A DNA stretch of 64,000 nt from Nitrospirales bacterium. Lineage in GTDB: Bacteria > Nitrospirota > Nitrospiria > Nitrospirales > UBA8639. Numbering within the stretch: the first letter of the stretch is position 1; every line of letters starts with the position of its first letter. Position numbers and translations under genes: made by a program. This document shows positions 1-64,000 of the stretch, piece after piece. The notes under the pieces were generated by a model, which did not search any database, was not told the origin of the DNA, and saw nothing but the letters and a program-made list of their open reading frames with translations. The DNA is taken from the NCBI GenBank assembly GCA_029261295.1, contig JAJDBP010000014.1, forward strand, positions 8,474 through 72,473. Reading direction: 5' to 3'.

Positions 1-618
1 TGTCTATTAGATGAACTACGTAGTTGTGACGAACGTCACCAAGAAAAAACAGAAGTAAAGATAAGCCTTCTGAAAAGAAAGTCTTAAGATGGGATCATTC
101 CCTAAATTCATCCAACAAAAACAGGGAATAAATATAGGTAATTTTAGTTAATACATGTCAATTTAAAAGTTAATGTTATACATCATACTTGGAGGCTAAA
201 CGTAAAAAGAGACTTCCTTTCATTCCTATCATCCCTAGGCAAACTCTTATTGCGTAATTTTTGAAGTAGCACTTTAAGGTTGCAGCAAGCTCTTCTTCTC
301 CTTCCTTCATCTCCTCCAGAGCTGGAAAAACTCAGGGGTTAAGGAGCGGATTGAAAGAAAATTTCCAGATAAAACAGTGGCTTCACTCGGGTGCTCAAAC
401 ATCCAAAAATGTGGGTTTGCAAAGCACGGGATAACACCCCAACCATGCCTTCCTACATTAACTAGCCTTTAAGAAGAGAAAAGCTTGCCTCAGCAAAGAA
501 TGGACAGATGGCCCATTGGAGGTGATCGTAAAAGGCCAGAAAAGAAGATCCTTGATACACTCAATAAAAAGCCAACAAGAAAACACATACCCTAACTACA
601 TAAAAAGGCCTTAAGGTT

Positions 619-3348
619 TTGAGGAGAAACACTTTTATGAAAGATGTACTTCAAAAAAATAAAAGAGGTTTCTGGCTCTTAATTGTCATCCTGCTTCTAA
701 CTCCATTCGCCGTCGGAGCTGTAACTTCGCAAGAAGCTAGCATTGAATACCTTAAAGCGGTGATGGATGAATTTCATACTCGCTTTCCGGTCTATGTTGA
801 TGTCAGCTCACCCGGAAACCACTTTCATGCATGGACGAAGATTCCTAACCAATTCGCCACGGTAACTATTAATGGCTCCTCTACCAACACCCCACATGCT
901 GGGGCAACGGCCATACGATGTGAGTTTTTCGTGCCATCGGCAGCCGGATTTGGTGGGTTTTATTTCCAGAATGGGGTGATAACTGGCGACCAATTGTTTC
1001 CCACTCCAAACTTTGGTGAGATTCCTAACGCTGGATTTGATCTCACCGGTGCGACACAGCTCACTTTTTGGGCCCGAGGTAATGCAGGGGGGGAAACGAT
1101 TGAATTTTTTATGGGAGGATTGGGATGGAACCCCGAGACAGGAGAGCCCGAAGAGCCTAACCCAGATTCCGCCCCCGTTGAAAAAATTACGCTGAGTCTC
1201 ACTACCCAATGGACACAATATTCAATCGATCTCTCAAATCTAGATCTTAGTTATGTCCTAGGCGGCTTTGGGTGGGTAGCGAGTGCAGGCCCCAACCCAA
1301 ATGGAGTCGTGTTTTACCTGGATGATATCCAATATGAATTGAACGAAGAACGACAAGAACAACGCCTCAACGAACCCCGGTTCCTCAGAAGCTTTACCAC
1401 AGAACCCCTCCAACCAGAATTTATGAGTCCCGAGGACTTCGACTTCATTCTCCGTAACGTGGCGTTTTCTTATGACAACGCCACGGCCCTCCTCGCGTTC
1501 TTAGCAGATGCCACAGAGGATAGTCTCCGCCGAGCCAAACTTATCGGAGATGCGTTTGTATACGCTTCACAAAACGACCGAGATCCTGACTTTCGAATCG
1601 ACCACCGCATTCGCACAGCCTTTGCCGCCGGCGACATTTCATTGCCGCCAGGATGGGCACCGAATGGATTTCTAGGCACAGTTCCTGTATCAGGAGTCTT
1701 TGTTGAAGAGAGGCAAGAGTTCGTTGAAGTTCAACAGGACGATGTCGACGTAGGCAATAATACTTGGACGATGATGGCCTTAATTGCACTCTACCGAGCA
1801 ACGGGACAAAGTGAGTATCTAGAAACGGCTAAACAAATTGGAACGTTCATTCGCACGTTCAAGAATAACATCGGACAGTTTCAAGGATTTCAAGGTGGAT
1901 TGGAGTGGGAGAGTCCGGAAAACCCAATACTGGTTCGTCGTGCCTGGGCCAGTACTGAACACAATCTTGATATCTTTGCAGCATTCACAACTCTGTATCA
2001 AATTACACGAGACTCATCATGGAAAGTGGATGCAAACCATGCCCGTCTATTTATTGAACAGATGTTTAATTCGCAAACAGGATGTTTCTTCGCGGGGACC
2101 ACAAACCCAAACCTACGGAACGAGGCCAAGGGACAACTTCCTTTAGATACACATTCCTGGACCGTCCTATCCTTAACGGACTCCCTGGACCGTTACCCAG
2201 CGATCCTAAATTGCGCCGAACAAAATCATCGGACAAGTGACGAAGGATTTTCTGGCTTTGATTTTAATGATGACCGAGATGGCGTGTGGTTCGAGGGAAC
2301 AGCCCAAATGGCCCTCGCTTACCAAGTGGCCGGACAACCTTCACCAGCCGATACCTTGCGGCAAGAACTCAGCCGCGCACAAGAAACGCATTTCCCTGGT
2401 ATCGGGATTGGAAGCGGACTCGTCGCCGCCAGCCGAAATGGTGTTACCAGCGGATTCGACTTTCCATTGCTTCGCCGTCTGCATGTCGCGGCTACATCGT
2501 GGAATATTTTTGCCGAAACCATCTTCAATCCGTTTTACGACACCGCACAGGGCCCAACCGGGCGATTGATACTCCCCCCGACAGGATCAGAAATCTCACA
2601 ATCGACCCAAACCTTCCAATGGAACCCCGGACACCTGGTCACCGAATATTGGCTGAGTATTGGAACAAGTCAACAAATGGTTGCGAATGAGCCATGGGGT
2701 GATATTCATTCTCAATCCTATGGCCTCAACCTCTCGGCCCAAGTCTCAAATATTCCCCTCAATGGACAATCACTCGTTGTCAGGCTTTGGTCAAAAATTA
2801 ATGACGGATGGTTATTTGAAGACTACCGCTACACGACCCCAAGCCCTAACGCGTTTACGTTAGATATTGATGGAAATGGAGAAGCCGCTGTCATGGAAGA
2901 TGGGTTGGGAATAGTGCGTTATCTTTCCGGACTGAGGGGCGCAGAACTCACGACTGGAATCATTGATTCAATGGGCACTCGCACAACGGCCGAAGCCATT
3001 GTAGAGTATTTGAATCAAGCCAAACCGGTCATGCTCGATGTAGATGGCAATATGGAATTCACCGCAGAAGAAGACGGACAACTCATTTTACGATATCTGT
3101 TTCAGCTACGCGGCGATGCCCTTATACAGAATGTCATCGGACCCAACGCCACTCGAACGACAGCGGAAGCCATCGAAACCTTCCTCGCAGGCTTCATGTC
3201 TGGAGCGAGCACACAAAGTCATTCACTCCAAAATTCGATAACCCCTACGGATGAGGAACAACCAACATTGCGGCAACGGCACAAGAAAAAGGAACGACAA
3301 AGAAAAGAGCAACGGCCAGCGTCTAGGCATCACAAGGTTCGCCGATGA
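619..3348 (+). CDS. Exported multidomain protein. It has an N-terminal beta-sandwich (CBM-like) region, an (alpha/alpha)6-barrel-like region, two dockerin-like repeats, an S/T linker and a polybasic C-terminal tail.
   Basis: 909-aa ORF. The signal peptide is FWLLIVILLLTPFAVGAV. The probable true start is ATG 637, with GAGGAG at 621-626; TTG 619 is the most upstream start. Dockerin-like repeats are LDIDGNGEAAVMEDGLGIVRYLSGLRG and LDVDGNMEFTAEEDGQLILRYLFQLRG. The C-terminus is RQRHKKKERQRKEQRPASRHHKVRR. The central region (FSYDNATALLAF, GNNTWTMMALIALY, WASTEHNLDIFAAF) only loosely resembles glycosidase-type helical barrels. Confidence 0.8.
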   Translation: MRRNTFMKDVLQKNKRGFWLLIVILLLTPFAVGAVTSQEASIEYLKAVMDEFHTRFPVYVDVSSPGNHFHAWTKIPNQFATVTINGSSTNTPHAGATAIRCEFFVPSAAGFGGFYFQNGVITGDQLFPTPNFGEIPNAGFDLTGATQLTFWARGNAGGETIEFFMGGLGWNPETGEPEEPNPDSAPVEKITLSLTTQWTQYSIDLSNLDLSYVLGGFGWVASAGPNPNGVVFYLDDIQYELNEERQEQRLNEPRFLRSFTTEPLQPEFMSPEDFDFILRNVAFSYDNATALLAFLADATEDSLRRAKLIGDAFVYASQNDRDPDFRIDHRIRTAFAAGDISLPPGWAPNGFLGTVPVSGVFVEERQEFVEVQQDDVDVGNNTWTMMALIALYRATGQSEYLETAKQIGTFIRTFKNNIGQFQGFQGGLEWESPENPILVRRAWASTEHNLDIFAAFTTLYQITRDSSWKVDANHARLFIEQMFNSQTGCFFAGTTNPNLRNEAKGQLPLDTHSWTVLSLTDSLDRYPAILNCAEQNHRTSDEGFSGFDFNDDRDGVWFEGTAQMALAYQVAGQPSPADTLRQELSRAQETHFPGIGIGSGLVAASRNGVTSGFDFPLLRRLHVAATSWNIFAETIFNPFYDTAQGPTGRLILPPTGSEISQSTQTFQWNPGHLVTEYWLSIGTSQQMVANEPWGDIHSQSYGLNLSAQVSNIPLNGQSLVVRLWSKINDGWLFEDYRYTTPSPNAFTLDIDGNGEAAVMEDGLGIVRYLSGLRGAELTTGIIDSMGTRTTAEAIVEYLNQAKPVMLDVDGNMEFTAEEDGQLILRYLFQLRGDALIQNVIGPNATRTTAEAIETFLAGFMSGASTQSHSLQNSITPTDEEQPTLRQRHKKKERQRKEQRPASRHHKVRR

Positions 3349-3370
3349 AAGATCAGATTTAAGAAAGGTC

Positions 3371-6300
3371 TTAACGATTTTTCTTGGAGGACAAACCGCC
3401 AAGGACCACGCGGAGGAAACCTTCAACAAAATCATCGGGCAAGGTCATGGTGGTGACAGAAGTTGAATGCGCCAGAGACCCGGTTAGGGAAGCAGCCTCA
3501 AATATGTGTCGATCATTTCGTTTGCCTTTTGAAGAGAGATACAAATTAATAGACGTGTTCAGAGAAACATTGGTCGCAGCAAGTTCCACAGTGAAGATGC
3601 TGGAATCATCCAGATCGGAAACGGAAATCGGAATTCGCTTGGACCGGCCAGACTCGATAGCCTTCCCATTAATGGCGACCACCTGAACAAATGGACGTCT
3701 CTGTGATGTCGGTATACCTGCTTGGGTGTGAGGCGCAGATGGTACAAGAGGAGAAGATACCGTCACTTCACTTTCTTCCCCACGAAGAGGCGCACGGGAC
3801 CCTTTATTTTGATTGAGGCTGGCCTCTTGTTTCAATGCCTGAGGATCAGCTAAAGAAAGTGGGGATGATTCCACGGCAAACTGAACAAGAAATGGTTCAA
3901 TTTCATCTGCCGTCGTGCGGCAGCCTGAAGAGTCCACGACCCCCGTTGTCAGATCCGACCCTCGCAAACCGCTCAGAAATCTTGATATCAGCAGACCATC
4001 TGTCATGGGGTTTGCTTTCCCACTGCAATCCACATCCAGCATGACGAGTTTCAAAGGGTCGAGGTAAGACACCACAGCCTCAGAAGTCGTGCGGGTTCCA
4101 TTCACCAAATCCACCACACCATCAACAAGCGCATCCCCTCGTAACCCAAACAAATATCGCAAAATGACTTGACCATCAAAGGGTTCAGAAATCTCTCCAT
4201 TGCCATCCACATCCAAGAAAACTGGAAGTGGCCCGACCGAGGCTGTGAGGGCAACCGAACTTCCGAGAGGAACGCTTGTCCCATCAACAGGGATTTGAGA
4301 AATAACGAACCCTGCTGGAATGGACGCACTGATTTCTGGAGTCACACTAGAAATGGTTAACCCTTCTCCTAAGAGAGTTTGCCTAGCTAAAGCAAGCGGT
4401 TGGTCGATGACATTAGGGGCAAAAGCCAGCGGCGCGGCATTCGGATTAAAAATCATAATGTTATCTAACCAGACCTGACTGTCGACACTTCCCATGGTTT
4501 TTAGTCTAAACTCCAGTTCGACTGTCTGACCGGAAAAGGCTGAAATATCGATTGCATCGCTCGACTCAAGCATAGTGCTTAAATCTTCTGTCCCCAATAT
4601 AGTTGAGATAATGTTTCCATTAATCGAAGTAACAAATATGTCTCCATTGCCTTTTTGAGTAAAATGGAAATCAAATTGCAACCGGGAAAAATCTCCTGGT
4701 ATCACAATTTCAGTTCTAATTGCAGCATCCGATCCTTCTGTAAGCTGGACTACGCTATTAATCCCACTTCCATCGTCGACAACGTTTACCAATGCTTCAG
4801 TTATCCACCCTGGAAGCAGCGGTCTTATTAGTGGAATGCGACTGAAATCTTTTGACCACGCCCAAGGATCTAACCAGCGCTGCCCCATTTGCTTATTACC
4901 AACTAACTGACTCGCAACAAAAACAGGGCCTCGAGGCGCACCATCGCCATCCAAGAACGTTTCTTCACCATTGAGATCCTCAGCTCCCCAGTGGCCAGGA
5001 AAAATCAACCAATCTTTAACATTCCCCCCCTTGCTCTCTGGCCCCGCACCGACACGACGTAGATATTCAACAGATACCCCATTGGAAGAAACCACCGGCA
5101 GATCGCCACGATGAAACTCGATTTTTTCGAGGAACGGAAGCAAGCTTTTATCAGGCCACCTCGTCCGACCTCGCTCTTCGTAGCTCGCATGTCCTCCTAG
5201 CCCAACATAGACTCTGGTATGTGTAGCAATAAGATCAGCTTCTTTTCGTCGATCAACATTTGACCAGGGGATCGTGTCACCACCATCCCCAAAAGGACCA
5301 TCAAAGAAGGCCCCGGAAATTCGAACATGTTGGCCAAAAGCAATACGGTCAGGTTGCCAATTGATACCATCGAAGCTTAGAAATATCGTAATCCCTTCCC
5401 AGTCTCCTTCATGTTCATTGGCACCACCATACTCCTTCCAATTGCTTCGCGGGTAATGAAACCAATAGTTAATTGCCAACTCGTTGGCACCAGTCATCGG
5501 TGGAAAATCTCCAAAGTTTGTCTGGACTGACCCATAAATTTTTGCGGGTATTCCTGATGGCCTAAAAACGTCTAATGGGGACAGGTCAAGTTGTTGATTA
5601 TTGGCACCAGTGACTGCACCATCAAACACATCCTGTCTTGCGAATATTGTTTCGGCATCATAGGGTTGAGGAAATCTTTCAGTCCCAGGAATGACATTAA
5701 CGCCATCGTCAAAAACTAAAGTTGGGGTGAAACGAGCCACGAGTTCATTAAACCCAAGAACCAGCTTTTCTTCTCCATCGACAGTTAGGTTCATTGGGAA
5801 AATCACAGCGGGATTATTATCTGGAAGGTCGGCTACAAATAATGCCTTCAATTCTGCCTCGGATGCCTCAGATCTAAGCAACTCAAACTCAACGCTTTGG
5901 ACACTTCCCAAAGGCGGAACAATAAAACTGCTCACCTGAACCGTATAAAACCCTACATCTAACTTCCCAAGATTCGCTACGACTTCTCCTAAGAAATTTA
6001 TCCCTGTCACGTGCCTTGACTTCAATAGGGTGCCACCATCAATAGTAACATTCACCAATTCCGAGAGATCCCACGGAAGCGGAGCATCGAAAGCGACTCG
6101 CAATACATAATCACTTCCCTGGGATATTGGCAATGCCCAAGTCACATCAAATTGTGGATCACCAATAGTTGCCCACCATCGATCGATACAGGACAACCCT
6201 TGGTTGAATATCTTACTATCAACGATAGAAACAGTGGCTTTACTTGCGGAAATGACAGTCTCATTTCCGATCATGGCCAAACTCAATTGAACCGATTCAC

Positions 6301-9250
6301 TGCATTCAAAATCCATATCTTCAAGAGCTTCTATATTGACCTGAGCGGAAAACTTGCCGGACTCAATAGTGACGGTACCCGCGAGGGTCTCGAAGTCATT
6401 TTCATTTGCCGAGCCCTCTATAGAATATTCGACGACTAATGGCTCATCAACTGAACCAGACCTGGTAATCGTAAACTCCCCGAGGTGATCGGAATCTCCC
6501 TCCACAGCAATAGGTTTGGTCGCCTCAATTGTAACCATCTGCGCTCGAACTATTGCCTGGCTCTGGGCATTCGTTTTGACCCAGAAAGCGACCTCCCCAC
6601 GATTGTTCACCGGATCGTAGAGCTTGATCGAGTCTATCTGACCGGGCAAATCAACAATCGTCTGCCCCTCTTCAATGACACGATTTGGTTCATCACTCGT
6701 TGGCAAAGCAGGCTCGGTTAGGTCAACCGTGACTGCGTAAAGGCCAAGCAGGTCATCTGAACTTGGTCCACCAAGCCCCCGTTTGGCAAGAAAGACCACA
6801 GAAAAATTGTCAGGGGATGTTCCCACTGAATGGTTGACACCCACACGGGAATTTAAGTCGAACGCGCTTAGGCCAAATTCCCCACCGGCTATTTTGGTGG
6901 GTGTCGTATAGGTTACGGTTGTGGGTGTTTCCTGTTTTTTCGCAGACACGAAAATTCCAACGCCTTGCGTGTTATGTGCGGCTACAAAGGCAATGAGATT
7001 CCCATCATCACTAATGCCGGGTCGTTGGCCAATCGCACTGAAATCGTTGGTGGTTGAAGCCACAAAGATTGCTGTATTAAGCATTTCGTCCACGAACAGA
7101 GTGAGCGGCGCGCTAGGTTGGGCACCTCCCCTCACAATGGTTTGACCCTCATCCGTGATCATCGGAAAAAATTCAGGGAATCCACTTAGTGCTGCAGAAA
7201 AATTAAAATCACTGGCCAAATCATGACCCCCTGTCTCAGTATCGAGGGGTGTACTCAAAACAGTGGCAGCAAGATTGTCTTTTAGAATTCCACTAAACAC
7301 GACACGACTCTGGCTCCCAACCCTATTGTTGAGCGTAACACCAAGCCGCAAAGCCTCGGCAAGAATGGGAGATGCTGAAAACGGGCTTGTGGACTCCAAC
7401 TCGGGGAAATCTATTCTTGGAAAGAAATTTTTTGCCACAAGTTTAAAATCGTTACTTGTTGTACCTAACCGAAGGATAAAGGAAAACAAGCCGTCATGAG
7501 CCTGCGCACGCCATACCACTTGCTCTTGATTATTAATCTGAACAAAATCCCCAAAAGAAAAAGCAGTGTCCAAGGAATTTATCTGTGCAACAGCGTTATA
7601 GAAAAAGCTATTTACCAAACCAGTTCTTTTCTCCACAGTTTTGCCGTCTCCAATAAATACTCCCTCCTGTGCAGTGTTTGGGCCTTGTTCCGGCGGTTGA
7701 ACACGTGCAATGAACGCAACCTTACCGGAATCGTTAATGGAGGGTCCTGTCCCGAGGTTAGCAATGGTTCCAACGCCAAACGAAGTGTCAGTTTGTGAGA
7801 TGACCTCAAAGCCATAGGGAGTGATGCTAGTGTCAGCAGCACTTTGTACCGCCACATCTCCTACAGGCATCACCTTGGTTGTACCCGACAATAAACCTTG
7901 TGGAACTCCAGATGAAAACTTGCTATCAGCCTGCAAACCAAACTGTTCTTGGAGATCTTGGCTCTTCTCACTGTCGGAACCATCATTAGAATCTAAAGAA
8001 TCGGATCCCCCTACTACTACCTTGACTGTCGTTGGCTTGCTGCCTACCAAACCATCAGAAACTATCAACTGTGGGATATAGATTCCCGGCTCATCTGGCA
8101 CAAGCACAGATTCTCCGCGCTTAATTTCTTTTATCGTGGCATTGCTGTCGTCAGGTCGATTAATGAGCGACCATCGGTAACTGAGTTGATCTCCATCTTG
8201 ATCCAGTGATCGACTCGCATTCAGTGTAATGGTCTCGCCTACCGAGCCGGTCTGATCAGTGCCGGCATCGGCTATCGGCCTAGAATTAGTTGTGCTGATA
8301 ACGACTTGACTTGGTTCGCTGTTGATCGTGCCATCGTTGACAATAAGCTGCGCAACATAGGTTCCGGGCTGATCGATAGCAAGATTTGGATTAGATACGA
8401 AACGATCGGACAACTCCGCAACACTGTCCGGTGGAACGGCGACCAGTGACCAAACGTACGTGAGGCGCGTATTCTTGTTAGCGTCGAATGATTGGCTCCC
8501 ATCTAGAACAATAAGATCTCCGACCGCTGCAGTTTGGTCCCTGCCAGCGTTTGCCATTGGTCGACTATTTTCCGTGGTGATTGTCACCGTCGAGGACTGA
8601 CTATCCGTCACTCCATCGTTAACGATGAGTTGAGCTATATAGGTCCCCAGCTGATCCACCTCGAACTGGGGCGTGACTGCGGAGGGATCCGAAAGGTAGG
8701 CAGTACTGCCCTCTGGCACCATGGTGAAGGACCAGATAAATCTTAGCCTATCCCCATTTACATCACCCGACCCACTGCTATCAAGAACGACCGTCTCTCC
8801 TACAAAGGTCTTTTGATCTTGACCAGCATTGGCCACCGGTGCACTGTTTCCGGTCGTGACCACGACCATATCGGGAACACTATTGGTCCTTCCATCGTTG
8901 ACAATCAGTTGTGCGATATAGATTCCTGGCTCATCAATGTCAAAGCTGGGCATGACCGATGTAGGATTCCTAAGAGCCGCAACACTTCTCTCTGGTTTGG
9001 TCACCATGGTCCATGTGAAGGTTAGGCGATCCCCATTCATATCACTTGAGCCACGGCCATCCAGGATCATCGTCTCTCCAACCGCACCCGTCTGTGCTAC
9101 CCCCGCATTCGCCTGGGGAGCAACCTGAGATTGTCCTCGTAGAACCGAGGGTCCAAAGGCCGGTAAGGGGACGAGACTGCCTGTTAGGACGATAAGTAGG
9201 ACGGCTAGTATTGCCAGGGCAGGTATTAAACGAGAGAATTTATTCCACAT
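3371..9250 (-). CDS. Giant exported protein. Domain order is 4x PKD-like repeats, Calx-beta-like, Vps62/DUF946-like, PASTA-like, 2x dockerin-like repeats, and a C-terminal extension.
   Basis: 1959-aa ORF with an N-terminal signal/TM segment LIPALAILAVLLIVLTG. The PKD-type repeats follow ANAG.DQ....G..V.LDGS.S.D..GD.L.Y.W, ending in AQLIVNDG. The Calx-like segment is GEFTITRSGSVDEPLVVEYSIEGSANENDFETLAGTVTIESG. The Vps62 motif is INYWFHYPRSNWKEYGGANEHEGDWEGITIFL. The PASTA-like segment is LALARQTLLGEGLTISSVTPE...GTSVPLGSSVALTAS. The dockerin-like pair is FLDVDGNGEISEPFDGQVILRYLFGLRG and LDVDCSGKANPMTDGLLISRFLSGLRG. Confidence 0.85.
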   Translation of the reverse strand: MWNKFSRLIPALAILAVLLIVLTGSLVPLPAFGPSVLRGQSQVAPQANAGVAQTGAVGETMILDGRGSSDMNGDRLTFTWTMVTKPERSVAALRNPTSVMPSFDIDEPGIYIAQLIVNDGRTNSVPDMVVVTTGNSAPVANAGQDQKTFVGETVVLDSSGSGDVNGDRLRFIWSFTMVPEGSTAYLSDPSAVTPQFEVDQLGTYIAQLIVNDGVTDSQSSTVTITTENSRPMANAGRDQTAAVGDLIVLDGSQSFDANKNTRLTYVWSLVAVPPDSVAELSDRFVSNPNLAIDQPGTYVAQLIVNDGTINSEPSQVVISTTNSRPIADAGTDQTGSVGETITLNASRSLDQDGDQLSYRWSLINRPDDSNATIKEIKRGESVLVPDEPGIYIPQLIVSDGLVGSKPTTVKVVVGGSDSLDSNDGSDSEKSQDLQEQFGLQADSKFSSGVPQGLLSGTTKVMPVGDVAVQSAADTSITPYGFEVISQTDTSFGVGTIANLGTGPSINDSGKVAFIARVQPPEQGPNTAQEGVFIGDGKTVEKRTGLVNSFFYNAVAQINSLDTAFSFGDFVQINNQEQVVWRAQAHDGLFSFILRLGTTSNDFKLVAKNFFPRIDFPELESTSPFSASPILAEALRLGVTLNNRVGSQSRVVFSGILKDNLAATVLSTPLDTETGGHDLASDFNFSAALSGFPEFFPMITDEGQTIVRGGAQPSAPLTLFVDEMLNTAIFVASTTNDFSAIGQRPGISDDGNLIAFVAAHNTQGVGIFVSAKKQETPTTVTYTTPTKIAGGEFGLSAFDLNSRVGVNHSVGTSPDNFSVVFLAKRGLGGPSSDDLLGLYAVTVDLTEPALPTSDEPNRVIEEGQTIVDLPGQIDSIKLYDPVNNRGEVAFWVKTNAQSQAIVRAQMVTIEATKPIAVEGDSDHLGEFTITRSGSVDEPLVVEYSIEGSANENDFETLAGTVTIESGKFSAQVNIEALEDMDFECSESVQLSLAMIGNETVISASKATVSIVDSKIFNQGLSCIDRWWATIGDPQFDVTWALPISQGSDYVLRVAFDAPLPWDLSELVNVTIDGGTLLKSRHVTGINFLGEVVANLGKLDVGFYTVQVSSFIVPPLGSVQSVEFELLRSEASEAELKALFVADLPDNNPAVIFPMNLTVDGEEKLVLGFNELVARFTPTLVFDDGVNVIPGTERFPQPYDAETIFARQDVFDGAVTGANNQQLDLSPLDVFRPSGIPAKIYGSVQTNFGDFPPMTGANELAINYWFHYPRSNWKEYGGANEHEGDWEGITIFLSFDGINWQPDRIAFGQHVRISGAFFDGPFGDGGDTIPWSNVDRRKEADLIATHTRVYVGLGGHASYEERGRTRWPDKSLLPFLEKIEFHRGDLPVVSSNGVSVEYLRRVGAGPESKGGNVKDWLIFPGHWGAEDLNGEETFLDGDGAPRGPVFVASQLVGNKQMGQRWLDPWAWSKDFSRIPLIRPLLPGWITEALVNVVDDGSGINSVVQLTEGSDAAIRTEIVIPGDFSRLQFDFHFTQKGNGDIFVTSINGNIISTILGTEDLSTMLESSDAIDISAFSGQTVELEFRLKTMGSVDSQVWLDNIMIFNPNAAPLAFAPNVIDQPLALARQTLLGEGLTISSVTPEISASIPAGFVISQIPVDGTSVPLGSSVALTASVGPLPVFLDVDGNGEISEPFDGQVILRYLFGLRGDALVDGVVDLVNGTRTTSEAVVSYLDPLKLVMLDVDCSGKANPMTDGLLISRFLSGLRGSDLTTGVVDSSGCRTTADEIEPFLVQFAVESSPLSLADPQALKQEASLNQNKGSRAPLRGEESEVTVSSPLVPSAPHTQAGIPTSQRRPFVQVVAINGKAIESGRSKRIPISVSDLDDSSIFTVELAATNVSLNTSINLYLSSKGKRNDRHIFEAASLTGSLAHSTSVTTMTLPDDFVEGFLRVVLGGLSSKKNR
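8005..9115 (-). repeat. Four tandem ~92-aa PKD-like domain repeats inside CDS 3371..9250. Boundaries are approximate.
   Basis: The repeat block ANAG(V/Q/R/T)(A/D)Q...VGE..(I/V)LD...S.D..GD.L...W......S.A.L......P.F..D..G.Y.AQLIVNDG recurs four times. The periodicity is also visible as similar antisense shadow ORFs 8534..8746 and 8813..9025. Confidence 0.8.
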
Positions 9251-9612
9251 TTGAATTGACTTGCCTTACCTTAACAGCCTTGTGAATGGTGATGGCTTCT
9301 TCATGAATCTGGATTTTTCAATCATCTGATAGGCTTTTGTTTTGATGGGGGAGCCTGCCACAACCCTTATAAAAAGACAATCCATTTCCCCTATCCTCTG
9401 TGATGCAGGAAGGTGGAAGGAGATAATCATTTTTCAATTTGGGCCTAGGCAGACCATCTCACTAGAAAGAATGGGACTCAAAAGCATGATACGTCTCCCC
9501 TTCATTGAACCGTTGAGCTCTTCCATTTCCAACCCATCAGGCCGAGTAAGCCCGAACCTAATAAAAGAATGGTGGAGGGCTCTGGAATAGGGTTTTGCGT
9601 CAGATTCGAGTT

Positions 9613-10140
9613 TTATAAAATATATGATTGAGGACTGAGGCTATGCCCCGAGGGAATATCATTCCAGGCCACTTGTCGGGCCGCGGCAAATTCCGCATAG
9701 GAAATATGATTGCCATTTCCAAAGGGGGCGGTTGGACCCCAATCAGCAAAACCAAAGGGCTCCCCCGTCACCCATGCCCAATCATTACTGGCATTGGTGG
9801 AAGATGAGCCCCCCAACCAAGGTCCTGAGGATATTCGCCCAAGGGGAAAAGGGAATAGACAACAGTTGAAAAAGCTCGTATTGCTTGCAAAAAGACTTTC
9901 GATAAAATTATTTTCGCCTGACGATGTTACCGTGGCTAAATGCCACCCCGGCCCCTTCGCCACAGCAGCGGCTTGAGCATCTTCCCATGTGATGGCATTC
10001 CCTACTAAGACCGCTTCGAAAAGGTGTCCATTTCCACCATCAATAGCCTTCCATTCCACAGGGACGGCATGACTGAGCGAAATGAAAAATGGACATACTA
10101 CCCAGAGCCCAAGCACCAATAATTGTTGAAGTGTTTTCAT
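9613..10140 (-). CDS. Secreted C-type lectin-like domain protein
   Basis: 175-aa ORF starting at ATG, preceded by AAGGAAA. The signal peptide is LLVLGLWVVCPFFISLSHA. CTLD-like landmarks are WEDAQAAAVAKGPGWHLATVTSSGENNFI, GPWLGG, DWAWVTGEPFGFADW and VAWND. Confidence 0.7.
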   Translation of the reverse strand: MKTLQQLLVLGLWVVCPFFISLSHAVPVEWKAIDGGNGHLFEAVLVGNAITWEDAQAAAVAKGPGWHLATVTSSGENNFIESLFASNTSFFNCCLFPFPLGRISSGPWLGGSSSTNASNDWAWVTGEPFGFADWGPTAPFGNGNHISYAEFAAARQVAWNDIPSGHSLSPQSYIL

Positions 10141-10401
10141 TGTAATTTCCTTTTTCAGAAGTGTTAATGAAATGGGATTCTTTGAACCTCTTTCCTAAAA
10201 AGATTACCCACCCAAAAATAGATTTTTAAAAATCCTTACATACTCAATATCATTCGTTTGCTTAAACAGGGTGTATTTACATACTCCAGAGAAAAAAATG
10301 ATTCTAATGATGGCGATAGCAATAACCAGACCTTAGAAAACCACTAGCTTTGGTAAATTCATTGAATCTTCAATGGGACTATTTTCACCCAACTCATTAA
10401 T

Positions 10402-11064
10402 TTAGTTTTTCTTTCGATATTTCCAGCTAACTAATCCCGCCAAACCAGTACCCAAAAGTAAAATAGTCGAGGGCTCTGGTTCTGGCGCTGGGACAGGACC
10501 AGGAGTACTTGTCGATACGTTTACATTGTCTATAAAGGCCCCAAAACTATTTCCAACTGGCGATAGACTTCGAAACCCTAGAGTTGCGTTCGAACCAGAG
10601 GCAATAAAATCAAAACTTATTGGTTGCCAAAAAAGTGTCTGCCGTGTTTGCCCAGCTGTATCATGAGAGAATGTTTGCAAGAAACTATCTACAGAAACCT
10701 CTACATTCTTCACTCTTGGGCTTCCATCTAGGTTGCCGGAGAGATCAAATGACACCGTATATTTTTGACCAATGAGCGTGGTGAAATTTTGTTGAATGCC
10801 GCCGGTCGAGAAAGCACCATCCAAATCCACTGCCCGCAAGCCGTCAGCGATAAGGTAGGGGGCGCCAAACACATCAATGCTGGAACCTGTGACGGTCCAA
10901 CCCGTAATGGCATTAGATCCTCCGCCGACTGTGACATGAGAAGATCCCCCAGGAATTCCTGGACCTAGTTCAAAGCTTCCATTAATGAGTGTGCCTGACG
11001 ATATCATTGGGATCAGCAACACTGAGAACCCAACAATGAGCCCAGCTGTTGTGGAAGACCTCAT
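10402..11064 (-). CDS. PEP-CTERM sorting-domain protein with a DUF642 / choice-of-anchor-C-like beta-sandwich
   Basis: 220 aa with a signal peptide. Domain landmarks are LINGSFELGP, ITGWTVTGSSIDV, ADGLRAVDLDG, GGIQQNFTTLIGQKYTVSFDLSGN. The C-terminus PEPEPSTILLLGTGLAGLVSWKYRKKN is a PEP motif followed by a TM segment and a basic tail. Confidence 0.85.
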   Translation of the reverse strand: MRSSTTAGLIVGFSVLLIPMISSGTLINGSFELGPGIPGGSSHVTVGGGSNAITGWTVTGSSIDVFGAPYLIADGLRAVDLDGAFSTGGIQQNFTTLIGQKYTVSFDLSGNLDGSPRVKNVEVSVDSFLQTFSHDTAGQTRQTLFWQPISFDFIASGSNATLGFRSLSPVGNSFGAFIDNVNVSTSTPGPVPAPEPEPSTILLLGTGLAGLVSWKYRKKN

Positions 11065-11296
11065 AGTGAACCCCCCTTTTAATTAGAAGTAAGTCATTTC
11101 TGCAGGTATGATCGAAATTGAGAGCTCAATTGTGAGCGGTACGACATGCGTTCATTCCTGCCTGCATCAAGTGGTCGGCAACATATCTGAAATTACCTCT
11201 ATTGTAAACATGAATTCCATTTCAGTATGATGAAACGAATTTTGTTTCTTTATGATTACAAGAAATTAGCATCTTTATAATGTAAGGAGATTTTTT

Positions 11297-12454
11297 ATGC
11301 CGAGACCTCAAGCATTTTCCACAAATGAAATTGAGCAAATTGCTGTCCTGTTGGCTGACCCTGAAATGACTCAAAAACGCGTAGCAGAACTTCTGAATGT
11401 CGCCCCTGCGACCATCACTCGAGCCACCCAAAAAGCAATAAAGGAAGGATTTTTGGTAGAAAAAAAACTGGAAATTACTCCCAAGGTCTCTCAAGAGAGT
11501 ATTGCGGTTATGAGAATGGTGCTCGATGTGCCTCCCCTGGAAGAGAAACTCAAAGCTCTAGAAAAAAATAATCAAGGCACCCATCATTTTCAGAATTTTC
11601 TGGTGTTTGACAGCGGAGACCCTCGTAAGAGTCATCAGGAATCCATGAGTGCTTTTGTCAATTCGATAACGAGCTATCTGTCGAAACAGCTTCTCCGCAA
11701 AGATGTCAAAGTCATGGGGGTCAGCTGGGGGGTGGCGCTGTTAACGCTCTTAGATAGCCTCCGAATGGTGATGCCTCAGCATCCACGACGAAATAATCCG
11801 GTGACGTGTATTCCAATCGCGGGCTCTCCCCCTGATGCAGAACTGCTCAATAAGATTTCCTCGGGTAATCTTGCTGGTGCCTTCCACAGACTATTGAATG
11901 GACCAGGGGGGGAGCTCACATTTTCCGTTGGTGGCTGGATCCCAAAAAGTATTTCTGACAGGCATGTAGAAGTGATTCGTCAATATGCCCGTTCGAGTCC
12001 GTTTTACGAAAAAGTATTTTCCAAGCAGGGCCTCATTCACGAACTAGACTGCGTGTTGACCTCAGTCGGGGCGATTAATGATTTTGCTGGTCCGTGGCTT
12101 CAGGCTGCCGCCAAGGCGGCAGGTCTCTCCGTGGAACAATTTTCTGACCTGACTATTGGAAATATTTCCGGATGTTTTTTGCCGGCCCCTGGTTTAAAAA
12201 GCTCAAGACGAAAAACTTTAGAGCACGTCAATGATCGCTGGTTGGGTATTCAGCTTGAACAACTGAAGAGCTGCGCGAAAAGGGCGGTGGAGAAAAAGGT
12301 TCCCGGAGTCATCATCATTGGCATTGGTGAGGGTAAGGCAGAATTGATTGTCGAATCCATCAAACAGGGCTTAGTGAATATCGCCTGCTGTGATATTCCC
12401 CTGATGAGGGCAATTAATAAACGCCTCAAGGCTTCTTCTGCCGTTCCAGAGTGA
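11297..12454 (+). CDS. SorC/DeoR-like transcriptional regulator (N-terminal HTH plus sugar-phosphate-binding-type domain)
   Basis: 385-aa ORF starting at ATG, preceded by AAGGAGA. The HTH is TQKRVAELLNVAPATITRATQKA. SorC-like landmarks are GVSWGVALLTLLDSL, IPIAGSPP, CVLTSVGAIND, IGNISGCFL and PGVIIIGIGEGKAELIVESIKQGLVNIACCD. Confidence 0.65.
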   Translation: MPRPQAFSTNEIEQIAVLLADPEMTQKRVAELLNVAPATITRATQKAIKEGFLVEKKLEITPKVSQESIAVMRMVLDVPPLEEKLKALEKNNQGTHHFQNFLVFDSGDPRKSHQESMSAFVNSITSYLSKQLLRKDVKVMGVSWGVALLTLLDSLRMVMPQHPRRNNPVTCIPIAGSPPDAELLNKISSGNLAGAFHRLLNGPGGELTFSVGGWIPKSISDRHVEVIRQYARSSPFYEKVFSKQGLIHELDCVLTSVGAINDFAGPWLQAAAKAAGLSVEQFSDLTIGNISGCFLPAPGLKSSRRKTLEHVNDRWLGIQLEQLKSCAKRAVEKKVPGVIIIGIGEGKAELIVESIKQGLVNIACCDIPLMRAINKRLKASSAVPE

Positions 12455-12493
12455 ACTTCATAAATCCATTCCTTTTTCCCCAGCAACCATTTC

Positions 12494-12835
12494 TTATGGT
12501 AGCTGTTTGAGACAATCCGGGCAGAGATCATGTGCAGTGATGAGGGTGTGATCGATAGGTTCATTTACATTATCTCGCTGTGGAACCTGCCCACAAGGTG
12601 CGGAGATGTGGGCTTGAACTGGCGCCTCTTGCCGATTGCCCCACATCCCGGTGTGATAATTCAGCCAATACTGACCGGTGGCAATAGGCCCACAATGAAG
12701 ACGTTCCAAAAACTGGATTTCTGTTTTGGTCAGCTCAAAACCATTCAACGTAACCTGCCGTTCAACTGGCGTCATGCCCACAATTCCGCAAGCCAGAAGT
12801 ACTGCGATGAATACAAGAGGTCGTTTGGTGTTGAT
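12494..12835 (-). CDS. Small lipoprotein of unknown function. The probable start is a non-canonical ATC at 12835; the track start is GTG 12781.
   Basis: The ORF is open upstream as far as a TGA at 12866-12868. Translating the extension gives INTKRPLVFIAVLLAC|GIVGMTPV, which is a positively charged n-region, a hydrophobic core and an LLAC lipobox. An AAGGAGGGG Shine-Dalgarno lies at 12842-12850 (reverse strand), 6 nt upstream of the ATC at 12833-12835. There is no ATG, GTG or TTG in the extension. Confidence 0.5.
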   Translation of the reverse strand: MNTKRPLVFIAVLLACGIVGMTPVERQVTLNGFELTKTEIQFLERLHCGPIATGQYWLNYHTGMWGNRQEAPVQAHISAPCGQVPQRDNVNEPIDHTLITAHDLCPDCLKQLP

Positions 12836-13806
12836 GGCTTCCCCTCCTTTTTGAGACGGTTTGTCTCAGCGTTGCATTTGCCTTTTTCTCCCTTACTTCT
12901 TGAGTTTTGCAACCTTTATTCCACAAACAAAGCAACCCAATCATTTTTTTAAGTCCTGAAAAACCACGAGAGGTATTAAGTTTTTTGGGGAGTGTCTCGT
13001 TACCTTGTTGATCTTTGATCTGCAATAAAACAGGAACATTGCCTATTCAGTGGTCACCTGTGTCTACGATAACCCCAGATAGAAAATCTTTTAAGAGTCG
13101 AAACGCTACAGCTTTTTCACACATTCGGAAACATACAGCATCAAGGAATTAGAGGCTTTAGAAAAACATTCTTGCCATCATTTGTTCACACCACCCCAAG
13201 GCGGTTCATTCTGGCTGACACATCAGGGACGAATCCTCTTTCAGTCGCTCCATGCAACCTATGGGGCTCACCCTGCAAAAAATCAACCCATTATTTTATC
13301 CAGCATAAAAAATTTCGTGGAACAAAAAAAATGATATCTTTGAGTATCCACTTCCACAGAGGAAAAGAGGAAGGCGTTCGAGCCAGGGACCCCCAAACTC
13401 TCAGATTCGAGTCAGAGGCCTTAACGAGCTCTAGCAAAAAAAACATTTGTTTGTTTTTGGGCTAGGGGTATTGTTTCTATAGAAGCACCAAGTCAACTTC
13501 ACCCTAATCTGGACCAGAGTCTAAAATACAGAATGTCACTCATCTCCCATCCTTGGGAGGCTCTAGAGTTCCCACAAGATCTTCAATCATAGGTTATGAG
13601 TCCCTAGGACTTCCCCTTTGCCTCCATTCTCTTTCCACACTCTCTCCAGAATCATCTAGCCATGGCCAAAGAAATTATCCTTATGCATGAATTTTCCCTT
13701 TGATGTATTTGGAGAGTTTGACTAGAATGCTCATTGTCTCATTGAGGGAGAAACGATGAGTGCACATGCTTGTTTTCAAAATTAGCTCCCACCATCCTTC
13801 CTAATA

Positions 13807-14586
13807 TTGCGGAGGCACCTCTCTATGATCCTCTCCACAAGAAAATCTCTGCTCATTGGTATTTTTCTGGGAATGACTGGCCTGATGAATTTCTTGGCCA
13901 CGGCGACCTATGCCAATCCTTCCACCTCCATTGATATTGGAGGAGGAAACCGGCTGTATTTGCAAATGAAAACCTTTAAGGCCTTACGTGATGAACACTT
14001 GGTCAGGCAATCATTAGATTTTTCATGCGGGGCTGCCGCGTTAGCGACCCTATTCACTTACTACTTAAACGACAAAACATCAGAATGGGATATTCTCGGT
14101 CCCATTCTTTACTCGCTCAAAGAAGATGAAGAGGCCTTACGAAAAAAAAAGGGGCTCTCCTTGCTGGACTTGCAAATGTATACAAGCGCCAGAGGGTACC
14201 AATCGGAAGGATTTCGAGTCAGTCCGAATTACTTAGAAGAGTTGAATGTTCCTGTTATCGCTTTTGTCGCTCCAGGTGGATATAAGCATTTTGTCGTTCT
14301 CAAGAGAACTATCGGTGATTATGTGTATGTGGCAGACCCATCAAGGGGGAATCTGCAAATGCCCAAATATAAATTCCTTGAAATGTGGAAACTTCAAGAA
14401 GGAAAAGGCGTGATATTTGTCGTACAACCTCGTGAAAAAGAAACACATAGCATTCTTCTGAAAAATTTACCAAATCCCCAAAGCCTCCAACCTGAAACCC
14501 TTGGCCTTCGACAGATGCTAGAGATGGGTAATCCTTATTTTCGATTTCTTCAGCTCAAAGCTCGATTCCCAGAATTAGGGAGATAA
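13807..14586 (+). CDS. Exported stand-alone peptidase C39-like (papain-fold) cysteine protease
   Basis: 259 aa with a signal/TM segment LLIGIFLGMTGLMNFLATATYA. The catalytic-Cys motif is QSLDFSCGAAALATLFTYYL, with the Cys codon at 14026-14028. The His motif is YKHFVVLKRTIGDYVYVADPSRG. The start may be ATG 13825 rather than TTG 13807. Confidence 0.8.
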   Translation: MRRHLSMILSTRKSLLIGIFLGMTGLMNFLATATYANPSTSIDIGGGNRLYLQMKTFKALRDEHLVRQSLDFSCGAAALATLFTYYLNDKTSEWDILGPILYSLKEDEEALRKKKGLSLLDLQMYTSARGYQSEGFRVSPNYLEELNVPVIAFVAPGGYKHFVVLKRTIGDYVYVADPSRGNLQMPKYKFLEMWKLQEGKGVIFVVQPREKETHSILLKNLPNPQSLQPETLGLRQMLEMGNPYFRFLQLKARFPELGR

Positions 14587-14591
14587 TCAAC

Positions 14592-15956
14592 ATGATGGGC
14601 AACCAAATGCGTCGTTTACCTCTCTTCGGTTGTGCTTCTATTCTTTTACTATTAAGTGTTTTACAGTCCAGTGAAAGCCAGGCCGCGGCACAAAAAATGG
14701 ACCTTCAACCTTTTGAACGATCCTCGCAGGGTAAAGGGTTCACGCTTGAGGAAGCAGCGCGGTATACAGGGTTAAGTTACAGAGAAGTCTTGGCTCTTAT
14801 GAAAACGGGCCATCTCATGCCAACCAAAATCGCCTCCACTTGGTATGTACACAAATCCGAACTTATTAAATGGCTAGAATATCCTGCTATTGCTAAGAAC
14901 GTGATCCTACGATCACTCAGGCAAAATACGGAATTACGGTTTGCTGGGAGGGATGAAAACCCGGAAACATTAGATACAAAACACAGTGTTGTGCAGCCAG
15001 ATACGCACTCTAACAAAGGACCTCTATCGAAGGTTGTCTTGGCGGAAATTATTGGAAAGGGCAAGCCATCTTCCTCTAGTCAAAATGATGACGGAACAAA
15101 AAATGAGGGAAAAACTCAACCCATTGGTGAAGCACCGGAACAAGATACAGCTGAAGAAATTTTTCTTCAAACGCAGAATGTCCTGTTGAGAGCGAGGCAG
15201 TTAACCATCGAATTAGGCCTGTTTTACACCAAGAGTGAAGCTGAAGGCCTAACCTTGTTGCCCGGAAATATCCTCATCAATGCATTAGGCGAACAAGATA
15301 CCTTTACCTCCAATCTGAATATTCGATACGGCCTTTTTCATGATGTTCAACTATTTGCAATAGGTGTCCTACGGCGGCAAAAAAGTACGACGAGAACAAC
15401 AACAAGCGGCGGTGCAACTCCGATTACCCAAAAAACCAGTTCAACTTTAACCGAATTTGGTGATTTCACACTTGGCGTGCGGTCCGTGGTCCTTCACGAG
15501 GCGGCAGGACGTCCGGATATTATTCTGAGTATCGATGGCATCATTCCCACACGATCTAGTTCTTACGGCATAGAGGGAAACATCGCCCTCTCGAAACGCT
15601 CAGATCCCATAGCTCTGTTTGCCAATTTCAACTATCTGCACAAATTTAGCCGAGAATTTTCTGACTTCAGCCGCTTAGAACCAGAAAATACCTTTGCTGC
15701 AACCTTGGGATATTCCTTTGCCGTGAATGATACCATTTCCTTAAATACCTTGGTCTCCGGGATCTTCTCCAGACCCACAAATTTTGATAAATCTACGACT
15801 CCTGATCTGCCGGCAACGGAACGATTTACTTTACAATTAGGACTGACCTCGCTCATAACAGAACGATTATATATTCAACCAAGTCTGACCTTTGCGTTAA
15901 ACGGACCAGCCAATGTGACGGCAGGAGTGAGCATTCCATACATTCTAGACTTGTAA
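14592..15956 (+). CDS. Signal-peptide protein with an excisionase/MerR-type HTH-like segment and a C-terminal outer-membrane beta-barrel-like domain
   Basis: 454 aa. The start is ATGATG, 5 nt after the C39 stop, and GGGAGA overlaps that stop. The signal peptide is LPLFGCASILLLLSVLQSSESQA. The HTH_17-like segment is FTLEEAARYTGLSYREVLALMKTGHLMPTKIASTWYVHKSELIKWL. The C-terminal ~260 aa has alternating-hydrophobic strands (LNIRYGLFHDVQLFAIGVL, FTLGVRSVVL, FAATLGYSFAV, TLQLGLTSLI, YIQPSLTFAL) resembling MetA-pathway-type barrels. Confidence 0.6.
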   Translation: MMGNQMRRLPLFGCASILLLLSVLQSSESQAAAQKMDLQPFERSSQGKGFTLEEAARYTGLSYREVLALMKTGHLMPTKIASTWYVHKSELIKWLEYPAIAKNVILRSLRQNTELRFAGRDENPETLDTKHSVVQPDTHSNKGPLSKVVLAEIIGKGKPSSSSQNDDGTKNEGKTQPIGEAPEQDTAEEIFLQTQNVLLRARQLTIELGLFYTKSEAEGLTLLPGNILINALGEQDTFTSNLNIRYGLFHDVQLFAIGVLRRQKSTTRTTTSGGATPITQKTSSTLTEFGDFTLGVRSVVLHEAAGRPDIILSIDGIIPTRSSSYGIEGNIALSKRSDPIALFANFNYLHKFSREFSDFSRLEPENTFAATLGYSFAVNDTISLNTLVSGIFSRPTNFDKSTTPDLPATERFTLQLGLTSLITERLYIQPSLTFALNGPANVTAGVSIPYILDL

Positions 15957-16184
15957 CCTTTGTTGAAAATCAGCTGTTTTTGAATGACAAAAACGAGAGG
16001 AATTCTTGCCATTTCTCCCTAAAAATAATCTTCAAGCAGAGGTTTCCCAAAATTATTGCCCTTGGGAGTCTTTCTCCCTCTGCTCTTCAGTACTTCCCCC
16101 TTCCAAGCTAGGCCAAGTTAAGAGCGGGCCTTATAACAGCATGTCATCAGACCGCCTTTATTCTCAATCTTTTCCAGGAAAAGA

Positions 16185-16865
16185 CTACCGACTAAACTGC
16201 GATCCTTGAATCTGAGGAATGTTTAATTGTTGAGGATTGAGTTGCTTGAGAAGCTTCTGGCCCCTAAGACCTTGTTTGAAATTCTTTTGGAAATGAAAGT
16301 TCTTATTTATGGTCATGTTGTAATCTGGAATTTTTGGGCCAGCCTTTATCAGATTGGCATTCATGACTGGGTTACTTACAATCGCCTGCATAACCCCTAC
16401 CTGGAAGAGGTCCCATGGATTTTGATCTCCACCCGCTTTTGGGCCTCTAGTTGCATTATAGTCCCCTACATTTGAGGTAATTATTCCACCATCCGTTCCC
16501 CCCACAGGGACCTTTTTAATAACCCGCCTTCCCCCAGTATCAGTAGTAGTAGTAGTAGGGGTTCCACCACTAGGATCTGTTCCACCTCCCGAATAAAAAT
16601 CCGAGTTTCCTCCGGCCTTAGCTTCGGAAGTCGTGGAATCCGGAGAGAGCTGTGCCTCTTGTTCTTGCTCTTCAAAGCCTTTCATGGCTTCCTTGTTGAG
16701 AAGACGTTGGCCAAGATTCCATTCACCTGTAATATTAGCCATTTCTGAAGCCGACAAGGGTTCAACCGACCATGGCCGACTGGAGTCGACTAGCGTCTGA
16801 CTCGCCCCGGCTATTGGAATGAGTAAGTAGCACACCATCGTCAATAGGATACTTTGCGTCTTCAT
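16185..16865 (-). CDS. Secreted low-complexity protein, paralog 1 of 3 (conserved ~45-aa N-domain, G/T-rich middle, Q/N-rich tail)
   Basis: 226 aa starting at ATG, preceded by GGGAGA, with a signal peptide. The N-domain is SQTLVDSSRPWSVEPLSASEMANITGEWNLGQRLLNKEAMKGFEEQ. The C-terminus is QLNPQQLNIPQIQGSQFSR. Confidence 0.7.
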   Translation of the reverse strand: MKTQSILLTMVCYLLIPIAGASQTLVDSSRPWSVEPLSASEMANITGEWNLGQRLLNKEAMKGFEEQEQEAQLSPDSTTSEAKAGGNSDFYSGGGTDPSGGTPTTTTTDTGGRRVIKKVPVGGTDGGIITSNVGDYNATRGPKAGGDQNPWDLFQVGVMQAIVSNPVMNANLIKAGPKIPDYNMTINKNFHFQKNFKQGLRGQKLLKQLNPQQLNIPQIQGSQFSR

Positions 16866-16914
16866 GTGTTTATCTCCCTTCTTCTTGCTTTCGTTTCATG
16901 CGTTTTCATGGCTT

Positions 16915-17982
16915 TCAAGGTAAGCCAGGAGCCAAGCCCTGGAGTTGAGGAAGTGCTAATTGCCCTTGATTGAGTTGATTGGAAAATGCTTGGTTTTTAT
17001 ATGCCGGGTTAAGATTCAAATGATTCTGAAGGTTTAAATTAGAAATGCCCAGATTTTGTAAAACTTTTGGAGGACTACTGGATGGAGTGGTCCTTATGAC
17101 TGGTTGAAGACCAAACGCTCTTAAAGCACCCGGAGTGATTTTAGGCTGTGCCATTTGTAAATTCCCCTTCTGCAGCCTGGACATTCCGGTTGCCGGGATC
17201 TGAGGAACGAATGGGGCGCCAGAAGATACCTTTGGCCTGACATGGGAGGTAATCGACACAGGAGGAGAGGTGACCTCAGGCCTCTGTCCAACAACTGAAG
17301 GTGTCGCTGGAAGAGTAGGCCCAACACCTTTCCAACCTTTTGGTGCAACGGTTGGTGATCCCTCTGTCCCATGAATCCCCATTCCTCCGGAAGTATTATC
17401 ACCAGGATGTTGGTTTCCACCACCTGATTCGCCACGAGTCCCTGGCATGAAAAATTGATCAAACTTATCTTTGTGAACGTAATCCCCACTCATATTGTTG
17501 GAACTTTTTTGAGTGGCGTCCTTGCTGGCGCCTGCATCTTTAGGTGCTTGCAATTGAGATCCATGAGCTTTTGACCGAGAAGGGCCAGAGTTGGGGGAAG
17601 TCTCATTTTCCCGGTTTGACGCATCGGGGGCGTGCGAGGCATCTGGGGCGTGTGTGTCTTTCTCGAAAGAAGGTTGTCTTCCGTTTGCGGCAGATATTCC
17701 AGTCTTGATGGGTTTTGCCCTGCGATCATCTTGGTCGCTTGAAGAAGGATTTTGTTTATTAAACTCTTTGATGACTTCTTTGTTAAAAATATGTTGCCCA
17801 ATGTTCCACTTACCTGTGACCCCTTCCATTTCGGATGGCGCTAATTTTTCAATAGACCAAGGATGGCTGGAGTCTGGTGAGTTTTGACTCCACCCCGCTA
17901 ATGGATTGAGCATTAATAAGAAAAACATTAAAGGGATTAAAAGCGGTTTCATTGGTTTATCCATTTTCCTTTGCTTGAGCAT
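16915..17982 (-). CDS. Secreted low-complexity protein, paralog 2 of 3
   Basis: 355 aa with a signal peptide. The N-domain is SQNSPDSSHPWSIEKLAPSEMEGVTGKWNIGQHIFNKEVIKEFNKQ. It contains the repeat HAPDASHAPDAS, and has a P/S-rich middle and a Q/N/L-rich end (NQLNQGQLALPQLQGLAPGLP). The exact start among three in-frame ATGs is uncertain. Confidence 0.7.
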   Translation of the reverse strand: MLKQRKMDKPMKPLLIPLMFFLLMLNPLAGWSQNSPDSSHPWSIEKLAPSEMEGVTGKWNIGQHIFNKEVIKEFNKQNPSSSDQDDRRAKPIKTGISAANGRQPSFEKDTHAPDASHAPDASNRENETSPNSGPSRSKAHGSQLQAPKDAGASKDATQKSSNNMSGDYVHKDKFDQFFMPGTRGESGGGNQHPGDNTSGGMGIHGTEGSPTVAPKGWKGVGPTLPATPSVVGQRPEVTSPPVSITSHVRPKVSSGAPFVPQIPATGMSRLQKGNLQMAQPKITPGALRAFGLQPVIRTTPSSSPPKVLQNLGISNLNLQNHLNLNPAYKNQAFSNQLNQGQLALPQLQGLAPGLP

Positions 17983-18005
17983 CCCGAGGTTATTCCCAAG
18001 TCTTA

Positions 18006-18461
18006 TTACCTACCAGTGCTATGAGATTCAGGAGTGGAGGCATTAGGGCCCAGAGGTGGAGGGACATTAAAACGAGAGCTAGGAGATTCCGGAGTGGAGG
18101 CCATAAAGCCATGAGATGAGGGGCCCTTCAAACGAAGAGGTGGAATGGTATGGTCACTACCGGAACCAAGAATCCCATCCCTATCCACTCCTAATGATTC
18201 TGGAATATTAGCCTTGATGGGCTCTGCCCTTCGATTACCTTTCTCGCCTGTATCTTGAATATGTTCTTTGAAGGTTTTGATGACTTCTTTGTTAAGAATA
18301 CCTTGACGAATGTCCCACTCACCCGTTACACCCGCCATTTCGGGCATTGATAACTTTTCAATAATCCAGAGATCGATGGAGTCTGGATGGTTCTGGCTCC
18401 CCACTGTTAATGGATTGATGAGAAAGAAGAAAAGAATTAATAGAACTACATGTATTTTCAT
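18006..18461 (-). CDS. Secreted low-complexity protein, paralog 3 of 3 (short form)
   Basis: 151 aa starting at ATG, preceded by AAGGAG, with a signal peptide. The N-domain is SQNHPDSIDLWIIEKLSMPEMAGVTGEWDIRQGILNKEVIKTFKEH. It contains the internal repeat ASTPESPSS.../NASTPESHS. Confidence 0.65.
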   Translation of the reverse strand: MKIHVVLLILFFFLINPLTVGSQNHPDSIDLWIIEKLSMPEMAGVTGEWDIRQGILNKEVIKTFKEHIQDTGEKGNRRAEPIKANIPESLGVDRDGILGSGSDHTIPPLRLKGPSSHGFMASTPESPSSRFNVPPPLGPNASTPESHSTGR

Positions 18462-18785
18462 TATTTATCTCCTTTCCGGAGCCATTGCCACTACTACGTG
18501 GCGTCCATTTTGTGTTTCTCCTGCTCTACCAGGGAATAAGCAAAACAGGAGCCAGACGACTTAAAGATGGCGACTTGAGCCAACCCTTTGATTTTGAAGG
18601 AAAGCCAAGTAGGAGCGTGACTATCTATGCAATGCTCCTGTGAACCCAATGAGCTCACCATGTCTACTTCGTAGACAAATTCAATTTAAAAAATTATACA
18701 AAAACCACTAAGGTGTGAACTTGGGCAAGGACTCTGGAGGCTTTTGGGGGGAAGTAAACGATAAGAGGAATGAAGGGTGAGAGGC

Positions 18786-20543
18786 TTACCTAACCAACCC
18801 TGAAAGTCCGGCAATAAGGAGAGAGGCTGCCGCATAGCCCATGAGTTTATGGAAATAAAAGTAATAGCGTTGCCATCCTTGAAAATCAATTGAGTAATGC
18901 CTTTCCCGCAATTGAATAAAGGGCAACAACATATCTAGGCTGTAGATAATCCCGATCGGCATTTGATGTTCTTTGGCCTCCTTTGTATTACGAAAGACCA
19001 AAGCACCGATGAGGATAAGACCACTTACCCAAAAAATGAGATAGTAGATGCGGTAACCAAACCCAATAAACAGCTTTAAGATTGTTAGCCCTAGCCATCG
19101 ATACCAGGATACGGTTCCGCGTTCTCGATTTTTTCCGGCAAACAAAATATCGTTAGCTTTTTCGTCCTGTCCTGCTTGCGAAAGTGTGGCGGCTAAATGT
19201 TCATACGGTTGGGGAGAATAGTGTCGTTGTCGACCAAGCCACTCAATAAACCATTGGCTGCTTCGTGTCGCCATGTCATTGGTACTAGTTGCGGTAAACC
19301 CACCCAGTTGCGAATACGCCAGCCCATCTAATTCCAATCTGGATGGCCAGGATTCTGGTGAATCTTGCAAGGCTCCCACCTGCACATTCCGGAGGATCAA
19401 TACAGACTCTTTTCTCCATTTCGTAGGTCCGTAGAGAGGGGGACGATAGAGTCTCAGTTCTCCACGAATTTTCGTGCCCGTCAAATTCACACTCCCCAAG
19501 CTGCTTCCTGAGAGATCTAAATTATCTCCAAAGGTAGAAAACCACAGCTTAATTGGCTCCGACGATTGAATCTCAGAATTCCTCAGGAAAAAGCTTCTCG
19601 CGACGTCCATGGAATCCAAATTTAGCTCACCTGAAAAGCTGGAATCTCTGATATCCACTTGCCCTTTGATCTTGGCATTCAAAAGATTGAGTGCGGCCAT
19701 TTTCACATCGCGAATTAAGAGATTACGTTCGATGGAAACTGAGTCCATGTCAACTTTTCCATTGAAGGTTGATTTACCAAGATCTAGTTGTCCCCCGACT
19801 GTAGCCCCGCGAAGCCTAACTTCTCGAAATTGCGCTCTATCAAGAAAGACACTGGCTCTCACTTTAATGGCATCCATATCTACCGTGTCACTAAAGATCG
19901 AACCACTCATATCTAATTGTCCATTAATTTGAGCGCCGCGCAGGATTAATTGCGTAAATTTAGCCTGCCGTAAGAATAGATTCTGGCCAACCTTCACTGA
20001 ATCTAAATCGACCACGTCTGAAAATTTTGAACCTTGAAAAATCAAGAGGTACGGGGTCTGGAGGTATTTCAATCTCAGGGCCTTCTCAAATGTAGAATTT
20101 AAAAGCCATAAAGGGAAGGCAATCTGGGCTCCTGTTAGGTCTATGCCTTTCGTAAATTTTGCCCCAATAATACGTATTCCTTGCCTTGTGACGGCTTTGC
20201 GATAGGGATTATGGAGGAGAATCGTCTCTAGAAAGATTGGGCTAAGAACTTTCAAGGATTCTTTTTTTTTTGGCTCTGAAACTTTCTTCCCAAATTCTTC
20301 AATGATGAATTGTTTCAGATCCGCAATTTCCCCGACACACACCTTCTGCCAAACCCATTTTTCTTGAATAGACCACGCCCCCACGGGTTTGGCTTGACAG
20401 GTTTGTCCGGGCAGTGAAGAGCTATTCGCCTTTGCGTTTCCCAATGCTGGCAAAAACATGACAAGGATGCTCATCATCCAAGCAATCAAGAATCCTTTGG
20501 ATGCAAAGGAACGCCAGAAGTCTTCCGTTAAATCTCTCACCAC
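18786..20543 (-). CDS. Membrane protein with an extracytoplasmic beta-helix (pentapeptide-like, ~43-aa unit) repeat domain and a C-terminal multi-TM domain
   Basis: 585 aa with an N-terminal signal/TM segment FLIAWMMSILVMFLPALGNA. Repeat units are FLRQAKFTQLILRGAQINGQLDMSGSIFSDTVDMDAIKV, FLDRAQFREVRLRGATVGGQLDLGKSTFNGKVDMDSVSI and LIRDVKMAALNLLNAKIKGQVDIRDSSFSGELNLDSMDV. C-terminal TM segments are WLGLTILKLFIGFGYRIYYLIFWVSGLILIGALVF and LMGYAAASLLIAGLSGLV. Confidence 0.65.
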   Translation of the reverse strand: MVRDLTEDFWRSFASKGFLIAWMMSILVMFLPALGNAKANSSSLPGQTCQAKPVGAWSIQEKWVWQKVCVGEIADLKQFIIEEFGKKVSEPKKKESLKVLSPIFLETILLHNPYRKAVTRQGIRIIGAKFTKGIDLTGAQIAFPLWLLNSTFEKALRLKYLQTPYLLIFQGSKFSDVVDLDSVKVGQNLFLRQAKFTQLILRGAQINGQLDMSGSIFSDTVDMDAIKVRASVFLDRAQFREVRLRGATVGGQLDLGKSTFNGKVDMDSVSIERNLLIRDVKMAALNLLNAKIKGQVDIRDSSFSGELNLDSMDVARSFFLRNSEIQSSEPIKLWFSTFGDNLDLSGSSLGSVNLTGTKIRGELRLYRPPLYGPTKWRKESVLILRNVQVGALQDSPESWPSRLELDGLAYSQLGGFTATSTNDMATRSSQWFIEWLGRQRHYSPQPYEHLAATLSQAGQDEKANDILFAGKNRERGTVSWYRWLGLTILKLFIGFGYRIYYLIFWVSGLILIGALVFRNTKEAKEHQMPIGIIYSLDMLLPFIQLRERHYSIDFQGWQRYYFYFHKLMGYAAASLLIAGLSGLVR

Positions 20544-20805
20544 GAATCCTTTGAAGGCCTTGTCGGAAAAAATACAATATAGGCCATTATTCCACCAACT
20601 TAGTTACACATTCAAATAGTGGGTTTAATTTCTGTCATTAAAAACAGGATTTTTTGAATGTTCTAGATTTAATGCAGGCAGTATAAGAAAACCGGCTAAA
20701 TAAGGGAACTTCCCAAACCACGGGTTTCCTAGCATGACTAAGACCATTGGAATTCGAAACTCCTTACGACCAAGATTCTATGCAAGTGATATTTTTAAAA
20801 AGGAA

Positions 20806-22617
20806 TTACTTGCGCCGCTTCAATTTTCCCTGACGGAGTCTTGAAGACGTGCTTTTGGTGAGAGGAAAAACCCGAGACCGAGAAGTTGAGGATTTTAATT
20901 GCACATCTTCTTCAACGAGAGCGGAAGGGGACGATTCCTTCCTAGGATCCACTAATAATGATTCCGCTAAGAATGGTTCTGGGAGGGCAAAGGAATCCAA
21001 AAACGTTTCAACGAGTTCTGGAGTGTTGCGCGGAGCTGTGGGATCTACTAGACCTGCAATGAGAGCAGGACCTCGAATACCGGAGAGGTACCGATACACC
21101 ATTTGTCCATCTTGCATGGGAGAAGAAATCCCGTTCCCATCGACATCACCATAGGCTTGCTTTGCCTGGTCTAACCGGGTTTCCAACAAAGCGGGACATT
21201 CAGCGGGATTGGTGGGACAGACCTGGGAGAAGTCCACGATACCTTCAAACAACCCCTCTCCCCGTAGCCCAAAAAGATAACGAATAAAGAGTTGAGCATC
21301 GATCGATGATGTTGCATCGCCGTCATCATTGGTATCGAATGTGACGCCCGAGCCAATGCTATTGAGGGTACCATTCGAAGCAGCATAGCCTAAGACGTAT
21401 AATTCTCCTGCTTCATCTTCGCCAAAGCCACTCACCGAAATACTTTGAGGCAACGGGTCCGGAGCACTCCAATTTCCCAGAACATCTTGCCGAATCGCCC
21501 ACAGTCTTGCAAAGACAAAATCGCCATAAAAGTAGATGCCATCTAACTGTGGCAGCTTTGTCCCACGATAGCGATAGCCTCCTGTAATGGATCGGCCTTC
21601 ACTATGATCGTATTCCAGAATAGGTAAGGTGAGCGTCCCATGATCTACCGTCATACAATTAGTTACAGGATTAAAGCAATGCAACCCCTCCATATTGCGC
21701 CATCCGTAATTCTCTCCGCCCTCGCTCGACGCTCGTTGAAAATTAATTTCTTCCCAACGATCTTGCCCCACATCACCAATGAACAGGTCACCCGTTTGTC
21801 GATCAAAACTAAATCGCCACGGATTGCGTAATCCGAAAGCCCAAATTTCTGGAAGTACATTCGAATCATCGACAAACGGATTATCGGAGGGAATGGCATA
21901 CGGCACACCGCTATCGACATCAATGCGTAACATTTTCCCCAACAACTGTGTGGGACTCTGTGCCAAATTCCCAGAATCACCAGATCCCCCACCGTCGCCC
22001 ATCCCAATGTAGAGAAACCCATCTTGCGGACTAAATTGCAATTGCCCTCCGTTATGGTTGGATTCGGTATCAAGTTGATCTACTGTGAGAATGGTCACAC
22101 CAGAATTGGGATCCGCCGCATTGGGATTACCCACAGACACCGTGTATCGCTCGACCACTGTATCCCCAGAGGTATTCGTGTAGTTTACAAAAAAGAATCC
22201 GTTCGTCTCATAGTTGGGATGAAACGCCACGCTCAATAACCCTTGCTCTCCGCAGCAAGAAATCAACTGGCTAATATCAAGAAATGGGGTCGGCAACACT
22301 TGAGAACCGTCAAAGATGACAATTTCTCCACCCTGCAAGGTAACAAAGAGACGCCCACTCCCATCACCGGCATGGGTCACGGCCACCGGACGTGATAAGC
22401 CTGCGGCTTTGGATTCGAGAGTGATTAAGGGAAACGGCGTAAGCGCATATACAGGCGAACGATGGCTTTCTGCAACAACAAAGAAAGAAAGAAGCGGTAA
22501 AACGATAGAAGCAAGATTGAGTCGAATTAAGAATATGGACATTGCACAATTCCAAAAAAATATTTTTAAGGCTCTTACCGAAAACACAGTCCGGACCCAC
22601 CTTTGGGTTACATTCAA
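20806..22617 (-). CDS. Exported PQQ-dependent sugar (glucose/sorbosone) dehydrogenase-like beta-propeller with a C-terminal dockerin-like pair and a polybasic tail
   Basis: 603 aa. GSDH landmarks are GDGSGRLFVTLQGGEIVIF, GEQGLLSVAFHPNYETNGFFFVNYT, NHNGGQLQFSPQDGFLYIGMGDGGGSGD, LLGKMLRIDVD, YAIPSDNPF, EIWAFGLRNPWRFSFDRQTGDLFIGDVGQDRWEEINF and GENYGWR. The dockerin-like pair is FDTNDDGDATSSIDAQLFIRYLFGLRG and GDVDGNGISSPMQDGQMVYRYLSGIRG. The protein ends SRLRQGKLKRRK. The start is TTG 22617 or ATG 22542. Confidence 0.85.
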   Translation of the reverse strand: MNVTQRWVRTVFSVRALKIFFWNCAMSIFLIRLNLASIVLPLLSFFVVAESHRSPVYALTPFPLITLESKAAGLSRPVAVTHAGDGSGRLFVTLQGGEIVIFDGSQVLPTPFLDISQLISCCGEQGLLSVAFHPNYETNGFFFVNYTNTSGDTVVERYTVSVGNPNAADPNSGVTILTVDQLDTESNHNGGQLQFSPQDGFLYIGMGDGGGSGDSGNLAQSPTQLLGKMLRIDVDSGVPYAIPSDNPFVDDSNVLPEIWAFGLRNPWRFSFDRQTGDLFIGDVGQDRWEEINFQRASSEGGENYGWRNMEGLHCFNPVTNCMTVDHGTLTLPILEYDHSEGRSITGGYRYRGTKLPQLDGIYFYGDFVFARLWAIRQDVLGNWSAPDPLPQSISVSGFGEDEAGELYVLGYAASNGTLNSIGSGVTFDTNDDGDATSSIDAQLFIRYLFGLRGEGLFEGIVDFSQVCPTNPAECPALLETRLDQAKQAYGDVDGNGISSPMQDGQMVYRYLSGIRGPALIAGLVDPTAPRNTPELVETFLDSFALPEPFLAESLLVDPRKESSPSALVEEDVQLKSSTSRSRVFPLTKSTSSRLRQGKLKRRK

Positions 22618-22813
22618 TTGTTATACCGAATCAAGGGGCATTCCTCTTATCAATAAACCATTGATATATAGGACTTATAGGAAGAAAGATAATAAGAGCG
22701 CACGACGCACCTGAAGGCAATTGAATACAGCATACGGCAAGGGATTAGTAAATATCTCTAAGGAAGCAAACCCTCCACAGCCAAATCAGGGTGGATGATC
22801 TCTTCGACAGTGG

Positions 22814-25800
22814 CTAGACGCGTTCGAGCGGAAGATGGTCTGTCAAAAACGCCTGAAGCCACAGTGATGGTGATGGAAAAAGAGAGACAGAATGTGGCAC
22901 CAACTTTTCTTCGCCAACATGTGTCGCATGAGGTATCTTTTTCTGAACCACTTTTGTCACTGGGATTGAAACTGAAGGGAAAGATTTCTTGGGCACTTCA
23001 TTTTTAGAGGCATCAAAGAATTTGCGACCCATCACTGGGAGAGCCATTCTTGTAGAAAAATCATTTCTTGAGCCCACCGATTTGGGGACTTCAGGAGTTT
23101 CAGATAAAAGCTCTGCGGCAATGAATAATTCCGATGCATCAGAATTACGGCGACCAAAAGTCACAGCCTTTGTAGTTGATCCAGGGTTGGATTGATCCCC
23201 GACAATACCGGCCAGGCCGGTCACCTCTATATTCGGCATGATCATGGTGAACTCGGGGGCATCACCTGTAGTCGGAAGCAACTGCTCAACTGGCTGGACC
23301 GTTTGTTTAAGCGGGTCCAGCACAGGAACAAACACATCCGAGTCGTGATCAGTTTCACTTTCCTGGAGCACGATCATTTGACCAGCGTTGGCCGAAGTCT
23401 GCCCTAGATCCGGAGCCATGCTGCTCTCAGCAATGGCACTCATACCAGAAAAAACTGGATCGAAAGGATCGGATGTCCCCCCTAAAGTCATGACTTGAAT
23501 AGGACCAGTCGGAACTCCATTCGGCACAACAAGAAAGAGTTCTGAGTTTGCGTTTGGGAAAATGGCTGACACGACAGGCCCGGTCATAGGCCCACTGTCT
23601 ATCAAAGTCTGGTCATCAAAGTGCACAGCTAAAACTCCTTCGGTGAACCCACTTCCTGTCAAAATAAGAGGCTCATCGTGAAATGGACCATTTATCAGTT
23701 GCTCCACATCCGTTAAAGTAGGGATCACCTGCAGAAATTGACCGACCGTCTCGCGCTCAAGCCGTACCATCCCGGTTGCTGCAAAATCGGGGACCACCAC
23801 ATCTAAACGAGATCCTTCTCCCGCAACCATCGTTGGAGAAACCATCTGGGTCTGGACCTCTCCACTAGGATCAATTGTTGTGAAAACGATTCGGTCGGCG
23901 GAAGTCAACCCACTTCCCTCTAATGTAATAACCTGCCCAACATTGGCCGAAGAGAGACCAGGGCGAGCAGGGATCCCGCTTACAGCAGAAGCGATAATAT
24001 TTGTTACGGTTAGACTGCCCTCCTCAATCAACTGTAAAGCAACCGTGTACAGCCCCTTATCCCCATTTATTCCGCTATTCTCCAACATCGGATCATAGAA
24101 CGAATTTGACGTCCCACTCACGCCAATGAACACTGTCCCAGAATCGGGAATCCTCATACTCGTATTCATCCCACCCGAGGACACAATGGCCAACAGCGTG
24201 CCGTCTAGATCAAAGGCTCGCGCGGAAAAAAAACTGGGACCATCCGCAGGAACCCTGATAGAAAGAATTTCCCCGGCAGAAGCCGTCACTTGGAAAAAAT
24301 CCACATCCCGTCCATCAAAGATCGTATCCCCGACCATTCCTTCAAGGGTCACTCGATGATTAAGCGGTAAATCGATAAATTGTGCGGTGCCAAGGGTGTC
24401 ACCCACATCCATGCGTATCACAAAATCTGGGAGTGTGGATAAACTCATGCGCTCCAGCAAAACCATATACCCATCAGCATCACCAACACTCCCGCCACCA
24501 CCGAGTATCGGATCGTAGGTCATGTTCGGCCAGCCACTAATCCCCACGAAATAGGTCCCATCAGCCGGAACCACGAAATCATCAATGACCGATACGCTAC
24601 CAAATAGACCATCCCCATTAGCCGCCAGCTCAGTCCCCGCCTGATTGAACAGGCGTAAGGACAAAGGCACACCACGCACCGATAACGTGGTGACGTTGAC
24701 AATCTCACCCGCAAGCCCGGAAAAACTCAACACATCGACATCGGCCCCACCCAAAGGACCGTCCCCAACAGCAGCCGAAAAAAGAACCTCACTATTTCCT
24801 GGCAAGGCAATGGGCATAGCCGTTCCAAGAGTCTCTCCAGTATCTACGGTGGTGAAGATATCCGGCAATTGGGTTAATTCTAAACGCCCGATCATCAGAG
24901 CATAGGCACCAAGAGACCCTCCAACACTATTGGCACCATTGAGCGGATTGTAGACGTCATTACCTTCCCCACTCACGCCAACATAATAGGTAGCAGTATC
25001 CGGAACTTCCGCTGAAAAAAAGTCAAAGCCAAAACCCACTTCAATCCCCATGTGATCAAACACGCGTAAGACGGGGGCCAGGGAACTCGGCGGATTGAGC
25101 CCAGTGGTTTCAACTTCAAAAAAGACCACATCGCCAGCGGACAAGTCGACTTGATAGAGATCCACATCTCCATCACCAGAGCCGTTATCGCCAATGACTG
25201 CATCTATACGAATTTGTTGATTCAAAGGAACCGCCTGAACGAGGGCCGTGGCCGTCGTCCCTCCAATATCAACAGGGGGAACGAGATCAGGCAATTCCAT
25301 CAACTCTGGCCGTATCAAGGTCAGTGCATACATTCCAGTCTCACCTTCGACCCCACTGCCAAGGATGGTGGGATCATAAGCAAAATTGCTTAGCCCACTC
25401 ACACCCACATAATAGATCCCAGCCGCTGGAGCTTGAAAATCAAGCTCATCCTGTGCAATGGCAAGTTCAAACCCCGTATCGTCAAATACACGAAGCACCG
25501 AATCTAAGAAATTGCTCTCCAACTCCACAGTCAATCCATCTCCAGCCCCCAAGTTAATGGCAAAGAGATCCACCTCCGCTCCAGCTAATACCGAATCACC
25601 AATAGCAGCCGAAACCGTCACCACGTTCTTCGTAGGTAAATTGACCAACGACGCTGTAGAAAGAGTATCCCCGACATCAACAGATGCAATAACCGGCGCA
25701 ATTTCCATCAACCGACTCAGCGTCATCTCGACATCATAAATCCCAATTGATCCAACACTACCACTTCCAGCGGCGGTCGGATCATACAGCACATTTCCCA

Positions 25801-28800
25801 AACCACTCACCCCAAGATAATAGTTCCCAGAACCAGGAGCCACAAACTCATCTTCAGAGCTCACTCCAGTTCCCCCAATGATAGTCGTATGGAAAAGTTC
25901 AACCCCGCTGTCATTGAATACCCGAACTTCAGTGAGACCCGTACTAGGAGGGATTCCCGCAAAACTCAGGGCATCATCCGCTTGCGCAGAAAACGAAAAC
26001 AAATCAACATCTAAGGGACCTAAAGTGGTATCCCCTACAACTGAACGAAGTCGCACTTGGCTGTTGCCAGTGAGACCCAGATTCTGAGCAGTCGCTAAAG
26101 TATCACCGACATCATCTGGCAAAACAAGATCCGGCAACATAGTAATCGGAACACCATCACGCAAAATGGCACTACCCCCAGAGGTGGCGAGAGTTATCAC
26201 CCCATTGCTCACATTGTTGGGAACTGTCAGTTCCACAATTTGCTGATCTAACCCAGGCCCAAATATATTCGCACTATCCACAATGGTCTTCACATCTAAT
26301 ACAGAGACGACCTCACCATCAATGGCAAGAAAAAGATTCCCGTCGGACAAACCAGTCCCTTCCAAGACCAGTTGAGTTCCAGGTGCAATAGCACCTCCAA
26401 CGGAACGCAAGGTCGGCACAATTTGCAAAGGAAGTGCTATGGGAGAACCCAAGACGCGCACCAGGCCTGTCTGAGCTAAAGCTGGGACATCAACCGACAA
26501 CTGTGTGCCGTCGCCATTGGCCTCACCAGTCCGAGTCAGCGTCCCGACAAAGCCGGAATCATCCCTGGCCTCAAATTGGACCAGAGTCTGATTGGAAAAT
26601 CCTTGTCCATGCAACAGAATACTTTGTCCCGTGTTTGCCGACGGTTGCCCAGGGTCAGCAGGAAGACCTTCATCCGCGCTGGCCTCCAACGACAAAAACT
26701 CCACAACAGGTTGCCCGGGAAATGTCGGACCCGGAAATTCAAAATACCCACCGTCCGTCGTGACCCGGATTGGCCCCTCAACAGCCAATGGCGCAACAAC
26801 AGATAACGAACCAGCAACATCGATCTGGTCGTCATTGGTAAATTGATCCACCAGAGTCAATCCACCAATCGTGACCGTGCTGACTCCTTCTTGAAATCCA
26901 GTACCAATCAACTCAAAAGGAGCAGCGATTCCAGGTTGCCCATTGATTCCGGTTATGACAGGAACAATCTGGAGTGGAAAACTCCCTCCTCCTCCGCTTA
27001 GCGTCACAATGCCGGTTCGGGCTTCATCCGGGACAATGACTTGCAGTTTTTCGGCCTCATTCAGAGCCAATGATGGAAGCACAGCGATAGTTGTCTCGCC
27101 TCCGTCAAGATCTCGAGAAGGGAAAACAACCTGGGTCGCCAGCGTAATATTACCTCCTCCAAGCTCAATACTTTGCCCCACATTGGCTGAGGGAAGGTCA
27201 CTTTCAAGGGGAATGCCGAATTCCGCTTCAGAATCGACGGTACCTATCTCAAAACTTAGAGTAAGGGCTTCGGTTACATGATTCCCTGCAAGATCAGCAA
27301 GAATGGATTGATCAATAGTGACCAGATAATTTCCTGGGATAAGTGTGGATTGCGGAATGACCGACAGCAGTTGTCCGCGGTTTCGCAAAACCAGATCACT
27401 CAAATCAATTGCAAGGTCATCCCCTCCGCCCACAATCCCATCGGCCCCAAGATTCAAGATAGTAACTCCAGCAACATCAAGCTGATCATCGTCTAGAGCC
27501 TCATTGAATGTCAGATCAATCGAGGCCGCTGAAATCACGGCTCCATCAGCAAGAGGAAATGTTCCTACGACACTAGGAGCAACCGTATCCTCAACTAACT
27601 CAAAGGAAAGAATGTTTGAAAGCGCGCTATTACCCCCGGTGTCTGTTGCCCTAGCCTGAACAGTTAATGATGACGCACCATTGATGATTGGGGCTGATGT
27701 GAGAAAATCCCAAGGAAACGAGACGTCTTGCCTCACCACCTCGCCATTAACCAACCATTCAACATTTCGAGCTTGGACATCATCTTCCACATCAGCACGC
27801 AAGGCCAGAGGTGCCCCTTCAAAAATTTGAATGCCATTAGTGTTTGGGTCAATATCATCTAGCATGTGACTTAGAGAAATTGTAGGGGCTACACCCAACC
27901 CATCAAAGGGAAGGTAATTGACGACGTGTAAACCAAAAGGATTACCTGCGACGAAAGCAATGCCACCACCAATAGCAATGTCTTGAATCCCTCCAAGAAT
28001 AAGAAATGACGTCAAGAAACGATCCGTTTGTGTTGGGTCACTCACATCAAGAACCCCTAAATCAGCTCCTTCCGGGTTATTTAGACCTGCAAAAATGGCT
28101 ATACCTGATCCGTTCACTACAACATCAAAGACATTGATATCTGATGGTTCGCCAATTAGCTCCAAACCATTGGTGCCATCACTGATAATTTCTAAGCCCG
28201 GCATCGTATTTGCGCTATCCACAGGTGCCAAATAAACTAATCCTCCCCCGGCAAAGATACTAAGTGAGTCTAAAATCTGGAATTGATCCATGGTAATCTG
28301 ATCAATAATCTCGAACGGATCCGCAATCAGCTCAATCTTAGAAACCGTATGAGTCGATGCATGGGCACTGGAAACAAAATACAAGAATCCGTCAGAAATG
28401 GCCATGTCATCAATAGGACCAGTCACATATTGATGTTGTCCCTGAACTACTCCTGTCAGAAGATCAATAAGGACAAGCGTATCGCCTACCGCGGCATACA
28501 CAAAGCCATCAGCCACCTCAACATTATTGGCAATCAATGCGACCGTTTTAAATAGTTGGGGAAACATAGGATTCGACACATCAATTAAATGTACCCCGCC
28601 TTCACCTGAAGCAACCACAGCAATCTCTAGGTTAGTATCGACTGATACGCCAGTGGCCGCTCCTGGCAGATCCAATTGCCCAAGAACAATAGGATTATCA
28701 AACTGGGAAACATCTACGATCGCCAAACCATGAAATCCGGTCGCAATATAGGCTGTTTGTTGTTCCTCATCTGTGAGGGACCCTTCAACGATAATGTCCA

Positions 28801-31800
28801 TGGCAGGGCCATTTAACGGCACCCTAGAGATAATTCCTGTTGGAAATCCACGATCATCTAAAGGGTTGAGTCCCTGTTGGATTTCAGATAGATCAGAAAT
28901 TCCATCATCATCAGTGTCAGAATTGTCCAGAGAGGTCCCCATGGTTATTTCCGCAAGATCCACCAATCCATCCCCGTCCGTATCAAGAAAAGTTTCATCT
29001 GGAATGGCAAGATAAGACCTACCAGAATCCGTGACAGTTCTGAAGCCTGTATTAGGGTCTAAAGTTAAAGAATCTCCAGAAAATCCACTAAACTCACCTA
29101 TAAGGTTTTGAGCTGGAAGATAAACCGAACCAGTGTAAAATTCGTTTTCTGGAACTACTAGTCGCCATTTGCCATCAGCATCGGTGGTGGTCTGTAAATT
29201 TAAATTACCCACCTGGACTGCCACTACCGCACCTTGGACGGGATCGGCAAAGGGAGCCATAATTTCATCCACCGCAGCTTGAATAAGCGGTAGCAAATCC
29301 CGAAGACCATCCACAAACCAGATACGCCCTTCAATGGCTTGCATGCTAGCAATAGATAACTCCAGATGCCGTTGAAGCTCCATTTGTTGTTCGACATCTA
29401 GTCCCAGGTCAGGGGCTTCGGGATCGCCAAGCTCCATGATAGCCAATGCCATACTTAAGTTTGTTTCCATGTTCAAGTAAATTTCGCTTTGAACATTCAA
29501 TTCATTCAATAAAAAGTCAATCTCATGAATGGCAGCAGAGAATGCACTCCCATCCACCAATTCTGAAGTTATCCCTGATCCTAGAGACCACTCTTGCCCA
29601 AGATTCTTTGCTTTGTTTAATTCTTCTCCTACCTTTTGCAAAGCGTCGCTCATTTGATAGATCCCAATTCCAGTTCGAGCTAAACTTGCTGCTAATCCCA
29701 ATGGAGTTGGGAAAATGGCTATACCAGAAAAGAAGAGACTTACTCCTCCAAGAATCGTGGGGTCATCTATAAATCCAACTAAATCAATAGCGATTGTCAA
29801 AGCACCAGCGAACCGGCCAATTCCTGAATTCTCTGTTCCCAGGGTAGACGTGACAATAGATGTGCCAAGGGAAAAAGCACCTAGCCCAAAATTAAGAGCA
29901 TTACTGCCCGCATTAACCAATTGTCTCTTCGGACGAGGATCATTAGGGTCATGCGGAGGGTCTCCCTCATTTCCCCCACCGCCTGCATTCCCCCCTACGC
30001 TACCCCCTAATTGGATCCCAGGCTGTGTTAAGTACCAACCAGGAGCAAGAATCCCAACTCCTGGATCCGAAACAATCGCCATGCCATCTGAAGTTACGGT
30101 ACCTGCTCCAATCACTTTCCAATTCCCGGCATCATGATCAAATGACCAGATCAGGCTAGAGTCACCAGGGTTCAAACCATCAACGTTAGGAAATGTTACC
30201 TGTGCGGGCACATCAAAATTCGTCGCGCCTTCCGCTTGAATTGAAAGCACGAGTTGAGGAACGACCCCTGGAGGTAACGGAGCAGGCAATCGATTGGGGG
30301 GGACCGGGATAATAGCGGCTTGGGTTGCAGGATTTCCTTGATCATCAATGGCTGAACCAGCTTCAAACGTCACCTGCATCACCTCCCACATTGCGGGGTC
30401 AATGGCAGGAAACATTTCTTGAAGTTCTGCCACGCCTCCAGGACCAAATCCCACCTGCGTCGCTTCTGTTGGCGATAACAGTTGAATGTCACCCTGTGCG
30501 ATAGGGGGTAAAAAAATATCAAACGGCTGGAGATTTTTTTCTATTTGAATCTCCTGACCCGGCACACTATGAAAGGGTTTTCCGACGTTGGGATAGACAG
30601 TCCCCGCAGGTGCATTAATGGCGGTCGATCCATCAATATGAACAAAAAATTCTGGAGCCGGCATATTTTGTAAAAGAAAAAATCCATTTTCATCGGTCAC
30701 TACATTGGCTTCGGGAAAGGCATCGACCCGAATCGTCGCTCCAACGATGGGAATATTATTTCCTTCTGCATCGACATTTACCGAATCAAACACATATCCA
30801 AAGACATTCGTGCCCGGAATACGAGTCAGCGGCAAAGTGCGAAAATCCGCAGTAAGGACTCCTCCAGGAACACCATCTCCATCAGCATCCAACAAATGGC
30901 CATCTTGACCGGAGATCGAATCCCCGTCGACCACCAACCGAACTTCCGTAGAGGCCGGCAATGCATTGTCGTAAAACAAGGTGACAAATCTCTCCGTACT
31001 CGATACTTGAAGCCTGCCAGGCACCCTTTCACCTTGGGCGATAAGATAGACGTTCTCTTCTGTGATGGTGGTCGGGTCAATGGCTTCATCAAATCGAACA
31101 ATGGTTTCCCGAGTGAGATTCACCATTTCTTCACCACCTAGTGGCGACGTCTCGGCAATCGCCGCTGGATCTAACACGGTAAATGGTACAATAGCCGGTG
31201 TCGCGAAGGGCTGCCCGGCTAGATCAAACAAGGGGCCGGTGATCGTGAACGTATAATCTTGATCAGCCAACTCTCCACCTAAGTGCAGTTCCGCTGTCGT
31301 GACATCCACCTGCTCAACAGAAATGATCGGAATGTTCTGCCCGGCATTGGGACCACCTGATACCTCAACGCTGTAGCTTACTGCAGCAAATGCCTCTGGA
31401 CTCACGGCTTCATTAAATTCCAGAGTGAAGGCCGAAAACGTTTCAGATAATATGCCACCTGGTGCATTTTGAAGAATTGGGCCAATCCGGTCTAAGATAA
31501 AGCTAGTTTCCAAAACATCCGAAAGATTGCCCTGTTCATCTTTGGCTAATAATTGCAGGCGATGGAAACCCTCAATCAACGGTGCTCCCTTGATCGCCTC
31601 CAAATCAACGACATTCAATTGAAAGCTGCCGTCTGATTGGACCAAGGGCAAGATATCCAATGCTGTCATTCCCTCTGCATCAAATAATGTTGCTTGAAAA
31701 ATGCCGAGCGGGTTCATCTCTGTTACGACGCCGATGATCGTGGGATCGGAGGTAAGGCCATCGGTCGCAAACTGACCTGTATCATTCGCGAGGGTTGCGG

Positions 31801-32437
31801 TTATGTCCGGCGGAAGGAAATCCGGAAGCAACCGGGCGATGTACGCTTCAATGTCGGTGGCGTCGGTCCGATTTCCAGCTAGATCAACAACCCCTTGGAT
31901 GAGATCCGCCCCTCGTAGCCCATCTAGGTAGCGGGCAATCAAAAGTCCATCGCTCAACACACGCACGGAACCATTGTCATCCACGTCAAAACGTGTGGGA
32001 TCGGCCGCATCTAAATAGTCCACAATACTAGCGGCATCGTTGCGATTTCCTGCTTGATCTACCACACCCTCGACGAGCGATTGCCCGCGTAGACCAAAGG
32101 CATAGCGTAGAAACAACAACCCATCCTGTGCAGCTATGGCTTCTCCATTGTCATCAAGGTCTAAATTGGCGGCAGGGGGTGGGTCGCCCGCTAACGCGGA
32201 ACTTTCCAGGTGGAGGCTTTGGTTTTCTTGAAGATCCAGGGAGGTTTCTACAACAATGGCAGGAGGAATAAGATCGAGTTCTTCAGCAGGCAAGACATCT
32301 GCGCTGAGGAGGATGCGCGGTTCTAACGGTTCAAAGATTAGGGGATTAGGTCGAGGCTGCTGCCTAGCTCTGAACATTTCCGAACGCATCGCTTGTTTGA
32401 AGTTGGCTTTGGCAAAAAAACGTTCCGCCAGATTCAT
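22814..32437 (-). CDS. Giant (3207 aa) surface adhesin-like protein. Domain order is an LEPRILLSAD N-terminus, 2x dockerin-like, Ig-like/SbsA-Ig, CarboxypepD_reg-like, a Gly-rich hinge with a hydrophobic/helical cassette, TSP3 repeats, an LVIVD beta-propeller, Ig/IPT domains, 5x PPC-like repeats, and IPT.
   Basis: Uninterrupted ORF starting at ATG. The N-terminus is ...NPLIFEPLEPRILLSADV. The dockerin-like pair is LDLDDNGEAIAAQDGLLFLRYAFGLRG and FDVDDNGSVRVLSDGLLIARYLDGLRG. Other landmarks:
- Ig-like: LANDTGQFATDGLTSDPTIIG.
- CarboxypepD_reg-like: VFGYVFDS...IVGATIRVD...VTDENGFFLL.
- TSP3: DTDGDGLVDLAE...DNSDTDDDGISDLSEIQQGLNPLD.
- LVIVD-type: GFHGLAIVDVSQFDNPIVLG and GVHLIDVSNPMFP.
- PPC-like: DVDLFSF...G.YY.GVSG..N..YDP. 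Confidence 0.9.
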   Translation of the reverse strand: MNLAERFFAKANFKQAMRSEMFRARQQPRPNPLIFEPLEPRILLSADVLPAEELDLIPPAIVVETSLDLQENQSLHLESSALAGDPPPAANLDLDDNGEAIAAQDGLLFLRYAFGLRGQSLVEGVVDQAGNRNDAASIVDYLDAADPTRFDVDDNGSVRVLSDGLLIARYLDGLRGADLIQGVVDLAGNRTDATDIEAYIARLLPDFLPPDITATLANDTGQFATDGLTSDPTIIGVVTEMNPLGIFQATLFDAEGMTALDILPLVQSDGSFQLNVVDLEAIKGAPLIEGFHRLQLLAKDEQGNLSDVLETSFILDRIGPILQNAPGGILSETFSAFTLEFNEAVSPEAFAAVSYSVEVSGGPNAGQNIPIISVEQVDVTTAELHLGGELADQDYTFTITGPLFDLAGQPFATPAIVPFTVLDPAAIAETSPLGGEEMVNLTRETIVRFDEAIDPTTITEENVYLIAQGERVPGRLQVSSTERFVTLFYDNALPASTEVRLVVDGDSISGQDGHLLDADGDGVPGGVLTADFRTLPLTRIPGTNVFGYVFDSVNVDAEGNNIPIVGATIRVDAFPEANVVTDENGFFLLQNMPAPEFFVHIDGSTAINAPAGTVYPNVGKPFHSVPGQEIQIEKNLQPFDIFLPPIAQGDIQLLSPTEATQVGFGPGGVAELQEMFPAIDPAMWEVMQVTFEAGSAIDDQGNPATQAAIIPVPPNRLPAPLPPGVVPQLVLSIQAEGATNFDVPAQVTFPNVDGLNPGDSSLIWSFDHDAGNWKVIGAGTVTSDGMAIVSDPGVGILAPGWYLTQPGIQLGGSVGGNAGGGGNEGDPPHDPNDPRPKRQLVNAGSNALNFGLGAFSLGTSIVTSTLGTENSGIGRFAGALTIAIDLVGFIDDPTILGGVSLFFSGIAIFPTPLGLAASLARTGIGIYQMSDALQKVGEELNKAKNLGQEWSLGSGITSELVDGSAFSAAIHEIDFLLNELNVQSEIYLNMETNLSMALAIMELGDPEAPDLGLDVEQQMELQRHLELSIASMQAIEGRIWFVDGLRDLLPLIQAAVDEIMAPFADPVQGAVVAVQVGNLNLQTTTDADGKWRLVVPENEFYTGSVYLPAQNLIGEFSGFSGDSLTLDPNTGFRTVTDSGRSYLAIPDETFLDTDGDGLVDLAEITMGTSLDNSDTDDDGISDLSEIQQGLNPLDDRGFPTGIISRVPLNGPAMDIIVEGSLTDEEQQTAYIATGFHGLAIVDVSQFDNPIVLGQLDLPGAATGVSVDTNLEIAVVASGEGGVHLIDVSNPMFPQLFKTVALIANNVEVADGFVYAAVGDTLVLIDLLTGVVQGQHQYVTGPIDDMAISDGFLYFVSSAHASTHTVSKIELIADPFEIIDQITMDQFQILDSLSIFAGGGLVYLAPVDSANTMPGLEIISDGTNGLELIGEPSDINVFDVVVNGSGIAIFAGLNNPEGADLGVLDVSDPTQTDRFLTSFLILGGIQDIAIGGGIAFVAGNPFGLHVVNYLPFDGLGVAPTISLSHMLDDIDPNTNGIQIFEGAPLALRADVEDDVQARNVEWLVNGEVVRQDVSFPWDFLTSAPIINGASSLTVQARATDTGGNSALSNILSFELVEDTVAPSVVGTFPLADGAVISAASIDLTFNEALDDDQLDVAGVTILNLGADGIVGGGDDLAIDLSDLVLRNRGQLLSVIPQSTLIPGNYLVTIDQSILADLAGNHVTEALTLSFEIGTVDSEAEFGIPLESDLPSANVGQSIELGGGNITLATQVVFPSRDLDGGETTIAVLPSLALNEAEKLQVIVPDEARTGIVTLSGGGGSFPLQIVPVITGINGQPGIAAPFELIGTGFQEGVSTVTIGGLTLVDQFTNDDQIDVAGSLSVVAPLAVEGPIRVTTDGGYFEFPGPTFPGQPVVEFLSLEASADEGLPADPGQPSANTGQSILLHGQGFSNQTLVQFEARDDSGFVGTLTRTGEANGDGTQLSVDVPALAQTGLVRVLGSPIALPLQIVPTLRSVGGAIAPGTQLVLEGTGLSDGNLFLAIDGEVVSVLDVKTIVDSANIFGPGLDQQIVELTVPNNVSNGVITLATSGGSAILRDGVPITMLPDLVLPDDVGDTLATAQNLGLTGNSQVRLRSVVGDTTLGPLDVDLFSFSAQADDALSFAGIPPSTGLTEVRVFNDSGVELFHTTIIGGTGVSSEDEFVAPGSGNYYLGVSGLGNVLYDPTAAGSGSVGSIGIYDVEMTLSRLMEIAPVIASVDVGDTLSTASLVNLPTKNVVTVSAAIGDSVLAGAEVDLFAINLGAGDGLTVELESNFLDSVLRVFDDTGFELAIAQDELDFQAPAAGIYYVGVSGLSNFAYDPTILGSGVEGETGMYALTLIRPELMELPDLVPPVDIGGTTATALVQAVPLNQQIRIDAVIGDNGSGDGDVDLYQVDLSAGDVVFFEVETTGLNPPSSLAPVLRVFDHMGIEVGFGFDFFSAEVPDTATYYVGVSGEGNDVYNPLNGANSVGGSLGAYALMIGRLELTQLPDIFTTVDTGETLGTAMPIALPGNSEVLFSAAVGDGPLGGADVDVLSFSGLAGEIVNVTTLSVRGVPLSLRLFNQAGTELAANGDGLFGSVSVIDDFVVPADGTYFVGISGWPNMTYDPILGGGGSVGDADGYMVLLERMSLSTLPDFVIRMDVGDTLGTAQFIDLPLNHRVTLEGMVGDTIFDGRDVDFFQVTASAGEILSIRVPADGPSFFSARAFDLDGTLLAIVSSGGMNTSMRIPDSGTVFIGVSGTSNSFYDPMLENSGINGDKGLYTVALQLIEEGSLTVTNIIASAVSGIPARPGLSSANVGQVITLEGSGLTSADRIVFTTIDPSGEVQTQMVSPTMVAGEGSRLDVVVPDFAATGMVRLERETVGQFLQVIPTLTDVEQLINGPFHDEPLILTGSGFTEGVLAVHFDDQTLIDSGPMTGPVVSAIFPNANSELFLVVPNGVPTGPIQVMTLGGTSDPFDPVFSGMSAIAESSMAPDLGQTSANAGQMIVLQESETDHDSDVFVPVLDPLKQTVQPVEQLLPTTGDAPEFTMIMPNIEVTGLAGIVGDQSNPGSTTKAVTFGRRNSDASELFIAAELLSETPEVPKSVGSRNDFSTRMALPVMGRKFFDASKNEVPKKSFPSVSIPVTKVVQKKIPHATHVGEEKLVPHSVSLFPSPSLWLQAFLTDHLPLERV
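24010..26140 (-). repeat. Five tandem ~140-aa pre-peptidase-C-terminal (PPC)-like domain repeats within the giant CDS
   Basis: Each unit starts LPD(L/I/F)V..(V/M)D(V/I/T)G(D/E/G)T(L/T).TA. It then contains (D/E)VD(L/V/F)(F/Y/L).(F/I/V) and G(.)Y(Y/F)(L/V)G(V/I)SG...N..YDP, and ends G.Y.(V/L).(L/M). I counted five units by eye in the translation. Confidence 0.75.
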
Positions 32438-32440
32438 GCT

Positions 32441-32641
32441 TTAGCCTCCAGGAATTTTTATTCGTTCTACAAGAATGGGTAAGGTGAATGCTTTTCCATC
32501 CAACAGTTCAATAGCCCATCTGTTTTGAAGGAACGACTCATGAAGAAACTCTTCATTCTCTATGGATAAGGAACGAAATCCAGAGGGGGAACTAACTAGT
32601 TCGTTGCCTGCACTAAAATTAACAATCAATGGGTCAAACAC
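32441..32641 (-). CDS. Possible small ORF (66 aa) translationally coupled to the giant gene; function unknown
   Basis: GTG start. Its stop TAA (32441-32443) lies 3 nt upstream of the giant gene ATG (32437), and its last codons CCT GGA GGC supply the GGAGG Shine-Dalgarno for the giant. There is no recognisable motif. Confidence 0.3.
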   Translation of the reverse strand: MFDPLIVNFSAGNELVSSPSGFRSLSIENEEFLHESFLQNRWAIELLDGKAFTLPILVERIKIPGG

Positions 32642-32764
32642 TATTACTCAGTAGCAGAACCATGCCGCCGCAATCGACCCAAGCTTAACTTCATTCGTAA
32701 ATAATTGCAAAAGGAAAGGGCCGGCAAATACGCATTGCGCCGCTATTGACTTTACTTGTTGAAC

Positions 32765-33076
32765 TCACGGTGTTGAAAAGGCTGGCGCTGAGAAGATCTC
32801 TCTTTCCTGTGGGCGTTCACCTTTCTTGACTCTGGTGAATCTTTTTTTCTTCATACATTGTTCCACATCTAAACTTGACGTATCAGGAGGGGGGCTGAAC
32901 TTTCTGGTCGGATCCGAAAGGGGCTGGACGATCAGACTTTGGCAATCGCTGAGGGCTTGCTGTGCCTCAATTTCGGATGTGTCTTGTTTCACCCATGCAG
33001 TCTGGGTACAGGCAACCAACATTCCTACACACAAGAGCGCGGCTAATCGATGCATAACACCTGACTCAACGAGCAT
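32765..33076 (-). CDS. Small lipoprotein, unknown function
   Basis: 103-aa ORF. The probable start is ATG 33055, giving MHRLAALLCVGMLVAC|TQT with an LVAC lipobox. The mature part is short and charged. Confidence 0.55.
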   Translation of the reverse strand: MLVESGVMHRLAALLCVGMLVACTQTAWVKQDTSEIEAQQALSDCQSLIVQPLSDPTRKFSPPPDTSSLDVEQCMKKKRFTRVKKGERPQEREIFSAPAFSTP

Positions 33077-33154
33077 AGCGATACCCAGAGCCTTTTTAAA
33101 ATTAAAACGGGCTAAACAATTCCATGGGAACCATTCGCCATTCTCGTTATGGGG

Positions 33155-33949
33155 TTAGATTTGTTTTTCTTTCTTCCATCGCCATCCCAAAAACCCGGCT
33201 AGACCTGTGCCGAACAATATAAAGGTCGAGGGTTCAGGAATGGGGTCCGGAGTCCGAGTCGTTTCCAACGCTCCTGAAAAGGTAACGGTCTCGACACTAT
33301 CAGGATCAGTGTGGGTGATGAAAAATGAACTTGACGGAGCCCTGCCCCCCGTATCAGAAATGATAAGAGTGAGCGAGGCTTGCTGTCCAAGACCAAGCAC
33401 GACATCCCAACCCATCGCCACGGCTACATCGTCTTCCAGGCCGGCAGGAATCTCGTTCACATCATCCAAGAGACCGTCTTCAAAATTAAAGGGAATATCA
33501 CCGAATAAAAATCCTGGTTCGTCAATTTCCCATGTATCAGGATTCACTCCGCCCAAGGTTCCTGAAGCGGCTCCAAATTCGTTGAAAAAATCATTGACGG
33601 ATACGGCAATTTCCAAGTCAAAATATGTCAAAATACTTCCTATTACGGTTCCCACTGCAGTCGCCGCTCTGGTAATAACTACTTCAATCTTTCCCAGTCC
33701 TGTTCCACCGCTTCCACTATTGAATGTGCCAAATTCTTTAAAGGACGCATTCAAGCTTGAAAATTCTGGGGGGACAACTTCCGTCCCGCCATCCCAGGCC
33801 GAAAAATTGTAATTGAACATGAGATCCATTCCTGAGGTTCGAAACGCTGATTGAAAATTACCAATTTGGGCGGCTTGAGCCAGACTACTAAAGAGAAAGA
33901 TGACGAACATTCCCAGTAAGAGAAAAATGTTTTTTCGAGAATACATCAT
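33155..33949 (-). CDS. PEP-CTERM sorting-domain protein, unknown N-domain
   Basis: 264 aa starting at ATGATG, preceded by AGGAGG. The signal peptide is IFLLLGMFVIFLFSSLAQA. The C-terminus is PIPEPSTFILFGTGLAGFLGWRWKKEKQI. Confidence 0.85.
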   Translation of the reverse strand: MMYSRKNIFLLLGMFVIFLFSSLAQAAQIGNFQSAFRTSGMDLMFNYNFSAWDGGTEVVPPEFSSLNASFKEFGTFNSGSGGTGLGKIEVVITRAATAVGTVIGSILTYFDLEIAVSVNDFFNEFGAASGTLGGVNPDTWEIDEPGFLFGDIPFNFEDGLLDDVNEIPAGLEDDVAVAMGWDVVLGLGQQASLTLIISDTGGRAPSSSFFITHTDPDSVETVTFSGALETTRTPDPIPEPSTFILFGTGLAGFLGWRWKKEKQI

Positions 33950-34466
33950 AGGGTTTCCTCCTGCACCATTCTTAACTAGGCCATAATGATATCCAATGAA
34001 TCAATGCTCGACCTTCTCAGATGTTTCTTGTCCATACCGTTGCAAGCGTTAGGGAAAGGATTTTCGTATCAAAGCCAGAGAGATCCTAGAGAATTTGTTT
34101 TTTTTGTCAATCCCCTCAGTAGGGCACCATAATTTGGAAGGGCGCCACCTCTCTTTTTTCCTGACGTTTCGCAATTTCGAATGGCTCGGAAGGTCCGTTT
34201 GGCACCAATGAATGAAGATCACGATTGTCGAGACCTACGGTTTCTAATATTGGTCGAATATCGAGGAGGAGATTCCTCAACAGATGACCGAGTCGGAGCC
34301 ATTTCCGATGGAGGAGCCAGCAGGAATTTTCCTAATTGTGGGTGGGCACTTTATCAATAGGATCGGGCACACCTTAGGGAGTACTCCCCAGACTTTCACA
34401 TGTGCCCATAAGCTTAGAGAGAGATAAAAATCCTCGAGAAGAAATTTTTCGGAAGGGCAGGAGTTT

Positions 34467-35234
34467 TTAGGAGTCTTTTGGGGAATAGTTACGAAAGGCC
34501 AACCATCCGATCAAGCCCGTAGAAAGAAGCAAGAAGGTACTCGGCTCTGGTACAGGGGTTCCATACAAAAATTGGGCACCGGCAATATCATCAGTTTGTA
34601 GCCCGCGTACCGCTTCGGAATAAAAGGCATTCATCAGGGCTGGTTGGCCAAATGAATGCCGCAAGCCAATGGCATGCCCAATTTCATGGCTAACCACTTG
34701 AAACACATCCCGAGTCACTGAAAATCCATCAACACTATTGAGAGCCCACAACTCGGCAATATCCAGATGAATATCCCCTGCCCCACTGATGCCATTCGGG
34801 GGAGGGAAAAAGCCATGGGCTAAGACGCCTCCTCCACCATCAAATATATGCCCTGTTAAACGAATGTCGCCAAAGGAACCCGTCCCGGCATCAACAGGGG
34901 AGCCATCGTCCACGACCTCAATAAAATTAAGATTCGCCACCTCTTCCCACGCCTGAAACGCTAAGACCACCTGATCTTTGTACCCGGTTGGTAGGAAATC
35001 TTCGAAGGAAGTGGTGGTGCATCCAAAAAACTCAATTGCACATGACGCGCCACTTGGCATGAGACTCCAAGTAATAGTTGCGCCAGTGCCAAATGCTGGG
35101 TCACCCCACTTTGAACCCCACAGAGTAAAGCCGAAGGCCTGGGAGTTGCCCAGGGTCAACAACAGGCCAACCAGGATTCCAAGTGCCATAAATCTGTCCC
35201 ACCGTCTGATTATACTGAAGTGCTGGTTCTCCAC
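34467..35234 (-). CDS. Matrixin (M10)-type zinc metalloprotease with a PEP-CTERM sorting tail
   Basis: 255 aa, starting at GTG 35234 or ATG 35189. The signal peptide is ALGILVGLLLTLGNSQA. The zinc motif is VVSHEIGHAIGLRHS (HExxHxxGxxH), followed by ALMNAFY (Met-turn-like). The C-terminus is PVPEPSTFLLLSTGLIGWLAFRNY. Confidence 0.85.
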   Translation of the reverse strand: MENQHFSIIRRWDRFMALGILVGLLLTLGNSQAFGFTLWGSKWGDPAFGTGATITWSLMPSGASCAIEFFGCTTTSFEDFLPTGYKDQVVLAFQAWEEVANLNFIEVVDDGSPVDAGTGSFGDIRLTGHIFDGGGGVLAHGFFPPPNGISGAGDIHLDIAELWALNSVDGFSVTRDVFQVVSHEIGHAIGLRHSFGQPALMNAFYSEAVRGLQTDDIAGAQFLYGTPVPEPSTFLLLSTGLIGWLAFRNYSPKDS

Positions 35235-35706
35235 TTTTGGTCAACGCTCCTTGAGGGAATGAATGTCAATGGAAAATCACCATACCGAGAATGTTGAACA
35301 TTTCCTACCCCTCAAAAGTGACTCTGCTTCCTCAATTCAAAATTGCGTTAACACACGATATTCACGAAGAAGACAACCTATTTCTCAAAGAGTGAACAGA
35401 AATGAATTCTAGGAGTACATCCGAAAGCACATGTAGAATGTGGAAAGAGACAAGGCTGAATGGACATTGCACCTCAAGAAAAACACAGGTCTGTGTAAAG
35501 AGAAGGAAGCGTTAATCGTTTCCTTATTCTCGGATGATCGAGTATTTCCACATTTGCATAGATTGACCACGAGATTATTTTTTTTCTTGACTTCTTTCAT
35601 CATATTTAAGAGCATGGGTTCCAAATCACACCGCACACTACCCTCCTACCCCTAATGACTTGGCTCTTCATGTGCGTATTGAGAGTCAGGAAATAGGGAG
35701 GGCTTC

Positions 35707-37455
35707 ATGTTCTTGTTGAAGAAAACCATACTCGTTTTCCTGCTGTGGCTTTCAGCCTGTGGCCTACCCACCCTGATCTGGGCATTGGATACCGCGCCGT
35801 TTGACGTGGATGGGGATTCCGTCACCAATCCCATGACCGATGCGCAAATGATCATGCGCAAAATGATGGGTCTGGATGGGGCTGCCCTTACCGATGGCGT
35901 CGTGAATCCCGCTGGAACGCGCACCGATCCGGATGAAATCAATACCTTCCTTGAAGCCAATCTATTAAGTCCTGAAGACCACTTAACTATTACCGCAGTG
36001 TTTGTCGACGTGAACAATGGGACGCTCACGATCAAAGGAAAAAATTTTGACATCATCAATGTGCCATTAGAAGTCACACTTGAGGAATTAGGAATATTAA
36101 ATGTCGTAGGAGTATCAACCGCCATTGAGGTCGTTGCCGATTTGCCAGCTGGAATTCTTCCTGGAGACTATGTTCTTACCCTTTCAAAAGGTGAAGCTCT
36201 GAGTCAACAAGACTCATTCGATTTGACGATAGGGCAAGGTGCGCAAGGACCTGAAGGCCCGGAAGGACCACCTGGCCCCGAGGGTCCTCCCGGACCGGCG
36301 GGAACATCCAATCTGATCAATATGCGTTGTCCACCCGGACAGGTCATTTATGGATTTGACCAAATAGGTGGAATTTTATGTGCAGATGCCGCAATCGGTG
36401 CGCCAACGCTTCCACCAATCGCCAACCTTTTACCGGGCGACTTGATCATCACTGAGATTATGGCTAATCCTTCCGGCATCAATGCCGAACGAGAGTGGTT
36501 TGAAATACATAATGTCTCTGGCAAGAATTTTGACCTCAATGGAATGGAAATTCTTATCAATGGCACCAATGCGTTGACCCTGACTTCCGCAGTTTCTCTC
36601 CCTTCAGGAGGCTTTCTCGTCATTGGCCGGAACCAGGACCCTCAGGTGAATGGGGGCCTGGCTGTGGATGTCGTCATAGCGGCCACACTTTCCAATACAG
36701 ATAGTTCGATTGAATTACGGAACGGATCTGCCTTAATCGATCAGGTTACGTATACCACGCCAACCTGGCCTATTATTTCTGGTCGAGCCTTACAATTTTC
36801 TGGCACCACCGCCACTGAAAACGATGATGTGGGTTTTTGGTGCGTGGCCTTTGATGTTTATGGAGACGGGGACTTCGGAACACCTGGTGTCACAAACCCT
36901 ACATGCCCAGATATCTCCATTTCCAACCTCTTACCAGGCGACTTGGTCATCACCGAAATAATGGTCAATCCTTCAGGATCGGATAACGGGCGAGAATGGT
37001 TTGAAATACAGAATGTTTCTGGAAAAAGTTTTGACTTGCAAGGGCTGGAAATTCTCATCAACGACAACAATGCGTTGACCATCCCCTCCTCCGCGTTCAT
37101 TCCTTCAGGAGGATTTCTGGTGTTTGGTCAAAGTCAGGATGTCAACGTCAATGGAGGCCTACTGGTCAATTTCCTCTTCACAGCACCACTACCCAATACA
37201 GGCGGATCGATCGAACTCCTCAACGGATTGATTTCCGTGGATCGTGTGGCCTATTCATCCGGCTGGCCCCTTGTAGTAGGAAGCGCCATGAGTTTCGGTG
37301 GAAACGATGCCACACAAAATGATAATGCGGCCTTTTGGTGCGCGGCAACAATGACATATGGCGATGGAGATTTGGGGACACCCGGCAGTCTCAATCCTCT
37401 TTGCAGTCAATCCCTCCTAAATTCTCAAGAGGGCAAACGAAAAAGATTGCGGTGA
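35707..37455 (+). CDS. Collagen-stalk exported protein, head type A. Domain order is signal peptide, single dockerin-like repeat, IPT-like beta domain, short collagen triple helix, 2x lamin-tail domains (LTD), and a basic tail.
   Basis: 582 aa starting at ATG, preceded by GGGAGG. The dockerin-like repeat is [54 protein letters not shown]. The IPT-like segment is LTITAVFVDVNNGTLTIKGKNF. The collagen tract is [24 protein letters not shown]. The LTD motifs are LPGDLIITEIMANPSGINAEREWFEIHNVSGKNFDLNGMEI and LPGDLVITEIMVNPSGSDNGREWFEIQNVSGKSFDLQGLEI. The protein ends EGKRKRLR. Confidence 0.85.
   Translation: MFLLKKTILVFLLWLSACGLPTLIWALDTAPFDVDGDSVTNPMTDAQMIMRKMMGLDGAALTDGVVNPAGTRTDPDEINTFLEANLLSPEDHLTITAVFVDVNNGTLTIKGKNFDIINVPLEVTLEELGILNVVGVSTAIEVVADLPAGILPGDYVLTLSKGEALSQQDSFDLTIGQGAQGPEGPEGPPGPEGPPGPAGTSNLINMRCPPGQVIYGFDQIGGILCADAAIGAPTLPPIANLLPGDLIITEIMANPSGINAEREWFEIHNVSGKNFDLNGMEILINGTNALTLTSAVSLPSGGFLVIGRNQDPQVNGGLAVDVVIAATLSNTDSSIELRNGSALIDQVTYTTPTWPIISGRALQFSGTTATENDDVGFWCVAFDVYGDGDFGTPGVTNPTCPDISISNLLPGDLVITEIMVNPSGSDNGREWFEIQNVSGKSFDLQGLEILINDNNALTIPSSAFIPSGGFLVFGQSQDVNVNGGLLVNFLFTAPLPNTGGSIELLNGLISVDRVAYSSGWPLVVGSAMSFGGNDATQNDNAAFWCAATMTYGDGDLGTPGSLNPLCSQSLLNSQEGKRKRLR
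36232..36303 (+). repeat. Collagen-like G-X-Y tract (8 triplets)
   Basis: The sequence ggg caa ggt gcg caa gga cct gaa ggc ccg gaa gga cca cct ggc ccc gag ggt cct ccc gga ccg gcg gga translates to [24 protein letters not shown]. Confidence 0.9.
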
Positions 37456-37567
37456 GTTTAATCGTATCGAAAAACTCCATGACGTCACATCAAGCCTCAT
37501 TGTCCAGGCTTCCACATGTCGACCAACAAGGCTTGGACCAAAATAAATTAAGAAAGGCAAAACACCC

Positions 37568-38698
37568 ATGAAAGGCAATTATCTGTTGAGCAGACTTTTA
37601 TACCTATGGCTTTTGCTTTTACCCATCCCCTCCTTGACCTGGGCGCTGGATACGGCGCTCTTTGACGTCGATGGGGATTCGGTTGCCAATCCCATGACCG
37701 ATGGGAATCTGATCATGCGAAAAATGTTAGGGCTAGAAGGAACCGCCCTCACCGATGGCGTGGTGAATCCTGCCGGTTTACGTACCGAAGAGGATGAAAT
37801 TAATGCCTTTTTGGAAGCCAGCATGTTGGCCCCGGCGGATCACTTAACGATTACCGAAGTGTTGGTGGACCTAGAGGCAGGAACGCTAACCATCACCGGC
37901 CAAAATTTCCCCATGGGAACCGACCCGATTGTCTTGCTCGGAAATGATACCGTCCCTCTCGGTCTAAGCGGTGTCCCAATGGAAATGGAAATTATTGCAT
38001 TTTTACCGACGCCGGTCATCAATGGGGACTACCTGCTGACCGTTTCGAAAGGTGACGCCCCATCCGAGCGAGATTCATACAACATTACGATTGGTCAAAG
38101 TCCACCTGGCCCCGAAGGGCCAGAAGGTCCTCAGGGGCCGCAAGGATTTCCCGGGGTCCAAGGACTACAAGGACCGGAAGGAGCACAAGGACCTCCAGGC
38201 CCAGCCGCAGATGGCTCCGTACCAATTGACGAATCAGATGCACCTACCGAAGAAATGATTTTTATGAATATTGATGATGGTGCAATTAAGGGAAACGCAA
38301 TCACTTCCGGATATGAAGAGCAAATCGTGGTGGGCTATGTCATGTATGGTGTCGCTCAGGCTGGAGAATGGGAAGAGGGAGAACAAATCACCGGAAGAAT
38401 CACCACCTTTGGCGAATTTCAGATTGTAAAAAATGTCCAAATTGGGAACGGGACTCCAGAATTATTATTCGCCTCCGCAAATAAAACCCAATTCGACAAA
38501 GTTGAGATTAACTTTGTGACGGGAAATGATGCCTATGCGACCATTTCTCTTGAAAAAGTTATCATTACAAGTGACACCGTAAAATTTGATCAGGAATTTA
38601 CCTTGCCAATTGAAATTGTCAGCCTATCGTATCGGAAAGCCACCTGGCGTGTTGGAACAGCAACCACTTCCTATAATCTTGAGGCCGCTACCGACTAA
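37568..38698 (+). CDS. Collagen-stalk exported protein, head type B. It has the same N-terminal module as 35707..37455, a longer collagen helix, and a C-terminal Hcp-like (T6SS tube-protein-fold-like) domain.
   Basis: 376 aa with the signal peptide LLYLWLLLLPIPSLTWA. The dockerin-like repeat is [53 protein letters not shown]. The IPT-like segment is LTITEVLVDLEAGTLTITGQNF. The collagen tract is GPEGPEGPQGPQGFPGVQGLQGPEGAQGPPG. The C-terminal domain is IFMNIDDGAIKGNAITSGYEEQIVVGYVMYGVAQ...GRITTFGEFQIVKNVQIGNGTPELLFASANKTQFDKVEINFV...ISLEKVIITS...PIEIVSLSYRKATWRV. It follows the Hcp1 pattern I.G......H...I.V.s.s.g..q ... dl.f.K..D..sP.L ... v.l.f ... L..v.i.s ... E.v.L.y.k. Confidence 0.7.
   Translation: MKGNYLLSRLLYLWLLLLPIPSLTWALDTALFDVDGDSVANPMTDGNLIMRKMLGLEGTALTDGVVNPAGLRTEEDEINAFLEASMLAPADHLTITEVLVDLEAGTLTITGQNFPMGTDPIVLLGNDTVPLGLSGVPMEMEIIAFLPTPVINGDYLLTVSKGDAPSERDSYNITIGQSPPGPEGPEGPQGPQGFPGVQGLQGPEGAQGPPGPAADGSVPIDESDAPTEEMIFMNIDDGAIKGNAITSGYEEQIVVGYVMYGVAQAGEWEEGEQITGRITTFGEFQIVKNVQIGNGTPELLFASANKTQFDKVEINFVTGNDAYATISLEKVIITSDTVKFDQEFTLPIEIVSLSYRKATWRVGTATTSYNLEAATD
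38108..38200 (+). repeat. Collagen-like G-X-Y tract (about 10 triplets)
   Basis: Translates to GPEGPEGPQGPQGFPGVQGLQGPEGAQGPPG. Confidence 0.9.
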
Positions 38699-38775
38699 GG
38701 GGAAACAATCAAAAATTCCTATAACCACCATCCCTGTTAAGCCTAAACATCTCTCTCACACAAAAAGGACCGCAT

Positions 38776-39444
38776 ATGAAACATACATTTATTCAACAGG
38801 TCATCATCAGCACTTTGCTGTTTTGGAGTGGATTGTATCCCTCGTTTGCCGCCCCATCACCACAAAATATCTTGATAAATATTGGAGAGGGTGCCATTCC
38901 TGGAAATGCAACCGTACCAGGATATGAAAATCAAATCGTCGCCCAAAACTTCTCTTTTGCTGTCTCTCAACTTGGCGAATGGGAAGAGGGAGAACAAATC
39001 ACCGGGAGAGTGACCATTTTTTCGGACTTCACCTTTAGCAAAGAGCTGGACGGTGGAAGCCCAGCTCTTGCTCATGCATCAGCGTTAAAAACGCAATATA
39101 ATAACGCTGTTCTCACCTTTCTCGATACGACGGGAGAACCAATTATCACCGTCACCTTAGAAAAAGTCATTGTCACTAGTGTGGGAATAAAAATGAAACC
39201 AGGTGCAACGAGACCTCTTGAAGTCGTAACATTATCCCATCGCAAGGATACTTGGGAGAGTGGTCAGTCATCTACTTCCTATGACCTTGAAGCGGCATCC
39301 GCGCTAACCGGTGAAATCAGTTCCGCATTAACCGCTCCTACCGGGAGTTCCGCCTTGCTGGATTCCACCACCGAAACCAGCTCCACCGATTCGAACCCTC
39401 TCAGGCAACCTAACAAACGAACCAAAAGAACGAGGACACGATGA
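38776..39444 (+). CDS. Sec-signal-bearing stand-alone Hcp-like domain protein with an S/T-rich linker and a polybasic C-terminal tail
   Basis: 222 aa with the signal peptide VIISTLLFWSGLYPSFA. The domain is ILINIGEGAIPGNATVPGYENQIVAQNFSFAVSQLGEWEEGEQITGRVTIFSDFTFSKELDGGSPALAHASALKTQYNNAVLTFLD...VTLEKVIVTS...PLEVVTLSHRKDTWES. It is paralogous to the C-domain of 37568..38698 and shares GEWEEGEQITGR. The tail is TSSTDSNPLRQPNKRTKRTRTR. Confidence 0.7.
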   Translation: MKHTFIQQVIISTLLFWSGLYPSFAAPSPQNILINIGEGAIPGNATVPGYENQIVAQNFSFAVSQLGEWEEGEQITGRVTIFSDFTFSKELDGGSPALAHASALKTQYNNAVLTFLDTTGEPIITVTLEKVIVTSVGIKMKPGATRPLEVVTLSHRKDTWESGQSSTSYDLEAASALTGEISSALTAPTGSSALLDSTTETSSTDSNPLRQPNKRTKRTRTR

Positions 39445-39585
39445 GCAACCAAATCGCCAGAACCCCAGAGACTCACGCAAAAGAAGTCAGACTCGAATTT
39501 ATGGACCACGTAGACTTCGATTGCTGCTGGTCAAGTCGGCATTCTTCTGCATGATGACCAAACACTGCCGCTATGATGAGAGAAA

Positions 39586-40815
39586 TCAGGTATTGAAGGG
39601 AAGTTCTTGTAGGCCTAATTCTTTGGCGGCTCGACGAAGGGCATAGAGATGCGGGCCTATCCATGCTAACAAGAACGTCCCTTCGCACGCGGGGACAGTG
39701 TCCATGTTACTGATCACGTCTTCCAACATCTTTCGGGACAATTCGACATAATCCAATTCTGTTGAGCCAGCTCCCAACATGGGGAACAGAATCGTGCGGA
39801 GATCAGGACGTTCTTGGGCCAAATGCTCAAATTGCCCAAAGACATTCCGAATACAATCATCCAGCGAATCCTCGTTAGTATGATACCCATCTCCCACCGA
39901 CCCTTGCATAGCCGCAATATGAAAAACATATTTAATGCCGATAGACGACAATTGGTTTGTCGGTGTGGCAACCACTGTCCCAGTGGCAAAAGGAGGGGTC
40001 ATCCCTAAGGTCTGAATTTCTTGTTGAAGTTGCGCTTGAAGCGTATCGCGAAGAATTCCACCACCAGGCGTTTTTTCGGCATCACGGTAGCGCAGAGTCC
40101 CAGAAAGCCAGGGATCATAGTACCGCGCAAGCTGGAAATTCGTCGATTCTAAACTGACGATCACATCCGCGCCAAAATCCCCGATTTCTTTCACATCACC
40201 CGTCACAAAGGTAATCGTCCGCTTCGGATCAGAGGGCAAGGCATAGCGACTATCCTTACCCACCGGCAAGGGCTCTGGACGGGCATGGGCAATAAAGGTT
40301 TGTAGGATTTTTTCATAGCCCAGTTGCGGCCCATAGCCATAGGTTTGAAATAACCCTTGAGCATCCCAGCCCTCTTCATGGAGATTCTGGAGTTGCTCAA
40401 ACACCGCATCGGAATACACGCCTCGGATCAGATCTTTGACCGGTTGAAATTGGTAGGAGACCGACCGAGTATCTCTCACATCAAAAGGGAGTGATTGAGG
40501 GCTTTCAATCAGAATAATCACCGGGCGAGCTGCGGCTTGCGCGACGGCCAATTCATAAAACACATTCGGGTTATGATCGGTCAGAATCGCAATACAGAGA
40601 TCCGAGTGAAGAATCTCATCAAACATCTGCCGGGTAATCGTCCCGATATGATCAATGTGGTCGGCGCGAATGGCTTCAATCTCGATCGAAAACTCGTCTT
40701 TGAACTTCTTCAACGCCTTCTCAATAATAAATTCAAACACATCATCCGCATGATGACGAATAGTCGACCCTTCTTCGCCAATCGGACTAATCACAAAACA
40801 GCGTTTTTTGATCAT
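39586..40815 (-). CDS. Cytoplasmic two-domain protein: an N-terminal nucleoside 2-deoxyribosyltransferase-like (TIR/SLOG-superfamily-like) domain and a C-terminal Macro-like domain
   Basis: 409 aa starting at ATG, preceded by AAGGAAA, with no signal peptide. The N-domain landmarks are CFVISPIGEEGS, IRADHI, SDLCIAILTDHNPNVFYELAVAQAAARPVIIL. The C-domain landmarks are ITFVTGDVKEIGDFGADVIVS, ATGTVVATPTNQLSSIGIKYVFHIAAM and RTILFPMLGAGSTELDYVELSRKMLE (macro-type G.i..D.iVn / G.a..T / iH / s.afP..GtG). Confidence 0.6.
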   Translation of the reverse strand: MIKKRCFVISPIGEEGSTIRHHADDVFEFIIEKALKKFKDEFSIEIEAIRADHIDHIGTITRQMFDEILHSDLCIAILTDHNPNVFYELAVAQAAARPVIILIESPQSLPFDVRDTRSVSYQFQPVKDLIRGVYSDAVFEQLQNLHEEGWDAQGLFQTYGYGPQLGYEKILQTFIAHARPEPLPVGKDSRYALPSDPKRTITFVTGDVKEIGDFGADVIVSLESTNFQLARYYDPWLSGTLRYRDAEKTPGGGILRDTLQAQLQQEIQTLGMTPPFATGTVVATPTNQLSSIGIKYVFHIAAMQGSVGDGYHTNEDSLDDCIRNVFGQFEHLAQERPDLRTILFPMLGAGSTELDYVELSRKMLEDVISNMDTVPACEGTFLLAWIGPHLYALRRAAKELGLQELPFNT

Positions 40816-40950
40816 AAGGTATTTCCTTACAAAGGAAGAGAAAACATCACCTATAGCATGATTACAAAAATCAATCTACCTCATGAGGACTCAGAAAAGA
40901 GAATGAGACAAGTGGCACAGTCATAAGCAAAGGAACACCAGAGAAAAAGA

Positions 40951-43119
40951 CTATCGTAGCGAACGCTTCCTTTCCCTTTTCTGTCGTTTAGCATGCCCTT
41001 TTTTCTTTCCACGCTGAGTTGGAGGATCTTGAATTTCCGGCTCAGACGTGATGGTAAGCTCTAAACTGTCAGTCAGCGCGGAATCCGGGGATGCAAGATC
41101 TACGGAGGTGCTCACCGCCTCACTCGTGCCGGCCGTTGTCAGCCGACTTCCGGTCGACTCAGCCCCAGGCAGAAACCCACTCAGAAATGCCACAATTGCG
41201 GAGGCCGTGGTCCGCGTCGCACCCACCCCCAGCCCATTGGCCAAGACACTGTCGCTCGTGATGCCAAACAAAAACGCGGTGATAATCTTGCAATCAAACG
41301 TATCTGCCGTGCCATTCCCATCGGCATCCAGCATGCCCAGCGGCTCCACCCCCAGGAGATACGTCATAATCAGTTGCGGGTCGGTGCGCCCGCCGGTAGA
41401 GTCCACCACCCCGGCTGCCACATCCGCTGGATCGGTAATCGCCGGATCCAGATACCGGCAGATCATCGAGCCATCCCACACATTGGTTTCGCTATTAATA
41501 TCAATATCAAAAGTCATCCGTTGGAATGTTTGTTGGGAAACGGGATGAATGGGGTTCAAGGCGAGGTCAAGAACATTGTTTACGGTCAGGGTGTAGCTCA
41601 CTCCTTCAGCAAGAGGAGTTGTGGCAAGAAGGACCGTCACGCCATCAGATTGAAGAGCTGCCTGAAGGATGGATATTCCAGGATCTATAGAGAAGTTACT
41701 GGCGGTCTCAGCACTGCCTCTCTCCAATGGTTCGCTAAAAGTCACGGACACGAGGGTTGGATTACCGGCAGCCATCACATCCAAGATCGTTGGCCCAGAA
41801 ACATCTGATCCTGTGGGAACCAATTTCAGCACTTCCCCTGTTTGCCGCCCGATATACAGCTCTCTGTCTTCATCCTCGCCCCAGGTGATATCGCGTTGGG
41901 GAATAAGCTGCGCACCCGTCGGTTCGATAGCAATCAATTCCAGCTCCCCCGTATTGATATCCATCGCCACCAATTCGGCTGCCACAAAATCAAAGAAAAT
42001 ATATTTACCAAATAATGGTGGCAGCGCTGACCCTCGATACACAAAGCCGCCTATCACAGACCCGAACGCCTTGGTGGTACCATTGTGATCATATTCCGCT
42101 AACGGTGGGGTGAACGCTGGATTAGGTGAAGGATCAACTGTCGCATTCCCACTCACTGGGTCCCAAAGAAAACTCCCCTCCTTCAGATTCCATCCATAGT
42201 TTTTTCCCAACTCTAGGCGCAAAATGGATTCAATCGTGAAATCTCCATTCGTGCCCGTGTACATATCTCCCGTCAGACGATCAGAGGAAATACGCCAAGG
42301 ATTACGAACACCCCAAGCAAATATTTCCGGCACATTTCCGCCTGCTCCATCCGCGAAAGGATTATCAAACGGAATCGTATAACGACCATTGGGTCCAATA
42401 GTATCGACATCGATGCGGAGAATACTTCCATAAGGATTCGTCGTTTGTTGGCCAGTCGTGTGATGAGGAGTCGGCGTGCCAAATGGCGTCGCGCCGCCAT
42501 CGCCAAATGACACATACAAATAACCATCACCGCCAAACGCCAAATCATTCATATTATGTCCGCCGTTAGGCTGGTGCACACGCAGCAATTCTCGTTGAGA
42601 ATCTTGGTCAAACTGGTCAGGATTTGTCGCGTCGACTTGAAATTCAAACAACACGTTATCAAATGCAGAAGACGTATCATCTTGGGGAGGGCTGTAGTCT
42701 GGCGTAGCCCCGTTTGGAACGGCTTCGCCGGAAATCACGTAGAGTTTGCCATTAGTGGCGTAATCTGGATGAAAGGCCATGCCCGACATCGCAAACCCTG
42801 AAGGGGCTGCTGGAATATTCAGGAAGGGTGAGGGACGCAGTGCGCCGTCTTTGAATATACGAATGATCCCGTTTGGCGAGACAAGAAAAAGTCGTCCGCT
42901 CCCATCCCCTGCATTCGTAATATCGAATACCGCACTGGGGTTAACGGACACCACCTGTTCCAATTTGATGGTGTGAGGTCCAAGCGGAATATCGGGCAGT
43001 AGATTGTTTCCATCCCCGACCGCTCTGGCTGACACCGGAGCCAGGCTCACTATCAAGCCAATAACAACCAGCAAGAATTTCAGGGATGAGGTATAGAATG
43101 GCATAGCTATCTTCTTCAA
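40951..43119 (-). CDS. Exported PQQ-dependent sugar dehydrogenase-like beta-propeller with an SbsA-Ig-like domain, a dockerin-like pair and a polybasic tail
   Basis: 722 aa. GSDH landmarks are GDGSGRLFLVSPNGIIRIFKDG, MSGMAFHPDYATNGKLYV, HNMNDLAFGGDGYLYVSFGDGG, YGSILRIDVD, YTIPFDNPF, EIFAWGVRNPWRISSDRLTGDMY and KNYGWN. The Ig-like segment is TLVSVTFSEPLERGSAETASNFSI. The dockerin-like pair is FDIDINSETNVWDGSMICRYL and LDADGNGTADTFDCKIITAFLFGI. The protein ends QRGKKKGHAKRQKRERKRSLR. The start is TTG 43119 or ATG 43104. Confidence 0.85.
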   Translation of the reverse strand: MKKIAMPFYTSSLKFLLVVIGLIVSLAPVSARAVGDGNNLLPDIPLGPHTIKLEQVVSVNPSAVFDITNAGDGSGRLFLVSPNGIIRIFKDGALRPSPFLNIPAAPSGFAMSGMAFHPDYATNGKLYVISGEAVPNGATPDYSPPQDDTSSAFDNVLFEFQVDATNPDQFDQDSQRELLRVHQPNGGHNMNDLAFGGDGYLYVSFGDGGATPFGTPTPHHTTGQQTTNPYGSILRIDVDTIGPNGRYTIPFDNPFADGAGGNVPEIFAWGVRNPWRISSDRLTGDMYTGTNGDFTIESILRLELGKNYGWNLKEGSFLWDPVSGNATVDPSPNPAFTPPLAEYDHNGTTKAFGSVIGGFVYRGSALPPLFGKYIFFDFVAAELVAMDINTGELELIAIEPTGAQLIPQRDITWGEDEDRELYIGRQTGEVLKLVPTGSDVSGPTILDVMAAGNPTLVSVTFSEPLERGSAETASNFSIDPGISILQAALQSDGVTVLLATTPLAEGVSYTLTVNNVLDLALNPIHPVSQQTFQRMTFDIDINSETNVWDGSMICRYLDPAITDPADVAAGVVDSTGGRTDPQLIMTYLLGVEPLGMLDADGNGTADTFDCKIITAFLFGITSDSVLANGLGVGATRTTASAIVAFLSGFLPGAESTGSRLTTAGTSEAVSTSVDLASPDSALTDSLELTITSEPEIQDPPTQRGKKKGHAKRQKRERKRSLR
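41165..41517 (-). repeat. Copy A of a ~350-bp near-duplicated C-terminal dockerin-like module (partner at 43440..43785)
   Basis: The protein segment FDIDINSETNVWDGSMICRYLDPAITDPADVAAGVVDSTGGRTDPQLIMTYL...GMLDADGNGTADTFDCKIITAFLFGITSDSVLANGLGVGATRTTASAIVAFLSGFLPG matches the neighbouring gene. There are long identical DNA runs, for example aatcttgcaatcaaa and gtgccattcccatcggcatccagcatgcc versus gtgccattgccatcggcatcaagcatgcc. Confidence 0.8.
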
Positions 43120-43214
43120 GTTGCTATCCTACCCTAATCATCAAGAGTAAAACGACGGAAACATCATTCAGCGTCACAAATAAACTGAATATTTCTCCGG
43201 TAGGACGCCTTCGT

Positions 43215-44363
43215 TTAACGGCGTCTCGTTTGTGTTCGCTTGCTTCGTTTATGACGACTCTTCTTCTTTGCACTCGACGGCTTCGTGACCTTTACTGGCT
43301 CGATCGTCTGGCTGATTAGAGGCTGCTCCAGCACAATCGAAGCTGTCGTTTCCGACGTAAGGGCGGAAGCCAGCGATTGAACATTCGAGGGAGTTGAGAC
43401 GGTCACTGCTTCCGGCGTACTCACCGCCCCACCCATGCCTGGCAGAAAATCCCTGAGAAAAGCCAGTAACGCATCAGCCGTTGTGCGAGTGGCACCCGAT
43501 CCCAGCCCATTGGCAAATAAACTATCACTCGTGATGCCAAACAAAAATGCCGTAATAATCTTGCAATCAAAATGATCCGATGTGCCATTGCCATCGGCAT
43601 CAAGCATGCCCCGCGCCTCTGCCACCGACAAGTATTCGGTAATTTTTTTGGGGTCCGGACGGCCGCCAGAAGGATCGACGAGCCCTGCTCCTACTTGTTC
43701 CGAATCCGTGATGGCAGGGTCCAGATATCGACAAATCATGGACCCATCCCACACATTCCCCTCGCCATTTAAATCAAGATCCCAGGATAGCACCAAGGGC
43801 CGCCATGCTGTTTCCACGCCATAGCTAATAGACCCGGATTGGTTTCGAAAACTGATCCAGCCCGTGTTCTCACTCCAAGCCCGACCATTAAAATCTCCGG
43901 TGGCGGGATCAATGGTCACCCCATAGTTTTTTGTCGAGCAAGCGTTGGTATTGCTGCAGGAAAAACTAATCCAACCGACGTTTTCACTCCAGGCATAACC
44001 AGCAAGATTTCCTGCCCCATCATTGGTTACGCGATAGTCCCGAGATAGACACGTGCGATTATTCAAACACGACAAACTCACCCAACCCGTGTTCTCGGAC
44101 CAGAGATAGCCGGACACCCCATCATCTTCCACAAACATGCCCGGGCCGCCATCGCCGCCCGGTTCGGCATTCAGCCAACCGGTGTTTTCACTCCAGGCAT
44201 ATTGCGCCCCACTATCATCCGGATCAATATTGTCACTGGCCAGCGCCAGAGAACCTGACAGGCCCAGTACCAAAACTGCACTAAGCACCACCTGAATCCC
44301 ACATTGTTTTGAATGAGTCATGATGCCCTCCGTCTTATCAAACGATTTTTGTTCACTCCACAT
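43215..44363 (-). CDS. Exported protein with 4x W-S-E-N-x-G-W repeats, a dockerin-like pair and a polybasic tail
   Basis: 382-aa ORF. The probable start is ATG 44321, preceded by ACGGAGGG. The signal peptide is VVLSAVLVLGLSGSLALA. The repeats are YAWSENTGWLNA, YLWSENTGWVSLSC, YAWSENVGWISFSC and RAWSENTGWISF. The dockerin-like pair is WDLDLNGEGNVWDGSMICRYL and LDADGNGTSDHFDCKIITAFLFGI. The protein ends SSAKKKSRHKRSKRTQTRRR. Confidence 0.8.
   Translation of the reverse strand: MWSEQKSFDKTEGIMTHSKQCGIQVVLSAVLVLGLSGSLALASDNIDPDDSGAQYAWSENTGWLNAEPGGDGGPGMFVEDDGVSGYLWSENTGWVSLSCLNNRTCLSRDYRVTNDGAGNLAGYAWSENVGWISFSCSNTNACSTKNYGVTIDPATGDFNGRAWSENTGWISFRNQSGSISYGVETAWRPLVLSWDLDLNGEGNVWDGSMICRYLDPAITDSEQVGAGLVDPSGGRPDPKKITEYLSVAEARGMLDADGNGTSDHFDCKIITAFLFGITSDSLFANGLGSGATRTTADALLAFLRDFLPGMGGAVSTPEAVTVSTPSNVQSLASALTSETTASIVLEQPLISQTIEPVKVTKPSSAKKKSRHKRSKRTQTRRR
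43440..43785 (-). repeat. Copy B of the near-duplicated C-terminal dockerin-like module (partner at 41165..41517)
   Basis: See copy A. By eye the two copies are about 75-85% identical at the protein level over ~115 aa, whereas the N-terminal parts of the two genes are unrelated. Confidence 0.8.
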
Positions 44364-44398
44364 GGCTTCGTCATAAAAGTTTACATCTTACGGCTTAC

Positions 44399-44989
44399 TC
44401 AATATTCCGTCATTGGCCCTCCACCACGGACACACCAGGTTAATGCCTCGGAGCTAACCTGGAATATCGCAACACCAGGGTTGAATATCACGAGCCGATG
44501 AAGCCCCGAAGCCCTGTGAGAGGTCGCTGACCAATAGCTGCTCAGTTGAATATTGATAAATGGATGTTCAGGGGGCAACAGCGGTCCAGGCACTCCGGCG
44601 GAGGGATCTACCAGACTCAGAGCTTCATGTATGCTCGGCAACCGCCAACCTTTCCGCCCCCCTATCGACACATTGAGGCAGTGAGTCAGAGCACTTTCTA
44701 CAGTTCTTTCAGTGGAATCCGGCCTCCGTTGCCACACCAAGCCAGTCTCTATGTCCAAGACTCCGAGATTTCCCATCACTAACTTGAAGCGCTCATCGGC
44801 CGGCAACTTTTGATCCCACGACGGCTGTGTTTGCGTCGTGGCCGTTGGCTCGCCACTGCCATTCACCGCCGAGCCCGGAGGCTCCAAATCGCCGCTTTGC
44901 GCCTGCGCCGTGCTGATCCCGACTCCAAGCCCTATCATGACACTCAACAACATCTGCAGTCCGATATGTTTTGGTGTTAGCTTCATCAT
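44399..44989 (-). CDS. Secreted DUF1566 (Lcl C-terminal-type, lectin-like fold) protein, paralog 1 of 7
   Basis: 196 aa starting at ATGATG, preceded by AAGGAG, with a signal peptide. The conserved leader is GDLEPPGSAVNGSGEPTATTQTQPSWDQKLPADERF. DUF1566 landmarks are TGLVWQRRP, GGRKGWRLPSIHEALSL, HPFINIQ, YWSAT and WCVRGGGP. Confidence 0.85.
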   Translation of the reverse strand: MMKLTPKHIGLQMLLSVMIGLGVGISTAQAQSGDLEPPGSAVNGSGEPTATTQTQPSWDQKLPADERFKLVMGNLGVLDIETGLVWQRRPDSTERTVESALTHCLNVSIGGRKGWRLPSIHEALSLVDPSAGVPGPLLPPEHPFINIQLSSYWSATSHRASGLHRLVIFNPGVAIFQVSSEALTWCVRGGGPMTEY

Positions 44990-45079
44990 GTCTCCTTTCT
45001 TTTTTTATGACGAGAAGGATTTTCTCCACACTCACGTCCCTCACGCCTCACGTTTGCCCCACCACTCCTTACGGCTTGT

Positions 45080-45760
45080 TCAATATTCTGACAACCCCCC
45101 GCCACCGCGCACACACCAGACCCTACGACTTCGATTTTTGGTGACAGTTTCGATTCTCACAAAACCAGCAGCCGCAGTCCAAGCTTTCTCAGGTTCGTCA
45201 GCAACAGTTGTCGATGACCAATGTTCAATTTCGGCTGGAATGGTAAACGGATGATCACCCGGAATTTGGCCATTAGGAAGGATGAGGCTCTGCAGTTCAA
45301 TGAGTGATGGTAATCGCCAGCCCAGACGGCCACCTGTTCCCCGCAGCGCACAATGTCGGCGAGCATCAACTGGTGCAACTGCACGCGATTCCCAAACATG
45401 CAAAACGGAATCTGGTGTACGTTCCCATACGCGCCCGGTTTCTTTATCCAACACCGCAGCCCCGTTGGGGTGTGCGCCAAATTGACCAGTGGGCCAAATG
45501 CATTTAAACCGAGTGGAATTACACCCATCCACTCCTCCATTATCCGCCCGCAACCACTGATCCCACGAAGGCTGCGTGGGCGTGCTGGCCGTGGGATTGC
45601 CCGATCCGTTGACTGCTGAAGTTGGCGGTTCCAAATTGCCTGCCCCGGTCGCCGCGGGCGGCGGTAACGCCACTTGCGCCTGCGCCACGCTGACGCCAAA
45701 TCCTAGCCCCAGCACAACAGAAAAAATTACTTCCAAACTCACTCGTTGTAAAATAATCAT
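45080..45760 (-). CDS. Secreted DUF1566 protein, paralog 2 of 7
   Basis: 226 aa starting at ATG, preceded by AGAGGGA. Landmarks are GNLEPPTSAVNGSGNPTASTPTQPSWDQ, a Cys-containing insert GGVDGCNSTRFKCIWP, TGRVWERTP, GGRLGWRLPSLIELQSL, WSSTT and VWCVRGGGG. Confidence 0.85.
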   Translation of the reverse strand: MIILQRVSLEVIFSVVLGLGFGVSVAQAQVALPPPAATGAGNLEPPTSAVNGSGNPTASTPTQPSWDQWLRADNGGVDGCNSTRFKCIWPTGQFGAHPNGAAVLDKETGRVWERTPDSVLHVWESRAVAPVDARRHCALRGTGGRLGWRLPSLIELQSLILPNGQIPGDHPFTIPAEIEHWSSTTVADEPEKAWTAAAGFVRIETVTKNRSRRVWCVRGGGGLSEY

Positions 45761-45829
45761 GATTCCCTCTGATTAGGTAAAAAATTTATTGTTCCTGCCA
45801 CACGCGACCTGCTTCCCAATATTTGGACT

Positions 45830-46516
45830 CTACTGAGCAACACCCCCACCTCGGACGCACCAGAAAAAATGATCCTGTGTCTTAGCCAAGGAACCCACGC
45901 CCCCATCGGAGAAATTCACGTACCCAGCAAACAAGTCGGGATTCTCCTCCGGGAGTAAAACAGCGGGGGACGCGGACCAATAGGCAGAATTTTGAATGTT
46001 GCCAAAGGGATGACCAAGTGGAAGCTTCGGACTGCCGGAATGAGTCATATCCAGCAAGCTGGCCAACTCGTAACGAAACGGCAAACGCCAGCCTTTCCTC
46101 CCGGCGACATTGAGGGTTCCGCAATCATGGCCAGAATCCCACCATTCCTGAGCGAGGTCGGAGGGAAATCGTTGCCAGGTCAAGCCCGTGTCTTTATCCA
46201 ACACCGCAGCTCCGTTGGGATGCCCGAATAGCCCGGTGGGCCAAATACATTTAAATCGTGTGGAATTACAGCCATCCACCCCACCATTATTGGCTGGCAG
46301 TTTTTGATCCCAAGAGGGTTGCGTGGGCGTGGTCGCAATGGGATTGCTCGACCCGTTGACGGCCGAGCCCGGCGGCTCCAAATTGCCCGCGCCGGTCGCC
46401 GCCGGCTGGGGGCCTGGCACAATAATAATTTGCGCCTGCACGCTAGCCGCGAATAACCCAACACTCACACTCATAGGGATCAGAATATTGATTATTGATT
46501 TTGGCCAATTGCACAT
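45830..46516 (-). CDS. Secreted DUF1566 protein, paralog 3 of 7
   Basis: 228 aa. Landmarks are GNLEPPGSAVNGSSNPIATTPTQPSWDQKLPA, GGVDGCNSTRFKCIWP, TGLTWQRFP, GRKGWRLPFRYELASLL, HPFGNIQ, YWSAS and FWCVRGGG. Confidence 0.85.
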   Translation of the reverse strand: MCNWPKSIINILIPMSVSVGLFAASVQAQIIIVPGPQPAATGAGNLEPPGSAVNGSSNPIATTPTQPSWDQKLPANNGGVDGCNSTRFKCIWPTGLFGHPNGAAVLDKDTGLTWQRFPSDLAQEWWDSGHDCGTLNVAGRKGWRLPFRYELASLLDMTHSGSPKLPLGHPFGNIQNSAYWSASPAVLLPEENPDLFAGYVNFSDGGVGSLAKTQDHFFWCVRGGGVAQ

Positions 46517-46548
46517 GATTCAACACCCCGTGGTTAGTAAAAAAATGA

Positions 46549-47208
46549 TTAATAATGCGTCAACGGTCCCCCACCGCGCACACACCAAGCCCGTAACGTA
46601 TCAGAACTATTATGACGTTGAAGAAATGTAAGATCTTGAAAATCCATGAGCCAATATCGGGAAGGATCTTGAATATCCTGAGTGGCAGACCAATAAAAAT
46701 TGCCAATGTTTTGAAATGGATGTCCCACTGGAAGGTCGGGATTACCGGTCGGATTGTTGGGGTCCATCAGACTGAGTAACTCGTGAATAGAGGGAAGACG
46801 CCAGCCCAACTGGCCACCGGTTATTCGTCGCAAACAATGCTTGCGAGCACCATAAGGTAGATTAGGATTATTCAGCCCAAAATGACTGCTGGTAGCAGGT
46901 GATTTCTCCCACACGATTCCCGTGTTTTTATCCAATACAGCATCACCGCCCATTACTAACTTGAATCGCTCTGCTGTTGGCAAATCTTGATCCCACGACG
47001 GCTGCGTCTGCGTCGAAGCCGCTGGATTGCCATTCGTATCTACCGCCGTCCCCGGCGGGTCCAAATTGCCACTTTGCCCCTGCGCGAGACTTACACCTAC
47101 ACCGTAAAACACCAAAAGACTGAACAACACCTGCATCCCAAATGGTTTTACAATAATCATGATGCCCCCAAATTTTTTCATTCCATAAGAAACGGACAGT
47201 GATCCCAT
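46549..47208 (-). CDS. Secreted DUF1566 protein, paralog 4 of 7
   Basis: 219-aa ORF. By analogy with its siblings the likely start is ATG 47160 (MIIVKPFGMQVLFSL...), preceded by GGGGG. Landmarks are GNLDPPGTAVDTNGNPAASTQTQPSWDQDLPTAERF, TGIVWEKSP, GGQLGWRLPSIHELLSL, HPFQNI, YWSAT and AWCVRGGGP. Confidence 0.85.
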   Translation of the reverse strand: MGSLSVSYGMKKFGGIMIIVKPFGMQVLFSLLVFYGVGVSLAQGQSGNLDPPGTAVDTNGNPAASTQTQPSWDQDLPTAERFKLVMGGDAVLDKNTGIVWEKSPATSSHFGLNNPNLPYGARKHCLRRITGGQLGWRLPSIHELLSLMDPNNPTGNPDLPVGHPFQNIGNFYWSATQDIQDPSRYWLMDFQDLTFLQRHNSSDTLRAWCVRGGGPLTHY

Positions 47209-47220
47209 ACGTATCGACGT

Positions 47221-47880
47221 TTAATATTCTGACAACGGCCCGCCACCGCGGACACACCAGACAAAGGAGAGGTTCGTCTTCGTAAAGGTACCGACGTTAC
47301 CATTGCCGAAGCCTACGACCCACGCATCCGAGGGCAACGCCGCATTCGTCGTCGCCGACCAATAAAGAGATGTGAATTGAATGTTGTTAAACGGGTGGTT
47401 CACAGGAAGCGCCGGATTGAGTTGATCGGCATCTACCAGGCTCGCCAACTCCTGCATTGACGGAAGCCGCCAGCCTTTCTGTCCGCCGCCTGTGCGGTGG
47501 TTCGCGCATTCTAGTCGCGCAAATGTCCAATTAAGCCTGTCTGCCAGGGTGATACCGAGCACACCATCAGTCTCGCCGGGCGACAGCTCCCAGACCAATC
47601 CAGTATTTTTGTCTAACACACCCCAGTCCTCGATCGCGACGGGACCACCGTCGCCACCGATTATTCTCGTCAGTACTTGAAAGCGTTCATTAGCTGGCAA
47701 GAGCTGATCCCAGGACGGCTGCGTCTGCGTGGTCGGGGTCGGGTCACCGCGCCCATTCACCGCCGTGGACGGTGGCTCTAAACTGCCACTTTGCGCCAAC
47801 ACCACGCTCCCGCCACATCCGTATGCCACCACCACACTCAGCAATAATTGTATCCCCACTCGTTTAGAAGTATTCATCAC
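47221..47880 (-). CDS. Secreted DUF1566 protein, paralog 5 of 7
   Basis: 219 aa. Landmarks are GSLEPPSTAVNGRGDPTPTTQTQPSWDQLLPANERF, TGLVWELSP, GGQKGWRLPSMQELASL, HPFNNIQ, YWSATT and VWCVRGGGP. Confidence 0.85.
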   Translation of the reverse strand: MMNTSKRVGIQLLLSVVVAYGCGGSVVLAQSGSLEPPSTAVNGRGDPTPTTQTQPSWDQLLPANERFQVLTRIIGGDGGPVAIEDWGVLDKNTGLVWELSPGETDGVLGITLADRLNWTFARLECANHRTGGGQKGWRLPSMQELASLVDADQLNPALPVNHPFNNIQFTSLYWSATTNAALPSDAWVVGFGNGNVGTFTKTNLSFVWCVRGGGPLSEY

Positions 47881-47910
47881 GATTGCTCCATCGGCCTAAG
47901 ATTACTCACC

Positions 47911-48546
47911 CTATTTTCCTCGCACACACCAAAACAATTCTTGATTTATCACGGCATTACTCGTGGTACCCGTCCTGCCGGTCTGAAAATCCACTAGTCT
48001 CACACCTATCTGGCTGAACGTCGGATCCAACGTGGCTGTCCAGTACCTCTGGCCTTGAACGTTCAGAAACGGATGGCCAGGAGGGAGCGCAGGCGGACCA
48101 CCTGAGGGGCAGTTATTACAAATATGGTCGGCGTTCACGAGACTCGCTAATTCATGTACTTCCGGAAGTCGCCATCCCAATCTGCCACCCACCTTGCTGC
48201 TAGTACATTGGTTGTACGCAATATTCCATGACATGAAGGAAGCCTGCGGCGTCCGTTCCCATACCAAGCCGGTCTCGCGATCTAGCACACCCCAATCGTC
48301 AAACGCGATGGGGCCCCCACCGCCGCCGAGTATTCTGGTCAACACTTGAAACCGTTCGCTAGTTGGTAAGAGCTGATCCCACGACGGCTGCGTTTGCGTG
48401 GTCGCCAACGGATCGCCACTGCCATTCACCGCCGAAGCCGGCGGCTCCAGATTGCCACTCTGCGCCTGTGCCACACCCACACTCACGCCTAACCCTAGAA
48501 GGAGGCTCAACCACACCTGGAGTTTCAATTGATAAAAACTTGTCAT
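47911..48546 (-). CDS. Secreted DUF1566 protein, paralog 6 of 7
   Basis: 211 aa starting at ATG, preceded by TGAGGG. Landmarks are GNLEPPASAVNGSGDPLATTQTQPSWDQLLPTSERF, TGLVWERTP, GGRLGWRLPEVHELASL, HPFLNVQ, YWTAT and FWCVRGK. Confidence 0.85.
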   Translation of the reverse strand: MTSFYQLKLQVWLSLLLGLGVSVGVAQAQSGNLEPPASAVNGSGDPLATTQTQPSWDQLLPTSERFQVLTRILGGGGGPIAFDDWGVLDRETGLVWERTPQASFMSWNIAYNQCTSSKVGGRLGWRLPEVHELASLVNADHICNNCPSGGPPALPPGHPFLNVQGQRYWTATLDPTFSQIGVRLVDFQTGRTGTTSNAVINQELFWCVRGK

Positions 48547-48624
48547 AATGCCCTCATATAAATAATAAAAAAAAGACTAATTCTTTTACATCCTGCCATC
48601 TCACCGGACATGCTCACTCCATGG

Positions 48625-49290
48625 TTAATGCAGCGTCTGATGCGTATTGCCATCAAAATGCTGACTGCCGCGCACACACCACGGCCGAGGTGATTCGTTT
48701 ATAGAACTCACGGGCAGAACCGCGCCGTTTCGAATATGCACCAGCCACCCGGCATTCGGGATCTCTTCATCCGCGGTGGCCGTCCACAAAAGTGAGGAAT
48801 CTGCACCGCTCGTAATAATATTGATAAAGGGATGACCGGTGGGTAAAGCTGGATTGTTTCCCGTATCAAGCAAACTGGCCAATTGCTCTCGCATCGGCAA
48901 TTGCCAACCTTTACGACCACCAACCTCCCGATTGGCACAATGCGAAATATGGTCTCGCCAACTGCTTGGCAAAGGATTTGTATTGAACGGCGAGCGATCC
49001 CAGACGGCTCCGGTCTCATTATCTCGCACTGCCGTATCGCCCCAAATGCAGGAGAAACGATCTGAATCGCAGCCGACTCGACCTGGTGTCGTGTCGCCAT
49101 TGGTCGAATCCAGTTTTTTATCCCATGAAGGGAATTGGCTTCCCGTGGATCTGGGATTGCCATTGCCGTCAAACGCGGTAACAGGCGGCTCCAAACTCCC
49201 CGCACTGGTTACCCCTGCTGTGCCTATGAACAGCATCAACCCGGTACACCAAAGCATTTTCTGCAACCAATCAATACACTCTTTTTTCAT
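48625..49290 (-). CDS. Secreted DUF1566 protein, paralog 7 of 7 (the most divergent; first gene of the array)
   Basis: 221 aa starting at ATG, preceded by GGAGGG. Landmarks are GSLEPPVTAFDGNGNPRSTGSQFPSWDKKL, VGCDSDRFSCIW, TGAVWDRSP, GGRKGWQLPMREQLASLL, HPFINI, LWTATA and PWCVRGSQ, plus a short extra C-terminal extension. Confidence 0.8.
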   Translation of the reverse strand: MKKECIDWLQKMLWCTGLMLFIGTAGVTSAGSLEPPVTAFDGNGNPRSTGSQFPSWDKKLDSTNGDTTPGRVGCDSDRFSCIWGDTAVRDNETGAVWDRSPFNTNPLPSSWRDHISHCANREVGGRKGWQLPMREQLASLLDTGNNPALPTGHPFINIITSGADSSLLWTATADEEIPNAGWLVHIRNGAVLPVSSINESPRPWCVRGSQHFDGNTHQTLH

Positions 49291-49908
49291 GGCTTGCCCT
49301 CCGCCTTTTTAAAAAGGGGTTAGCATCTTCTCATCCCTGAAGGCGCTAAACCACTAGTTTGTGAGACAATTCAGAAATCCATTCTGGATTGCAGTACTAA
49401 TTCTTTGCCTGTGTTCATTGTTCAAATACTGAAAATAGTTTGGGCCTTTTCTGAAGGCCTCTCATTTCCCCTTACAAAGAACTCCGTTTTACCCACATTT
49501 TTCCCCAACCAAATGACGAACCCTGCCAGCTTGCTGCGGGGTTCTTCATTTCTAATCATACCCAGAAGAGATCCCTTTTTCTATTTTGTCACATCAATCG
49601 CCGTCTGGTCGCCCAAATCATGGAGCTTCGTTCGGAACTGAGGTTTGTGCAACTGCAACAACAATAACTCCGGGACCTCACCGCGCATGTCGTTCGCTTG
49701 AAATCGCAAGTTAGGCATCAGCTAGTTCTAGATGTTCTTGCAATTACTTATCGAGTCATACGCAGGCTGCCCGTTTCAACAGAGGACAGGGTCCATACTC
49801 TGCATTCATTGGAGGGCAGACTCATTATTATTGCTATTTGATGACTTTCCCCCCTGGCTCGATCAATGACAGTCTTCATGGAATTACTCGCTCGCTGCAG
49901 ACCCCGTC

Positions 49909-52164
49909 TTGACTTATTTCATGGCTTTAATAAGGATAGGGGCAGTTGGGGGCACGAATGCTTGGGGCTTTTTGCTCCCCCATCAGGAGACCCGGGATGG
50001 ATACCGTTCCGGGTCTGCCATTTCAAAACGAAATGCCTCATGGTTTCCCATCCCCTCATCAACACCAAGGAGCCACGACATGCTTGTCACACCCAGCCTA
50101 TGCCGTACCCCACGATCTTCTGTTTTCATTCTGATGGGACTCATCTGTTTGCTGCTCACCACCTCACTGGCTTTCGCCAAAAAACCCACGACGGCCACGA
50201 ATGATATTGACGGCGATCGAGTGGTGAATCCCATGACCGATGCGCAAATCATTTCGCGGCATGCGATGGGTCTACGCGGCCAAGCCATGGTAGACGGGGT
50301 GGTCAACCCGGCAGGTACGCGCACCGATCCACAAGAAATTGAAGCTTATCTGGATGCCAATGCCGTGGCTCCTGATGAGTTCCTGACAATTTCGGAAGTG
50401 CTGGTGGATCTGGTTAATAAAACCTTGACGATTACTGGCCGCAATTTTCTGTCGGTCACCGACGCTGAAGTGACACTCGGCACGGATGCCGTGCCCCTGA
50501 GCCTGGCAACCGTACCAACAGATACCGAGATTGTGGCGAACCTTCCGGCAGGACTCGCGGATGGCGATTATTTATTAGCGATGTCTACAGGGGAAGCCCC
50601 CAGTCAGAATGACAGTTATTCCCTCACTATTGGCGAAGGTCCAGTCGGACCGGAAGGTCCTCCCGGCCCCGAAGGGCCACAAGGGATTCAAGGTGGACCG
50701 GGACCGCAAGGTCCAATTGGGCCACAGGGGCCCGAAGGCCCCTTAAACCCTAACGTCTTAACGGAAAGTAATAACACCGCCGTGGGATTCAATACCTTGT
50801 CCAGCAACACGACGGGTAGTTCCAACACCGCGTTCGGAGCAGAGGCCTTGAGTGCGAATACAACGGGTGATGACAACACCGCCCTGGGAAGAAATGCCTT
50901 AGTCGCCAATACCATGGGGACACTCAACACGGCCGTGGGGTCCTCAGCCTTGCGCAAAAACACCACGGGCGGTAACAACACCGCTGTGGGAACCTTCGCC
51001 TTAGGAGTCAATACTACGGCGTTAAACAATACCGCTGTGGGAAAAGAGGCTTTAGGTGCCAACACAACCGGCGGTAACAACACAGCTGTGGGATCTGTTG
51101 CTTTGCGTAACAATACCACCGCCTTTAGCAACACCGCTCTGGGAACCGCGGCCATGAACCTTAACACGACGGGCAGTAACAACACTGCCATTGGAGCATT
51201 TACTTTACTCCTTAATACTTTAGGGGATAGCAACACCGCTCTGGGAACCGCGACCATGAACCTTAACACGACAGGCAGTAGTAATACTGCCATAGGAACA
51301 AGTGCCTTAGCCGCCAACACCACGGGGAATCAGAACCTCGCTGCGGGATCCTCTGCCTTACGCACCAACACCACGGGTGATAGCAACACCGCCATGGGAG
51401 ATCAAGCCCTGCTTTTCAACACCACAGGTCGTATCAACACTGCCGTGGGAGATTCCGCCTTGAGCAGCAACACGACAGGGATCGACAATATTGCGGTTGG
51501 AATTAGTGCCGGAACAAATCAAACGACAGGAAGTCACAATATCTACCTTGGAAATTTTGGCGTTGCCGAAGAGTCAGGACACATGCGTCTTGGTCAACCT
51601 GGCTTCCAATTCCAAACATTTATGGCTGGCATTCGGGGAGTGACAACTGGCGTCAATAATGCAGTTTCGGTCATGATTGATTCCGCTGGACAACTTGGGA
51701 CGGTTTCCTCTTCTCGTCGATACAAAGAAGACATTCAGGATATGGCCGAGGTAAGTGCGCGGATACTCCAATTGCGACCAGTCACGTTTCGCTATAAAAA
51801 GGCCTTTACTAATGAAATAAAGCCCATCCAGTATGGCTTAATCGCTGAAGAGGTGGCGGAGGTCTATCCCGATTTGGTGGTCTATAACGCGAAAGGCCAC
51901 GTCGAAACGGTGCAATATTATAAATTGATCCCACTCATGCTGCATGCCGTGCAACAACAAGAGACACAGTTGCAAGAGGAACACGACACCAATCGCCACC
52001 TGCTCTCGCAACTCCAAGAACAAGCAGAAGAACTGCAAGATCTCCGTTCAGCACTCACATTCGTACAGAAGCAGAATCGCCAACTGCAAGATCTGAGGGC
52101 GCGCCTTGTCAAATTGGAATCGCAACTCGAAACTCGTTCATTCCTGCAAGCGCAATTGCCCTAA
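49909..52164 (+). CDS. Collagen-stalk exported protein, head type C. It has the same N-terminal module, a collagen helix, about 19 copies of a 14-residue tail-fibre/YadA-head-like beta-helix repeat, a peptidase S74 intramolecular-chaperone auto-processing domain, and a coiled coil.
   Basis: The ORF is open from TTG 49909. The probable start is ATG 50080 (AAGGAG at 50066-50071), giving [33 protein letters not shown]. Landmarks:
- Dockerin-like repeat: [53 protein letters not shown].
- IPT-like segment: [22 protein letters not shown].
- Collagen tract: [36 protein letters not shown].
- Head repeats: NTA(V/L/I)G..AL..NTTG...
- S74 motif: [12 protein letters not shown]...LRPVTFRYK...[19 protein letters not shown]...[11 protein letters not shown]. 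Confidence 0.85.
50632..50739 (+). repeat. Collagen-like G-X-Y tract (about 12 triplets)
   Basis: Translates to [36 protein letters not shown]. Confidence 0.9.
50770..51555 (+). repeat. About 19 tandem copies of a 42-bp (14-aa) repeat encoding NTA-x-G-x2-AL-x2-NTTG-x2
   Basis: The translation reads [74 protein letters not shown] and so on. The antisense 211-aa ORF 50688..51323 is a shadow of this periodicity. Confidence 0.9.
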
Positions 52165-52385
52165 GAAACTTCGGTGTTGAGTAAGGCTGCGGCCTCCAGG
52201 GGCATGGCCGATGATCGGAGATAGGTTTTAACCGATTTTCAGAGCCCAGGCCAATCAACAAAAGGCTGGCGCTGGGCATATTAACAATGATCCTTTAGAA
52301 GAAGTGAATTAAATTTTGGTGTAAAGCTATTTCAATTATGAGATCTCATCGATCCCCAAAACATTCCTTTTCCTACCGAAAACTC

Positions 52386-52472
52386 TTAACCTTTTGGCCA
52401 CATCCACTGCATTCCAGCGACACTCGCCCCGAGCAGTAATAATCCAATAAGAATGGCTATTTCTAACATCAT
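52386..52472 (-). CDS. Possible 28-aa hydrophobic membrane peptide
   Basis: It starts at ATGATG preceded by AAGGGAG. The translation is MMLEIAILIGLLLLGASVAGMQWMWPKG followed by a stop. It has a single TM-like segment and no family assignment is possible by eye. Confidence 0.3.
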   Translation of the reverse strand: MMLEIAILIGLLLLGASVAGMQWMWPKG

Positions 52473-52819
52473 GGGATTCTCCCTTACGACAGGTTATTAA
52501 TCATACCTGCTTGAAATGCAAAGGATGTTCCACAAGTCCTACGTATTGAAACAGGACTGTGCCTATCCGTTTGCAAGATTCACCAAAGGAAGATCATGGG
52601 TAAAGATGCCCTGCGAAAACCGAAATAAACAGTTGATAACTCTATGGTTTGATAGCAAATGAATCTGTGCAGAGCATAGCCATGTGAGCGTTCACTGACA
52701 TCAGACAGGGGGAAACTGGGCTTAGTCCCCGAAGGCCATCTCCAAGATAGTGTCTACAATCTATCCTTATGACAACTTTGTTGGCATATGGCTTGAGAGG
52801 CCCGCCCCTCTCAGGAAGA

Positions 52820-54496
52820 CTAGTCAGGAAGTTCAGCGATTCGTTCCATGGCTTGAGTGACCTGTTGACGGAAGAGTGGGGAACTGGCCATGAGCAGATG
52901 GAAATCCTGGGGAGTCACACTCACGACGTCGACTGGCGTGAGACACCGAACCGTGGCCTGTCGTCTCACCTCTTTCAGTAACGCGATTTCACCGAATGAT
53001 TCGCCGGCTCGACGAACCGCCAAATGGTGTTCCGGCTGTCCGGGTTCGTCTCGAAAAATTTCTACCTCCCCCGATTCGAGCAAATAAAATCGGTCTCCGA
53101 GTTCTCCTTGGCGGATTATGATCTCACCTTGACGGAAGTGTGCTCGCTGCAACTGCGTGGTTCGATGCACATCGATTTTGGTTATGTCACGTGGGAATAG
53201 CAGGTCTAATAACCAATCAATGCCCACGCGGAACTTGGTGCGCATCCCTGGCAATTTCAGAAAATAGACCAGCCGCCACAAAAACCACGCCGGCATGCCG
53301 GAGAACTTCCATCCGAATAGTTGCGCTACTGCAGAACGATGCCCAACGACTGCCATCTGGCCCAAGGCGCGATGTTGAAAAGAATGGACCGGTGCTTGAC
53401 GAATAGTGGCCAGCACATTCCGCGCCAAGTGGATGCCTTGTCGAGTGGCGTATTGCGCGGTCGGTGGGCACCATCCTCCCCCTTTCAAGTCGGGCACCCA
53501 GGCCGCATCGCCACAAGCCCACACATCCCTTTTCCCTTGAACACGTAAATTTGACTCCACAATCAGGCGGCCCATGTGTTGAGGAAGGTCACTTTGTAAC
53601 ACAAAGGGATGAGGAGCATTCCCCACGGTACAAATTACCGTACTCGCTTCTATCGTCCTCTCATCGTCTAAGAGTACCCCCCAGGGCGTTACTTCACGTA
53701 CCCGGCGTTTTAAGAGAATTTCAATGCCGCGGTCGCCTAATTTCCGAGAGGCATAGTCTGCCAACCCCACATCAAGTTCTTTTAAGATCCTCTCCCCACT
53801 TTGTACGAGAATGAGTCGATGTCCCATCGCCTGTGCTCGTGGGTAATACCGCAAAACCGAAGCAATCATATCGTTTATTTCCGCAGCCGTTTCCACTCCA
53901 CTGAACCCTCCGCCAATAGTGACAAAGGTCAAGGCCTTTTTTCGTAGCGCTTCATTTTCGGTCAGCTCTGCTTCTTCGAGACAGGTCAACACATGATTGC
54001 GCAAATGAAGCGCATCGCCTAAATTCTTCATGGGAAACGCATGGGCGGCCATCCCCGGGATTCGAGAATGATCCACGGTCATCCCCACACAAATCAATAA
54101 TTGGTCGTAAGCAAGCGTTAATACATGCCGAGCATCAGATCCGACGACCTGAATTTCCTGATCTTTCGTATTAATGTCGCGAACCGTGGCACAATGAAAT
54201 TGCACTCGGGGGCATAACTGACGCAAGGGGATGGAGACATGAGTGGGTTCTATACTACAGGACACGACTTCAGGTAACAGTGGCTGAAAGACAAAAAAGT
54301 TTTCGTCACTCACCAGTTGTATGTGAATCGAATCATCACCAGCGGTTAATCGTCCGAGTTCTTGAGCCGCACTGATTCCGGCAAATCCGCCGCCGAGAAT
54401 GAGAAGGTTGTGAGAGGTGGCCATGCGTCCAAACCACTTGGCTTTAAGGTAACGAAGGAGAAAGGGGTTGGCTCGACTTGAGCCATGTATCTTCAA
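52820..54496 (-). CDS. Type II NADH dehydrogenase (NDH-2)-like FAD/NAD(P) oxidoreductase fused to a C-terminal cyclic-nucleotide-binding domain
   Basis: 558-aa ORF. The likely start is ATG 54424 (MATSHNLLILGGGFAGISAAQEL, first GxGxxG). The second dinucleotide fold is FVTIGGGFSGVETAAE. Another landmark is VWACGDAA. A membrane-anchoring amphipathic region is FSGMPAWFLWRLVYFLKLPG. The cNMP-binding segment is FRQGEIIIRQGELGDRFYLLESGEVEIFRD...RRAGESFGEIALL...RQATVRC. Confidence 0.85.
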   Translation of the reverse strand: MKIHGSSRANPFLLRYLKAKWFGRMATSHNLLILGGGFAGISAAQELGRLTAGDDSIHIQLVSDENFFVFQPLLPEVVSCSIEPTHVSIPLRQLCPRVQFHCATVRDINTKDQEIQVVGSDARHVLTLAYDQLLICVGMTVDHSRIPGMAAHAFPMKNLGDALHLRNHVLTCLEEAELTENEALRKKALTFVTIGGGFSGVETAAEINDMIASVLRYYPRAQAMGHRLILVQSGERILKELDVGLADYASRKLGDRGIEILLKRRVREVTPWGVLLDDERTIEASTVICTVGNAPHPFVLQSDLPQHMGRLIVESNLRVQGKRDVWACGDAAWVPDLKGGGWCPPTAQYATRQGIHLARNVLATIRQAPVHSFQHRALGQMAVVGHRSAVAQLFGWKFSGMPAWFLWRLVYFLKLPGMRTKFRVGIDWLLDLLFPRDITKIDVHRTTQLQRAHFRQGEIIIRQGELGDRFYLLESGEVEIFRDEPGQPEHHLAVRRAGESFGEIALLKEVRRQATVRCLTPVDVVSVTPQDFHLLMASSPLFRQQVTQAMERIAELPD

Positions 54497-54557
54497 AAAA
54501 ATAATAACATGCTGGAGAATTGCCGCCCAGTTCTCTAAGGGATATTCTGTGCTATTT

Positions 54558-57500
54558 TTATGAAGGAAGAAATTGCGTCAGGAACAGTTCAATTTCCGTG
54601 GTCGTATCACGTACCGCTCCTTGACCAATGAGCCCTTGGGTCATCGCGTCGCCACGTAGGCCAAAGAGAAAGCGCAGAATAAGCATGCCATCGATCTGCT
54701 CTTCTACTAAACTATTCTGATCGACATCCAACATGGTGGTCCCGCTGGCATCGAGATACATGACTATGGCCTCTGAGGTTGATCGTATTCCTTGGGTATC
54801 AACGATTCCTGCAATTAAGTCATGGCCGCGCAACCCCTTCATATAGCGGATGATGAGATTCCCGTCCGTCATCGGATCGTCCACTCCGTTCCCATCCACA
54901 TCCAAGGTCATCCGGGTAAAGGTGGCTGAACAATTCAGGGCCGTCGTTATCTGCACTTGTCCGTCAGAACAATCGGGATCGCCAGTCCAGCCTTCAAACA
55001 TCGAAAGCAGTTCCGGTTCAGAAGTGAATTGCACAAACGTGTTGGCGGGAAATGCCCACGTGCACGTTCCAGCCGCGCATGACAGCCCCGAAGGGTTGCT
55101 CATGACCAAGCCGCTGCCATCCCCTATTATCGTCATTGTCAACGGCACATGAACGGGCGTCGAGACCGATGATGCATTATTGGACTCATTGGAGTCCGCC
55201 CCAAGCAATTGCACGGTGGCCGTGTTTGTGACAAGCCCAGCAACGGTCGGCGTGGCATTGATGGAAATTGTAGCTGAAGCACCTGCGTGTAACGCCCCTA
55301 ATTGACATTCCAGAGTACCCACACCTGTACAGGTTCCTTGGCTCCACGTCACCGTGCCTAAGGTCAGACCGGCAGGCAACACATCCTCGACCCGTACTTG
55401 AGTGGCCACTTCCGGCCCCGCATTGGTTACGACGAGGTCATACGTTGCTTGCTGCCCCAAGACCATGGGATTGTGCGACACGGTTTTCGTTATCGACACA
55501 TCCGCTAATCGGCCAGGACAGGACACCCCAGCTTCAATGACAAACGATTCTTGGGGAGACCTATCTCCTTGCCCATTGCTGTTCGCAAGCATCCCCATAC
55601 CTCGGCAGGCAAAGACTTCCCACAGCAAATCCTTATCCATCTCCCCGCTTGCCTGATCCGCAGCCAAGATACCATCCCGAGCATCGAGCATCGAAGGATT
55701 GGCCGGAGTAAATGTCAAGCCATCAAGAATGACTTGCTCTGCCCGTGCCCGGCCGAGAGTGTCTCCATAGGTATCAATCAAGTTCTGGCGAATATCCCAC
55801 AGCGTGGCCGACCAAATTTCCCCATCGCGGTGCACTTGACAGCCCGTGGAACAAAGGTCCCCGTACGTCAGAGGATTTTGGTTGATGGCATATTTTCTGA
55901 GACCAATCAATGGCTTACCGGTGAGGTATTCGCCAAACACCGGATCTTCGCCCGTATGCGCCGCAAACCAATCTGACCATCCTTCTCCCAACGCCCCGCT
56001 TTGAGTACCAAAGAGGGTACAAGTCGATGTCGGGCCACCCACTAATCGGCAAGATACCCCATGACTATATTCATGCACGATAATGTCTCGACTGAAGGCC
56101 AAATCAATATTGCGAAATTGCGGTGTGCGCCCCACTCGTAAATCTAAACGAGGCTTACTACTTGTGGAAGAAGAATCGGCCGGGGTAAAGAAAAAGGCAT
56201 TATTATGCTGGTTGAGATCCCAGCGATCCTGAACATCAGTATGTACTTCATCATGTTCAAACCCACCGTTGCCAAAATTATCGGCTTGAAAATTTCCTGC
56301 TTCTTCATCAAAGCCCAAGTGGTAAAAATAATCATGCGCCCAATTGACATGATAGAACGCATTCGTTAACGCCGCATCAAGGTCGGTATCGACATCGGCC
56401 CCATTGCTTAGTTGATACGCATTCTGAAACGGAAATTCAAAATGACCATCAAATTCCGCAGGGCTATAGCCCAACGCATTTGAGGCATCTCGATCTTCCT
56501 GCACACAGGCATTATTCCCCCGCAATGAAGAAAACACACCAGGTGCAGTAGCTTCTAGCCAGCCCTGGGGAGAAACCATGAGGTCACCCACAAAGGATTG
56601 TACGGTCGCCGCACCAGCATCGGGATGGTCAGGAAAGACAAGCCCCTGAGGTTGAGTGAACTGCACCAGATTTGTCCGTACTAACACCTGGCCGGTTTCG
56701 GCATCAATGAACAATCGATAGCGGGCATGCCAATCATGGTGAAATCGCACATCCCAAGCTATTCGCGCCTGCGAGGGAAGCGGCACAATAACCAGCCCGG
56801 CTTGATGAACCATCCCAGGAATACCCATGGCCGGAAGGGCGAACTTCGTGAGTCGAGTAGAGCCGTGTGGCCCATCCACCACTTCTGGCCATCCCATTAA
56901 TTCACCTGTGACATGTTGAACACCCAACAGCACCGCTTCCGCTGCTGATATTTTTGGCTCTACTCTCACATCTGAAAATGAGGACGGAATATTTCCAGCT
57001 ACGTTAAGGACACGTCCGCGTTTATTCACATCTACTTGGAGTGCGGCATCAACCACGGGAATATCTTGCCAATACCATTGAAAGGTAACATGGGTCACCC
57101 CCAACCGTTTCAATGTATGCTCCCCACTGATCTTCCAACTCAGGTTCCCATCAGAAGGTAGGCCTAAAAGATCGGCATGCCGACGAAGAAATCGGCGTGC
57201 CCCAACACGAGCCTTTCTATACCGCTTTCGTGATAATAATTTTTTCGGATGCCGCAAAGACCGCAACTGCCCCGTTCCCCGATTCCACCGAGCTTGCACA
57301 TTTCGGCCAAATTGCAATTGCAACGCTTGCATGGTTTGCTCATAACGTTGAGCACTCATTCCCTGACGAGGAGGCCTTTGCTGTCGAACTTCATGCAAGA
57401 GATTAATATTGGGCAAGGGGTTATTGGGAGAAGCCAGGGGAGCAAAAAGCGCAGAGAAAGAAGAAGGAAAAACCGTCGATTGTTCACAGACGGCAGAGTA

Positions 57501-57587
57501 AGCTGGAGTTTGCTGGATAAATCCCCATAGCAGGCAACCGAACACGCCACTAATAACCCATCTCAAATTTAACCGAAGCATTTCCAT
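54558..57587 (-). CDS. Secreted M36 (fungalysin)-family zinc metalloprotease with an FTP-type propeptide, a DUF11 repeat domain, a beta-sandwich and a C-terminal dockerin-like pair
   Basis: 1009 aa with the signal peptide WVISGVFGCLLWGFIQQTPAYSA. The zinc motif is IIVHEYSHGVSCRLVGGP (HEYSH at 56061-56075, reverse strand). The downstream ALGEGWSDWFA is characteristic of M36. The DUF11 segment is ADVSITKTVSHNPMVLGQQATYDLVVTNAGPEVATQVRVEDVLPAGL. The dockerin-like pair is LDVDGNGVDDPMTDGNLIIRYMKGLRG and LDVDQNSLVEEQIDGMLILRFLFGLRG. The protein ends at the module (LFLTQFLPS) with no basic tail. Confidence 0.85.
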   Translation of the reverse strand: MEMLRLNLRWVISGVFGCLLWGFIQQTPAYSAVCEQSTVFPSSFSALFAPLASPNNPLPNINLLHEVRQQRPPRQGMSAQRYEQTMQALQLQFGRNVQARWNRGTGQLRSLRHPKKLLSRKRYRKARVGARRFLRRHADLLGLPSDGNLSWKISGEHTLKRLGVTHVTFQWYWQDIPVVDAALQVDVNKRGRVLNVAGNIPSSFSDVRVEPKISAAEAVLLGVQHVTGELMGWPEVVDGPHGSTRLTKFALPAMGIPGMVHQAGLVIVPLPSQARIAWDVRFHHDWHARYRLFIDAETGQVLVRTNLVQFTQPQGLVFPDHPDAGAATVQSFVGDLMVSPQGWLEATAPGVFSSLRGNNACVQEDRDASNALGYSPAEFDGHFEFPFQNAYQLSNGADVDTDLDAALTNAFYHVNWAHDYFYHLGFDEEAGNFQADNFGNGGFEHDEVHTDVQDRWDLNQHNNAFFFTPADSSSTSSKPRLDLRVGRTPQFRNIDLAFSRDIIVHEYSHGVSCRLVGGPTSTCTLFGTQSGALGEGWSDWFAAHTGEDPVFGEYLTGKPLIGLRKYAINQNPLTYGDLCSTGCQVHRDGEIWSATLWDIRQNLIDTYGDTLGRARAEQVILDGLTFTPANPSMLDARDGILAADQASGEMDKDLLWEVFACRGMGMLANSNGQGDRSPQESFVIEAGVSCPGRLADVSITKTVSHNPMVLGQQATYDLVVTNAGPEVATQVRVEDVLPAGLTLGTVTWSQGTCTGVGTLECQLGALHAGASATISINATPTVAGLVTNTATVQLLGADSNESNNASSVSTPVHVPLTMTIIGDGSGLVMSNPSGLSCAAGTCTWAFPANTFVQFTSEPELLSMFEGWTGDPDCSDGQVQITTALNCSATFTRMTLDVDGNGVDDPMTDGNLIIRYMKGLRGHDLIAGIVDTQGIRSTSEAIVMYLDASGTTMLDVDQNSLVEEQIDGMLILRFLFGLRGDAMTQGLIGQGAVRDTTTEIELFLTQFLPS

Positions 57588-58179
57588 CTCGAATTTTTAC
57601 CCATCCAACAACACGCATAAACTCAAGTAAAGGAAGAAGAACTGTAGACCACCCTATTTCATTTGTCGAGAAAAACGAAACAGGTTCCCAAAAAAAAATG
57701 AGCTTCGGGGATATGCTCCCCCTCATACGAACTATAGAGTTCTCCTGTTTTCATTGCAGGTTCTTCCAACTCCGTCTCTGTCTTCGTGAGCATGTTGAGA
57801 TGAGGAGGAAAATCGAAAACAAATTAAGACACAATATGGAATCCAAGCCGACTGCTCACCCCATCTTGGTCACTTCTGGAAGTGGTTAATTAAATATTAG
57901 CTGGATTTTCCCCAGATTGATGCAAGCCAGACACTTGCAGGCCTAACGGGCGTAGTAGGTAGCCCTACATAGGTGTTGCTTGAAAATTTCTTAATGTTTC
58001 GCTTTATATTTTACATGCCATACCCCTCATTGGAACTAGCAATCAGACCGTGTGTCGTCCTTGGCCAGCCTCTTCAGTTCATCAGATTGACATCCTGTAA
58101 GGTTTTCGTATCTTATATTACATTTCTTGCATTTGGTGACTTCAATTCACCGCCTTAATCTATATAAGGGAGCTCTCCG

Positions 58180-61100
58180 ATGGAACCTTTCACCACCAAA
58201 ATTGACAACAATGTATCAACTTGGAATAGGTTAAAACGGCGGGCTCAAGCAGCTATGCGGCGGCGGCAGAGTGCCATCGTCGGGGTAAACTCAAACCGCG
58301 CTCGATATCGTTTGGAATCATTAGAGCCCCGCATTCTCTTAAGTGCAGATCCCATACTTCCAGTGGAGTCCGAAGATCTCGCGACCCCTCTGGTTATAGA
58401 AACAAACCCAGAAGAACCCACGGTTACGTTCGAGGAAAGCGCGCTCACGTCAACCGGACAAGCGCTCACGGGTGCGGAATCGTTAGACATTGATGCCAAC
58501 ACAGCCGCCACTGAAGCCGATGGTGAGCTCATTATTCGCTATCTGTTCGGCTTACGGGACGACGCCCTCACCAGTGGGCTTGTCGATTTAGCACAAGGGT
58601 TGCGCACTGATTCGCAAGACATCGTCGACTTCCTGAACCCTCTCCTGCCGACCACCCCTGGCGTGGATGCCTTGCTGGATGTTGATGGGGACATGCAAGC
58701 CAACCCGATGACCGATGGGCAACTGATCCTTCGCTTCATTCAGGGACTGACGGGCACCGAGCTCACGACTGGCGTCGTCAATTCACTTGGCAACCGAACC
58801 GATCCTGTCGAGATTCACGACTTCCTTACGCAGTTTCTGCCCGTCATCATTCCAACTGTCATTACCGCCAATCTGGCCAACGACACCGGGTCGAGTGCCA
58901 CTGATGGTATTTCTACGGACCCCACCATTACCGGCTCCATTTCCGATCCCAATATCTTGACTGTCTTTGAGGCGGGCTTCGACACGACACCCCTTGCGAA
59001 TTTTGTGGATCTCTTGAGTTTGGTTGATCCCGTGACTGGCCTGTTTAGTCTTACTTCACTTGACTTGGACACGATTAATGGAGGGCCGCTGGGTCAAGGC
59101 CCGCATACCTTACATATTCATGCCACGAATTCCAGTGGCGGGGACGATCTTTTTGATTTGGCCTTCACCTTTGACTCCATGGCTCCCCTCATCAATTTAG
59201 ATAATCCGACAGAGGGAGGATTACTTGCCGAAGAGAGTCGAGTGACCGGTATTGCCGACCCAACCGGCTCGACATTGGCCACCTTGACCTATGCCTTTGA
59301 TGGCGGGACGGACACGCCCATCCCCTTCAACGCCGCAACCGGCAGCTTAGACCAATTACTCAACCTGTCGACGTTGGCAGCGGGCGGTCATACGCTGACG
59401 ATTCATGCCATGGATATTGCGGGCAATGAAGCCACGGAAGTCTTGAATGTCAATCTCCCGGCGGTGATTCCCTTCGCGATTACGGCAGTGACACCGACTG
59501 AGAATCTCAACAATATCGGCACCACCTTCCGGCCTCAGGTCTTTTTCTCGCGAGCAGTCGATCCGGCCACGCTCAACAACACCAATTTCTTCGCCACCGA
59601 CAGTGCCGGGCAACCCCTGGCTGCCACCATTGTCCCTGGAGAAGACGGGCAGTTTGCATGGTTGTTTTTCGATGCGCCATTGCCTGGCGCCTCCACGGTT
59701 ACTGTGCACATTGACGGCTCGGGGATTCTCGCCGCTAGTGACGGCCAAGCATTGGACGCCGACGACGACGGCAACCCAGGAGGAAGCTTCCAATATAGCT
59801 TCACCACGGTCAGTCTTGCCCCGGTAGCTAATACCACCTTGTCTGGTCGCGTCGTGGATCCCGGCCCGGATTTGATTCCGATGACCAGTGACGATGTCGA
59901 AGCAGGGCCGGATGGCCTGCTCCATACCGACGATGACATCTTTCTGTTTCCCGTCGCAGGCGTGGAAATCTTTATTCTGGGGCTAGAAGATCAAGCCGTC
60001 TTCACGGACGCCAATGGGTTGTTTCAACTCACCTCGGTACCAGCCGGCAACGTCAAAGTGGCGGTCAATGGCTTAACGGCCACCAATCTCCCCGCCGGCG
60101 TCTTCTTCCCCGAAATGGTCATGGATGCCACGATGCAGGCGGGCATGGATAACGCGGTGATGCCCGGGATGGAGGTGGTCTACCTCCCGCGTATTCTGTC
60201 GCAAAGTTTACAACCCATTAGTGACACGGACCCAACCATGGTGGGCGTCGATGCCATGACGGCGCCCAACCTCACCGACGAGCAGCGGCAGTTTTTAACC
60301 TTGGAAGTGCAGCCCGGTAGTCTGGTCGGGATGGATGGGCAGACCCTTCCAGGCGGCACCGGCATGGTGGGCATCAGCACCGTGCCGCCGGAGTTAGTGC
60401 GAGACATGTTGCCGCCCGGGTTACTGCAACATACATTCGATATCACCATTCAAGCGCCCGACACCGCCGTTTTCGACACGCCGTTGGAACTGACCTTCCC
60501 GAACATCTTTGAATCCGCACCGGGCACACAACTCTTCTTCTTATCGTTCGACCATACCACCGGGTTGCTGGTCATTGAAGGCACGGCTACGGTGTCGGCG
60601 GATGGCTTGTCCGTCACGACCGATCCCGGGCAAGGCATTACGAAGCCAGGGTGGCACGGCTTGACGCCGCCGGGACCGGGAGGAGGAGGCGATTTACCAA
60701 GAGGCCCCAATGGCCCGAATGGCCCGAATGGCCCGAATGGCCCCAACGGCCCCAACGGCCCGAATGGAACCATTCCACCAGGGGGTTCTGACCCTTACGA
60801 TATTGAAGTGATCTTTCCTGATATGAGCCTCACGGCTGCACAACAAACGATCATTCTGGATGCGGCAGCGCGGTGGGAAGAAGTGATTGTCCTCGGACTA
60901 CCTAGTGTGACCATTGCACAAGAGGATTTTGTTGATTTTAATATCGACACCTTTGGGCTGACCATGGACCTGAACGTGGACGACCTGACCGTCTTCGTGA
61001 CCGCTAACAACACCGATGGCGCGGGAAACAATCTGGCCAGCGCAGGAGTCAGAGTGATCCGTTCCGCAACAAATCTCCCAGCCGTTGGAGCCTTTAGAAT

Positions 61101-64000
61101 TGATACGGTCGACATCTTGACCTTAGAAGCCAATGGGACCCTATTCGACACAGTCTTGCATGAGTTTGGCCATCTCTTAGGCATCGGGTCGATCTGGGGA
61201 GGCTTGAATCTCATTGACGGATCTGGAACATCTAACCCCCAATACACCGGGGCCGACGCCACTGCAGAGTACAACGCGATCTTTGGCCTCAACGCCTCAT
61301 CTGTTCCCGTTGAAAACACCGGTGGTGCTGGTACCGCCAATGTGCATTGGCTCGAGACCACGTTTATGAATGAGCTGATGACCGGATTTATCGATAGCGA
61401 AAATCCGATGAGCCGAGTGACCATTGCCTCATTACAGGACTACGGCTATTCAGTGAACTTTTCTGTCGCCGATGATTATCCATCACCCCCATCGCCCTCT
61501 CCTTCACCCCTCACAGACCATGACCATGATGAAACTGATTTGCTCAACTTGAATTTCGGTGGTGGTGATGTCGAAGACATCGTTCCAGGTGTCGTCGTGC
61601 CTGACGGCTTACTCTTTGATTTCGGCACTCCCGGTTCTGCCGTTGGCAGCGGATATACCGAAATCACCTCTACAACCACATATGACGCCGGACAAGGCTT
61701 TGGTTGGATGCCCGGCTTTTTTGTCAGCGCAGATGATCGGGGAGCAATCGGATTCAACAACGATCTCACGCGTGACTTTAATAAATCAAACAACGGAACA
61801 TTTCTCGTCGATCTGGCCGACGGCATCTATGACGTCACGCTGACCATGGGCGACAGTCAGTTAAGTACGAATCAAATGGAAGTGTTCATCGAAGGGGAAA
61901 TGCGCGGCAATACGAGTACGCAGCCAGGTGAGTTTATCTCCACCGGATACCGGGTCATCGTCATCGATGGGCAGCTCAATTTACAAATAACTAGCACCAG
62001 TGGTGCCCTCATCAACGCACTGGTCATTGAAGAAGTGGCGTTGGGTGACTTTAGTAATATCGCCCCTTCAGTGGATGCGACCGGTCGCTTCGCCTTTGCC
62101 GTGGAAAACTTGGACAATGGCTTTATCCTGCGTGGGTCTCACGAACTGACCGAAGGCGGCCCCTTGTGCCCCGATGGAATCTTCTTTGCCCCCAATACCT
62201 CGTATCGACAATGGGTCTTGAATATCGACACGCTTGAAGTCGGAATCACCAATTTTGTCACACCCGCTTCCGGGCAGAATTTTAACATGCCCTGGATCAT
62301 CATGGGCCCGGGGAGCGGATTCGATCCCGATGGCGACGGCTTGGATCAAACCGGTGAGTTCATCATCGGAACGAACTCCGATAATCCTGACACAGACGGT
62401 GATGGGATTAGTGATTTAGCCGAACTTCAGCAGGGCTTAGATCCATTGGGCGGGCTATCCTTGCCAACAGGTGTCATTGCTAATGTGCCATTACAAGGCG
62501 TGGCCAAAGAAGTCGTCGTCACAGGTTCGGTCAACAATAGTAATCTTCAGACCGCGTATGTCGCCACCGGATCATTTGGATTGGCCATCGTCAACACGTC
62601 ACAGTTCCAAAATCCCGTGGTTTTGAGTGAACTAGATTTACCGGGCGATGCAGTGGACGTGGCTGTAGATTCACAGATCGGAATCGCAGCCGTGGCATCC
62701 GGGTCCGGAGGCTTACATTTGGTTGATGTGTCGGATCCGCAATTCCCGGTATTACTCGACACGATTAACTCCATCATCAATCAAGTCGAAGTCGTGGACG
62801 GTATCGCCTATGCTGCAGTCGGCGGTGAACTGCGCGCCTATGACATGTTGACGGGCGAACGAAATGAAACGCTGTTTCTCGGAGGCAACACCATCGTAGG
62901 CCTCGCCCGCGAAGGCGCGATGCTGTATACCATGGATTCCGCACGGACATTGCGCGCCGTTGACATCAGCACCGGCGTGATGGCCGCAAGAGGCTCTACC
63001 ACCTTTGCCCTTCCTCCACCTGAAAATAACAATTTTACGCCAGGTAAATTATTCGTCGGCAACGGCTTCGCATATGTTGCAGGTGAGGGTAACTTCAACG
63101 GTGGGTTCGCAACAGTCGATGTGTCCAATCCCGATAACCTCGTGCCGTTTAGTGGCGTAGATGATATCGCAATTGCTGGCAAGGCAATCGTGGCAAACGG
63201 ATCGGGACTGGGTGTAACGGTAGGGCAGCCTGGCGGTGCATTTGGCGTGGAAGTATTAGACGTTGTGGACCTTTCCAATCCCCTCAATACCGACGATATC
63301 ATCGCACGATTTAATCTCCCTACAGCCCCATTCAGCGTGGCACTGGGTGGTGGCATCGCTTTTGTCGCTGACGGCATCGCAGGGCTACAGGTGGTCAACT
63401 TCCTCGGATTCGATGCTCAGGGCCAAGCACCCACAGTTGATATTACCTCCGGGGTGACGGACGTGGATCTAGTCACACCTGGCATCCAAGTATTGGAAGG
63501 CTCGACTATCCCAATCTTGGCCATCATTACCGATGACGTGCAAATTCGTAACGCGGAATTGTTAGTAGATGGAGTCGTCGTGCGCAACGACGTGTCCTTC
63601 CCCTTTGATTTTTCAGCCATCGCGCCCAACATTGTCAATCCTGGCGACACTGTGGAAATTCAGGTTCGTGCCACCGATACCGGTGGCAATACCACGATCT
63701 CTGCTCCACTCTCCCTAGATCTAGTCCCCGATACCTTCGCCCCAACCATCAATAATATCAGTCCGACAGAAGGTTCCAAACGCGGCCAGGCATTCCGCAC
63801 CGTCGTGATCAATTTCTCCGAAGCCATGGACGAATCGACACTCACGGCAACCAACATTCAACTCATTGGCCCCGGTGGCGCAGTAACCCCTACGGATATC
63901 CAAACCCGCAATGACGGCAGGATTGTTCAATTAACGTACGACACATTGGCAGACGGCAGCCACCAGATCGTCATCGACAACACGCAGGTCACAGACCGCG
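58180..64000 (+). CDS. Second giant adhesin-like protein (partial, more than 1940 aa, continuing past the window end). It is a paralog of 22814..32437 but carries a zinc-metalloprotease (HEFGH) cassette.
   Basis: This gene is not in the ORF track because it has no stop in the window. I hand-translated frame +1 from ATG 58180 to 63999 and found no stop. Landmarks:
- N-terminus: MEPFTTKIDNN...RYRLESLEPRILLSAD.
- Dockerin-like pair: DIDANTAATEADGELIIRYLFGLRD and LDVDGDMQANPMTDGQLILRFIQGLTG.
- Ig-like: LANDTGSSATDGISTDPTITG.
- CarboxypepD_reg-like: LSGRVVD...VAGVEIFILG...FTDANGLFQL.
- (GPN)x7.
- Protease: VLHEFGHLLGIGSIWG ... GGAGTANVHWLETTFMNELMTG.
- TSP3: DPDGDGLDQ...DNPDTDGDGISDLAELQQGLDPLG.
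- LVIVD-type: GSFGLAIVNTSQFQNPVVL and GLHLVDVSDPQFP.
All long antisense ORFs here (59356..59925, 60795..61424, 62838..63398 and others) are shadows. Confidence 0.9.
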   Translation, partial: MEPFTTKIDNNVSTWNRLKRRAQAAMRRRQSAIVGVNSNRARYRLESLEPRILLSADPILPVESEDLATPLVIETNPEEPTVTFEESALTSTGQALTGAESLDIDANTAATEADGELIIRYLFGLRDDALTSGLVDLAQGLRTDSQDIVDFLNPLLPTTPGVDALLDVDGDMQANPMTDGQLILRFIQGLTGTELTTGVVNSLGNRTDPVEIHDFLTQFLPVIIPTVITANLANDTGSSATDGISTDPTITGSISDPNILTVFEAGFDTTPLANFVDLLSLVDPVTGLFSLTSLDLDTINGGPLGQGPHTLHIHATNSSGGDDLFDLAFTFDSMAPLINLDNPTEGGLLAEESRVTGIADPTGSTLATLTYAFDGGTDTPIPFNAATGSLDQLLNLSTLAAGGHTLTIHAMDIAGNEATEVLNVNLPAVIPFAITAVTPTENLNNIGTTFRPQVFFSRAVDPATLNNTNFFATDSAGQPLAATIVPGEDGQFAWLFFDAPLPGASTVTVHIDGSGILAASDGQALDADDDGNPGGSFQYSFTTVSLAPVANTTLSGRVVDPGPDLIPMTSDDVEAGPDGLLHTDDDIFLFPVAGVEIFILGLEDQAVFTDANGLFQLTSVPAGNVKVAVNGLTATNLPAGVFFPEMVMDATMQAGMDNAVMPGMEVVYLPRILSQSLQPISDTDPTMVGVDAMTAPNLTDEQRQFLTLEVQPGSLVGMDGQTLPGGTGMVGISTVPPELVRDMLPPGLLQHTFDITIQAPDTAVFDTPLELTFPNIFESAPGTQLFFLSFDHTTGLLVIEGTATVSADGLSVTTDPGQGITKPGWHGLTPPGPGGGGDLPRGPNGPNGPNGPNGPNGPNGPNGTIPPGGSDPYDIEVIFPDMSLTAAQQTIILDAAARWEEVIVLGLPSVTIAQEDFVDFNIDTFGLTMDLNVDDLTVFVTANNTDGAGNNLASAGVRVIRSATNLPAVGAFRIDTVDILTLEANGTLFDTVLHEFGHLLGIGSIWGGLNLIDGSGTSNPQYTGADATAEYNAIFGLNASSVPVENTGGAGTANVHWLETTFMNELMTGFIDSENPMSRVTIASLQDYGYSVNFSVADDYPSPPSPSPSPLTDHDHDETDLLNLNFGGGDVEDIVPGVVVPDGLLFDFGTPGSAVGSGYTEITSTTTYDAGQGFGWMPGFFVSADDRGAIGFNNDLTRDFNKSNNGTFLVDLADGIYDVTLTMGDSQLSTNQMEVFIEGEMRGNTSTQPGEFISTGYRVIVIDGQLNLQITSTSGALINALVIEEVALGDFSNIAPSVDATGRFAFAVENLDNGFILRGSHELTEGGPLCPDGIFFAPNTSYRQWVLNIDTLEVGITNFVTPASGQNFNMPWIIMGPGSGFDPDGDGLDQTGEFIIGTNSDNPDTDGDGISDLAELQQGLDPLGGLSLPTGVIANVPLQGVAKEVVVTGSVNNSNLQTAYVATGSFGLAIVNTSQFQNPVVLSELDLPGDAVDVAVDSQIGIAAVASGSGGLHLVDVSDPQFPVLLDTINSIINQVEVVDGIAYAAVGGELRAYDMLTGERNETLFLGGNTIVGLAREGAMLYTMDSARTLRAVDISTGVMAARGSTTFALPPPENNNFTPGKLFVGNGFAYVAGEGNFNGGFATVDVSNPDNLVPFSGVDDIAIAGKAIVANGSGLGVTVGQPGGAFGVEVLDVVDLSNPLNTDDIIARFNLPTAPFSVALGGGIAFVADGIAGLQVVNFLGFDAQGQAPTVDITSGVTDVDLVTPGIQVLEGSTIPILAIITDDVQIRNAELLVDGVVVRNDVSFPFDFSAIAPNIVNPGDTVEIQVRATDTGGNTTISAPLSLDLVPDTFAPTINNISPTEGSKRGQAFRTVVINFSEAMDESTLTATNIQLIGPGGAVTPTDIQTRNDGRIVQLTYDTLADGSHQIVIDNTQVTDR
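60703..60765 (+). repeat. Seven tandem in-frame 9-bp repeats (ggcccSaaY) encoding (Gly-Pro-Asn)x7
   Basis: The units are ggccccaat ggcccgaat ggcccgaat ggcccgaat ggccccaac ggccccaac ggcccgaat. They are codon-aligned with the giant CDS, since (60703-58180) is divisible by 3. Confidence 0.95.

Follow-up and report, generated by a model that had tools for sequence, protein, structure and literature searches.

An extended dockerin-like module, a candidate calcium-dependent docking tag, shared by eleven proteins of a 64 kb locus

The 64 kb stretch of DNA analysed here (the window) encodes 19 copies of a module of about 54 amino acids, which a six-frame profile search distributes over 11 open reading frames (ORFs) as eight tandem pairs and three single copies. 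Judged from its sequence, the module is best read as a stretched, so far unnamed relative of the dockerins, a new variant rather than a new kind. On balance we lean towards the view that the pair is a dockerin-like, calcium-dependent terminal docking tag that engages a common receptor.

Results

Nineteen module copies on eleven proteins

A hidden Markov model (HMM) was built from eight seed copies and run on all stop-to-stop segments of the six frames. The copies returned E-values from 1e-27 to 9e-5, and the next best matches lie at E > 1. The first-pass annotation of the window had estimated about 19 copies on at least 11 exported proteins; the profile search gives exactly 19 in 11 ORFs, at positions within a few bases of those annotated.

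ORF 619-3348, on the plus strand, has a weak GH127-like region below the Pfam cutoff and a C-terminal pair at 2860..3195 (E 1e-27 and 4e-27), followed by an S/T/P linker and a K/R-rich tail. On the minus strand, the pair at 3878..4216 (E 8e-27 and 4e-26) lies about 170 residues before the C-terminus of ORF 3371-9250, a 1959-residue PKD/Calx-beta/PASTA protein by Pfam, and the pair at 20989..21339 (E 9e-19 and 5e-10), with a first copy whose second half is degenerate, lies near the C-terminus of ORF 20806-22617, a GSDH/PQQ-type dehydrogenase. Divergent pairs occupy the same position at 41173..41511 (minus strand; E 1e-7 and 9e-7) in the GSDH plus Big_5 protein of ORF 40951-43119 and at 43446..43784 (minus strand; E 4e-7 and 9e-5) in the WSENTGW-repeat protein of ORF 43215-44363. 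A basic tail follows the pair in these last three proteins, and a K/R-rich tail ends five of the tagged proteins of the window. The M36 metalloprotease of ORF 54558-57587 carries its pair at the extreme C-terminus (54570..54905, minus strand; E 3e-25 and 3e-27). Another C-terminal tag, PEP-CTERM, is found on three other proteins of the window. An exact 50-mer of the window had no match in a collection of genome contigs, and exact look-ups of window proteins and of the relatives P0047 and P0183 had none either; for the window's NDH-2 gene, the closest homologues that carry a name come from Nitrospiraceae/Nitrospirales metagenome-assembled genomes (54-56% identity) and from one of Phycisphaerae (57%).

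Two giant proteins carry the pair at the N-terminus: the 3207-residue product of ORF 22814-32437 (31829..32164, minus strand; both E 1e-24) and that of the ORF which begins at 58180 and extends past the end of the window (58483..58836, plus strand; E 1e-17 and 2e-19). Both contain the string LEPRILLSAD (at 32297-32326 and 58321-58350, respectively). In an NCBIfam scan, the giant from 58180 reached 28 bits for LEPR-XLL (NF012209), a model whose cutoff is 17, and the other giant has the same string. The pairs had been annotated as directly following this string; in both giants the pair begins exactly 44 residues past it.

Single copies, all on the plus strand, belong to three collagen-stalk proteins. 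In ORF 35707-37455 the module (35800..35961; E 9e-16) forms the mature N-terminus and is followed by a collagen G-X-Y run and two lamin-tail domains. That of ORF 37568-38698 (37661..37822; E 6e-17) is likewise at the mature N-terminus, ahead of a collagen run and a C-terminal Hcp-like domain, while that of ORF 49909-52164 (50200..50361; E 6e-18) is near the N-terminus and precedes a TIG domain, a collagen run, fibre repeats and a Peptidase_S74 chaperone domain (all Pfam assignments). N-terminal hydrophobic, signal-like segments, read by eye, are present in nine of the tagged proteins. The payloads agree with those listed in the first-pass annotation, among them the two propellers (GSDH/PQQ-type), the M36 protease and the PKD/Calx-beta giant, and the findings support the earlier view of the module as a non-catalytic element, located at protein termini and common to unrelated exported payloads.

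A dockerin-like unit with an extension

At the level of sequence, each module looks like a single calcium-loop-plus-helix unit of dockerin type, plus an extension of about 30 residues that is peculiar to this family. The consensus of the loop and helix is L-D-[VI]-D-G-N-G-x-[AV]-D-A-L-T-D-G-L-L-I-x-R-Y-L-F-G; the extension begins with a short helix, continues with a loop in which one Arg is almost invariant, and closes with a helix whose end reads I-x-x-[YF]-L. The period is 54 residues and the pair measures about 115. Among 348 copies from database relatives, the positions resembling calcium ligands are near-invariant (D2 in 100%, D4 in 98%, N/D6 in 91%, G7 in 81%, D14 in 99% and G15 in 93%). 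The calcium loop has 13 residues, one more than the canonical loop of 12. Its positions 1, 3, 5, 6 and 9 are conserved as D, D, N/D, G and D, and the last acidic residue falls at position 13 instead of 12; HMMER alignments of the module to dockerins require a one-residue gap.

For every copy in the window, all Pfam and NCBIfam models stay below their cutoffs. Isolated module regions score 12.8-18.4 bits against Dockerin_1 (PF00404), below the gathering cutoff of 22.9; the best score is that of the pair in ORF 20806-22617. The 11 whole proteins give no Dockerin_1 match at E <= 0.01, and EF-hand families in Pfam are not reported for the module even at E <= 10. Among relatives, Dockerin_1 matches six of 76 at E <= 0.001 (P0032 and P0169, listed individually, are above cutoff), and a precomputed PF00404 match exists in two of 120.

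Profile comparisons do link the module to dockerins. Against the PDB, module profiles retrieve dockerins alone and then calmodulin; the best matches, 1ohz_B and 2ccl_B (E 1.5e-3), are dockerins. The dockerin matches span module positions 2-23, that is, the calcium loop and first helix, and the weak calmodulin matches (E 0.3-9) cover the loop alone. When the pair alignment is compared with four dockerin sequences by hhalign, the probability is 92.5% (E 5e-7), and both dockerin calcium-loop units align to modules 1 and 2 with a 21-residue insertion; a single module reaches 78%, and 40 column-shuffled control alignments reach at most 1.9%. The tandem arrangement of two calcium-loop-plus-helix repeats is found in the pairs and not in the three single-copy proteins. 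These results agree with both halves of the first-pass assessment, which had seen kinship with dockerin/EF-hand calcium-loop-plus-helix units and, at the same time, a poor fit to a classical dockerin: the kinship is evident in the PDB and hhalign comparisons, the poor fit in the sub-cutoff Pfam scores, the 54-residue period and the lack of a significant structural match in Foldseek.

For the second half of the module, no resemblance to anything known was found. We rejected a reading of it as a second calcium-loop unit that has degenerated (aligned to each other by hhalign, the halves reach 2.7% probability), as well as a division of the first and second modules of a pair into distinct subtypes (66% correct in held-out classification). 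Literature searches returned no description of the extended module.

A confidently predicted fold

AlphaFold2 predicts the C-terminal pair of the M36 protease with a pLDDT of 95.5 and a pTM of 0.88, and one module alone with a pLDDT of 94.5. The elements are predicted in the order loop, helix, short helix, loop, helix, which is also their order in a dockerin. In the model, two tandem modules would form one compact helical domain of about 115 residues. Foldseek, which is weak on domains this small, finds no significant PDB neighbour for the pair or the single module: the best match for the pair is a double dockerin (8x39_A; E 0.96, TM-score 0.36) and that for the single module a non-dockerin (E 2.8), neither of them significant.

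A large family across bacterial phyla

A protein database search with the profile of the copies, a step that the first-pass annotation had suggested, recovers a family of 6,366 clusters at 50% identity on surface-type proteins, 4,020 of them matching at E <= 1e-10. Its hosts are Proteobacteria, Cyanobacteria, Planctomycetes and other phyla, and the carriers include marine Gammaproteobacteria, metagenome-assembled genomes (MAGs) of Betaproteobacteria and Burkholderiales, MAGs of Casimicrobium, a genus with a cultured species, and Hormoscilla cyanobacteria, which are sponge symbionts; some carrier genome records take their names from a wastewater plant or a lab-scale reactor. The earlier notion of a dedicated system specific to this locus was therefore overstated.

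In the 150 best representatives the module is C-terminal in 97 and N-terminal in 30, about one-third having it N-terminal or internal. Across the family, copies come almost always in even numbers and lie at the ends of proteins; arrays reach five pairs in one protein (P0032), and one further single copy occurs on a protein expected to trimerise (L038). We also gathered 120 genome loci with a hand-made degenerate DNA motif: the full module is present in 119 of them, the pair in 117 of 141 segments, and 93 segments lie within 15 residues of a stop codon. Many C-terminal copies finish with a conserved ...SLMP-COOH. The payloads of relatives are adhesin-like or enzyme-like and vary from protein to protein, and the source names of family members are either "hypothetical" or taken from the payload.

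Cohesins and neighbouring genes

The first-pass annotation saw no cohesin-like partner, and within the window this holds: Pfam detects no cohesin in any ORF of at least 150 residues, and phmmer with the cohesins of the relative P0085 finds nothing (best E 0.08). In a few relatives, Pfam cohesins share a polypeptide with the pair. A cohesin query sequence, which served only to pick candidates, pointed to P0085, where the order is cohesin, classical dockerin, cohesin, pair, with the cohesins confirmed by Pfam. Two members of alignment A4 are cohesin-bearing. P0153, which also matched the query sequence, was not confirmed, and ten further candidates were negative. Since relatives carry cohesins in the same polypeptide, a cohesin-type receptor could still be encoded elsewhere in the source genome.

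Tabulating co-occurring genes, which had been suggested as a route to the receptor, yielded no conserved neighbour: neither the 120 loci nor two long contigs show a gene family that recurs beside the module, and in the contigs the neighbours are unrelated. Apparent recurring clusters were antisense ORFs or Hormoscilla repeats and were discarded. In the 348 copies, L12-T13 and R20, the positions that set cohesin specificity in dockerins, are conserved across phyla, which fits a conserved ligand better than species-specific cohesins.

Discussion

We favour, with modest confidence, the docking tag introduced above. The pair would correspond to a classical dockerin in which the extensions have separated the two repeats, and it is attached to one end or the other of exported proteins whose payloads are unrelated. 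Stabilised by Ca2+, the tag would most likely hold these proteins on their common receptor, either on the cell surface or within the extracellular matrix. The three collagen-stalk proteins would contribute one copy per chain, so that trimerisation gathers three; single-repeat dockerins that work offer a precedent for single copies (PMC12270676). The receptor would be encoded outside the window; a beta-sandwich module of cohesin-like type, located elsewhere in the genome, is one candidate.

This interpretation builds on the module itself, its copy number and distribution, its profile-level kinship with dockerins and its confidently predicted fold; from these we infer Ca2+ binding, docking and the nature of the receptor. 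We counted in its favour the 19 copies, the conserved ligand-like positions, the hhalign result, the terminal pairs and the cohesin-bearing relatives. Against it we counted the sub-cutoff scores, the missing Foldseek neighbour, the 13-residue loop and the novel second half, together with the window free of cohesins, the absence of a recurring neighbour and the conserved specificity positions.

A possible but decidedly less probable version dispenses with cohesins: the module would belong to a widespread surface-display or matrix-assembly system of Gram-negative bacteria with a conserved non-cohesin receptor, whether a polymer of the envelope or matrix or a protein family that has gone unrecognised, and the extension with its invariant Arg would be the binding surface.

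It is rather unlikely that the pair anchors proteins with no protein receptor at all, its calcium sites and conserved surface binding an anionic polymer of the envelope or matrix such as LPS, capsule, alginate-like exopolysaccharide or extracellular DNA. A window with no cohesin and related loci with no conserved neighbour would be expected under such a scheme, the conservation of would-be contact positions across phyla suggests one common ligand, and the K/R-rich tails of five tagged proteins could bind polyanions; the carriers from wastewater- and lab-reactor-named records and from Hormoscilla MAGs would also be in keeping with it. No carbohydrate-binding family matches the module, however, its sole detectable kinship is with a protein-protein docking module, and some relatives hold cohesins and the pair in one polypeptide.

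Self-assembly, in which calcium would help the pairs of different proteins to associate, cross-linking the tagged proteins into a surface layer or matrix that needs no receptor of its own, we consider improbable. The pair predicted by AlphaFold2 is already closed and compact (pTM 0.88), and to our knowledge classical dockerins do not self-assemble this way. In its favour are the high local density of 11 tagged genes in 64 kb, the five-pair arrays of P0032, the weak difference between first and second modules seen in the held-out classification, and the presence of single copies on proteins expected to trimerise, L038 included.

We give an equally low probability to a secretion or sorting signal, or a nucleus for calcium-triggered folding after export, comparable to RTX repeats or the C-terminal domains of type IX secretion and not acting as an anchor. 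Most copies are indeed at the extreme C-terminus, many with the SLMP ending, and the window uses PEP-CTERM on three other proteins; yet about a third of the best representatives have the module N-terminal or internal, the window proteins seem by eye to start with ordinary signal-like segments, secretion and sorting genes do not recur beside the module, and NCBIfam sorting-signal models fail to match it. Chance or low-complexity similarity is refuted by E-values down to 1e-27 with no background matches, by the 4,020 clusters at E <= 1e-10, by the full module in 119 of 120 motif loci and by AlphaFold2 confidence of about 95.

The module occurs on thousands of secreted proteins, which include proteases, dehydrogenases, adhesins and giants, and a family model would better annotate a large share of bacterial surface proteins. 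The identity of the receptor would reveal how many Gram-negative bacteria keep enzymes and fibres on their surface, and a small, calcium-switchable docking pair could become a tool for protein engineering.

Comparison with known systems

Among the closest known counterparts is the type I dockerin (PF00404; Clostridium thermocellum Xyn10B/XynY, 1OHZ/2CCL), with which the module shares a calcium loop followed by a helix with R-Y-L, two units per functional domain, profile-level similarity, and a terminal, non-catalytic place on secreted proteins with varied payloads. It differs in period (54 residues against about 22 plus a short linker), in domain size (about 115 residues for the pair against 60-70) and in loop length (13 residues against the canonical 12, with acidic or amide ligands at 1, 3, 5, 9 and 12). 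Each repeat further has an extra helix-loop-helix with an invariant Arg that the type I dockerin lacks; the payloads are non-cellulolytic, the hosts are Gram-negative and the locus has no cohesin.

Group-2 dockerins of Ruminococcus flavefaciens function with one calcium loop, and one cohesin binds two units; they are truncated classical dockerins of a true cellulosome and lack the extension of about 30 residues (PMC12270676). The double dockerin of Clo1313_0689 (8X39), the top though non-significant Foldseek match of the pair and also among its PDB sequence matches, likewise gathers several calcium-loop units in one larger domain, but it has four classical repeats where the pair has two extended ones, and the TM-score is 0.36. 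PEP-CTERM, too, is a short element shared by many unrelated exported proteins and occurs in this window; it is a motif plus a transmembrane helix cleaved by exosortase, whereas the module is predicted to be a folded soluble domain, occurs N-terminally as well and has no transmembrane segment.

Dockerin-like modules on non-cellulolytic Gram-negative proteins have been discussed before (PMC6461901; bioRxiv 10.64898/2026.03.19.712371; PMC2386152). Non-cellulosomal cohesin-dockerin tethers have been proposed in the 'planctosome' idea for Planctomycetes (PMC6461901) and for Cag_2037/Cag_2038 of Chlorobium chlorochromatii (bioRxiv 10.64898/2026.03.19.712371), both themselves predictions. Their modules fit standard cohesin and dockerin models and have an identified cohesin partner, whereas the module described here escapes those models and has no partner in the window. 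The likeness lies in the proteins and in the role envisaged: dockerin-type modules on peptidases, adhesins and giant Ig-repeat proteins, with lamin-tail, TSP3 and Ig-like domains in the same polypeptides, and a proposed function in holding them at the cell surface.

Module copies and the proteins that carry them

Regular-expression scans in six frames found DxDGNG and RYLxG cores at the positions reported by the first-pass annotation. A hidden Markov model (HMM) built from eight module copies and run on every one of the window's 791 stop-to-stop segments returned exactly 19 copies in 11 ORFs (per-copy E 1e-27 to 9e-5), matching the earlier count of about 19 on at least 11 proteins; the other segments scored E above 1. 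Eight tandem pairs (2860-3195 and 58483-58836, +; 3878-4216, 20989-21339, 31829-32164, 41173-41511, 43446-43784 and 54570-54905, -) and three singles (35800-35961, 37661-37822 and 50200-50361, all +) make up this set. Their alignment gives the consensus LDVDGNGxxxxxxDGxLIxRYLxGLRGxxLxxGVVDxxGxRTxxxxIxxFL, with D2 and D14 invariant and D4, R41 and L51 nearly so. The module is a real feature, rightly described and sensibly read at first pass.

Domain scans bore out the payloads listed earlier: two GSDH propellers (20806-22617 and 40951-43119), an M36 protease with DUF11 (54558-57587), a PKD/Calx-beta/PASTA giant (3371-9250), and two LEPRILLSAD giants (22814-32437, -; 58180 onward, +) with Big_5, PPC and M8-like regions. 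Three further tagged proteins contain collagen G-X-Y runs (35707-37455, 37568-38698 and 49909-52164) and end in lamin-tail domains, an Hcp-like domain or a Peptidase_S74 chaperone domain. The module is C-terminal in the tagged enzymes, whereas the collagen proteins each have one copy at the mature N-terminus, before the stalk, an arrangement also seen at a Burkholderiales locus with a collagen-like run (L038). In the giants, it lies at a fixed distance past a LEPR-XLL N-terminus, a signature confirmed by NCBIfam in the giant at 58180. The LEPRILLSAD string is identical in both (32297-32326, -; 58321-58350, +), and exactly 44 residues, differing in sequence between the two, separate it from the first module, contrary to the earlier statement that the pair follows directly. 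The identical string and equal spacing suggest a fixed N-terminal architecture.

The locus has several further features. ORF 37568-38698 (+) fuses a signal peptide, the module, a collagen run and a type VI secretion Hcp-like domain, and the next gene encodes a stand-alone Hcp domain (38776-39444, +); Hcp normally stays in the cytoplasm and is not exported through Sec. The N-terminal half of the protein at 43215-44363 (-) contains four ~35-aa repeats with the core [YR]-[AL]-W-S-E-N-[TV]-G-W-[ILV], which have no match in Pfam or NCBIfam. Directly upstream of two module-bearing genes, on the same strand, lie seven tandem paralogous genes (44399-49290, -) for secreted proteins of ~200-230 aa with Lcl_C (PF07603) and a common N-terminal segment, GNLEPPxSAVNGSGNPxxTTQTQPSWDQ; in one database relative, Lcl_C is fused to a module pair. 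A PEP-CTERM sorting signal ends a DUF642 protein (10402-11064), an unknown protein (33155-33949) and an M10 matrixin-like peptidase (34467-35234), all on the reverse strand and all without the module; the locus thus uses two different shared tags. Also present are a C39-peptidase-domain protein (13807-14586, +), a protein with a signal peptide, an HTH_17 match and, judged by eye, a beta-barrel-like C-terminal half (14592-15956, +), a pentapeptide-repeat membrane protein (18786-20543, -) and a Macro-domain protein (39586-40815, -).

Relationship to dockerins

Pfam searches of whole tagged proteins left the module unmatched, and NCBIfam found nothing on it. On isolated module regions, the sole related Pfam family at E <= 10 was Dockerin_1 (PF00404), at 12.8-18.4 bits against a cutoff of 22.9; this check had been proposed at first pass. 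No curated Pfam or NCBIfam model searched claims it. Close database relatives are nearly all unnamed or called "hypothetical protein" in their sources, and 2 of 120 have a precomputed PF00404 match; larger relatives carry payload-based names such as "DUF11 domain-containing" or "PKD repeat protein".

Module profiles, built from 19 and then 104 sequences and compared with all PDB sequences, matched only dockerins, followed by calmodulin. The best matches were the Xyn10B/XynY dockerins 1ohz_B and 2ccl_B (E 1.5e-3 to 1.7e-3), followed by the ScaB adaptor, a GH9 dockerin and the Clo1313_0689 double dockerin; all span profile positions 2-23, the calcium loop and first helix, with a one-residue gap. 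Using hhalign, we aligned the pair with four dockerin segments (three from the PDB alignments, plus the Pfam-positive dockerin of the relative P0085) at 92.5% probability (E 5e-7), and a single module at 78%; 40 column-shuffled controls reached at most 1.9%. The dockerin-like resemblance proposed earlier is thus upheld. Dockerin repeats one and two map to modules 1 and 2, the remainder of module 1 forming a 21-residue insertion, and a hidden copy of the module's first half in its second was ruled out (hhalign probability 2.7%). On this alignment, we read each module as a probable dockerin-type repeat with its own ~30-residue extension, and the pair as one stretched dockerin.

For the M36 pair, the AlphaFold2 model reached pLDDT 95.5 and pTM 0.88, and that of a single module pLDDT 94.5; each module comprises a loop, a 12-residue helix, a 4-residue helix, a loop and a 9-16-residue helix. 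Foldseek found no significant PDB neighbour for either model: the pair's top entry was the double dockerin 8x39_A (E 0.96, TM 0.36) and the single module's best had E 2.8, neither significant. The prediction of the fold is thus confident, with no solved counterpart. Since Foldseek struggles with small helical domains, the negative result is no disproof of a dockerin-like core.

Distribution

An exhaustive profile search over 1.84 billion representative proteins yielded 6,366 clusters with the module at E <= 1e-3, and 4,020 at E <= 1e-10. In the best 150 of the 6,366, copy number is almost always even (2, 4, 6, 8 or 10), and the module is C-terminal in 97, near the N-terminus in 30 and internal in 23. 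A degenerate DNA motif for D-G-x4-R-Y-L-F-G-L-R-G matched at least 120 loci in a species-level genome collection. Among the loci listed, hosts include Porticoccaceae/SAR92, Cellvibrionales, Thiotrichales, Methylococcales, Arenicellales, Burkholderiales, Casimicrobium, Planctomycetes, Desulfatiglandaceae, Magnetococcales, Thermoanaerobaculia and Hormoscilla cyanobacteria, the last with many loci per genome; 119 of the 120 have a full module, and their 141 segments include a pair in 117 and a stop codon within 15 residues in 93. D2, D4, D14, G15, R20 and R41 are kept at 93-100% across 348 copies. The module is not confined to this locus, and it is not new as a category.

Payloads in 76 relatives include Ig-like, cadherin-like, Calx-beta, DUF11, PKD, lectin, peptidase and beta-helix domains, with Dockerin_1 in 6 (E <= 0.001) and Cohesin in 2. 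Many pair-carrying relatives, proteins and fragments together (P0059, P0062, P0065, P0074, P0075, P0080, P0085, P0121, P0145 and P0165), end in an acidic run and then ...EEELLIALPG, which could be an additional motif at the C-terminus; those that are full-length giants (e.g. P0121, P0145) start MSLAQLFYLKETFRE... and carry the pair close to the N-terminus.

A candidate docking tag

Because the module is non-catalytic, sits at protein ends on unrelated exported carriers and has as its only detectable kin a calcium-dependent protein docking module, we lean towards reading it as a Ca2+-stabilised docking tag with the tandem pair as working unit; calcium binding, docking and a receptor are what we infer. 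Such a tag would anchor one protein end and leave the payload at the opposite end, which the observed architectures fit. Trimerisation of the collagen proteins would gather three single copies, and single-repeat dockerins that work offer a precedent (PMC12270676).

As noted at first pass, no cohesin-like partner is visible in the window: Pfam found no cohesin in ORFs >= 150 aa, and phmmer with two bona fide P0085 cohesins found nothing (best E 0.08). No recurrent neighbour gene family emerged from ~8-kb stretches around the motif at 120 loci, and two long contigs share no neighbours of the module, their flanking genes being unrelated. P0085 itself runs PKD x5, cohesin (1341-1490), classical dockerin (1495-1553), cohesin (1571-1725) and module pair (1730-1841), and the fragment P0065 likewise passes from a cohesin into the pair; thus, in some relatives, cohesins share a polypeptide with the pair.

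The lack of a cohesin in the window and of a conserved neighbour at related loci would also suit the main rival, anchoring to an anionic polymer instead of a protein, as would the conservation of would-be contact positions across phyla and the K/R-rich tails that end five tagged proteins; we nevertheless consider it unlikely. At these C-termini (619-3348, 3371-9250, 20806-22617, 40951-43119 and 43215-44363), the pair is followed by a linker rich in S, T, P and E and then by a highly basic K/R tail, which may bind polyanions (e.g. ...RQRHKKKERQRKEQRPASRHHKVRR), with no transmembrane segment; the relatives P0069 and P0143 end similarly. Self-assembly through the module and a role in secretion or folding are both improbable, less likely than docking or polymer anchoring. 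Copies placed N-terminally or internally, and signal-like N-termini of the ordinary kind, speak against a secretion signal.

Comparison with known systems

The module is related to PF00404 dockerins and, we infer, works like one. Its score falls short of the family's cutoff, and it differs in the length and spacing of its repeats and in the size of the domain, so it should be kept out of PF00404. Modules resembling dockerins had already been noted on Gram-negative proteins that are not cellulolytic, mostly as predictions (PMC6461901; bioRxiv 10.64898/2026.03.19.712371; PMC2386152). What is new is the extended 54-aa repeat architecture, the size of the family and its escape from the searched Pfam and NCBIfam models.

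Follow-up and report, generated by a model that had tools for sequence, protein, structure and literature searches.

Polybasic C-terminal tails at the locus

The window analysed here is a stretch of 64,000 nt from an uncultured, Nitrospirota-like bacterium, with about 31 genes, among them genes for exported proteins that end in a short, strongly basic tail. A preliminary description had counted six to seven such proteins, and translation of the listed open reading frames (ORFs) recovered, at the stated coordinates, every C terminus that it quoted. Five are strong carriers (starting at positions 619, 20806, 38776, 40951 and 43215), with tails of 12–25 residues and a net charge of +7 to +11.

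The 619..3348 carrier (plus strand) is an exported protein of 909 aa in which a signal peptide and a weak GH127-like and choice-of-anchor-J-like body (pI 4.46, net charge −54) are followed by a dockerin-like repeat pair (2851..3198, approximately residues 745–860; alignment A1) and a C-terminal cassette (3199..3345), comprising the spacer SGASTQSHSLQNSITPTDEEQPTL and the tail RQRHKKKERQRKEQRPASRHHKVRR (nt 3271-3345). Its pair is 52% identical to that of P0004, which itself has a polybasic tail. The 20806..22617 gene (minus strand) encodes an exported glucose/sorbosone dehydrogenase (GSDH)-like protein (PF07995) of 603 aa (body pI 4.34, net charge −37) with a dockerin-like pair (20989..21345, approximately residues 425–543; alignment A1) and a cassette (20809..20988) in which the spacer includes SSPSALVEED and the tail is SRLRQGKLKRRK (noted earlier at nt 20809-20841). 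A second exported GSDH-like protein, of 722 aa (40951..43119, minus strand; body pI 4.13, net charge −51), carries a Big_5 domain, a dockerin-like pair (41164..41517, residues 535–652; alignments A1 and A2) and a cassette (40954..41163) with a spacer that includes SPDSALTDSLELTITSEPEIQDPPT and the tail QRGKKKGHAKRQKRERKRSLR (nt 40954-41016). Its pair and cassette together are 55–61% identical to P0193, P0003, P0029, P0041, P0002 and P0001, and the cassette architecture at locus L010 is near-identical.

Directly downstream of an Lcl_C gene array lies 43215..44363 (minus strand), an exported protein of 368 aa as counted from the ATG of database entry P0001, with a WSENTGW-repeat β-domain, a dockerin-like pair (43437..43790; alignments A1 and A2) and a cassette (43218..43436) whose 53-residue spacer includes SLASALTSETTASIVLEQP and whose tail is SSAKKKSRHKRSKRTQTRRR (nt 43218-43277). 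The fifth carrier is an Hcp-like protein (PF05638) with a signal peptide (38776..39444, plus strand); it has a cassette (39280..39441), made up of ASALTGEISSALTAPTGSSALLDSTTETSSTDSNPL and then the tail RQPNKRTKRTRTR (nt 39403-39441), and no dockerin-like pair. The tail thus usually follows the pair, as first described, with the pair present in four of the five strong carriers and the Hcp-like protein standing apart. The pairs are probably Ca-binding.

Marginal membership of this set is assigned to 35707..37455 (plus strand), an exported protein and possible lipoprotein (LSAC lipobox) with a single N-terminal dockerin-like repeat, collagen GPE repeats and two lamin-tail domains, in which the eight-residue tail EGKRKRLR (37429-37452) has no S/T/P spacer before it. 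Other proteins of the window have related domains and no tail: an exported M36 fungalysin-like protease (54558..57587, minus strand) carries a dockerin-like pair at its extreme C terminus, with its relative at locus L009 likewise tail-less, and a collagen and Hcp-like protein with a signal peptide (37568..38698, plus strand) also lacks a tail at its C terminus.

Enrichment and charge of the tails

The number of K/R in the last 20 residues was compared with each protein's own composition in a hypergeometric test. It is 10 in 619..3348 (P = 3 × 10−7), 8 in 20806..22617 (P = 3 × 10−5), 7 in 38776..39444 (P = 2 × 10−4), 12 in 40951..43119 (P = 9 × 10−11) and 11 in 43215..44363 (P = 2 × 10−8), compared with 5 in 35707..37455 (P = 5 × 10−4). 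The 3371..9250 protein, with 4 K/R and P = 0.04, was not significant and was dropped, so that the original count holds for five proteins, with 35707..37455 as a weak sixth. Within the tail proteins, no other 20-residue window contains at least 7 K/R, and a six-frame scan of ORFs of at least 100 aa in the window found no further genuine tail, the one match being a shadow ORF. Among homologues from other lineages, 4 of 308 (1.3%) end without a transmembrane (TM) helix and with seven or more K/R among the final 20 residues; against this background, 5 of about 31 genes gives a binomial P of approximately 5 × 10−5.

The N termini of all tail proteins in the window are signal-peptide-like, as are those of every cassette carrier with a complete N terminus, in agreement with the initial reading of the tails as features of exported proteins. 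The bodies of the carriers in the window are very acidic (pI 4.05–4.5, net charge −11 to −54), leaving the pI-12 tail as the sole cationic element. The reported lack of a TM helix was also borne out: the best 13-residue Kyte–Doolittle mean in the last 60 residues is 0.5–1.2 in the tail proteins, with no hydrophobic segment there, versus 1.8–2.1 in three PEP-CTERM proteins of the window. The latter are matched by PF07589 and TIGR02595. The tails match neither of these, nor any other Pfam or NCBIfam model, with no NCBIfam sorting-domain match at E ≤ 10, and the proposal that two distinct C-terminal tags coexist at the locus is upheld.

A modular cassette apparently restricted to one lineage

The cassette spans 50–75 residues, with an acidic S/T/P/E spacer of 35–55 residues (4–11 D/E, net acidic) followed by a terminal polycation of 12–25 residues (7–12 K/R). 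The spacer often contains an SSALT motif about 35–45 residues before the end, the polycation recurrently has the form RGKKKGHxKRxKR, and LRQxxKR is also seen at the end. The same arrangement is joined to unrelated bodies, including the WSENTGW β-domain, a β-helix, GSDH, the GH127-like body and Hcp-like proteins. In the AlphaFold model of the 43215 protein, pLDDT is approximately 89–96 over most of residues 30–295, including the helical dockerin-like pair, below 50 for residues 296–358 and 54 for the last block; because values lie below 50 over nearly all of the cassette, it is predicted to be disordered. Judged from sequence and from this one model, strongly acidic Sec-exported proteins in a Nitrospirota-like lineage share the cassette as a modular element, which is predicted to be intrinsically disordered in the 43215 protein.

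In other lineages the WSENTGW body ends in dockerins or in TM-containing C termini of the sorting type, and the cassette therefore holds the position of an anchor. The dockerin-like pair is widespread, yet proteins elsewhere usually stop directly after it, which makes the tail look lineage-restricted; on the sample available, the cassette is limited to one lineage. Within the Hcp-like family, basic tails are found in 0 of 49 full-length members without a signal peptide versus 3 of 5 with one (Fisher P ≈ 1.5 × 10−3). The cassette is dispensable for this family, as the Hcp-like genes of one relative (on the contig of L006 and L008) are tail-less.

Conservation of the tails in relatives

Evidence for conservation covers the 43215-type and 38776-type cassettes and, in part, that of 619, through the related pair and tail of P0004. 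The 43215-type linker and tail are kept in homologues and paralogues from separate assemblies, namely P0002 (syntenic locus L001), P0003, P0029, P0041/P0121 (a Nitrospirota metagenome-assembled genome (MAG), loci L002 and L009), P0193 (L003, L004) and L010. P0175 and P0123 both keep the 38776-type cassette; P0123 comes from L007, a syntenic locus of a Nitrospirota MAG. Two of the relatives that retain linker and tail are thus syntenic with the window. Pairwise identity is 73% for the dockerin-like pair, 43% for the spacer and 57% for the tail, with basic charge preserved throughout; among orthologues of the 43215 cassette, indel lengths are divisible by three, and Lys codons vary synonymously between AAG and AAA. 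We take the tail to be under selection, judging from these alignments.

The initial expectation that homologues would retain the tails thus holds for the 43215 and 38776 types. The objection that the true stops might lie upstream, obscured by frameshifts, is answered for the same two types, because homologues in separate assemblies retain linker and tail with in-frame indels.

Relation to known C-terminal signals

The premise that known C-terminal signals all include a TM helix or a folded domain was too strong, as those of type I and type IV secretion systems (T1SS and T4SS) are unstructured. VirB/D4-type T4SS signals, such as those of Agrobacterium VirE2, VirF and VirD5 and the Bartonella Bep tails, are also positively charged, and TM-less polybasic sorting signals therefore exist. 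Like the tails described here, they are unstructured, TM-less and net-positive C termini; unlike the tail proteins of the window, which all have a Sec signal peptide, T4SS substrates are taken from the cytoplasm and lack one. No T4SS or coupling-protein genes were found within the window. PEP-CTERM, which occurs at the same locus, is likewise a C-terminal tag on exported proteins, with a basic end cluster and often an S/T-rich linker before it (PMC1569441), but needs a PEP motif and a TM helix, both absent from the polybasic tails. No alignment supports descent of the tail from PEP-CTERM through helix loss.

Parallels to the function proposed here are offered by basic segments that bind polyanions. 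The disordered, strongly basic, lysine-rich C terminus of the mycobacterial surface protein HBHA binds heparan sulfate electrostatically (PMC3293801). HBHA differs in having no Sec signal peptide, in its tail of methylated Lys-Ala-Pro repeats and in being a single protein rather than a bearer of a cassette common to many; there is no sequence homology. In Neisseria, exported proteins of the Gram-negative surface carry basic segments, namely the arginine-rich segment of NHBA and the IgA-protease α-peptide, which have heparin and extracellular DNA as ligands, favour retention and biofilm formation, and are set free when a protease cuts beside the basic region (PMC5472700). These segments are internal, whereas the tails of the window lie at the extreme C terminus; the Neisseria carriers are lipoproteins or autotransporters with a membrane anchor of their own, have no acidic S/T/P spacer cassette and show no homology to the tails. 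The minor pilin FimT, also exported and surface-located, has a short, conserved, unstructured basic C-terminal tail (GRxR) whose DNA binding is non-specific and sensitive to salt (PMC8897410); in this case the tail amounts to a few residues attached to a pilin fold, serves DNA uptake and is not modular across families.

Interpretation of the cassette

By analogy with HBHA, NHBA or FimT, we tentatively favour a role for the tail as a non-covalent, polyanion-binding retention element on exported acidic proteins. We infer its final localisation, its binding partner and retention as its function, and the new sorting or anchoring signal of the preliminary description is likewise an inference; electrostatic binding by basic tails is itself already known from HBHA, NHBA, the IgA-protease α-peptide and FimT.

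It is unlikely, though worth weighing, that the cassette is instead a sorting or processing tag, in which dedicated machinery would read, for example, SSALT and the polybasic end and cleave the cassette and/or move the protein across or onto the outer membrane, by a logic analogous to LPXTG/sortase or PEP-CTERM/exosortase minus the TM helix. The motifs are conserved in position as well as in composition, they recur across different protein families and only on signal-peptide proteins, and the cassette sits where homologues of other lineages carry sorting signals. Hcp-type and dockerin-type cassettes also align in register (hhalign P = 8.6 × 10−4), but with a probability of just 24% and on low-complexity sequence. 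Against such a tag, neither the window nor L001–L010 has, beside its tail genes, a conserved candidate for a processing enzyme or a secretion component, the NCBIfam sorting-domain search noted above was negative, and membrane-embedded sortase-like enzymes normally require a TM-anchored substrate. The partly positional conservation of SSALT and KKKGHxKR, seen among close relatives (pair identity approximately 73%), exceeds the needs of pure electrostatics and could reflect recognition by a specific partner.

It seems to us quite unlikely that the tail has its target outside the cell, and not in the envelope of the producing cell itself, serving as an adhesion, penetration or nucleation peptide for mineral or silica surfaces or for the glycans, sulfated or acidic, of other organisms or a host. 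Eukaryote-like adhesive domains are abundant at the locus (collagen repeats, lamin-tail domain, weak C-type lectin, PKD, Calx-beta and Lcl_C), and HBHA and NHBA provide precedents (PMC3293801, PMC5472700), but several carriers are enzymes (GSDH-like) and not adhesins; the tails are compatible with heparin-binding or NLS-like basic clusters, motifs that any polybasic sequence matches trivially. We give little credence to the cassette as a removable pro-segment or intramolecular regulator, in which the tail would fold onto the acidic body or spacer, aiding solubility or acting as chaperone or inhibitor, and later be clipped by a dibasic-specific protease. The acidic spacer does directly adjoin the tail, the bodies have a pI of about 4, dibasic sites are numerous (RHKR, RQKR and KRRK, for example) and the pro-region of the neighbouring M36 protease contains an internal stretch that is polybasic; however, for the sole cassette modelled (43215) AlphaFold predicts disorder and places no contact with the body confidently, and the presence of the cassette on unrelated folds, including the non-enzymatic Hcp-like protein, speaks against a fold-specific chaperone or inhibitor. 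It is highly improbable, and largely refuted by their conservation, that the tails are basic by chance, either as low-complexity extensions of no functional consequence or as artefacts of assembly or gene calling. The linker does diverge fast, 35707 and 3371..9250 are weak cases and one low-coverage relative (L010) has a frameshift in this region. Against this, at least six records from separate assemblies preserve the frame, the position of the stop and the basic character, with indels that stay in frame; K/R enrichment is extreme by comparison with both composition and background rate; and the tails occur exclusively with signal peptides.

For the retention element that we favour, the carrier would leave the cytoplasm by the Sec route and lose its signal peptide. 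Export of the tail itself has to be assumed, because a polycationic segment is disfavoured in Sec translocation against the membrane potential. The folded domains, including the dockerin-like pair in four of five carriers, would then be tethered by the flexible spacer as a leash, with the tail, the protein's only cationic patch, binding a polyanion non-covalently. Candidate polyanions are LPS phosphates, extracellular DNA, anionic particle or host surfaces, and the acidic exopolysaccharide expected with a PEP-CTERM/exosortase system. Enzymes or adhesins bound in this way would stay in the matrix or on the cell surface, from which cleavage at the numerous dibasic sites may free them.

Polybasic tails and their background

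Polybasic, TM-less C-terminal tails are a genuine and non-random feature of this locus, and they are tied to signal peptides. Translation of the ORFs, which we name by their window coordinates, reproduced every C-terminus quoted in the preliminary description at its coordinates. With K/R counted in the last 20 residues and compared with each protein's own composition, five ORFs have strong tails: 40951..43119 (12 K/R, p = 9e-11), 43215..44363 (11, p = 2e-8), 619..3348 (10, p = 3e-7), 20806..22617 (8, p = 3e-5) and 38776..39444 (7, p = 2e-4). That of 35707..37455 is marginal (5, p = 5e-4), an 8-residue tail that abuts a folded domain with no S/T/P linker, and the SSKKNR end of 3371..9250 is not significant (4, p = 0.04). 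The six to seven tails originally proposed thus become five strong cases and one weak one, with 3371..9250 rejected.

Nowhere in the tail proteins does an internal stretch of 20 residues reach 7 K/R, and a six-frame scan of the 64-kb window yielded no additional real case. The last 60 residues of the tail proteins contain no TM-like segment (maximum 13-residue hydropathy of 0.5–1.2, against 1.8–2.1 over the last 60 residues of the window's three genuine PEP-CTERM proteins). A comparable C-terminus is present in only 4 of 308 homologues from other lineages (1.3%), so five tails in about 31 genes are unexpected (binomial P of around 5e-5); all four of these sporadic polybasic C-termini are on signal-peptide proteins. 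Signal-peptide-like N-termini are present on all tail proteins and on all relatives with a complete N-terminus. The bodies are strongly acidic (pI 4.05–4.46, net charge −11 to −54), leaving the pI-12 tail, with a net charge of +7 to +11, as the sole cationic element. A DNA-level repeat or mobile element as the source of the tails was rejected, as inspection of the DNA that codes for the tails, and of what follows it downstream, revealed no evident common sequence. Two of the signal peptides contain lipobox-like motifs, LWLSAC in the 35707 protein (35707–35770) and LSLGAC in P0041, a β-helix protein of a Nitrospirota MAG; on this sequence pattern, some tail proteins may be lipoproteins, anchored by lipid at the N terminus besides carrying the basic C-terminus.

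The family of the Hcp-like tail protein 38776..39444 is a natural experiment on the coupling of tail and signal peptide. Around 49 canonical 150-residue members from Nitrospira-like genomes have neither, and a basic tail is found on three of the five full-length members that bear a signal peptide (Fisher p of around 1.5e-3); it is seen only together with a signal peptide, and two of the three tails (P0176 and P0177) have no sequence kinship. The gene is part of a signal-peptide-bearing three-gene set at 35707–39444 (+), found also in the related locus L008 (8694–10663), with collagen GPE repeats, lamin-tail and Hcp (T6SS tube) domains. As canonical Hcp-like proteins of related Nitrospira-like genomes are 150 residues long with no signal peptide, these look like Hcp folds that have been repurposed for export; no T6SS genes lie near the set.

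Anatomy of the cassette

The tail forms the end of a cassette of 50–75 residues, in which it is preceded by a spacer of 35–55 residues that is rich in S/T/P/E and net acidic (4–11 D/E). In cassettes of the 43215/40951 type, the spacer core is a recurrent SSALT(x)EPT ... VLEEP; the Hcp type has SSALTAPT there, and 20806 has PSALVEED. The polycation reads RGKKKGHxKRxKR in six of seven aligned 43215/40951-type cassettes (AKKKSRHKRSKR in the window's own 43215) and LRQxxKR... in 619, 20806 and the Hcp type. The seven closest cassettes are 43% identical in the spacer and 57% in the tail, compared with 73% for the repeat pair before them, and the basic charge is always kept. In hhalign, cassettes of the Hcp type can be aligned in register with those of the dockerin type, and the weakness of the match (P = 8.6e-4, probability 24%) makes a common origin suggestive rather than established.

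In an AlphaFold2 model of the 43215 protein, built from a 77-sequence alignment, most of residues 30–295 are confident and the entire cassette (residues 296–368) has a pLDDT of about 45–54, below 50 nearly throughout, such that this cassette is predicted to be disordered. No cassette matches a Pfam or NCBIfam model, curated sorting-domain models included, and isolated cassettes have no NCBIfam match at E ≤ 10. A cassette-only profile (A4), which is of low complexity and poorly searchable, retrieved one protein from a database of 5.8 billion.

Conservation in relatives

The 43215 and 38776 cassettes are conserved. Homologues of the 43215 protein (P0002, P0003 and P0004; 53–66% identity) and proteins with other bodies that carry its C-terminal region (P0029, the β-helix proteins P0041/P0121, P0193 and a frameshifted copy in the related locus L010) all end in an S/T/P/E linker and a polybasic tail, and the Hcp-like tail is kept in P0123 and P0175. 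P0004 combines a 619-type repeat pair (52% identity) with a similar tail. At the DNA level, orthologue indels are multiples of three and Lys codons vary at synonymous AAG/AAA positions. The in-frame indels and homologous tails answer, for these two cassettes, the objections that the tails might reflect sequencing frameshifts or lack conservation in orthologues. The one frameshift encountered, at about 11200–11520 of L010, separates the repeat pair, with which P0010 ends, from an otherwise intact cassette, SSESALTENSESSIISEPDGQVSPSQRGLKKGHGKRQKMNMKRSKR; L010 is a long-read contig of 2x coverage, and the frameshift is an assembly error that conceals the tail from gene callers.

Gene neighbourhoods are conserved in part. 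The Nitrospirota MAG JAOUNC01 and the related contigs L007 and L009 contain several window genes: the Hcp-tail gene, a 409-residue Macro-domain gene, an NDH2-cNMP gene and the M36 protease. These relationships mark the source as a Nitrospirota-like bacterium. In the related locus L001, P0002 lies behind an array of Lcl_C paralogues, as 43215 does in the window. The window array (44399–49290, −) comprises seven tandem paralogues, small signal-peptide proteins with Lcl_C (PF07603), most of which share a near-identical terminal motif of the WCVRGGGPLSEY type; in L001, a comparable array of four genes (908–3637) precedes the tail-protein orthologue.

The tail as an apparently lineage-specific add-on

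In four of the five strong cases, the cassette is directly preceded by a pair of repeats of about 55 residues each, with the consensus DxDGNG..DG.LI.RYLFGLRG..L..G....A.R.TA..I..YL. The pair is weakly dockerin-like: Dockerin_1 (PF00404, a model of a duplicated Ca-binding loop-helix) matches two of five pairs at a sub-threshold E = 0.003, a DxDGNGxxxxxDG loop is followed by a helix in the pair alignment A1, and AlphaFold models this part of 43215 as helical. Searched as a whole against the PDB with Foldseek, the 43215 model gave no significant match.

A repeat-pair profile retrieved 5,177 proteins from 1.84 billion representatives. Among the best 150 of these, the majority stop exactly at the pair, and five have a polybasic tail: 619 of the window (P0181) and the database relatives P0002, P0029, P0193 and P0319. 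As the pair is elsewhere mostly terminal and tailless, the tail is, in this sample, an add-on of one lineage that is separate from the pair. Scans with a second pair alignment (A2) found one locus in a genome collection and three in metagenomes. The M36 fungalysin-like protease of the window (54558–57587, −) has the pair at its C-terminus and no tail; its pro-region contains an internal polybasic stretch, LRSLRHPKKLLSRKRYRKARVGARRFLRRH, with 10 K/R in 20 (residues ~108–135). The WSENTGW β-domain body of 43215 is followed in other lineages by dockerins or TM-containing sorting-type C-termini, which puts the cassette in the position of an anchor, in the 'choice-of-anchor' sense.

In other lineages, the pair is also followed by a different conserved end, a T/S-rich linker and a terminal LAYVQQSWVKDFV....EEELLIALPG (P0183, P0198, P0220, P0252, P0261, P0297 and P0316), which, judged from these sequences, is a candidate second lineage-specific C-terminal tag.

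Comparison with known C-terminal signals

The cassette is outside the PEP-CTERM, LPXTG and T9SS CTD classes. Its likeness to PEP-CTERM is a terminal basic cluster (7–12 K/R in the last 20 residues, against 3–5 in the window's PEP-CTERM proteins), but the TM helix that PEP-CTERM places between motif and basic cluster is missing. The PEP-motif models PF07589/TIGR02595 match the three PEP-CTERM proteins of the window and no tail protein or isolated cassette; with motif, helix and alignment support all absent, the tails are not degenerate PEP-CTERM signals. An LPXTG/sortase signal was likewise rejected, the tail C-termini having neither LPXTG nor a hydrophobic segment; NCBIfam LPXTG collagen adhesin matches cover only the collagen repeats, far below the cut-off. 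The T9SS CTD is a folded β-sandwich of about 70–100 residues (Por_Secre_tail/type B), to which the 43215 cassette, predicted to be disordered, does not correspond; work on T9SS and LPS (PMC12860637) deals with a folded CTD and is not applicable.

The VirB/D4-type T4SS signal is a net positive, unstructured C-terminus, which the cassette, predicted to be disordered in the 43215 model, resembles in charge alone; T4SS substrates, however, are cytoplasmic and lack a Sec signal peptide. We therefore reject a T4SS signal, since the tail proteins carry signal peptides; neither the window nor the related loci contain T4SS or coupling-protein genes. An Lpp-like cross-link of a C-terminal Lys to peptidoglycan fails because most tails end in Arg. 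To hold that every known C-terminal signal depends on a TM helix or a fold was an overstatement.

By analogy, the cassette would work most like the basic tails that bind polyanions. Heparan sulfate is bound by the lysine-rich C-terminus of HBHA (PMC3293801), NHBA and the IgA-protease α-peptide bind heparin and eDNA and are both released by NalP (PMC5472700), and the C-terminal GRxR tail of FimT binds DNA in a salt-sensitive manner (PMC8897410). These tails are a functional class rather than a homologous family, and they are exposed, disordered K/R clusters of exported or surface proteins, as the cassette is predicted to be. The cassette differs in being modular and C-terminal with an acidic spacer, in being common to several unrelated Sec-exported proteins of one locus and in its conservation across a lineage. 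In literature searches that were not exhaustive, we came across no account of a cassette of this kind.

Other features of the locus

Two giant multi-Ig-domain proteins (22814–32437, −, and 58189–64000, +, continuing past the window end) both have a basic N-terminus followed by a common LEPRILLSAD motif; the second also has a leishmanolysin-like M8 domain and, close to the N-terminus, the dockerin-like pair, and the right end of the window had seemed ORF-free because this plus-strand ORF is open-ended. At 13807–18461, a C39-like peptidase with a signal peptide and a 454-residue exported protein adjoin three paralogous exported proteins (16185–18461) with an N-terminal PWS(V/I)EKL..SEM..(V/I)TG(E/K)WN motif, Q/N/P-rich ends and no Pfam match. 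Scanning the window for Rfam families and tRNAs gave no hits.

Proposed mechanism and alternatives

We tentatively favour a non-covalent charge leash, a reading that we hold at a little under an even chance. The proteins would first be exported by Sec; the disordered spacer would then keep the acidic folded domains apart from the polycationic end, which would bind a polyanion such as LPS phosphates, acidic EPS, eDNA or anionic external surfaces. Acidic EPS is to be expected alongside the co-resident PEP-CTERM system, and proteolysis at the many dibasic sites would release the proteins. The preliminary description had proposed a sorting or anchoring signal, which is supported in part: the tag-like, export-linked and TM-less nature of the tails holds, and the sorting or anchoring role is inferred, as are the final location, ligand and retention of the tail proteins.

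A dedicated sorting or cleavage tag, which the positional motifs favour, is unlikely given the lack of a partner gene: next to the tail genes, neither the window nor the related loci L001–L010 have a conserved secretion system, sortase-like enzyme or other candidate partner. More doubtful still is its strongest form, in which the cassette (SSALT with RGKKKGHxKRxKR) would be a new TM-less sorting tag of Sec-exported Nitrospirota proteins, with machinery of its own that processes or attaches the cargo at the cell surface. We give a similarly low chance to binding of external or host glycans or minerals by the tail, although this agrees with the adhesive domains in the locus. A removable pro-segment or intramolecular regulator would match the acidic/basic layout; the predicted disorder and the unrelated folds speak against it, and we consider it improbable. 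A neutral or artefactual extension is largely excluded by conservation and is very improbable.

Under either a retention or a sorting reading, the SSALT and KKKGH motifs are concrete targets for mutagenesis and proteomic searches. A true sorting signal would indicate an unknown processing system, and a TM-less sorting tag would be a new class beside LPXTG, PEP-CTERM, GlyGly-CTERM and the T9SS CTD. As a retention tag, the cassette would be a portable, disordered 'charge leash' that works without a lipid anchor, a TM helix or a sortase of its own, and possibly a compact display tag for engineering. It would also offer a sequence signature that predicts surface or matrix localization in uncultured Nitrospirota, and a simple Gram-negative route by which several secreted enzymes and adhesins are kept near the cell.

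What the first reader, a model, noticed from the sequence alone, without database searches (positions are those of the whole stretch)
35707..39444. Collagen triple helix used as a universal adaptor: one N-terminal module, three interchangeable heads
Three proteins share a colinear N-terminal architecture: 35707..37455, 37568..38698 and, 10 kb away, 50080..52164. The architecture is a signal peptide, a single dockerin-like repeat (F/I)D(V/I)DGD(S/R)V.NPMTD....(M/S)R(K/H).MGL.G.A(L/M).[10 protein letters not shown]...EI..(F/Y)L(E/D)A, an IPT-like domain (LTI(T/S).V.VD...(G/K)TLTI.G.NF ... GDY(V/L)L..S.G(E/D)A.S..DS(F/Y)..TIG), and then a G-X-Y collagen tract that always starts GPEGP.

Immediately after the collagen tract the three sequences become unrelated. 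The heads are two lamin-tail domains, an Hcp-like domain, and a 14-residue-repeat beta-helix with an S74 chaperone. This looks like cassette exchange at the collagen junction, yielding trimeric stalks that display different heads. Lcl of Legionella is collagen plus DUF1566. Here the DUF1566 domains are encoded separately, in the adjacent 7-gene array.
Basis: partly seen in the sequence, partly recalled or inferred. Interest (0 to 1): 0.8.

Follow-up and report, generated by a model that had tools for sequence, protein, structure and literature searches.

The report
Collagen-stalk surface proteins with swappable heads
Three secreted proteins of an uncultured bacterium share one N-terminal base and a short collagen stalk but carry unrelated tips, and they belong to a large, undescribed bacterial family built on the same known "lollipop" plan as Legionella Lcl or animal collectins.

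Summary
Genes A (35707-37455), B (37568-38698) and C (50080-52164) share a signal peptide, a 56-aa DxDGD module, an IPT/Ig domain and 8-12 Gly-X-Y triplets. They are 53-58% identical there (BLASTP 1e-57 and 8e-45), and similarity stops at the end of the triplets. The heads are two lamin-tail domains, an Hcp-like domain, and a phage-type repeat region with an S74 chaperone.

Corrections:
- The repeat in C has a 17-residue period, not 14.
- The "dockerin-like" unit fails Pfam and fold tests for dockerin.
- Gene A has an 18-residue Cys hairpin after the collagen that other family members also carry.

The genes are old paralogues: synonymous sites are saturated, and there are no inverted repeats or silent cassettes. 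This is evolutionary domain shuffling, not active switching.

The core (signal peptide, IPT, collagen, variable head) is widespread. It occurs in 28 loci in MAGs of several phyla, and 52 members carry about 30 head types, including Lcl_C, C-type lectin, phage collar and PKD. Some pairs are 90% identical in IPT yet have unrelated heads.

The 56-aa module occurs 19 times in 11 secreted proteins of this window and probably acts as a shared anchor. Trimer formation is inferred, not shown. The design principle is already known; the family is new.

The parts
35707..37455 (+). Gene A, 582 aa: signal peptide, 56-aa module, IPT, 8 Gly-X-Y triplets, Cys hairpin, two LTD domains, basic tail
   Evidence: ORF; Pfam LTD 3.7e-24 with 2 stretches; N-module aligned
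35707..35784 (+). A: predicted Sec signal peptide (aa 1-26, ...LIWA|LD)
   Evidence: Read from the sequence; the cleavage-site region is conserved with B. No signal-peptide predictor was available, so this is an inference.
35794..35961 (+). A: single 56-aa DxDGD-loop, three-helix module (aa 30-85)
   Evidence: Local HMM iE 9.5e-28; AF2 helices at 16-27, 32-36 and 49-59 of the model, pLDDT >90
35968..36234 (+). A: IPT/Ig-like beta-sandwich (aa 88-176), ending ...FDLTIG
   Evidence: IPT profile E 1.6e-33; AF2 seven-strand sandwich; Foldseek hits to IPT/TIG, plexin, MET and EBF1
36238..36309 (+). A: 8 uninterrupted Gly-X-Y triplets (aa 178-201)
   Evidence: Pfam Collagen sub-threshold, 15.5 bits
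36328..36381 (+). A: 18-aa Cys-bounded hairpin CPPGQVIYGFDQIGGILC (aa 208-225)
   Evidence: Same motif 4-8 residues after the collagen tract in P0002, P0068, P0125, P0134 and L017
36436..36756 (+). A: lamin-tail domain 1 (aa 244-350)
   Evidence: Pfam PF00932, best stretch 244-350
36937..37257 (+). A: lamin-tail domain 2 (about aa 411-517)
   Evidence: Pfam reports 2 stretches; internal DNA repeat 36422-36721 / 36923-37222 at 71% (family D4)
37435..37452 (+). A: basic C-terminal tail KRKRLR
37568..38698 (+). Gene B, 376 aa: signal peptide, 56-aa module (37652-37822), IPT (37826-38095), 11 Gly-X-Y triplets, Hcp-like head
   Evidence: The identical protein is in public collections from a 73,021-bp contig.
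38108..38206 (+). B: 11 Gly-X-Y triplets (aa 181-213)
38261..38650 (+). B: Hcp-like head (aa 232-361)
   Evidence: Pfam T6SS_HCP 7.4e-17, 62.3 bits vs cut-off 23.5; TIGR03344 below cut-off
38776..39444 (+). Gene D, 222 aa: signal peptide, free-standing Hcp-like domain, Ser/Thr-rich linker, basic tail; likely same transcription unit as A and B
   Evidence: Pfam T6SS_HCP 4.5e-20; 48% identical to B's head, E 2e-43; tail NKRTKRTRTR
50080..52164 (+). Gene C, 694 aa: signal peptide (50080-50178), 56-aa module (50191-50361), IPT (50362-50634), 12 Gly-X-Y triplets, 17-aa repeats, S74 chaperone
   Evidence: Pfam TIG 24.5 bits, above the 20.9 cut-off
50638..50745 (+). C: 12 Gly-X-Y triplets (aa 187-222)
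50773..51537 (+). C: about 15 copies of a 17-aa repeat NTAxGxxALxxNTTGxx (aa 232-486)
   Evidence: 51-nt spacing (families D1 and D3); self-identity 0.54 at lags 17 and 34; PHROG virion structural protein 1.8e-63 and tail spike 7.9e-47
51709..52161 (+). C: C-terminal intramolecular chaperone (Peptidase_S74, aa 544-600) plus helical tail to aa 694
   Evidence: Pfam PF13884 9.9e-14, 51.8 bits vs cut-off 22
2854..3198 (+). Tandem pair of the 56-aa module near the C-terminus of the 909-aa secreted protein 619-3348
3878..4222 (-). Tandem pair of the module in the 1959-aa PKD/REJ/Calx-beta protein 3371-9250
20989..21345 (-). Tandem pair of the module in the GSDH-like protein 20806-22617
31829..32170 (-). 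Tandem pair of the module near the N-terminus of the 3207-aa protein 22814-32437
41173..41520 (-). Tandem pair of the module (divergent) in the GSDH/Big_5 protein 40951-43119
43446..43784 (-). Tandem pair of the module (divergent) in protein 43215-44363
54567..54914 (-). Tandem pair of the module at the C-terminus of the M36 fungalysin-like peptidase 54558-57587
   Evidence: AF2 model pLDDT 88.8
58480..58839 (+). Tandem pair of the module near the N-terminus of the ORF that starts at 58180 and runs off the window end

Best explanation
A, B and C are Sec-exported, probably homotrimeric 'lollipop' surface proteins of a Gram-negative, PEP-CTERM-bearing uncultured bacterium.

Each chain has a base and a tip. 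The base is a 56-aa Ca-loop/three-helix module followed by an IPT Ig-like domain whose last strand runs straight into a Gly-X-Y tract. Three chains are proposed to wind the 8-12 triplets into a short collagen triple helix of roughly 7-10 nm. That stalk holds a C-terminal head away from the base. The heads are two lamin-tail domains (A), an Hcp-like barrel (B), or a phage-fibre-type repeat region folded by a self-cleaving S74 chaperone (C).

The 56-aa module is shared with at least eight other secreted enzymes and giant adhesin-like proteins in the same island, where it occurs in tandem pairs. It most likely docks all of them onto a common cell-surface or matrix partner. On that reading the N-terminus is the anchored end, as in Lcl and BclA, and the heads are the distal binding ends.

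The three genes arose by old duplication and domain shuffling within a widespread family (signal peptide, IPT, collagen, variable head). The 56-aa module was added in this lineage.

Shown: the architecture, the homology, the break in similarity, the family distribution, the head diversity and the age of the paralogues. Inferred: export, trimerisation, orientation, the anchoring role and binding functions.
For: - Shared N-module with an abrupt loss of similarity after Gly-X-Y.
- Strict glycine every third residue, without interruption, in A, B and C and in runs of 11-162 triplets in relatives. Pfam Collagen matches 46 of 52 family members.
- The IPT-to-collagen junction is conserved (...YDLTIGAVGPxGPxG), with the G of TIG in register with the repeat in most members.
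- AF2 model of the N-module has pLDDT 93.5: three helices plus an Ig sandwich. Foldseek gives IPT/TIG-type hits. Pfam TIG is above threshold in C.
- C's head matches phage tail-spike/virion structural families and carries the S74 chaperone. From published work (my knowledge: Schwarzer 2007, Schulz 2010) this chaperone drives trimeric beta-helix folding.
- The module occurs 19 times in 11 secreted proteins of the window. It sits N-terminally in some and C-terminally in others, which argues for a binding module rather than a secretion signal.
- dS is saturated and dN/dS is low in IPT and collagen, so these are old paralogues under purifying selection.
- Family breadth and head turnover.
- Precedent: Lcl is signal sequence + N-terminal anchor + collagen-like region + trimeric head, seen as lollipops by EM (PMC11162425). 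Collagen tracts as short as 27 aa occur in EHEC prophage EPcl proteins (PMC3368898).
Against: - No oligomer prediction or experiment was possible.
- Eight to twelve triplets without hydroxyproline are marginal for a stable helix unless a flanking domain trimerises.
- Lamin-tail domains are not known to trimerise, and Hcp forms hexamers, which mismatches a trimeric stalk.
- The partner of the 56-aa module is unknown. Its fold matched nothing in the PDB, so the anchoring role rests on distribution alone.
- A also has a basic C-terminal tail that could be an alternative attachment point.
- The signal peptides were judged by eye only.
Confidence: 0.6

Rival explanations
1. The Gly-X-Y tract is only a proline/glycine-rich flexible linker. 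The proteins are monomeric multidomain secreted proteins, and the shared N-terminus is ordinary paralogy.
For: The tracts are short at 8-12 triplets, and Pfam Collagen scores are below the gathering threshold. The heads of A and B are not known trimerisers.
Against: A linker does not require glycine at every third position. The register is unbroken in all three genes and over 11-162 triplets in relatives. The junction to IPT is conserved in phase. C carries a dedicated trimer-folding chaperone.
Confidence: 0.15
2. The genes, C above all, are phage tail-fibre or prophage-remnant genes rather than cellular surface proteins.
For: C's repeat region and chaperone match phage virion structural and tail-spike families at 1.8e-63 and 7.9e-47. 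The Gly-X-Y tracts hit tail-fibre PHROGs. Collar and S74 heads occur elsewhere in the family.
Against: All three have N-terminal signal-peptide-like sequences, which virion proteins lack. No phage genes flank them: the neighbours are a DUF1566 array, a Macro-domain gene and an oxidoreductase. The IPT profile found nothing in 2.9 million viral contigs. The N-module is shared with non-phage heads.
Confidence: 0.08
3. The locus is an active head-switching system, such as a shufflon, phase variation or gene conversion from silent cassettes, with recombination at the Gly-X-Y-coding repeats.
For: Gly-X-Y-coding DNA is repetitive (family D6). A free Hcp-like gene lies directly after B. A and B show lower dS (about 0.9) in the 56-aa module, which suggests some conversion.
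Against: There are no inverted repeats in 33-53 kb and no inter-gene repeat above 74% identity. Third-codon identity in the collagen tracts is 0.13-0.33. D is a complete gene with its own signal peptide, not a silent cassette. No recombinase lies next to the genes.
Confidence: 0.03
4. The orientation is reversed. The heads or C-terminal tails attach to the cell, and the N-terminal 56-aa module plus IPT is the distal ligand-binding end, as in streptococcal Scl proteins.
For: A ends in a basic KRKRLR tail. In Scl1/2 the N-terminal variable domain is both distal and the trimerisation nucleus (PMC8968730).
Against: B has no tail. C's C-terminus is a chaperone that is expected to be cleaved off. 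A conserved base with variable tips fits better with variable distal binding ends. The module is shared with enzymes, for which an anchoring role is the more natural reading.
Confidence: 0.12

Closest known systems
Legionella pneumophila Lcl (collagen-like adhesin; NF046116; PMC11162425)
   Same: Signal sequence, then an N-terminal element proposed to attach to the cell surface, then a collagen-like region, then a C-terminal globular head. Secreted by a Gram-negative bacterium. One family member found here (L004) even carries an Lcl_C head.
   Different: Lcl's N-terminal element is a 30-residue amphipathic helix, not a 56-aa module plus IPT. Its collagen region is long, with 15-residue super-repeats. 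Its head is DUF1566. A, B and C score far below the Lcl model (25.6 bits vs cut-off 500). In this window DUF1566 proteins are separate genes.
EHEC prophage collagen-like proteins EPclA-D (PMC3368898)
   Same: A conserved N-terminal domain (PfN) and a collagen tract, followed by alternative, unrelated C-terminal domains. Collagen tracts can be as short as 27 aa. They were shown experimentally to be trimers.
   Different: They are phage side-tail-fibre proteins without signal peptides and lie inside prophages. PfN and PfC are unrelated to IPT or to the heads found here.
Animal defence collagens (collectins MBL/SP-A/SP-D, ficolins, C1q family) - from general knowledge
   Same: A short N-terminal region, a collagen stalk of about 15-60 triplets, and interchangeable globular recognition heads. 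One bacterial family member found here has a C-type lectin head.
   Different: They are eukaryotic, hydroxylated and assemble into higher oligomers through N-terminal cysteines. There is no homology of the N-terminal parts. This is analogy only.
Bacillus BclA / streptococcal Scl1-Scl2 (PMC8968730)
   Same: Bacterial surface filaments built from a collagen triple helix with a flanking trimerisation domain and a globular end.
   Different: They are Gram-positive and anchored to the exosporium or by LPXTG. They have no IPT domain, and head diversity within one family is much lower.
Endosialidase-type tail spikes and fibres with a C-terminal intramolecular chaperone (Pfam PF13884)
   Same: The head of C: a repeat region followed by the S74 chaperone with the typical ...[10 protein letters not shown] site.
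   Different: In C it is fused behind a signal peptide, the 56-aa module, IPT and collagen, and it lies in a non-phage context.

Membership tests
Bacterial collagen-like proteins (Pfam PF01391 Collagen) | Uninterrupted (Gly-X-Y)n tract | tested here: met
   8, 11 and 12 triplets without a break. Pfam scores of 15.5-20.3 bits are below the 27.2 cut-off because the tracts are short. 46 of 52 relatives match at E<1e-3.
Bacterial collagen-like proteins (Pfam PF01391 Collagen) | Formation of a trimeric triple helix, nucleated by a flanking trimerisation domain | not testable with these tools
   Only monomer structure prediction was available. C has a trimer-folding S74 chaperone. A and B have no known trimeriser.
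IPT/TIG domain (Pfam PF01833) | Profile match above the gathering score and an Ig-like E-set beta-sandwich | tested here: met
   C scores 24.5 bits vs cut-off 20.9. 17 of 52 relatives match. The AF2 model (pLDDT 93.5) is a seven-strand sandwich with Foldseek hits to an IPT/TIG protein (8co1), plexin, MET and EBF1, at weak E-values of 3e-3 to 5e-2. A and B themselves are below Pfam reporting but align to C at 47-58%.
Type I dockerin (Pfam PF00404) | Profile match: two 22-residue Ca-binding loop-helix segments | tested here: not met
   No hit at E<=0.1 in A, B or C and none at E<=1 for the isolated module. Relatives give only sub-threshold hits to the DxDGD loop (14.5-17 bits vs 22.9). One of 113 homologues has a precomputed PF00404 hit.
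Type I dockerin (Pfam PF00404) | Dockerin fold | tested here: not met
   The AF2 model of a tandem pair (pLDDT 88.8) has no PDB match better than E=1.9, and no dockerin appears in the list. Foldseek is weak on small helical domains, so this is not a strong exclusion.
Type I dockerin (Pfam PF00404) | Cognate cohesin partner | not tested
   No cohesin-like gene was looked for beyond the Pfam scans of the large ORFs in the window, and none was seen there.
Lcl adhesin (NCBIfam NF046116) | Equivalog score and a C-terminal DUF1566 head on the collagen chain | tested here: not met
   B scores 25.6 bits vs cut-off 500, from the Gly-X-Y tract only. The heads of A, B and C are LTD, Hcp and S74, not Lcl_C.
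T6SS tube protein Hcp/TssD (PF05638, TIGR03344) | Hcp domain profile match | tested here: met
   B 62.3 bits and D 72.7 bits vs cut-off 23.5.
T6SS tube protein Hcp/TssD (PF05638, TIGR03344) | TssD subfamily score, no signal peptide, T6SS gene context | tested here: not met
   TIGR03344 gives 30-31 bits vs cut-off 58.9. Both proteins have signal-peptide-like N-termini, and no T6SS genes were found among the window's ORFs.
Endosialidase-type intramolecular chaperone (PF13884 Peptidase_S74) | Profile match at the C-terminus after a repeat/beta-helix region | tested here: met
   51.8 bits vs cut-off 22 at aa 544-600 of C. The preceding repeats match phage tail-spike PHROGs.
Endosialidase-type intramolecular chaperone (PF13884 Peptidase_S74) | Autoproteolytic release at the conserved serine | not testable with these tools
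   The sequence ...[13 protein letters not shown] is present. Cleavage needs an experiment.
Lamin tail domain (PF00932) | Profile match | tested here: met
   85.6 bits vs cut-off 34.3, two stretches in A.

The most novel reading that the evidence does not exclude
The IPT-collagen unit may be a dedicated bacterial stalk cassette. The IPT domain would nucleate and set the register of the triple helix, and the Gly-X-Y-coding DNA would serve as an in-frame, recombination-tolerant joint. Many phyla could then swap recognition heads (lectin, DUF1566, Hcp, phage-fibre tips) onto one base, giving a prokaryotic counterpart of the collectin/C1q system. In this lineage the base would additionally plug, through a previously undescribed 56-aa Ca-loop module, into a cohesin-dockerin-like surface scaffold shared by enzymes and giant adhesins.
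Probability: 0.25. Interest if true: 0.75.

Novelty: new variant of a known kind. Interest (0 to 1): 0.5.

Why it matters
Bacterial collagen-like proteins are known mainly from a few pathogens and their phages. This work points to a broad environmental family with one fixed base and dozens of heads. It spans Nitrospirales, Nitrospinaceae, Gammaproteobacteria, Desulfobacterota, Acidobacteriota and Planctomycetota, and it has no Pfam or NCBIfam model and no literature that I could find.

If the stalk trimerises, the IPT-collagen junction would be a new natural trimerisation and registration unit for short, hydroxyproline-free collagen, which is useful for recombinant collagen design. The family would also be a catalogue of trimer-presented binding heads.

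The 56-aa module is abundant in metagenomes (the combined module-plus-IPT profile gave 4090 representative hits at E<=0.001). It is unnamed and has a confident predicted fold with no PDB match. It may mark a surface-anchoring system of uncultured bacteria.

None of this changes the known principle that collagen stalks display heads, so the advance is in breadth and parts rather than in concept.

Tried and rejected
- The word-indexed protein search with A residues 1-180 found nothing, not even B. That tool was insensitive here, and the exhaustive profile search was needed.
- A genome-collection scan with the full N-module found no relative. A narrower 6-sequence alignment worked.
- Exact look-ups of A and B found no contig. 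C gave only an 8.6-kb duplicate of this locus. The nearest relatives of the IPT part are in Nitrospirales and other MAGs.
- The metagenome scan with the N-module gave one locus with the 56-aa module only. The viral scan gave nothing.
- Promoter and terminator scans were not above shuffled expectation, so they say nothing about operon structure.
- Local HMMs for Lcl_C, Hcp and the 56-aa module found no such genes within 8 kb of the IPT-collagen genes in other genomes. The adjacency to the DUF1566 array is not conserved. (The local Lcl_C model was insensitive and missed the L004 head that Pfam detects.)
- Foldseek of the N-module against viral structures gave only generic Ig/IPT hits.
- Literature searches for IPT plus bacterial collagen found no description. 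A search linking collagen repeats to Nitrospira or sponge symbionts was uninformative.
- The lipoprotein reading of A (LSAC at residues 15-18) was considered and set aside. B and C lack it, and the ...WA|LD site is conserved between A and B.

Full report
**1. What is in the sequence**

Three ORFs on the + strand were examined: A = 35707-37455 (582 aa), B = 37568-38698 (376 aa) and C. For C the longest ORF starts at a TTG at 49909. The ATG at 50080 gives a typical signal peptide, and an independent gene call on a second public contig gives the same 694-aa product.

- BLASTP gives A/B 56% identity over 189 aa (E=1e-57) and A/C 53% over 171 aa (E=8e-45).
- The mature N-modules (A and B aa 27-177, C aa 34-186) are 53-58% identical with 65 invariant columns.
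- In 15-codon windows, amino-acid identity stays at 0.5-0.87 through the module and the first Gly-X-Y triplets. It then drops to 0.07-0.2 in all three pairs.
- The Gly-X-Y runs are 8 (A, aa 178-201), 11 (B, aa 181-213) and 12 (C, aa 187-222) uninterrupted triplets. GPEGP lies within the first three triplets of each.

**2. The heads**

Pfam confirms two lamin-tail domains in A (3.7e-24), an Hcp domain in B (7.4e-17), and a Peptidase_S74 intramolecular chaperone in C (9.9e-14).

- Gene D (38776-39444), just downstream of B, is a free-standing Hcp-like protein with its own signal peptide. It is 48% identical to B's head.
- The repeat in C has a period of 17 residues (51 nt), not 14. Direct-repeat families are spaced at 51 nt, and self-identity is 0.54 at lags 17 and 34.
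- There are about 15 units of NTAxGxxALxxNTTGxx. This region matches phage virion structural and tail-spike PHROGs at 1.8e-63 and 7.9e-47.
- A is not joined directly to its LTDs. Six residues after the collagen tract lies an 18-residue Cys-bounded hairpin, CPPGQVIYGFDQIGGILC. The same hairpin sits 4-8 residues after the collagen tract in five other family members.

**3. The N-module is two separable units**

A profile of the three N-modules was searched exhaustively against 1.84 billion representative proteins. It gave 4090 hits at E<=1e-3 and 846 at E<=1e-10.

- Only two representatives carry the whole module: B itself, and P0002, a 645-aa protein with a different, Cys-rich repeat head.
- All other hits match either profile positions 5-58 or positions 62-150.

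*(a) The IPT domain (positions 62-150).*
- Pfam TIG is above threshold in C (24.5 vs 20.9 bits).
- The AlphaFold2 model of A's module has pLDDT 93.5: three short helices followed by a seven-strand sandwich.
- Foldseek finds IPT/TIG-type Ig domains (8co1 IPT/TIG protein, plexin, MET, EBF1) with high probability but weak E-values.

- It has no Pfam hit in A, B or C at E<=0.1 and none as an isolated fragment at E<=1.
- Relatives give only sub-threshold Dockerin_1 matches to the DxDGD loop.
- 113 homologues found with a pair profile are all unnamed or 'hypothetical', essentially without Pfam annotation of this region.
- An AF2 model of a tandem pair (pLDDT 88.8) has no PDB match better than E=1.9, and no dockerin is listed.
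- I therefore treat it as an unnamed 56-aa Ca-loop/three-helix module that resembles dockerin only in its DxDGD loop.

**4. The module marks an island of secreted proteins**

An iterated local HMM finds 19 copies in the 64-kb window.

- Single copies occur in A, B and C.
- Tandem pairs occur in eight other proteins with signal-peptide-like or Planctomycete-type N-termini:
  - 619-3348
  - 3371-9250 (PKD/REJ/Calx-beta)
  - 20806-22617 (GSDH-like)
  - 22814-32437 (3207 aa; Big_5/PPC)
  - 40951-43119 (GSDH/Big_5)
  - 43215-44363
  - 54558-57587 (M36 fungalysin-like peptidase)
  - the ORF starting at 58180

- The pair sits near the N-terminus in some proteins and near the C-terminus in others. That argues against a secretion signal and for a shared binding or anchoring module. 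This is an inference.
- None of the IPT-collagen proteins retrieved from other genomes has the module. Its fusion to the stalk is therefore lineage-specific.

**5. The wider family**

The IPT-type hits have the same plan. A signal peptide is followed by an IPT domain ending ...(D/E)YDLTIG. The G of TIG usually opens the Gly-X-Y register (...TIGAVGPxGPxG). An unrelated C-terminal region follows.

- A genome scan found 28 loci, all in metagenome-assembled genomes. They come from Nitrospirales, Nitrospinaceae, Gammaproteobacteria including Methylococcaceae and Lysobacterales, Desulfobacterota, Thermoanaerobaculia/Acidobacteriota, Planctomycetota and others. Gly-X-Y runs range from 11 to 162 triplets.
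- Among 52 members, Pfam finds Collagen in 46 and TIG in 17. Heads include phage Collar (2), Hcp (2), S74 (2), PKD, MopE, C-type lectin, Lcl_C, RCC1 and YadA-head repeats. Most heads have no Pfam match.
- BLASTP groups the 52 heads into 30 clusters.
- Head turnover is fast relative to the base. P0102/P0125 and P0052/P0054 are 90% identical in IPT with unrelated heads. P0049/P0086, L011/L017 and L005/P0023 are about 80% identical in IPT with unrelated heads.
- In those closest pairs identity ends right at the start of the Gly-X-Y run or about six triplets into it, not at its end. Either the exchanged unit is collagen plus head, or the repeats diverge quickly.
- The same head type also occurs on distant bases. 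C's repeat/S74 type appears in a Nitrospirales and a Planctomycetota MAG, and B's Hcp type appears in P0014.
- The IPT profile found nothing in the viral contig collection.

**6. Age and mechanism of the three window genes**

- Nei-Gojobori estimates show saturated synonymous divergence in the IPT and collagen segments for every pair. pS is 0.75-0.86 and pN is 0.24-0.36.
- Only the 56-aa module of A/B is younger (dS about 0.9). This matches the single notable DNA repeat, 281 nt at 74%, and may reflect local gene conversion between the adjacent genes.
- There are no inverted repeats in 33-53 kb and no silent cassettes.
- The genes are therefore old paralogues kept by purifying selection. 'Cassette exchange' describes evolutionary history, not an active switch.

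**7. How it most likely works**

By analogy with Lcl, I propose the following (PMC11162425: signal sequence, N-terminal surface-binding helix, collagen-like region, trimeric head, lollipops by EM).

- The proteins are exported by Sec.
- Three chains associate.
- The Gly-X-Y tract forms a short triple helix of about 7-10 nm.
- The N-terminal 56-aa module, three copies per trimer, attaches the base to a partner shared with the other module-bearing proteins.
- The head is the distal functional end.

In C, folding is probably driven from the C-terminus by the S74 chaperone, which then cleaves itself off. That is established for phage spikes, and I cite it from my own knowledge. In A and B no known trimeriser is present. 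The phase-conserved IPT-collagen junction, and in A the Cys hairpin, are candidates. Short tracts have a precedent: 27-aa collagen domains occur in EHEC prophage proteins whose longer relatives are proven trimers (PMC3368898). Trimerisation, orientation, anchoring and ligand binding are all inferences.

**8. Comparison with what is known**

- The design (conserved base, collagen stalk, alternative heads) is established for Lcl, Scl1/2, BclA (PMC8968730), the EHEC prophage EPclA-D proteins (PMC3368898) and the animal collectins, ficolins and C1q.
- A, B and C are not members of the Lcl equivalog (25.6 vs 500 bits), not dockerins, and not T6SS TssD. For TssD they fall below the subfamily cut-off, have signal peptides and lack T6SS context.
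- They do contain bona fide IPT, LTD, Hcp-fold and S74 domains.
- I found no description of an IPT-collagen family. The 2022 review of prokaryotic collagen-like proteins does not mention IPT, and no NCBIfam model covers A or C.

**9. Verdict**

The new elements are:
- the breadth and head diversity of the IPT-collagen family;
- its conserved junction;
- the unnamed 56-aa module that ties these stalk proteins to a whole island of secreted proteins.

Interest is moderate (0.5). Novelty: a new variant of a known kind.

Noticed in passing
window 2854-3198, 3878-4222, 20989-21345, 31829-32170, 41173-41520, 43446-43784, 54567-54914, 58480-58839 (plus single copies in A, B, C): A 56-aa DxDGD-loop/three-helix module occurs 19 times in 11 secreted proteins of this 64-kb window, mostly as tandem pairs at either end of the protein. 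It is abundant in metagenomes, has no Pfam model and no PDB fold match, and may be a shared docking module.
   Followed up: partly
C-termini of ORFs 619-3348, 20806-22617, 35707-37455, 38776-39444, 40951-43119, 43215-44363: Six secreted proteins end in a strongly basic Lys/Arg tail (for example KKKSRHKRSKRTQTRRR or KKKGHAKRQKRERKRSLR), often after a Ser/Thr-rich linker and without a hydrophobic helix. This differs from the PEP-CTERM type of sorting signal. It may bind an anionic surface polymer.
   Followed up: no
window 44399-49290, minus strand: Seven tandem Lcl_C/DUF1566 genes. Each has a signal peptide, a conserved N-terminal peptide (...GNLEPPGSAVNGSGxPxATTQTQPSWDQ...) and a conserved C-terminal WCVRGGG motif. 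The same array is on a second public contig. No such array lies next to IPT-collagen genes in other genomes.
   Followed up: partly
window 43215-44363, minus strand (aa ~55-190): Four to five repeats of a motif (Y/R)AWSENxGW(I/L/V)(S/N) spaced about 35-45 residues apart, upstream of the module pair. No Pfam or NCBIfam match.
   Followed up: no
window 35794-35961 vs 37652-37822: The 56-aa module of the adjacent genes A and B has much lower synonymous divergence (dS about 0.9; third-codon identity up to 0.8) than the rest of the shared region, which is saturated. This suggests local gene conversion.
   Followed up: partly
window 10402-11064, 33155-33949, 34467-35234, minus strand: Three PEP-CTERM-type C-termini (PEPST...), one of them on a matrixin (M10) metalloprotease. 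This implies an exosortase system in the organism.
   Followed up: no
window 22814-32437, minus strand (N-terminus): The 3207-aa protein starts with the ...EPLEPRILLS motif typical of the 'Planctomycete extracellular' signal, directly followed by the module pair. This is a hint to taxonomy or to a secretion route.
   Followed up: no
window 39586-40815, minus strand: A 409-aa cytoplasmic-looking protein with a C-terminal Macro domain (1.3e-7) and an unassigned N-terminal half lies convergent with the A-B-D gene group. It may be unrelated to them.
   Followed up: no
window 50688-51323 (-), 35652-36125 (-), 36348-36623 (-), 37579-37824 (-): Long antisense ORFs overlap A, B and C. They appear to be by-products of the repeat and Gly/Pro-rich coding sequence, and there is no evidence that they are genes.
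   Followed up: no
related proteins P0102/P0125, P0052/P0054 (not in the window): These pairs are 90% identical through the signal peptide and IPT but have different collagen tracts and unrelated heads. They are the best candidates for recent head replacement.
   Followed up: partly
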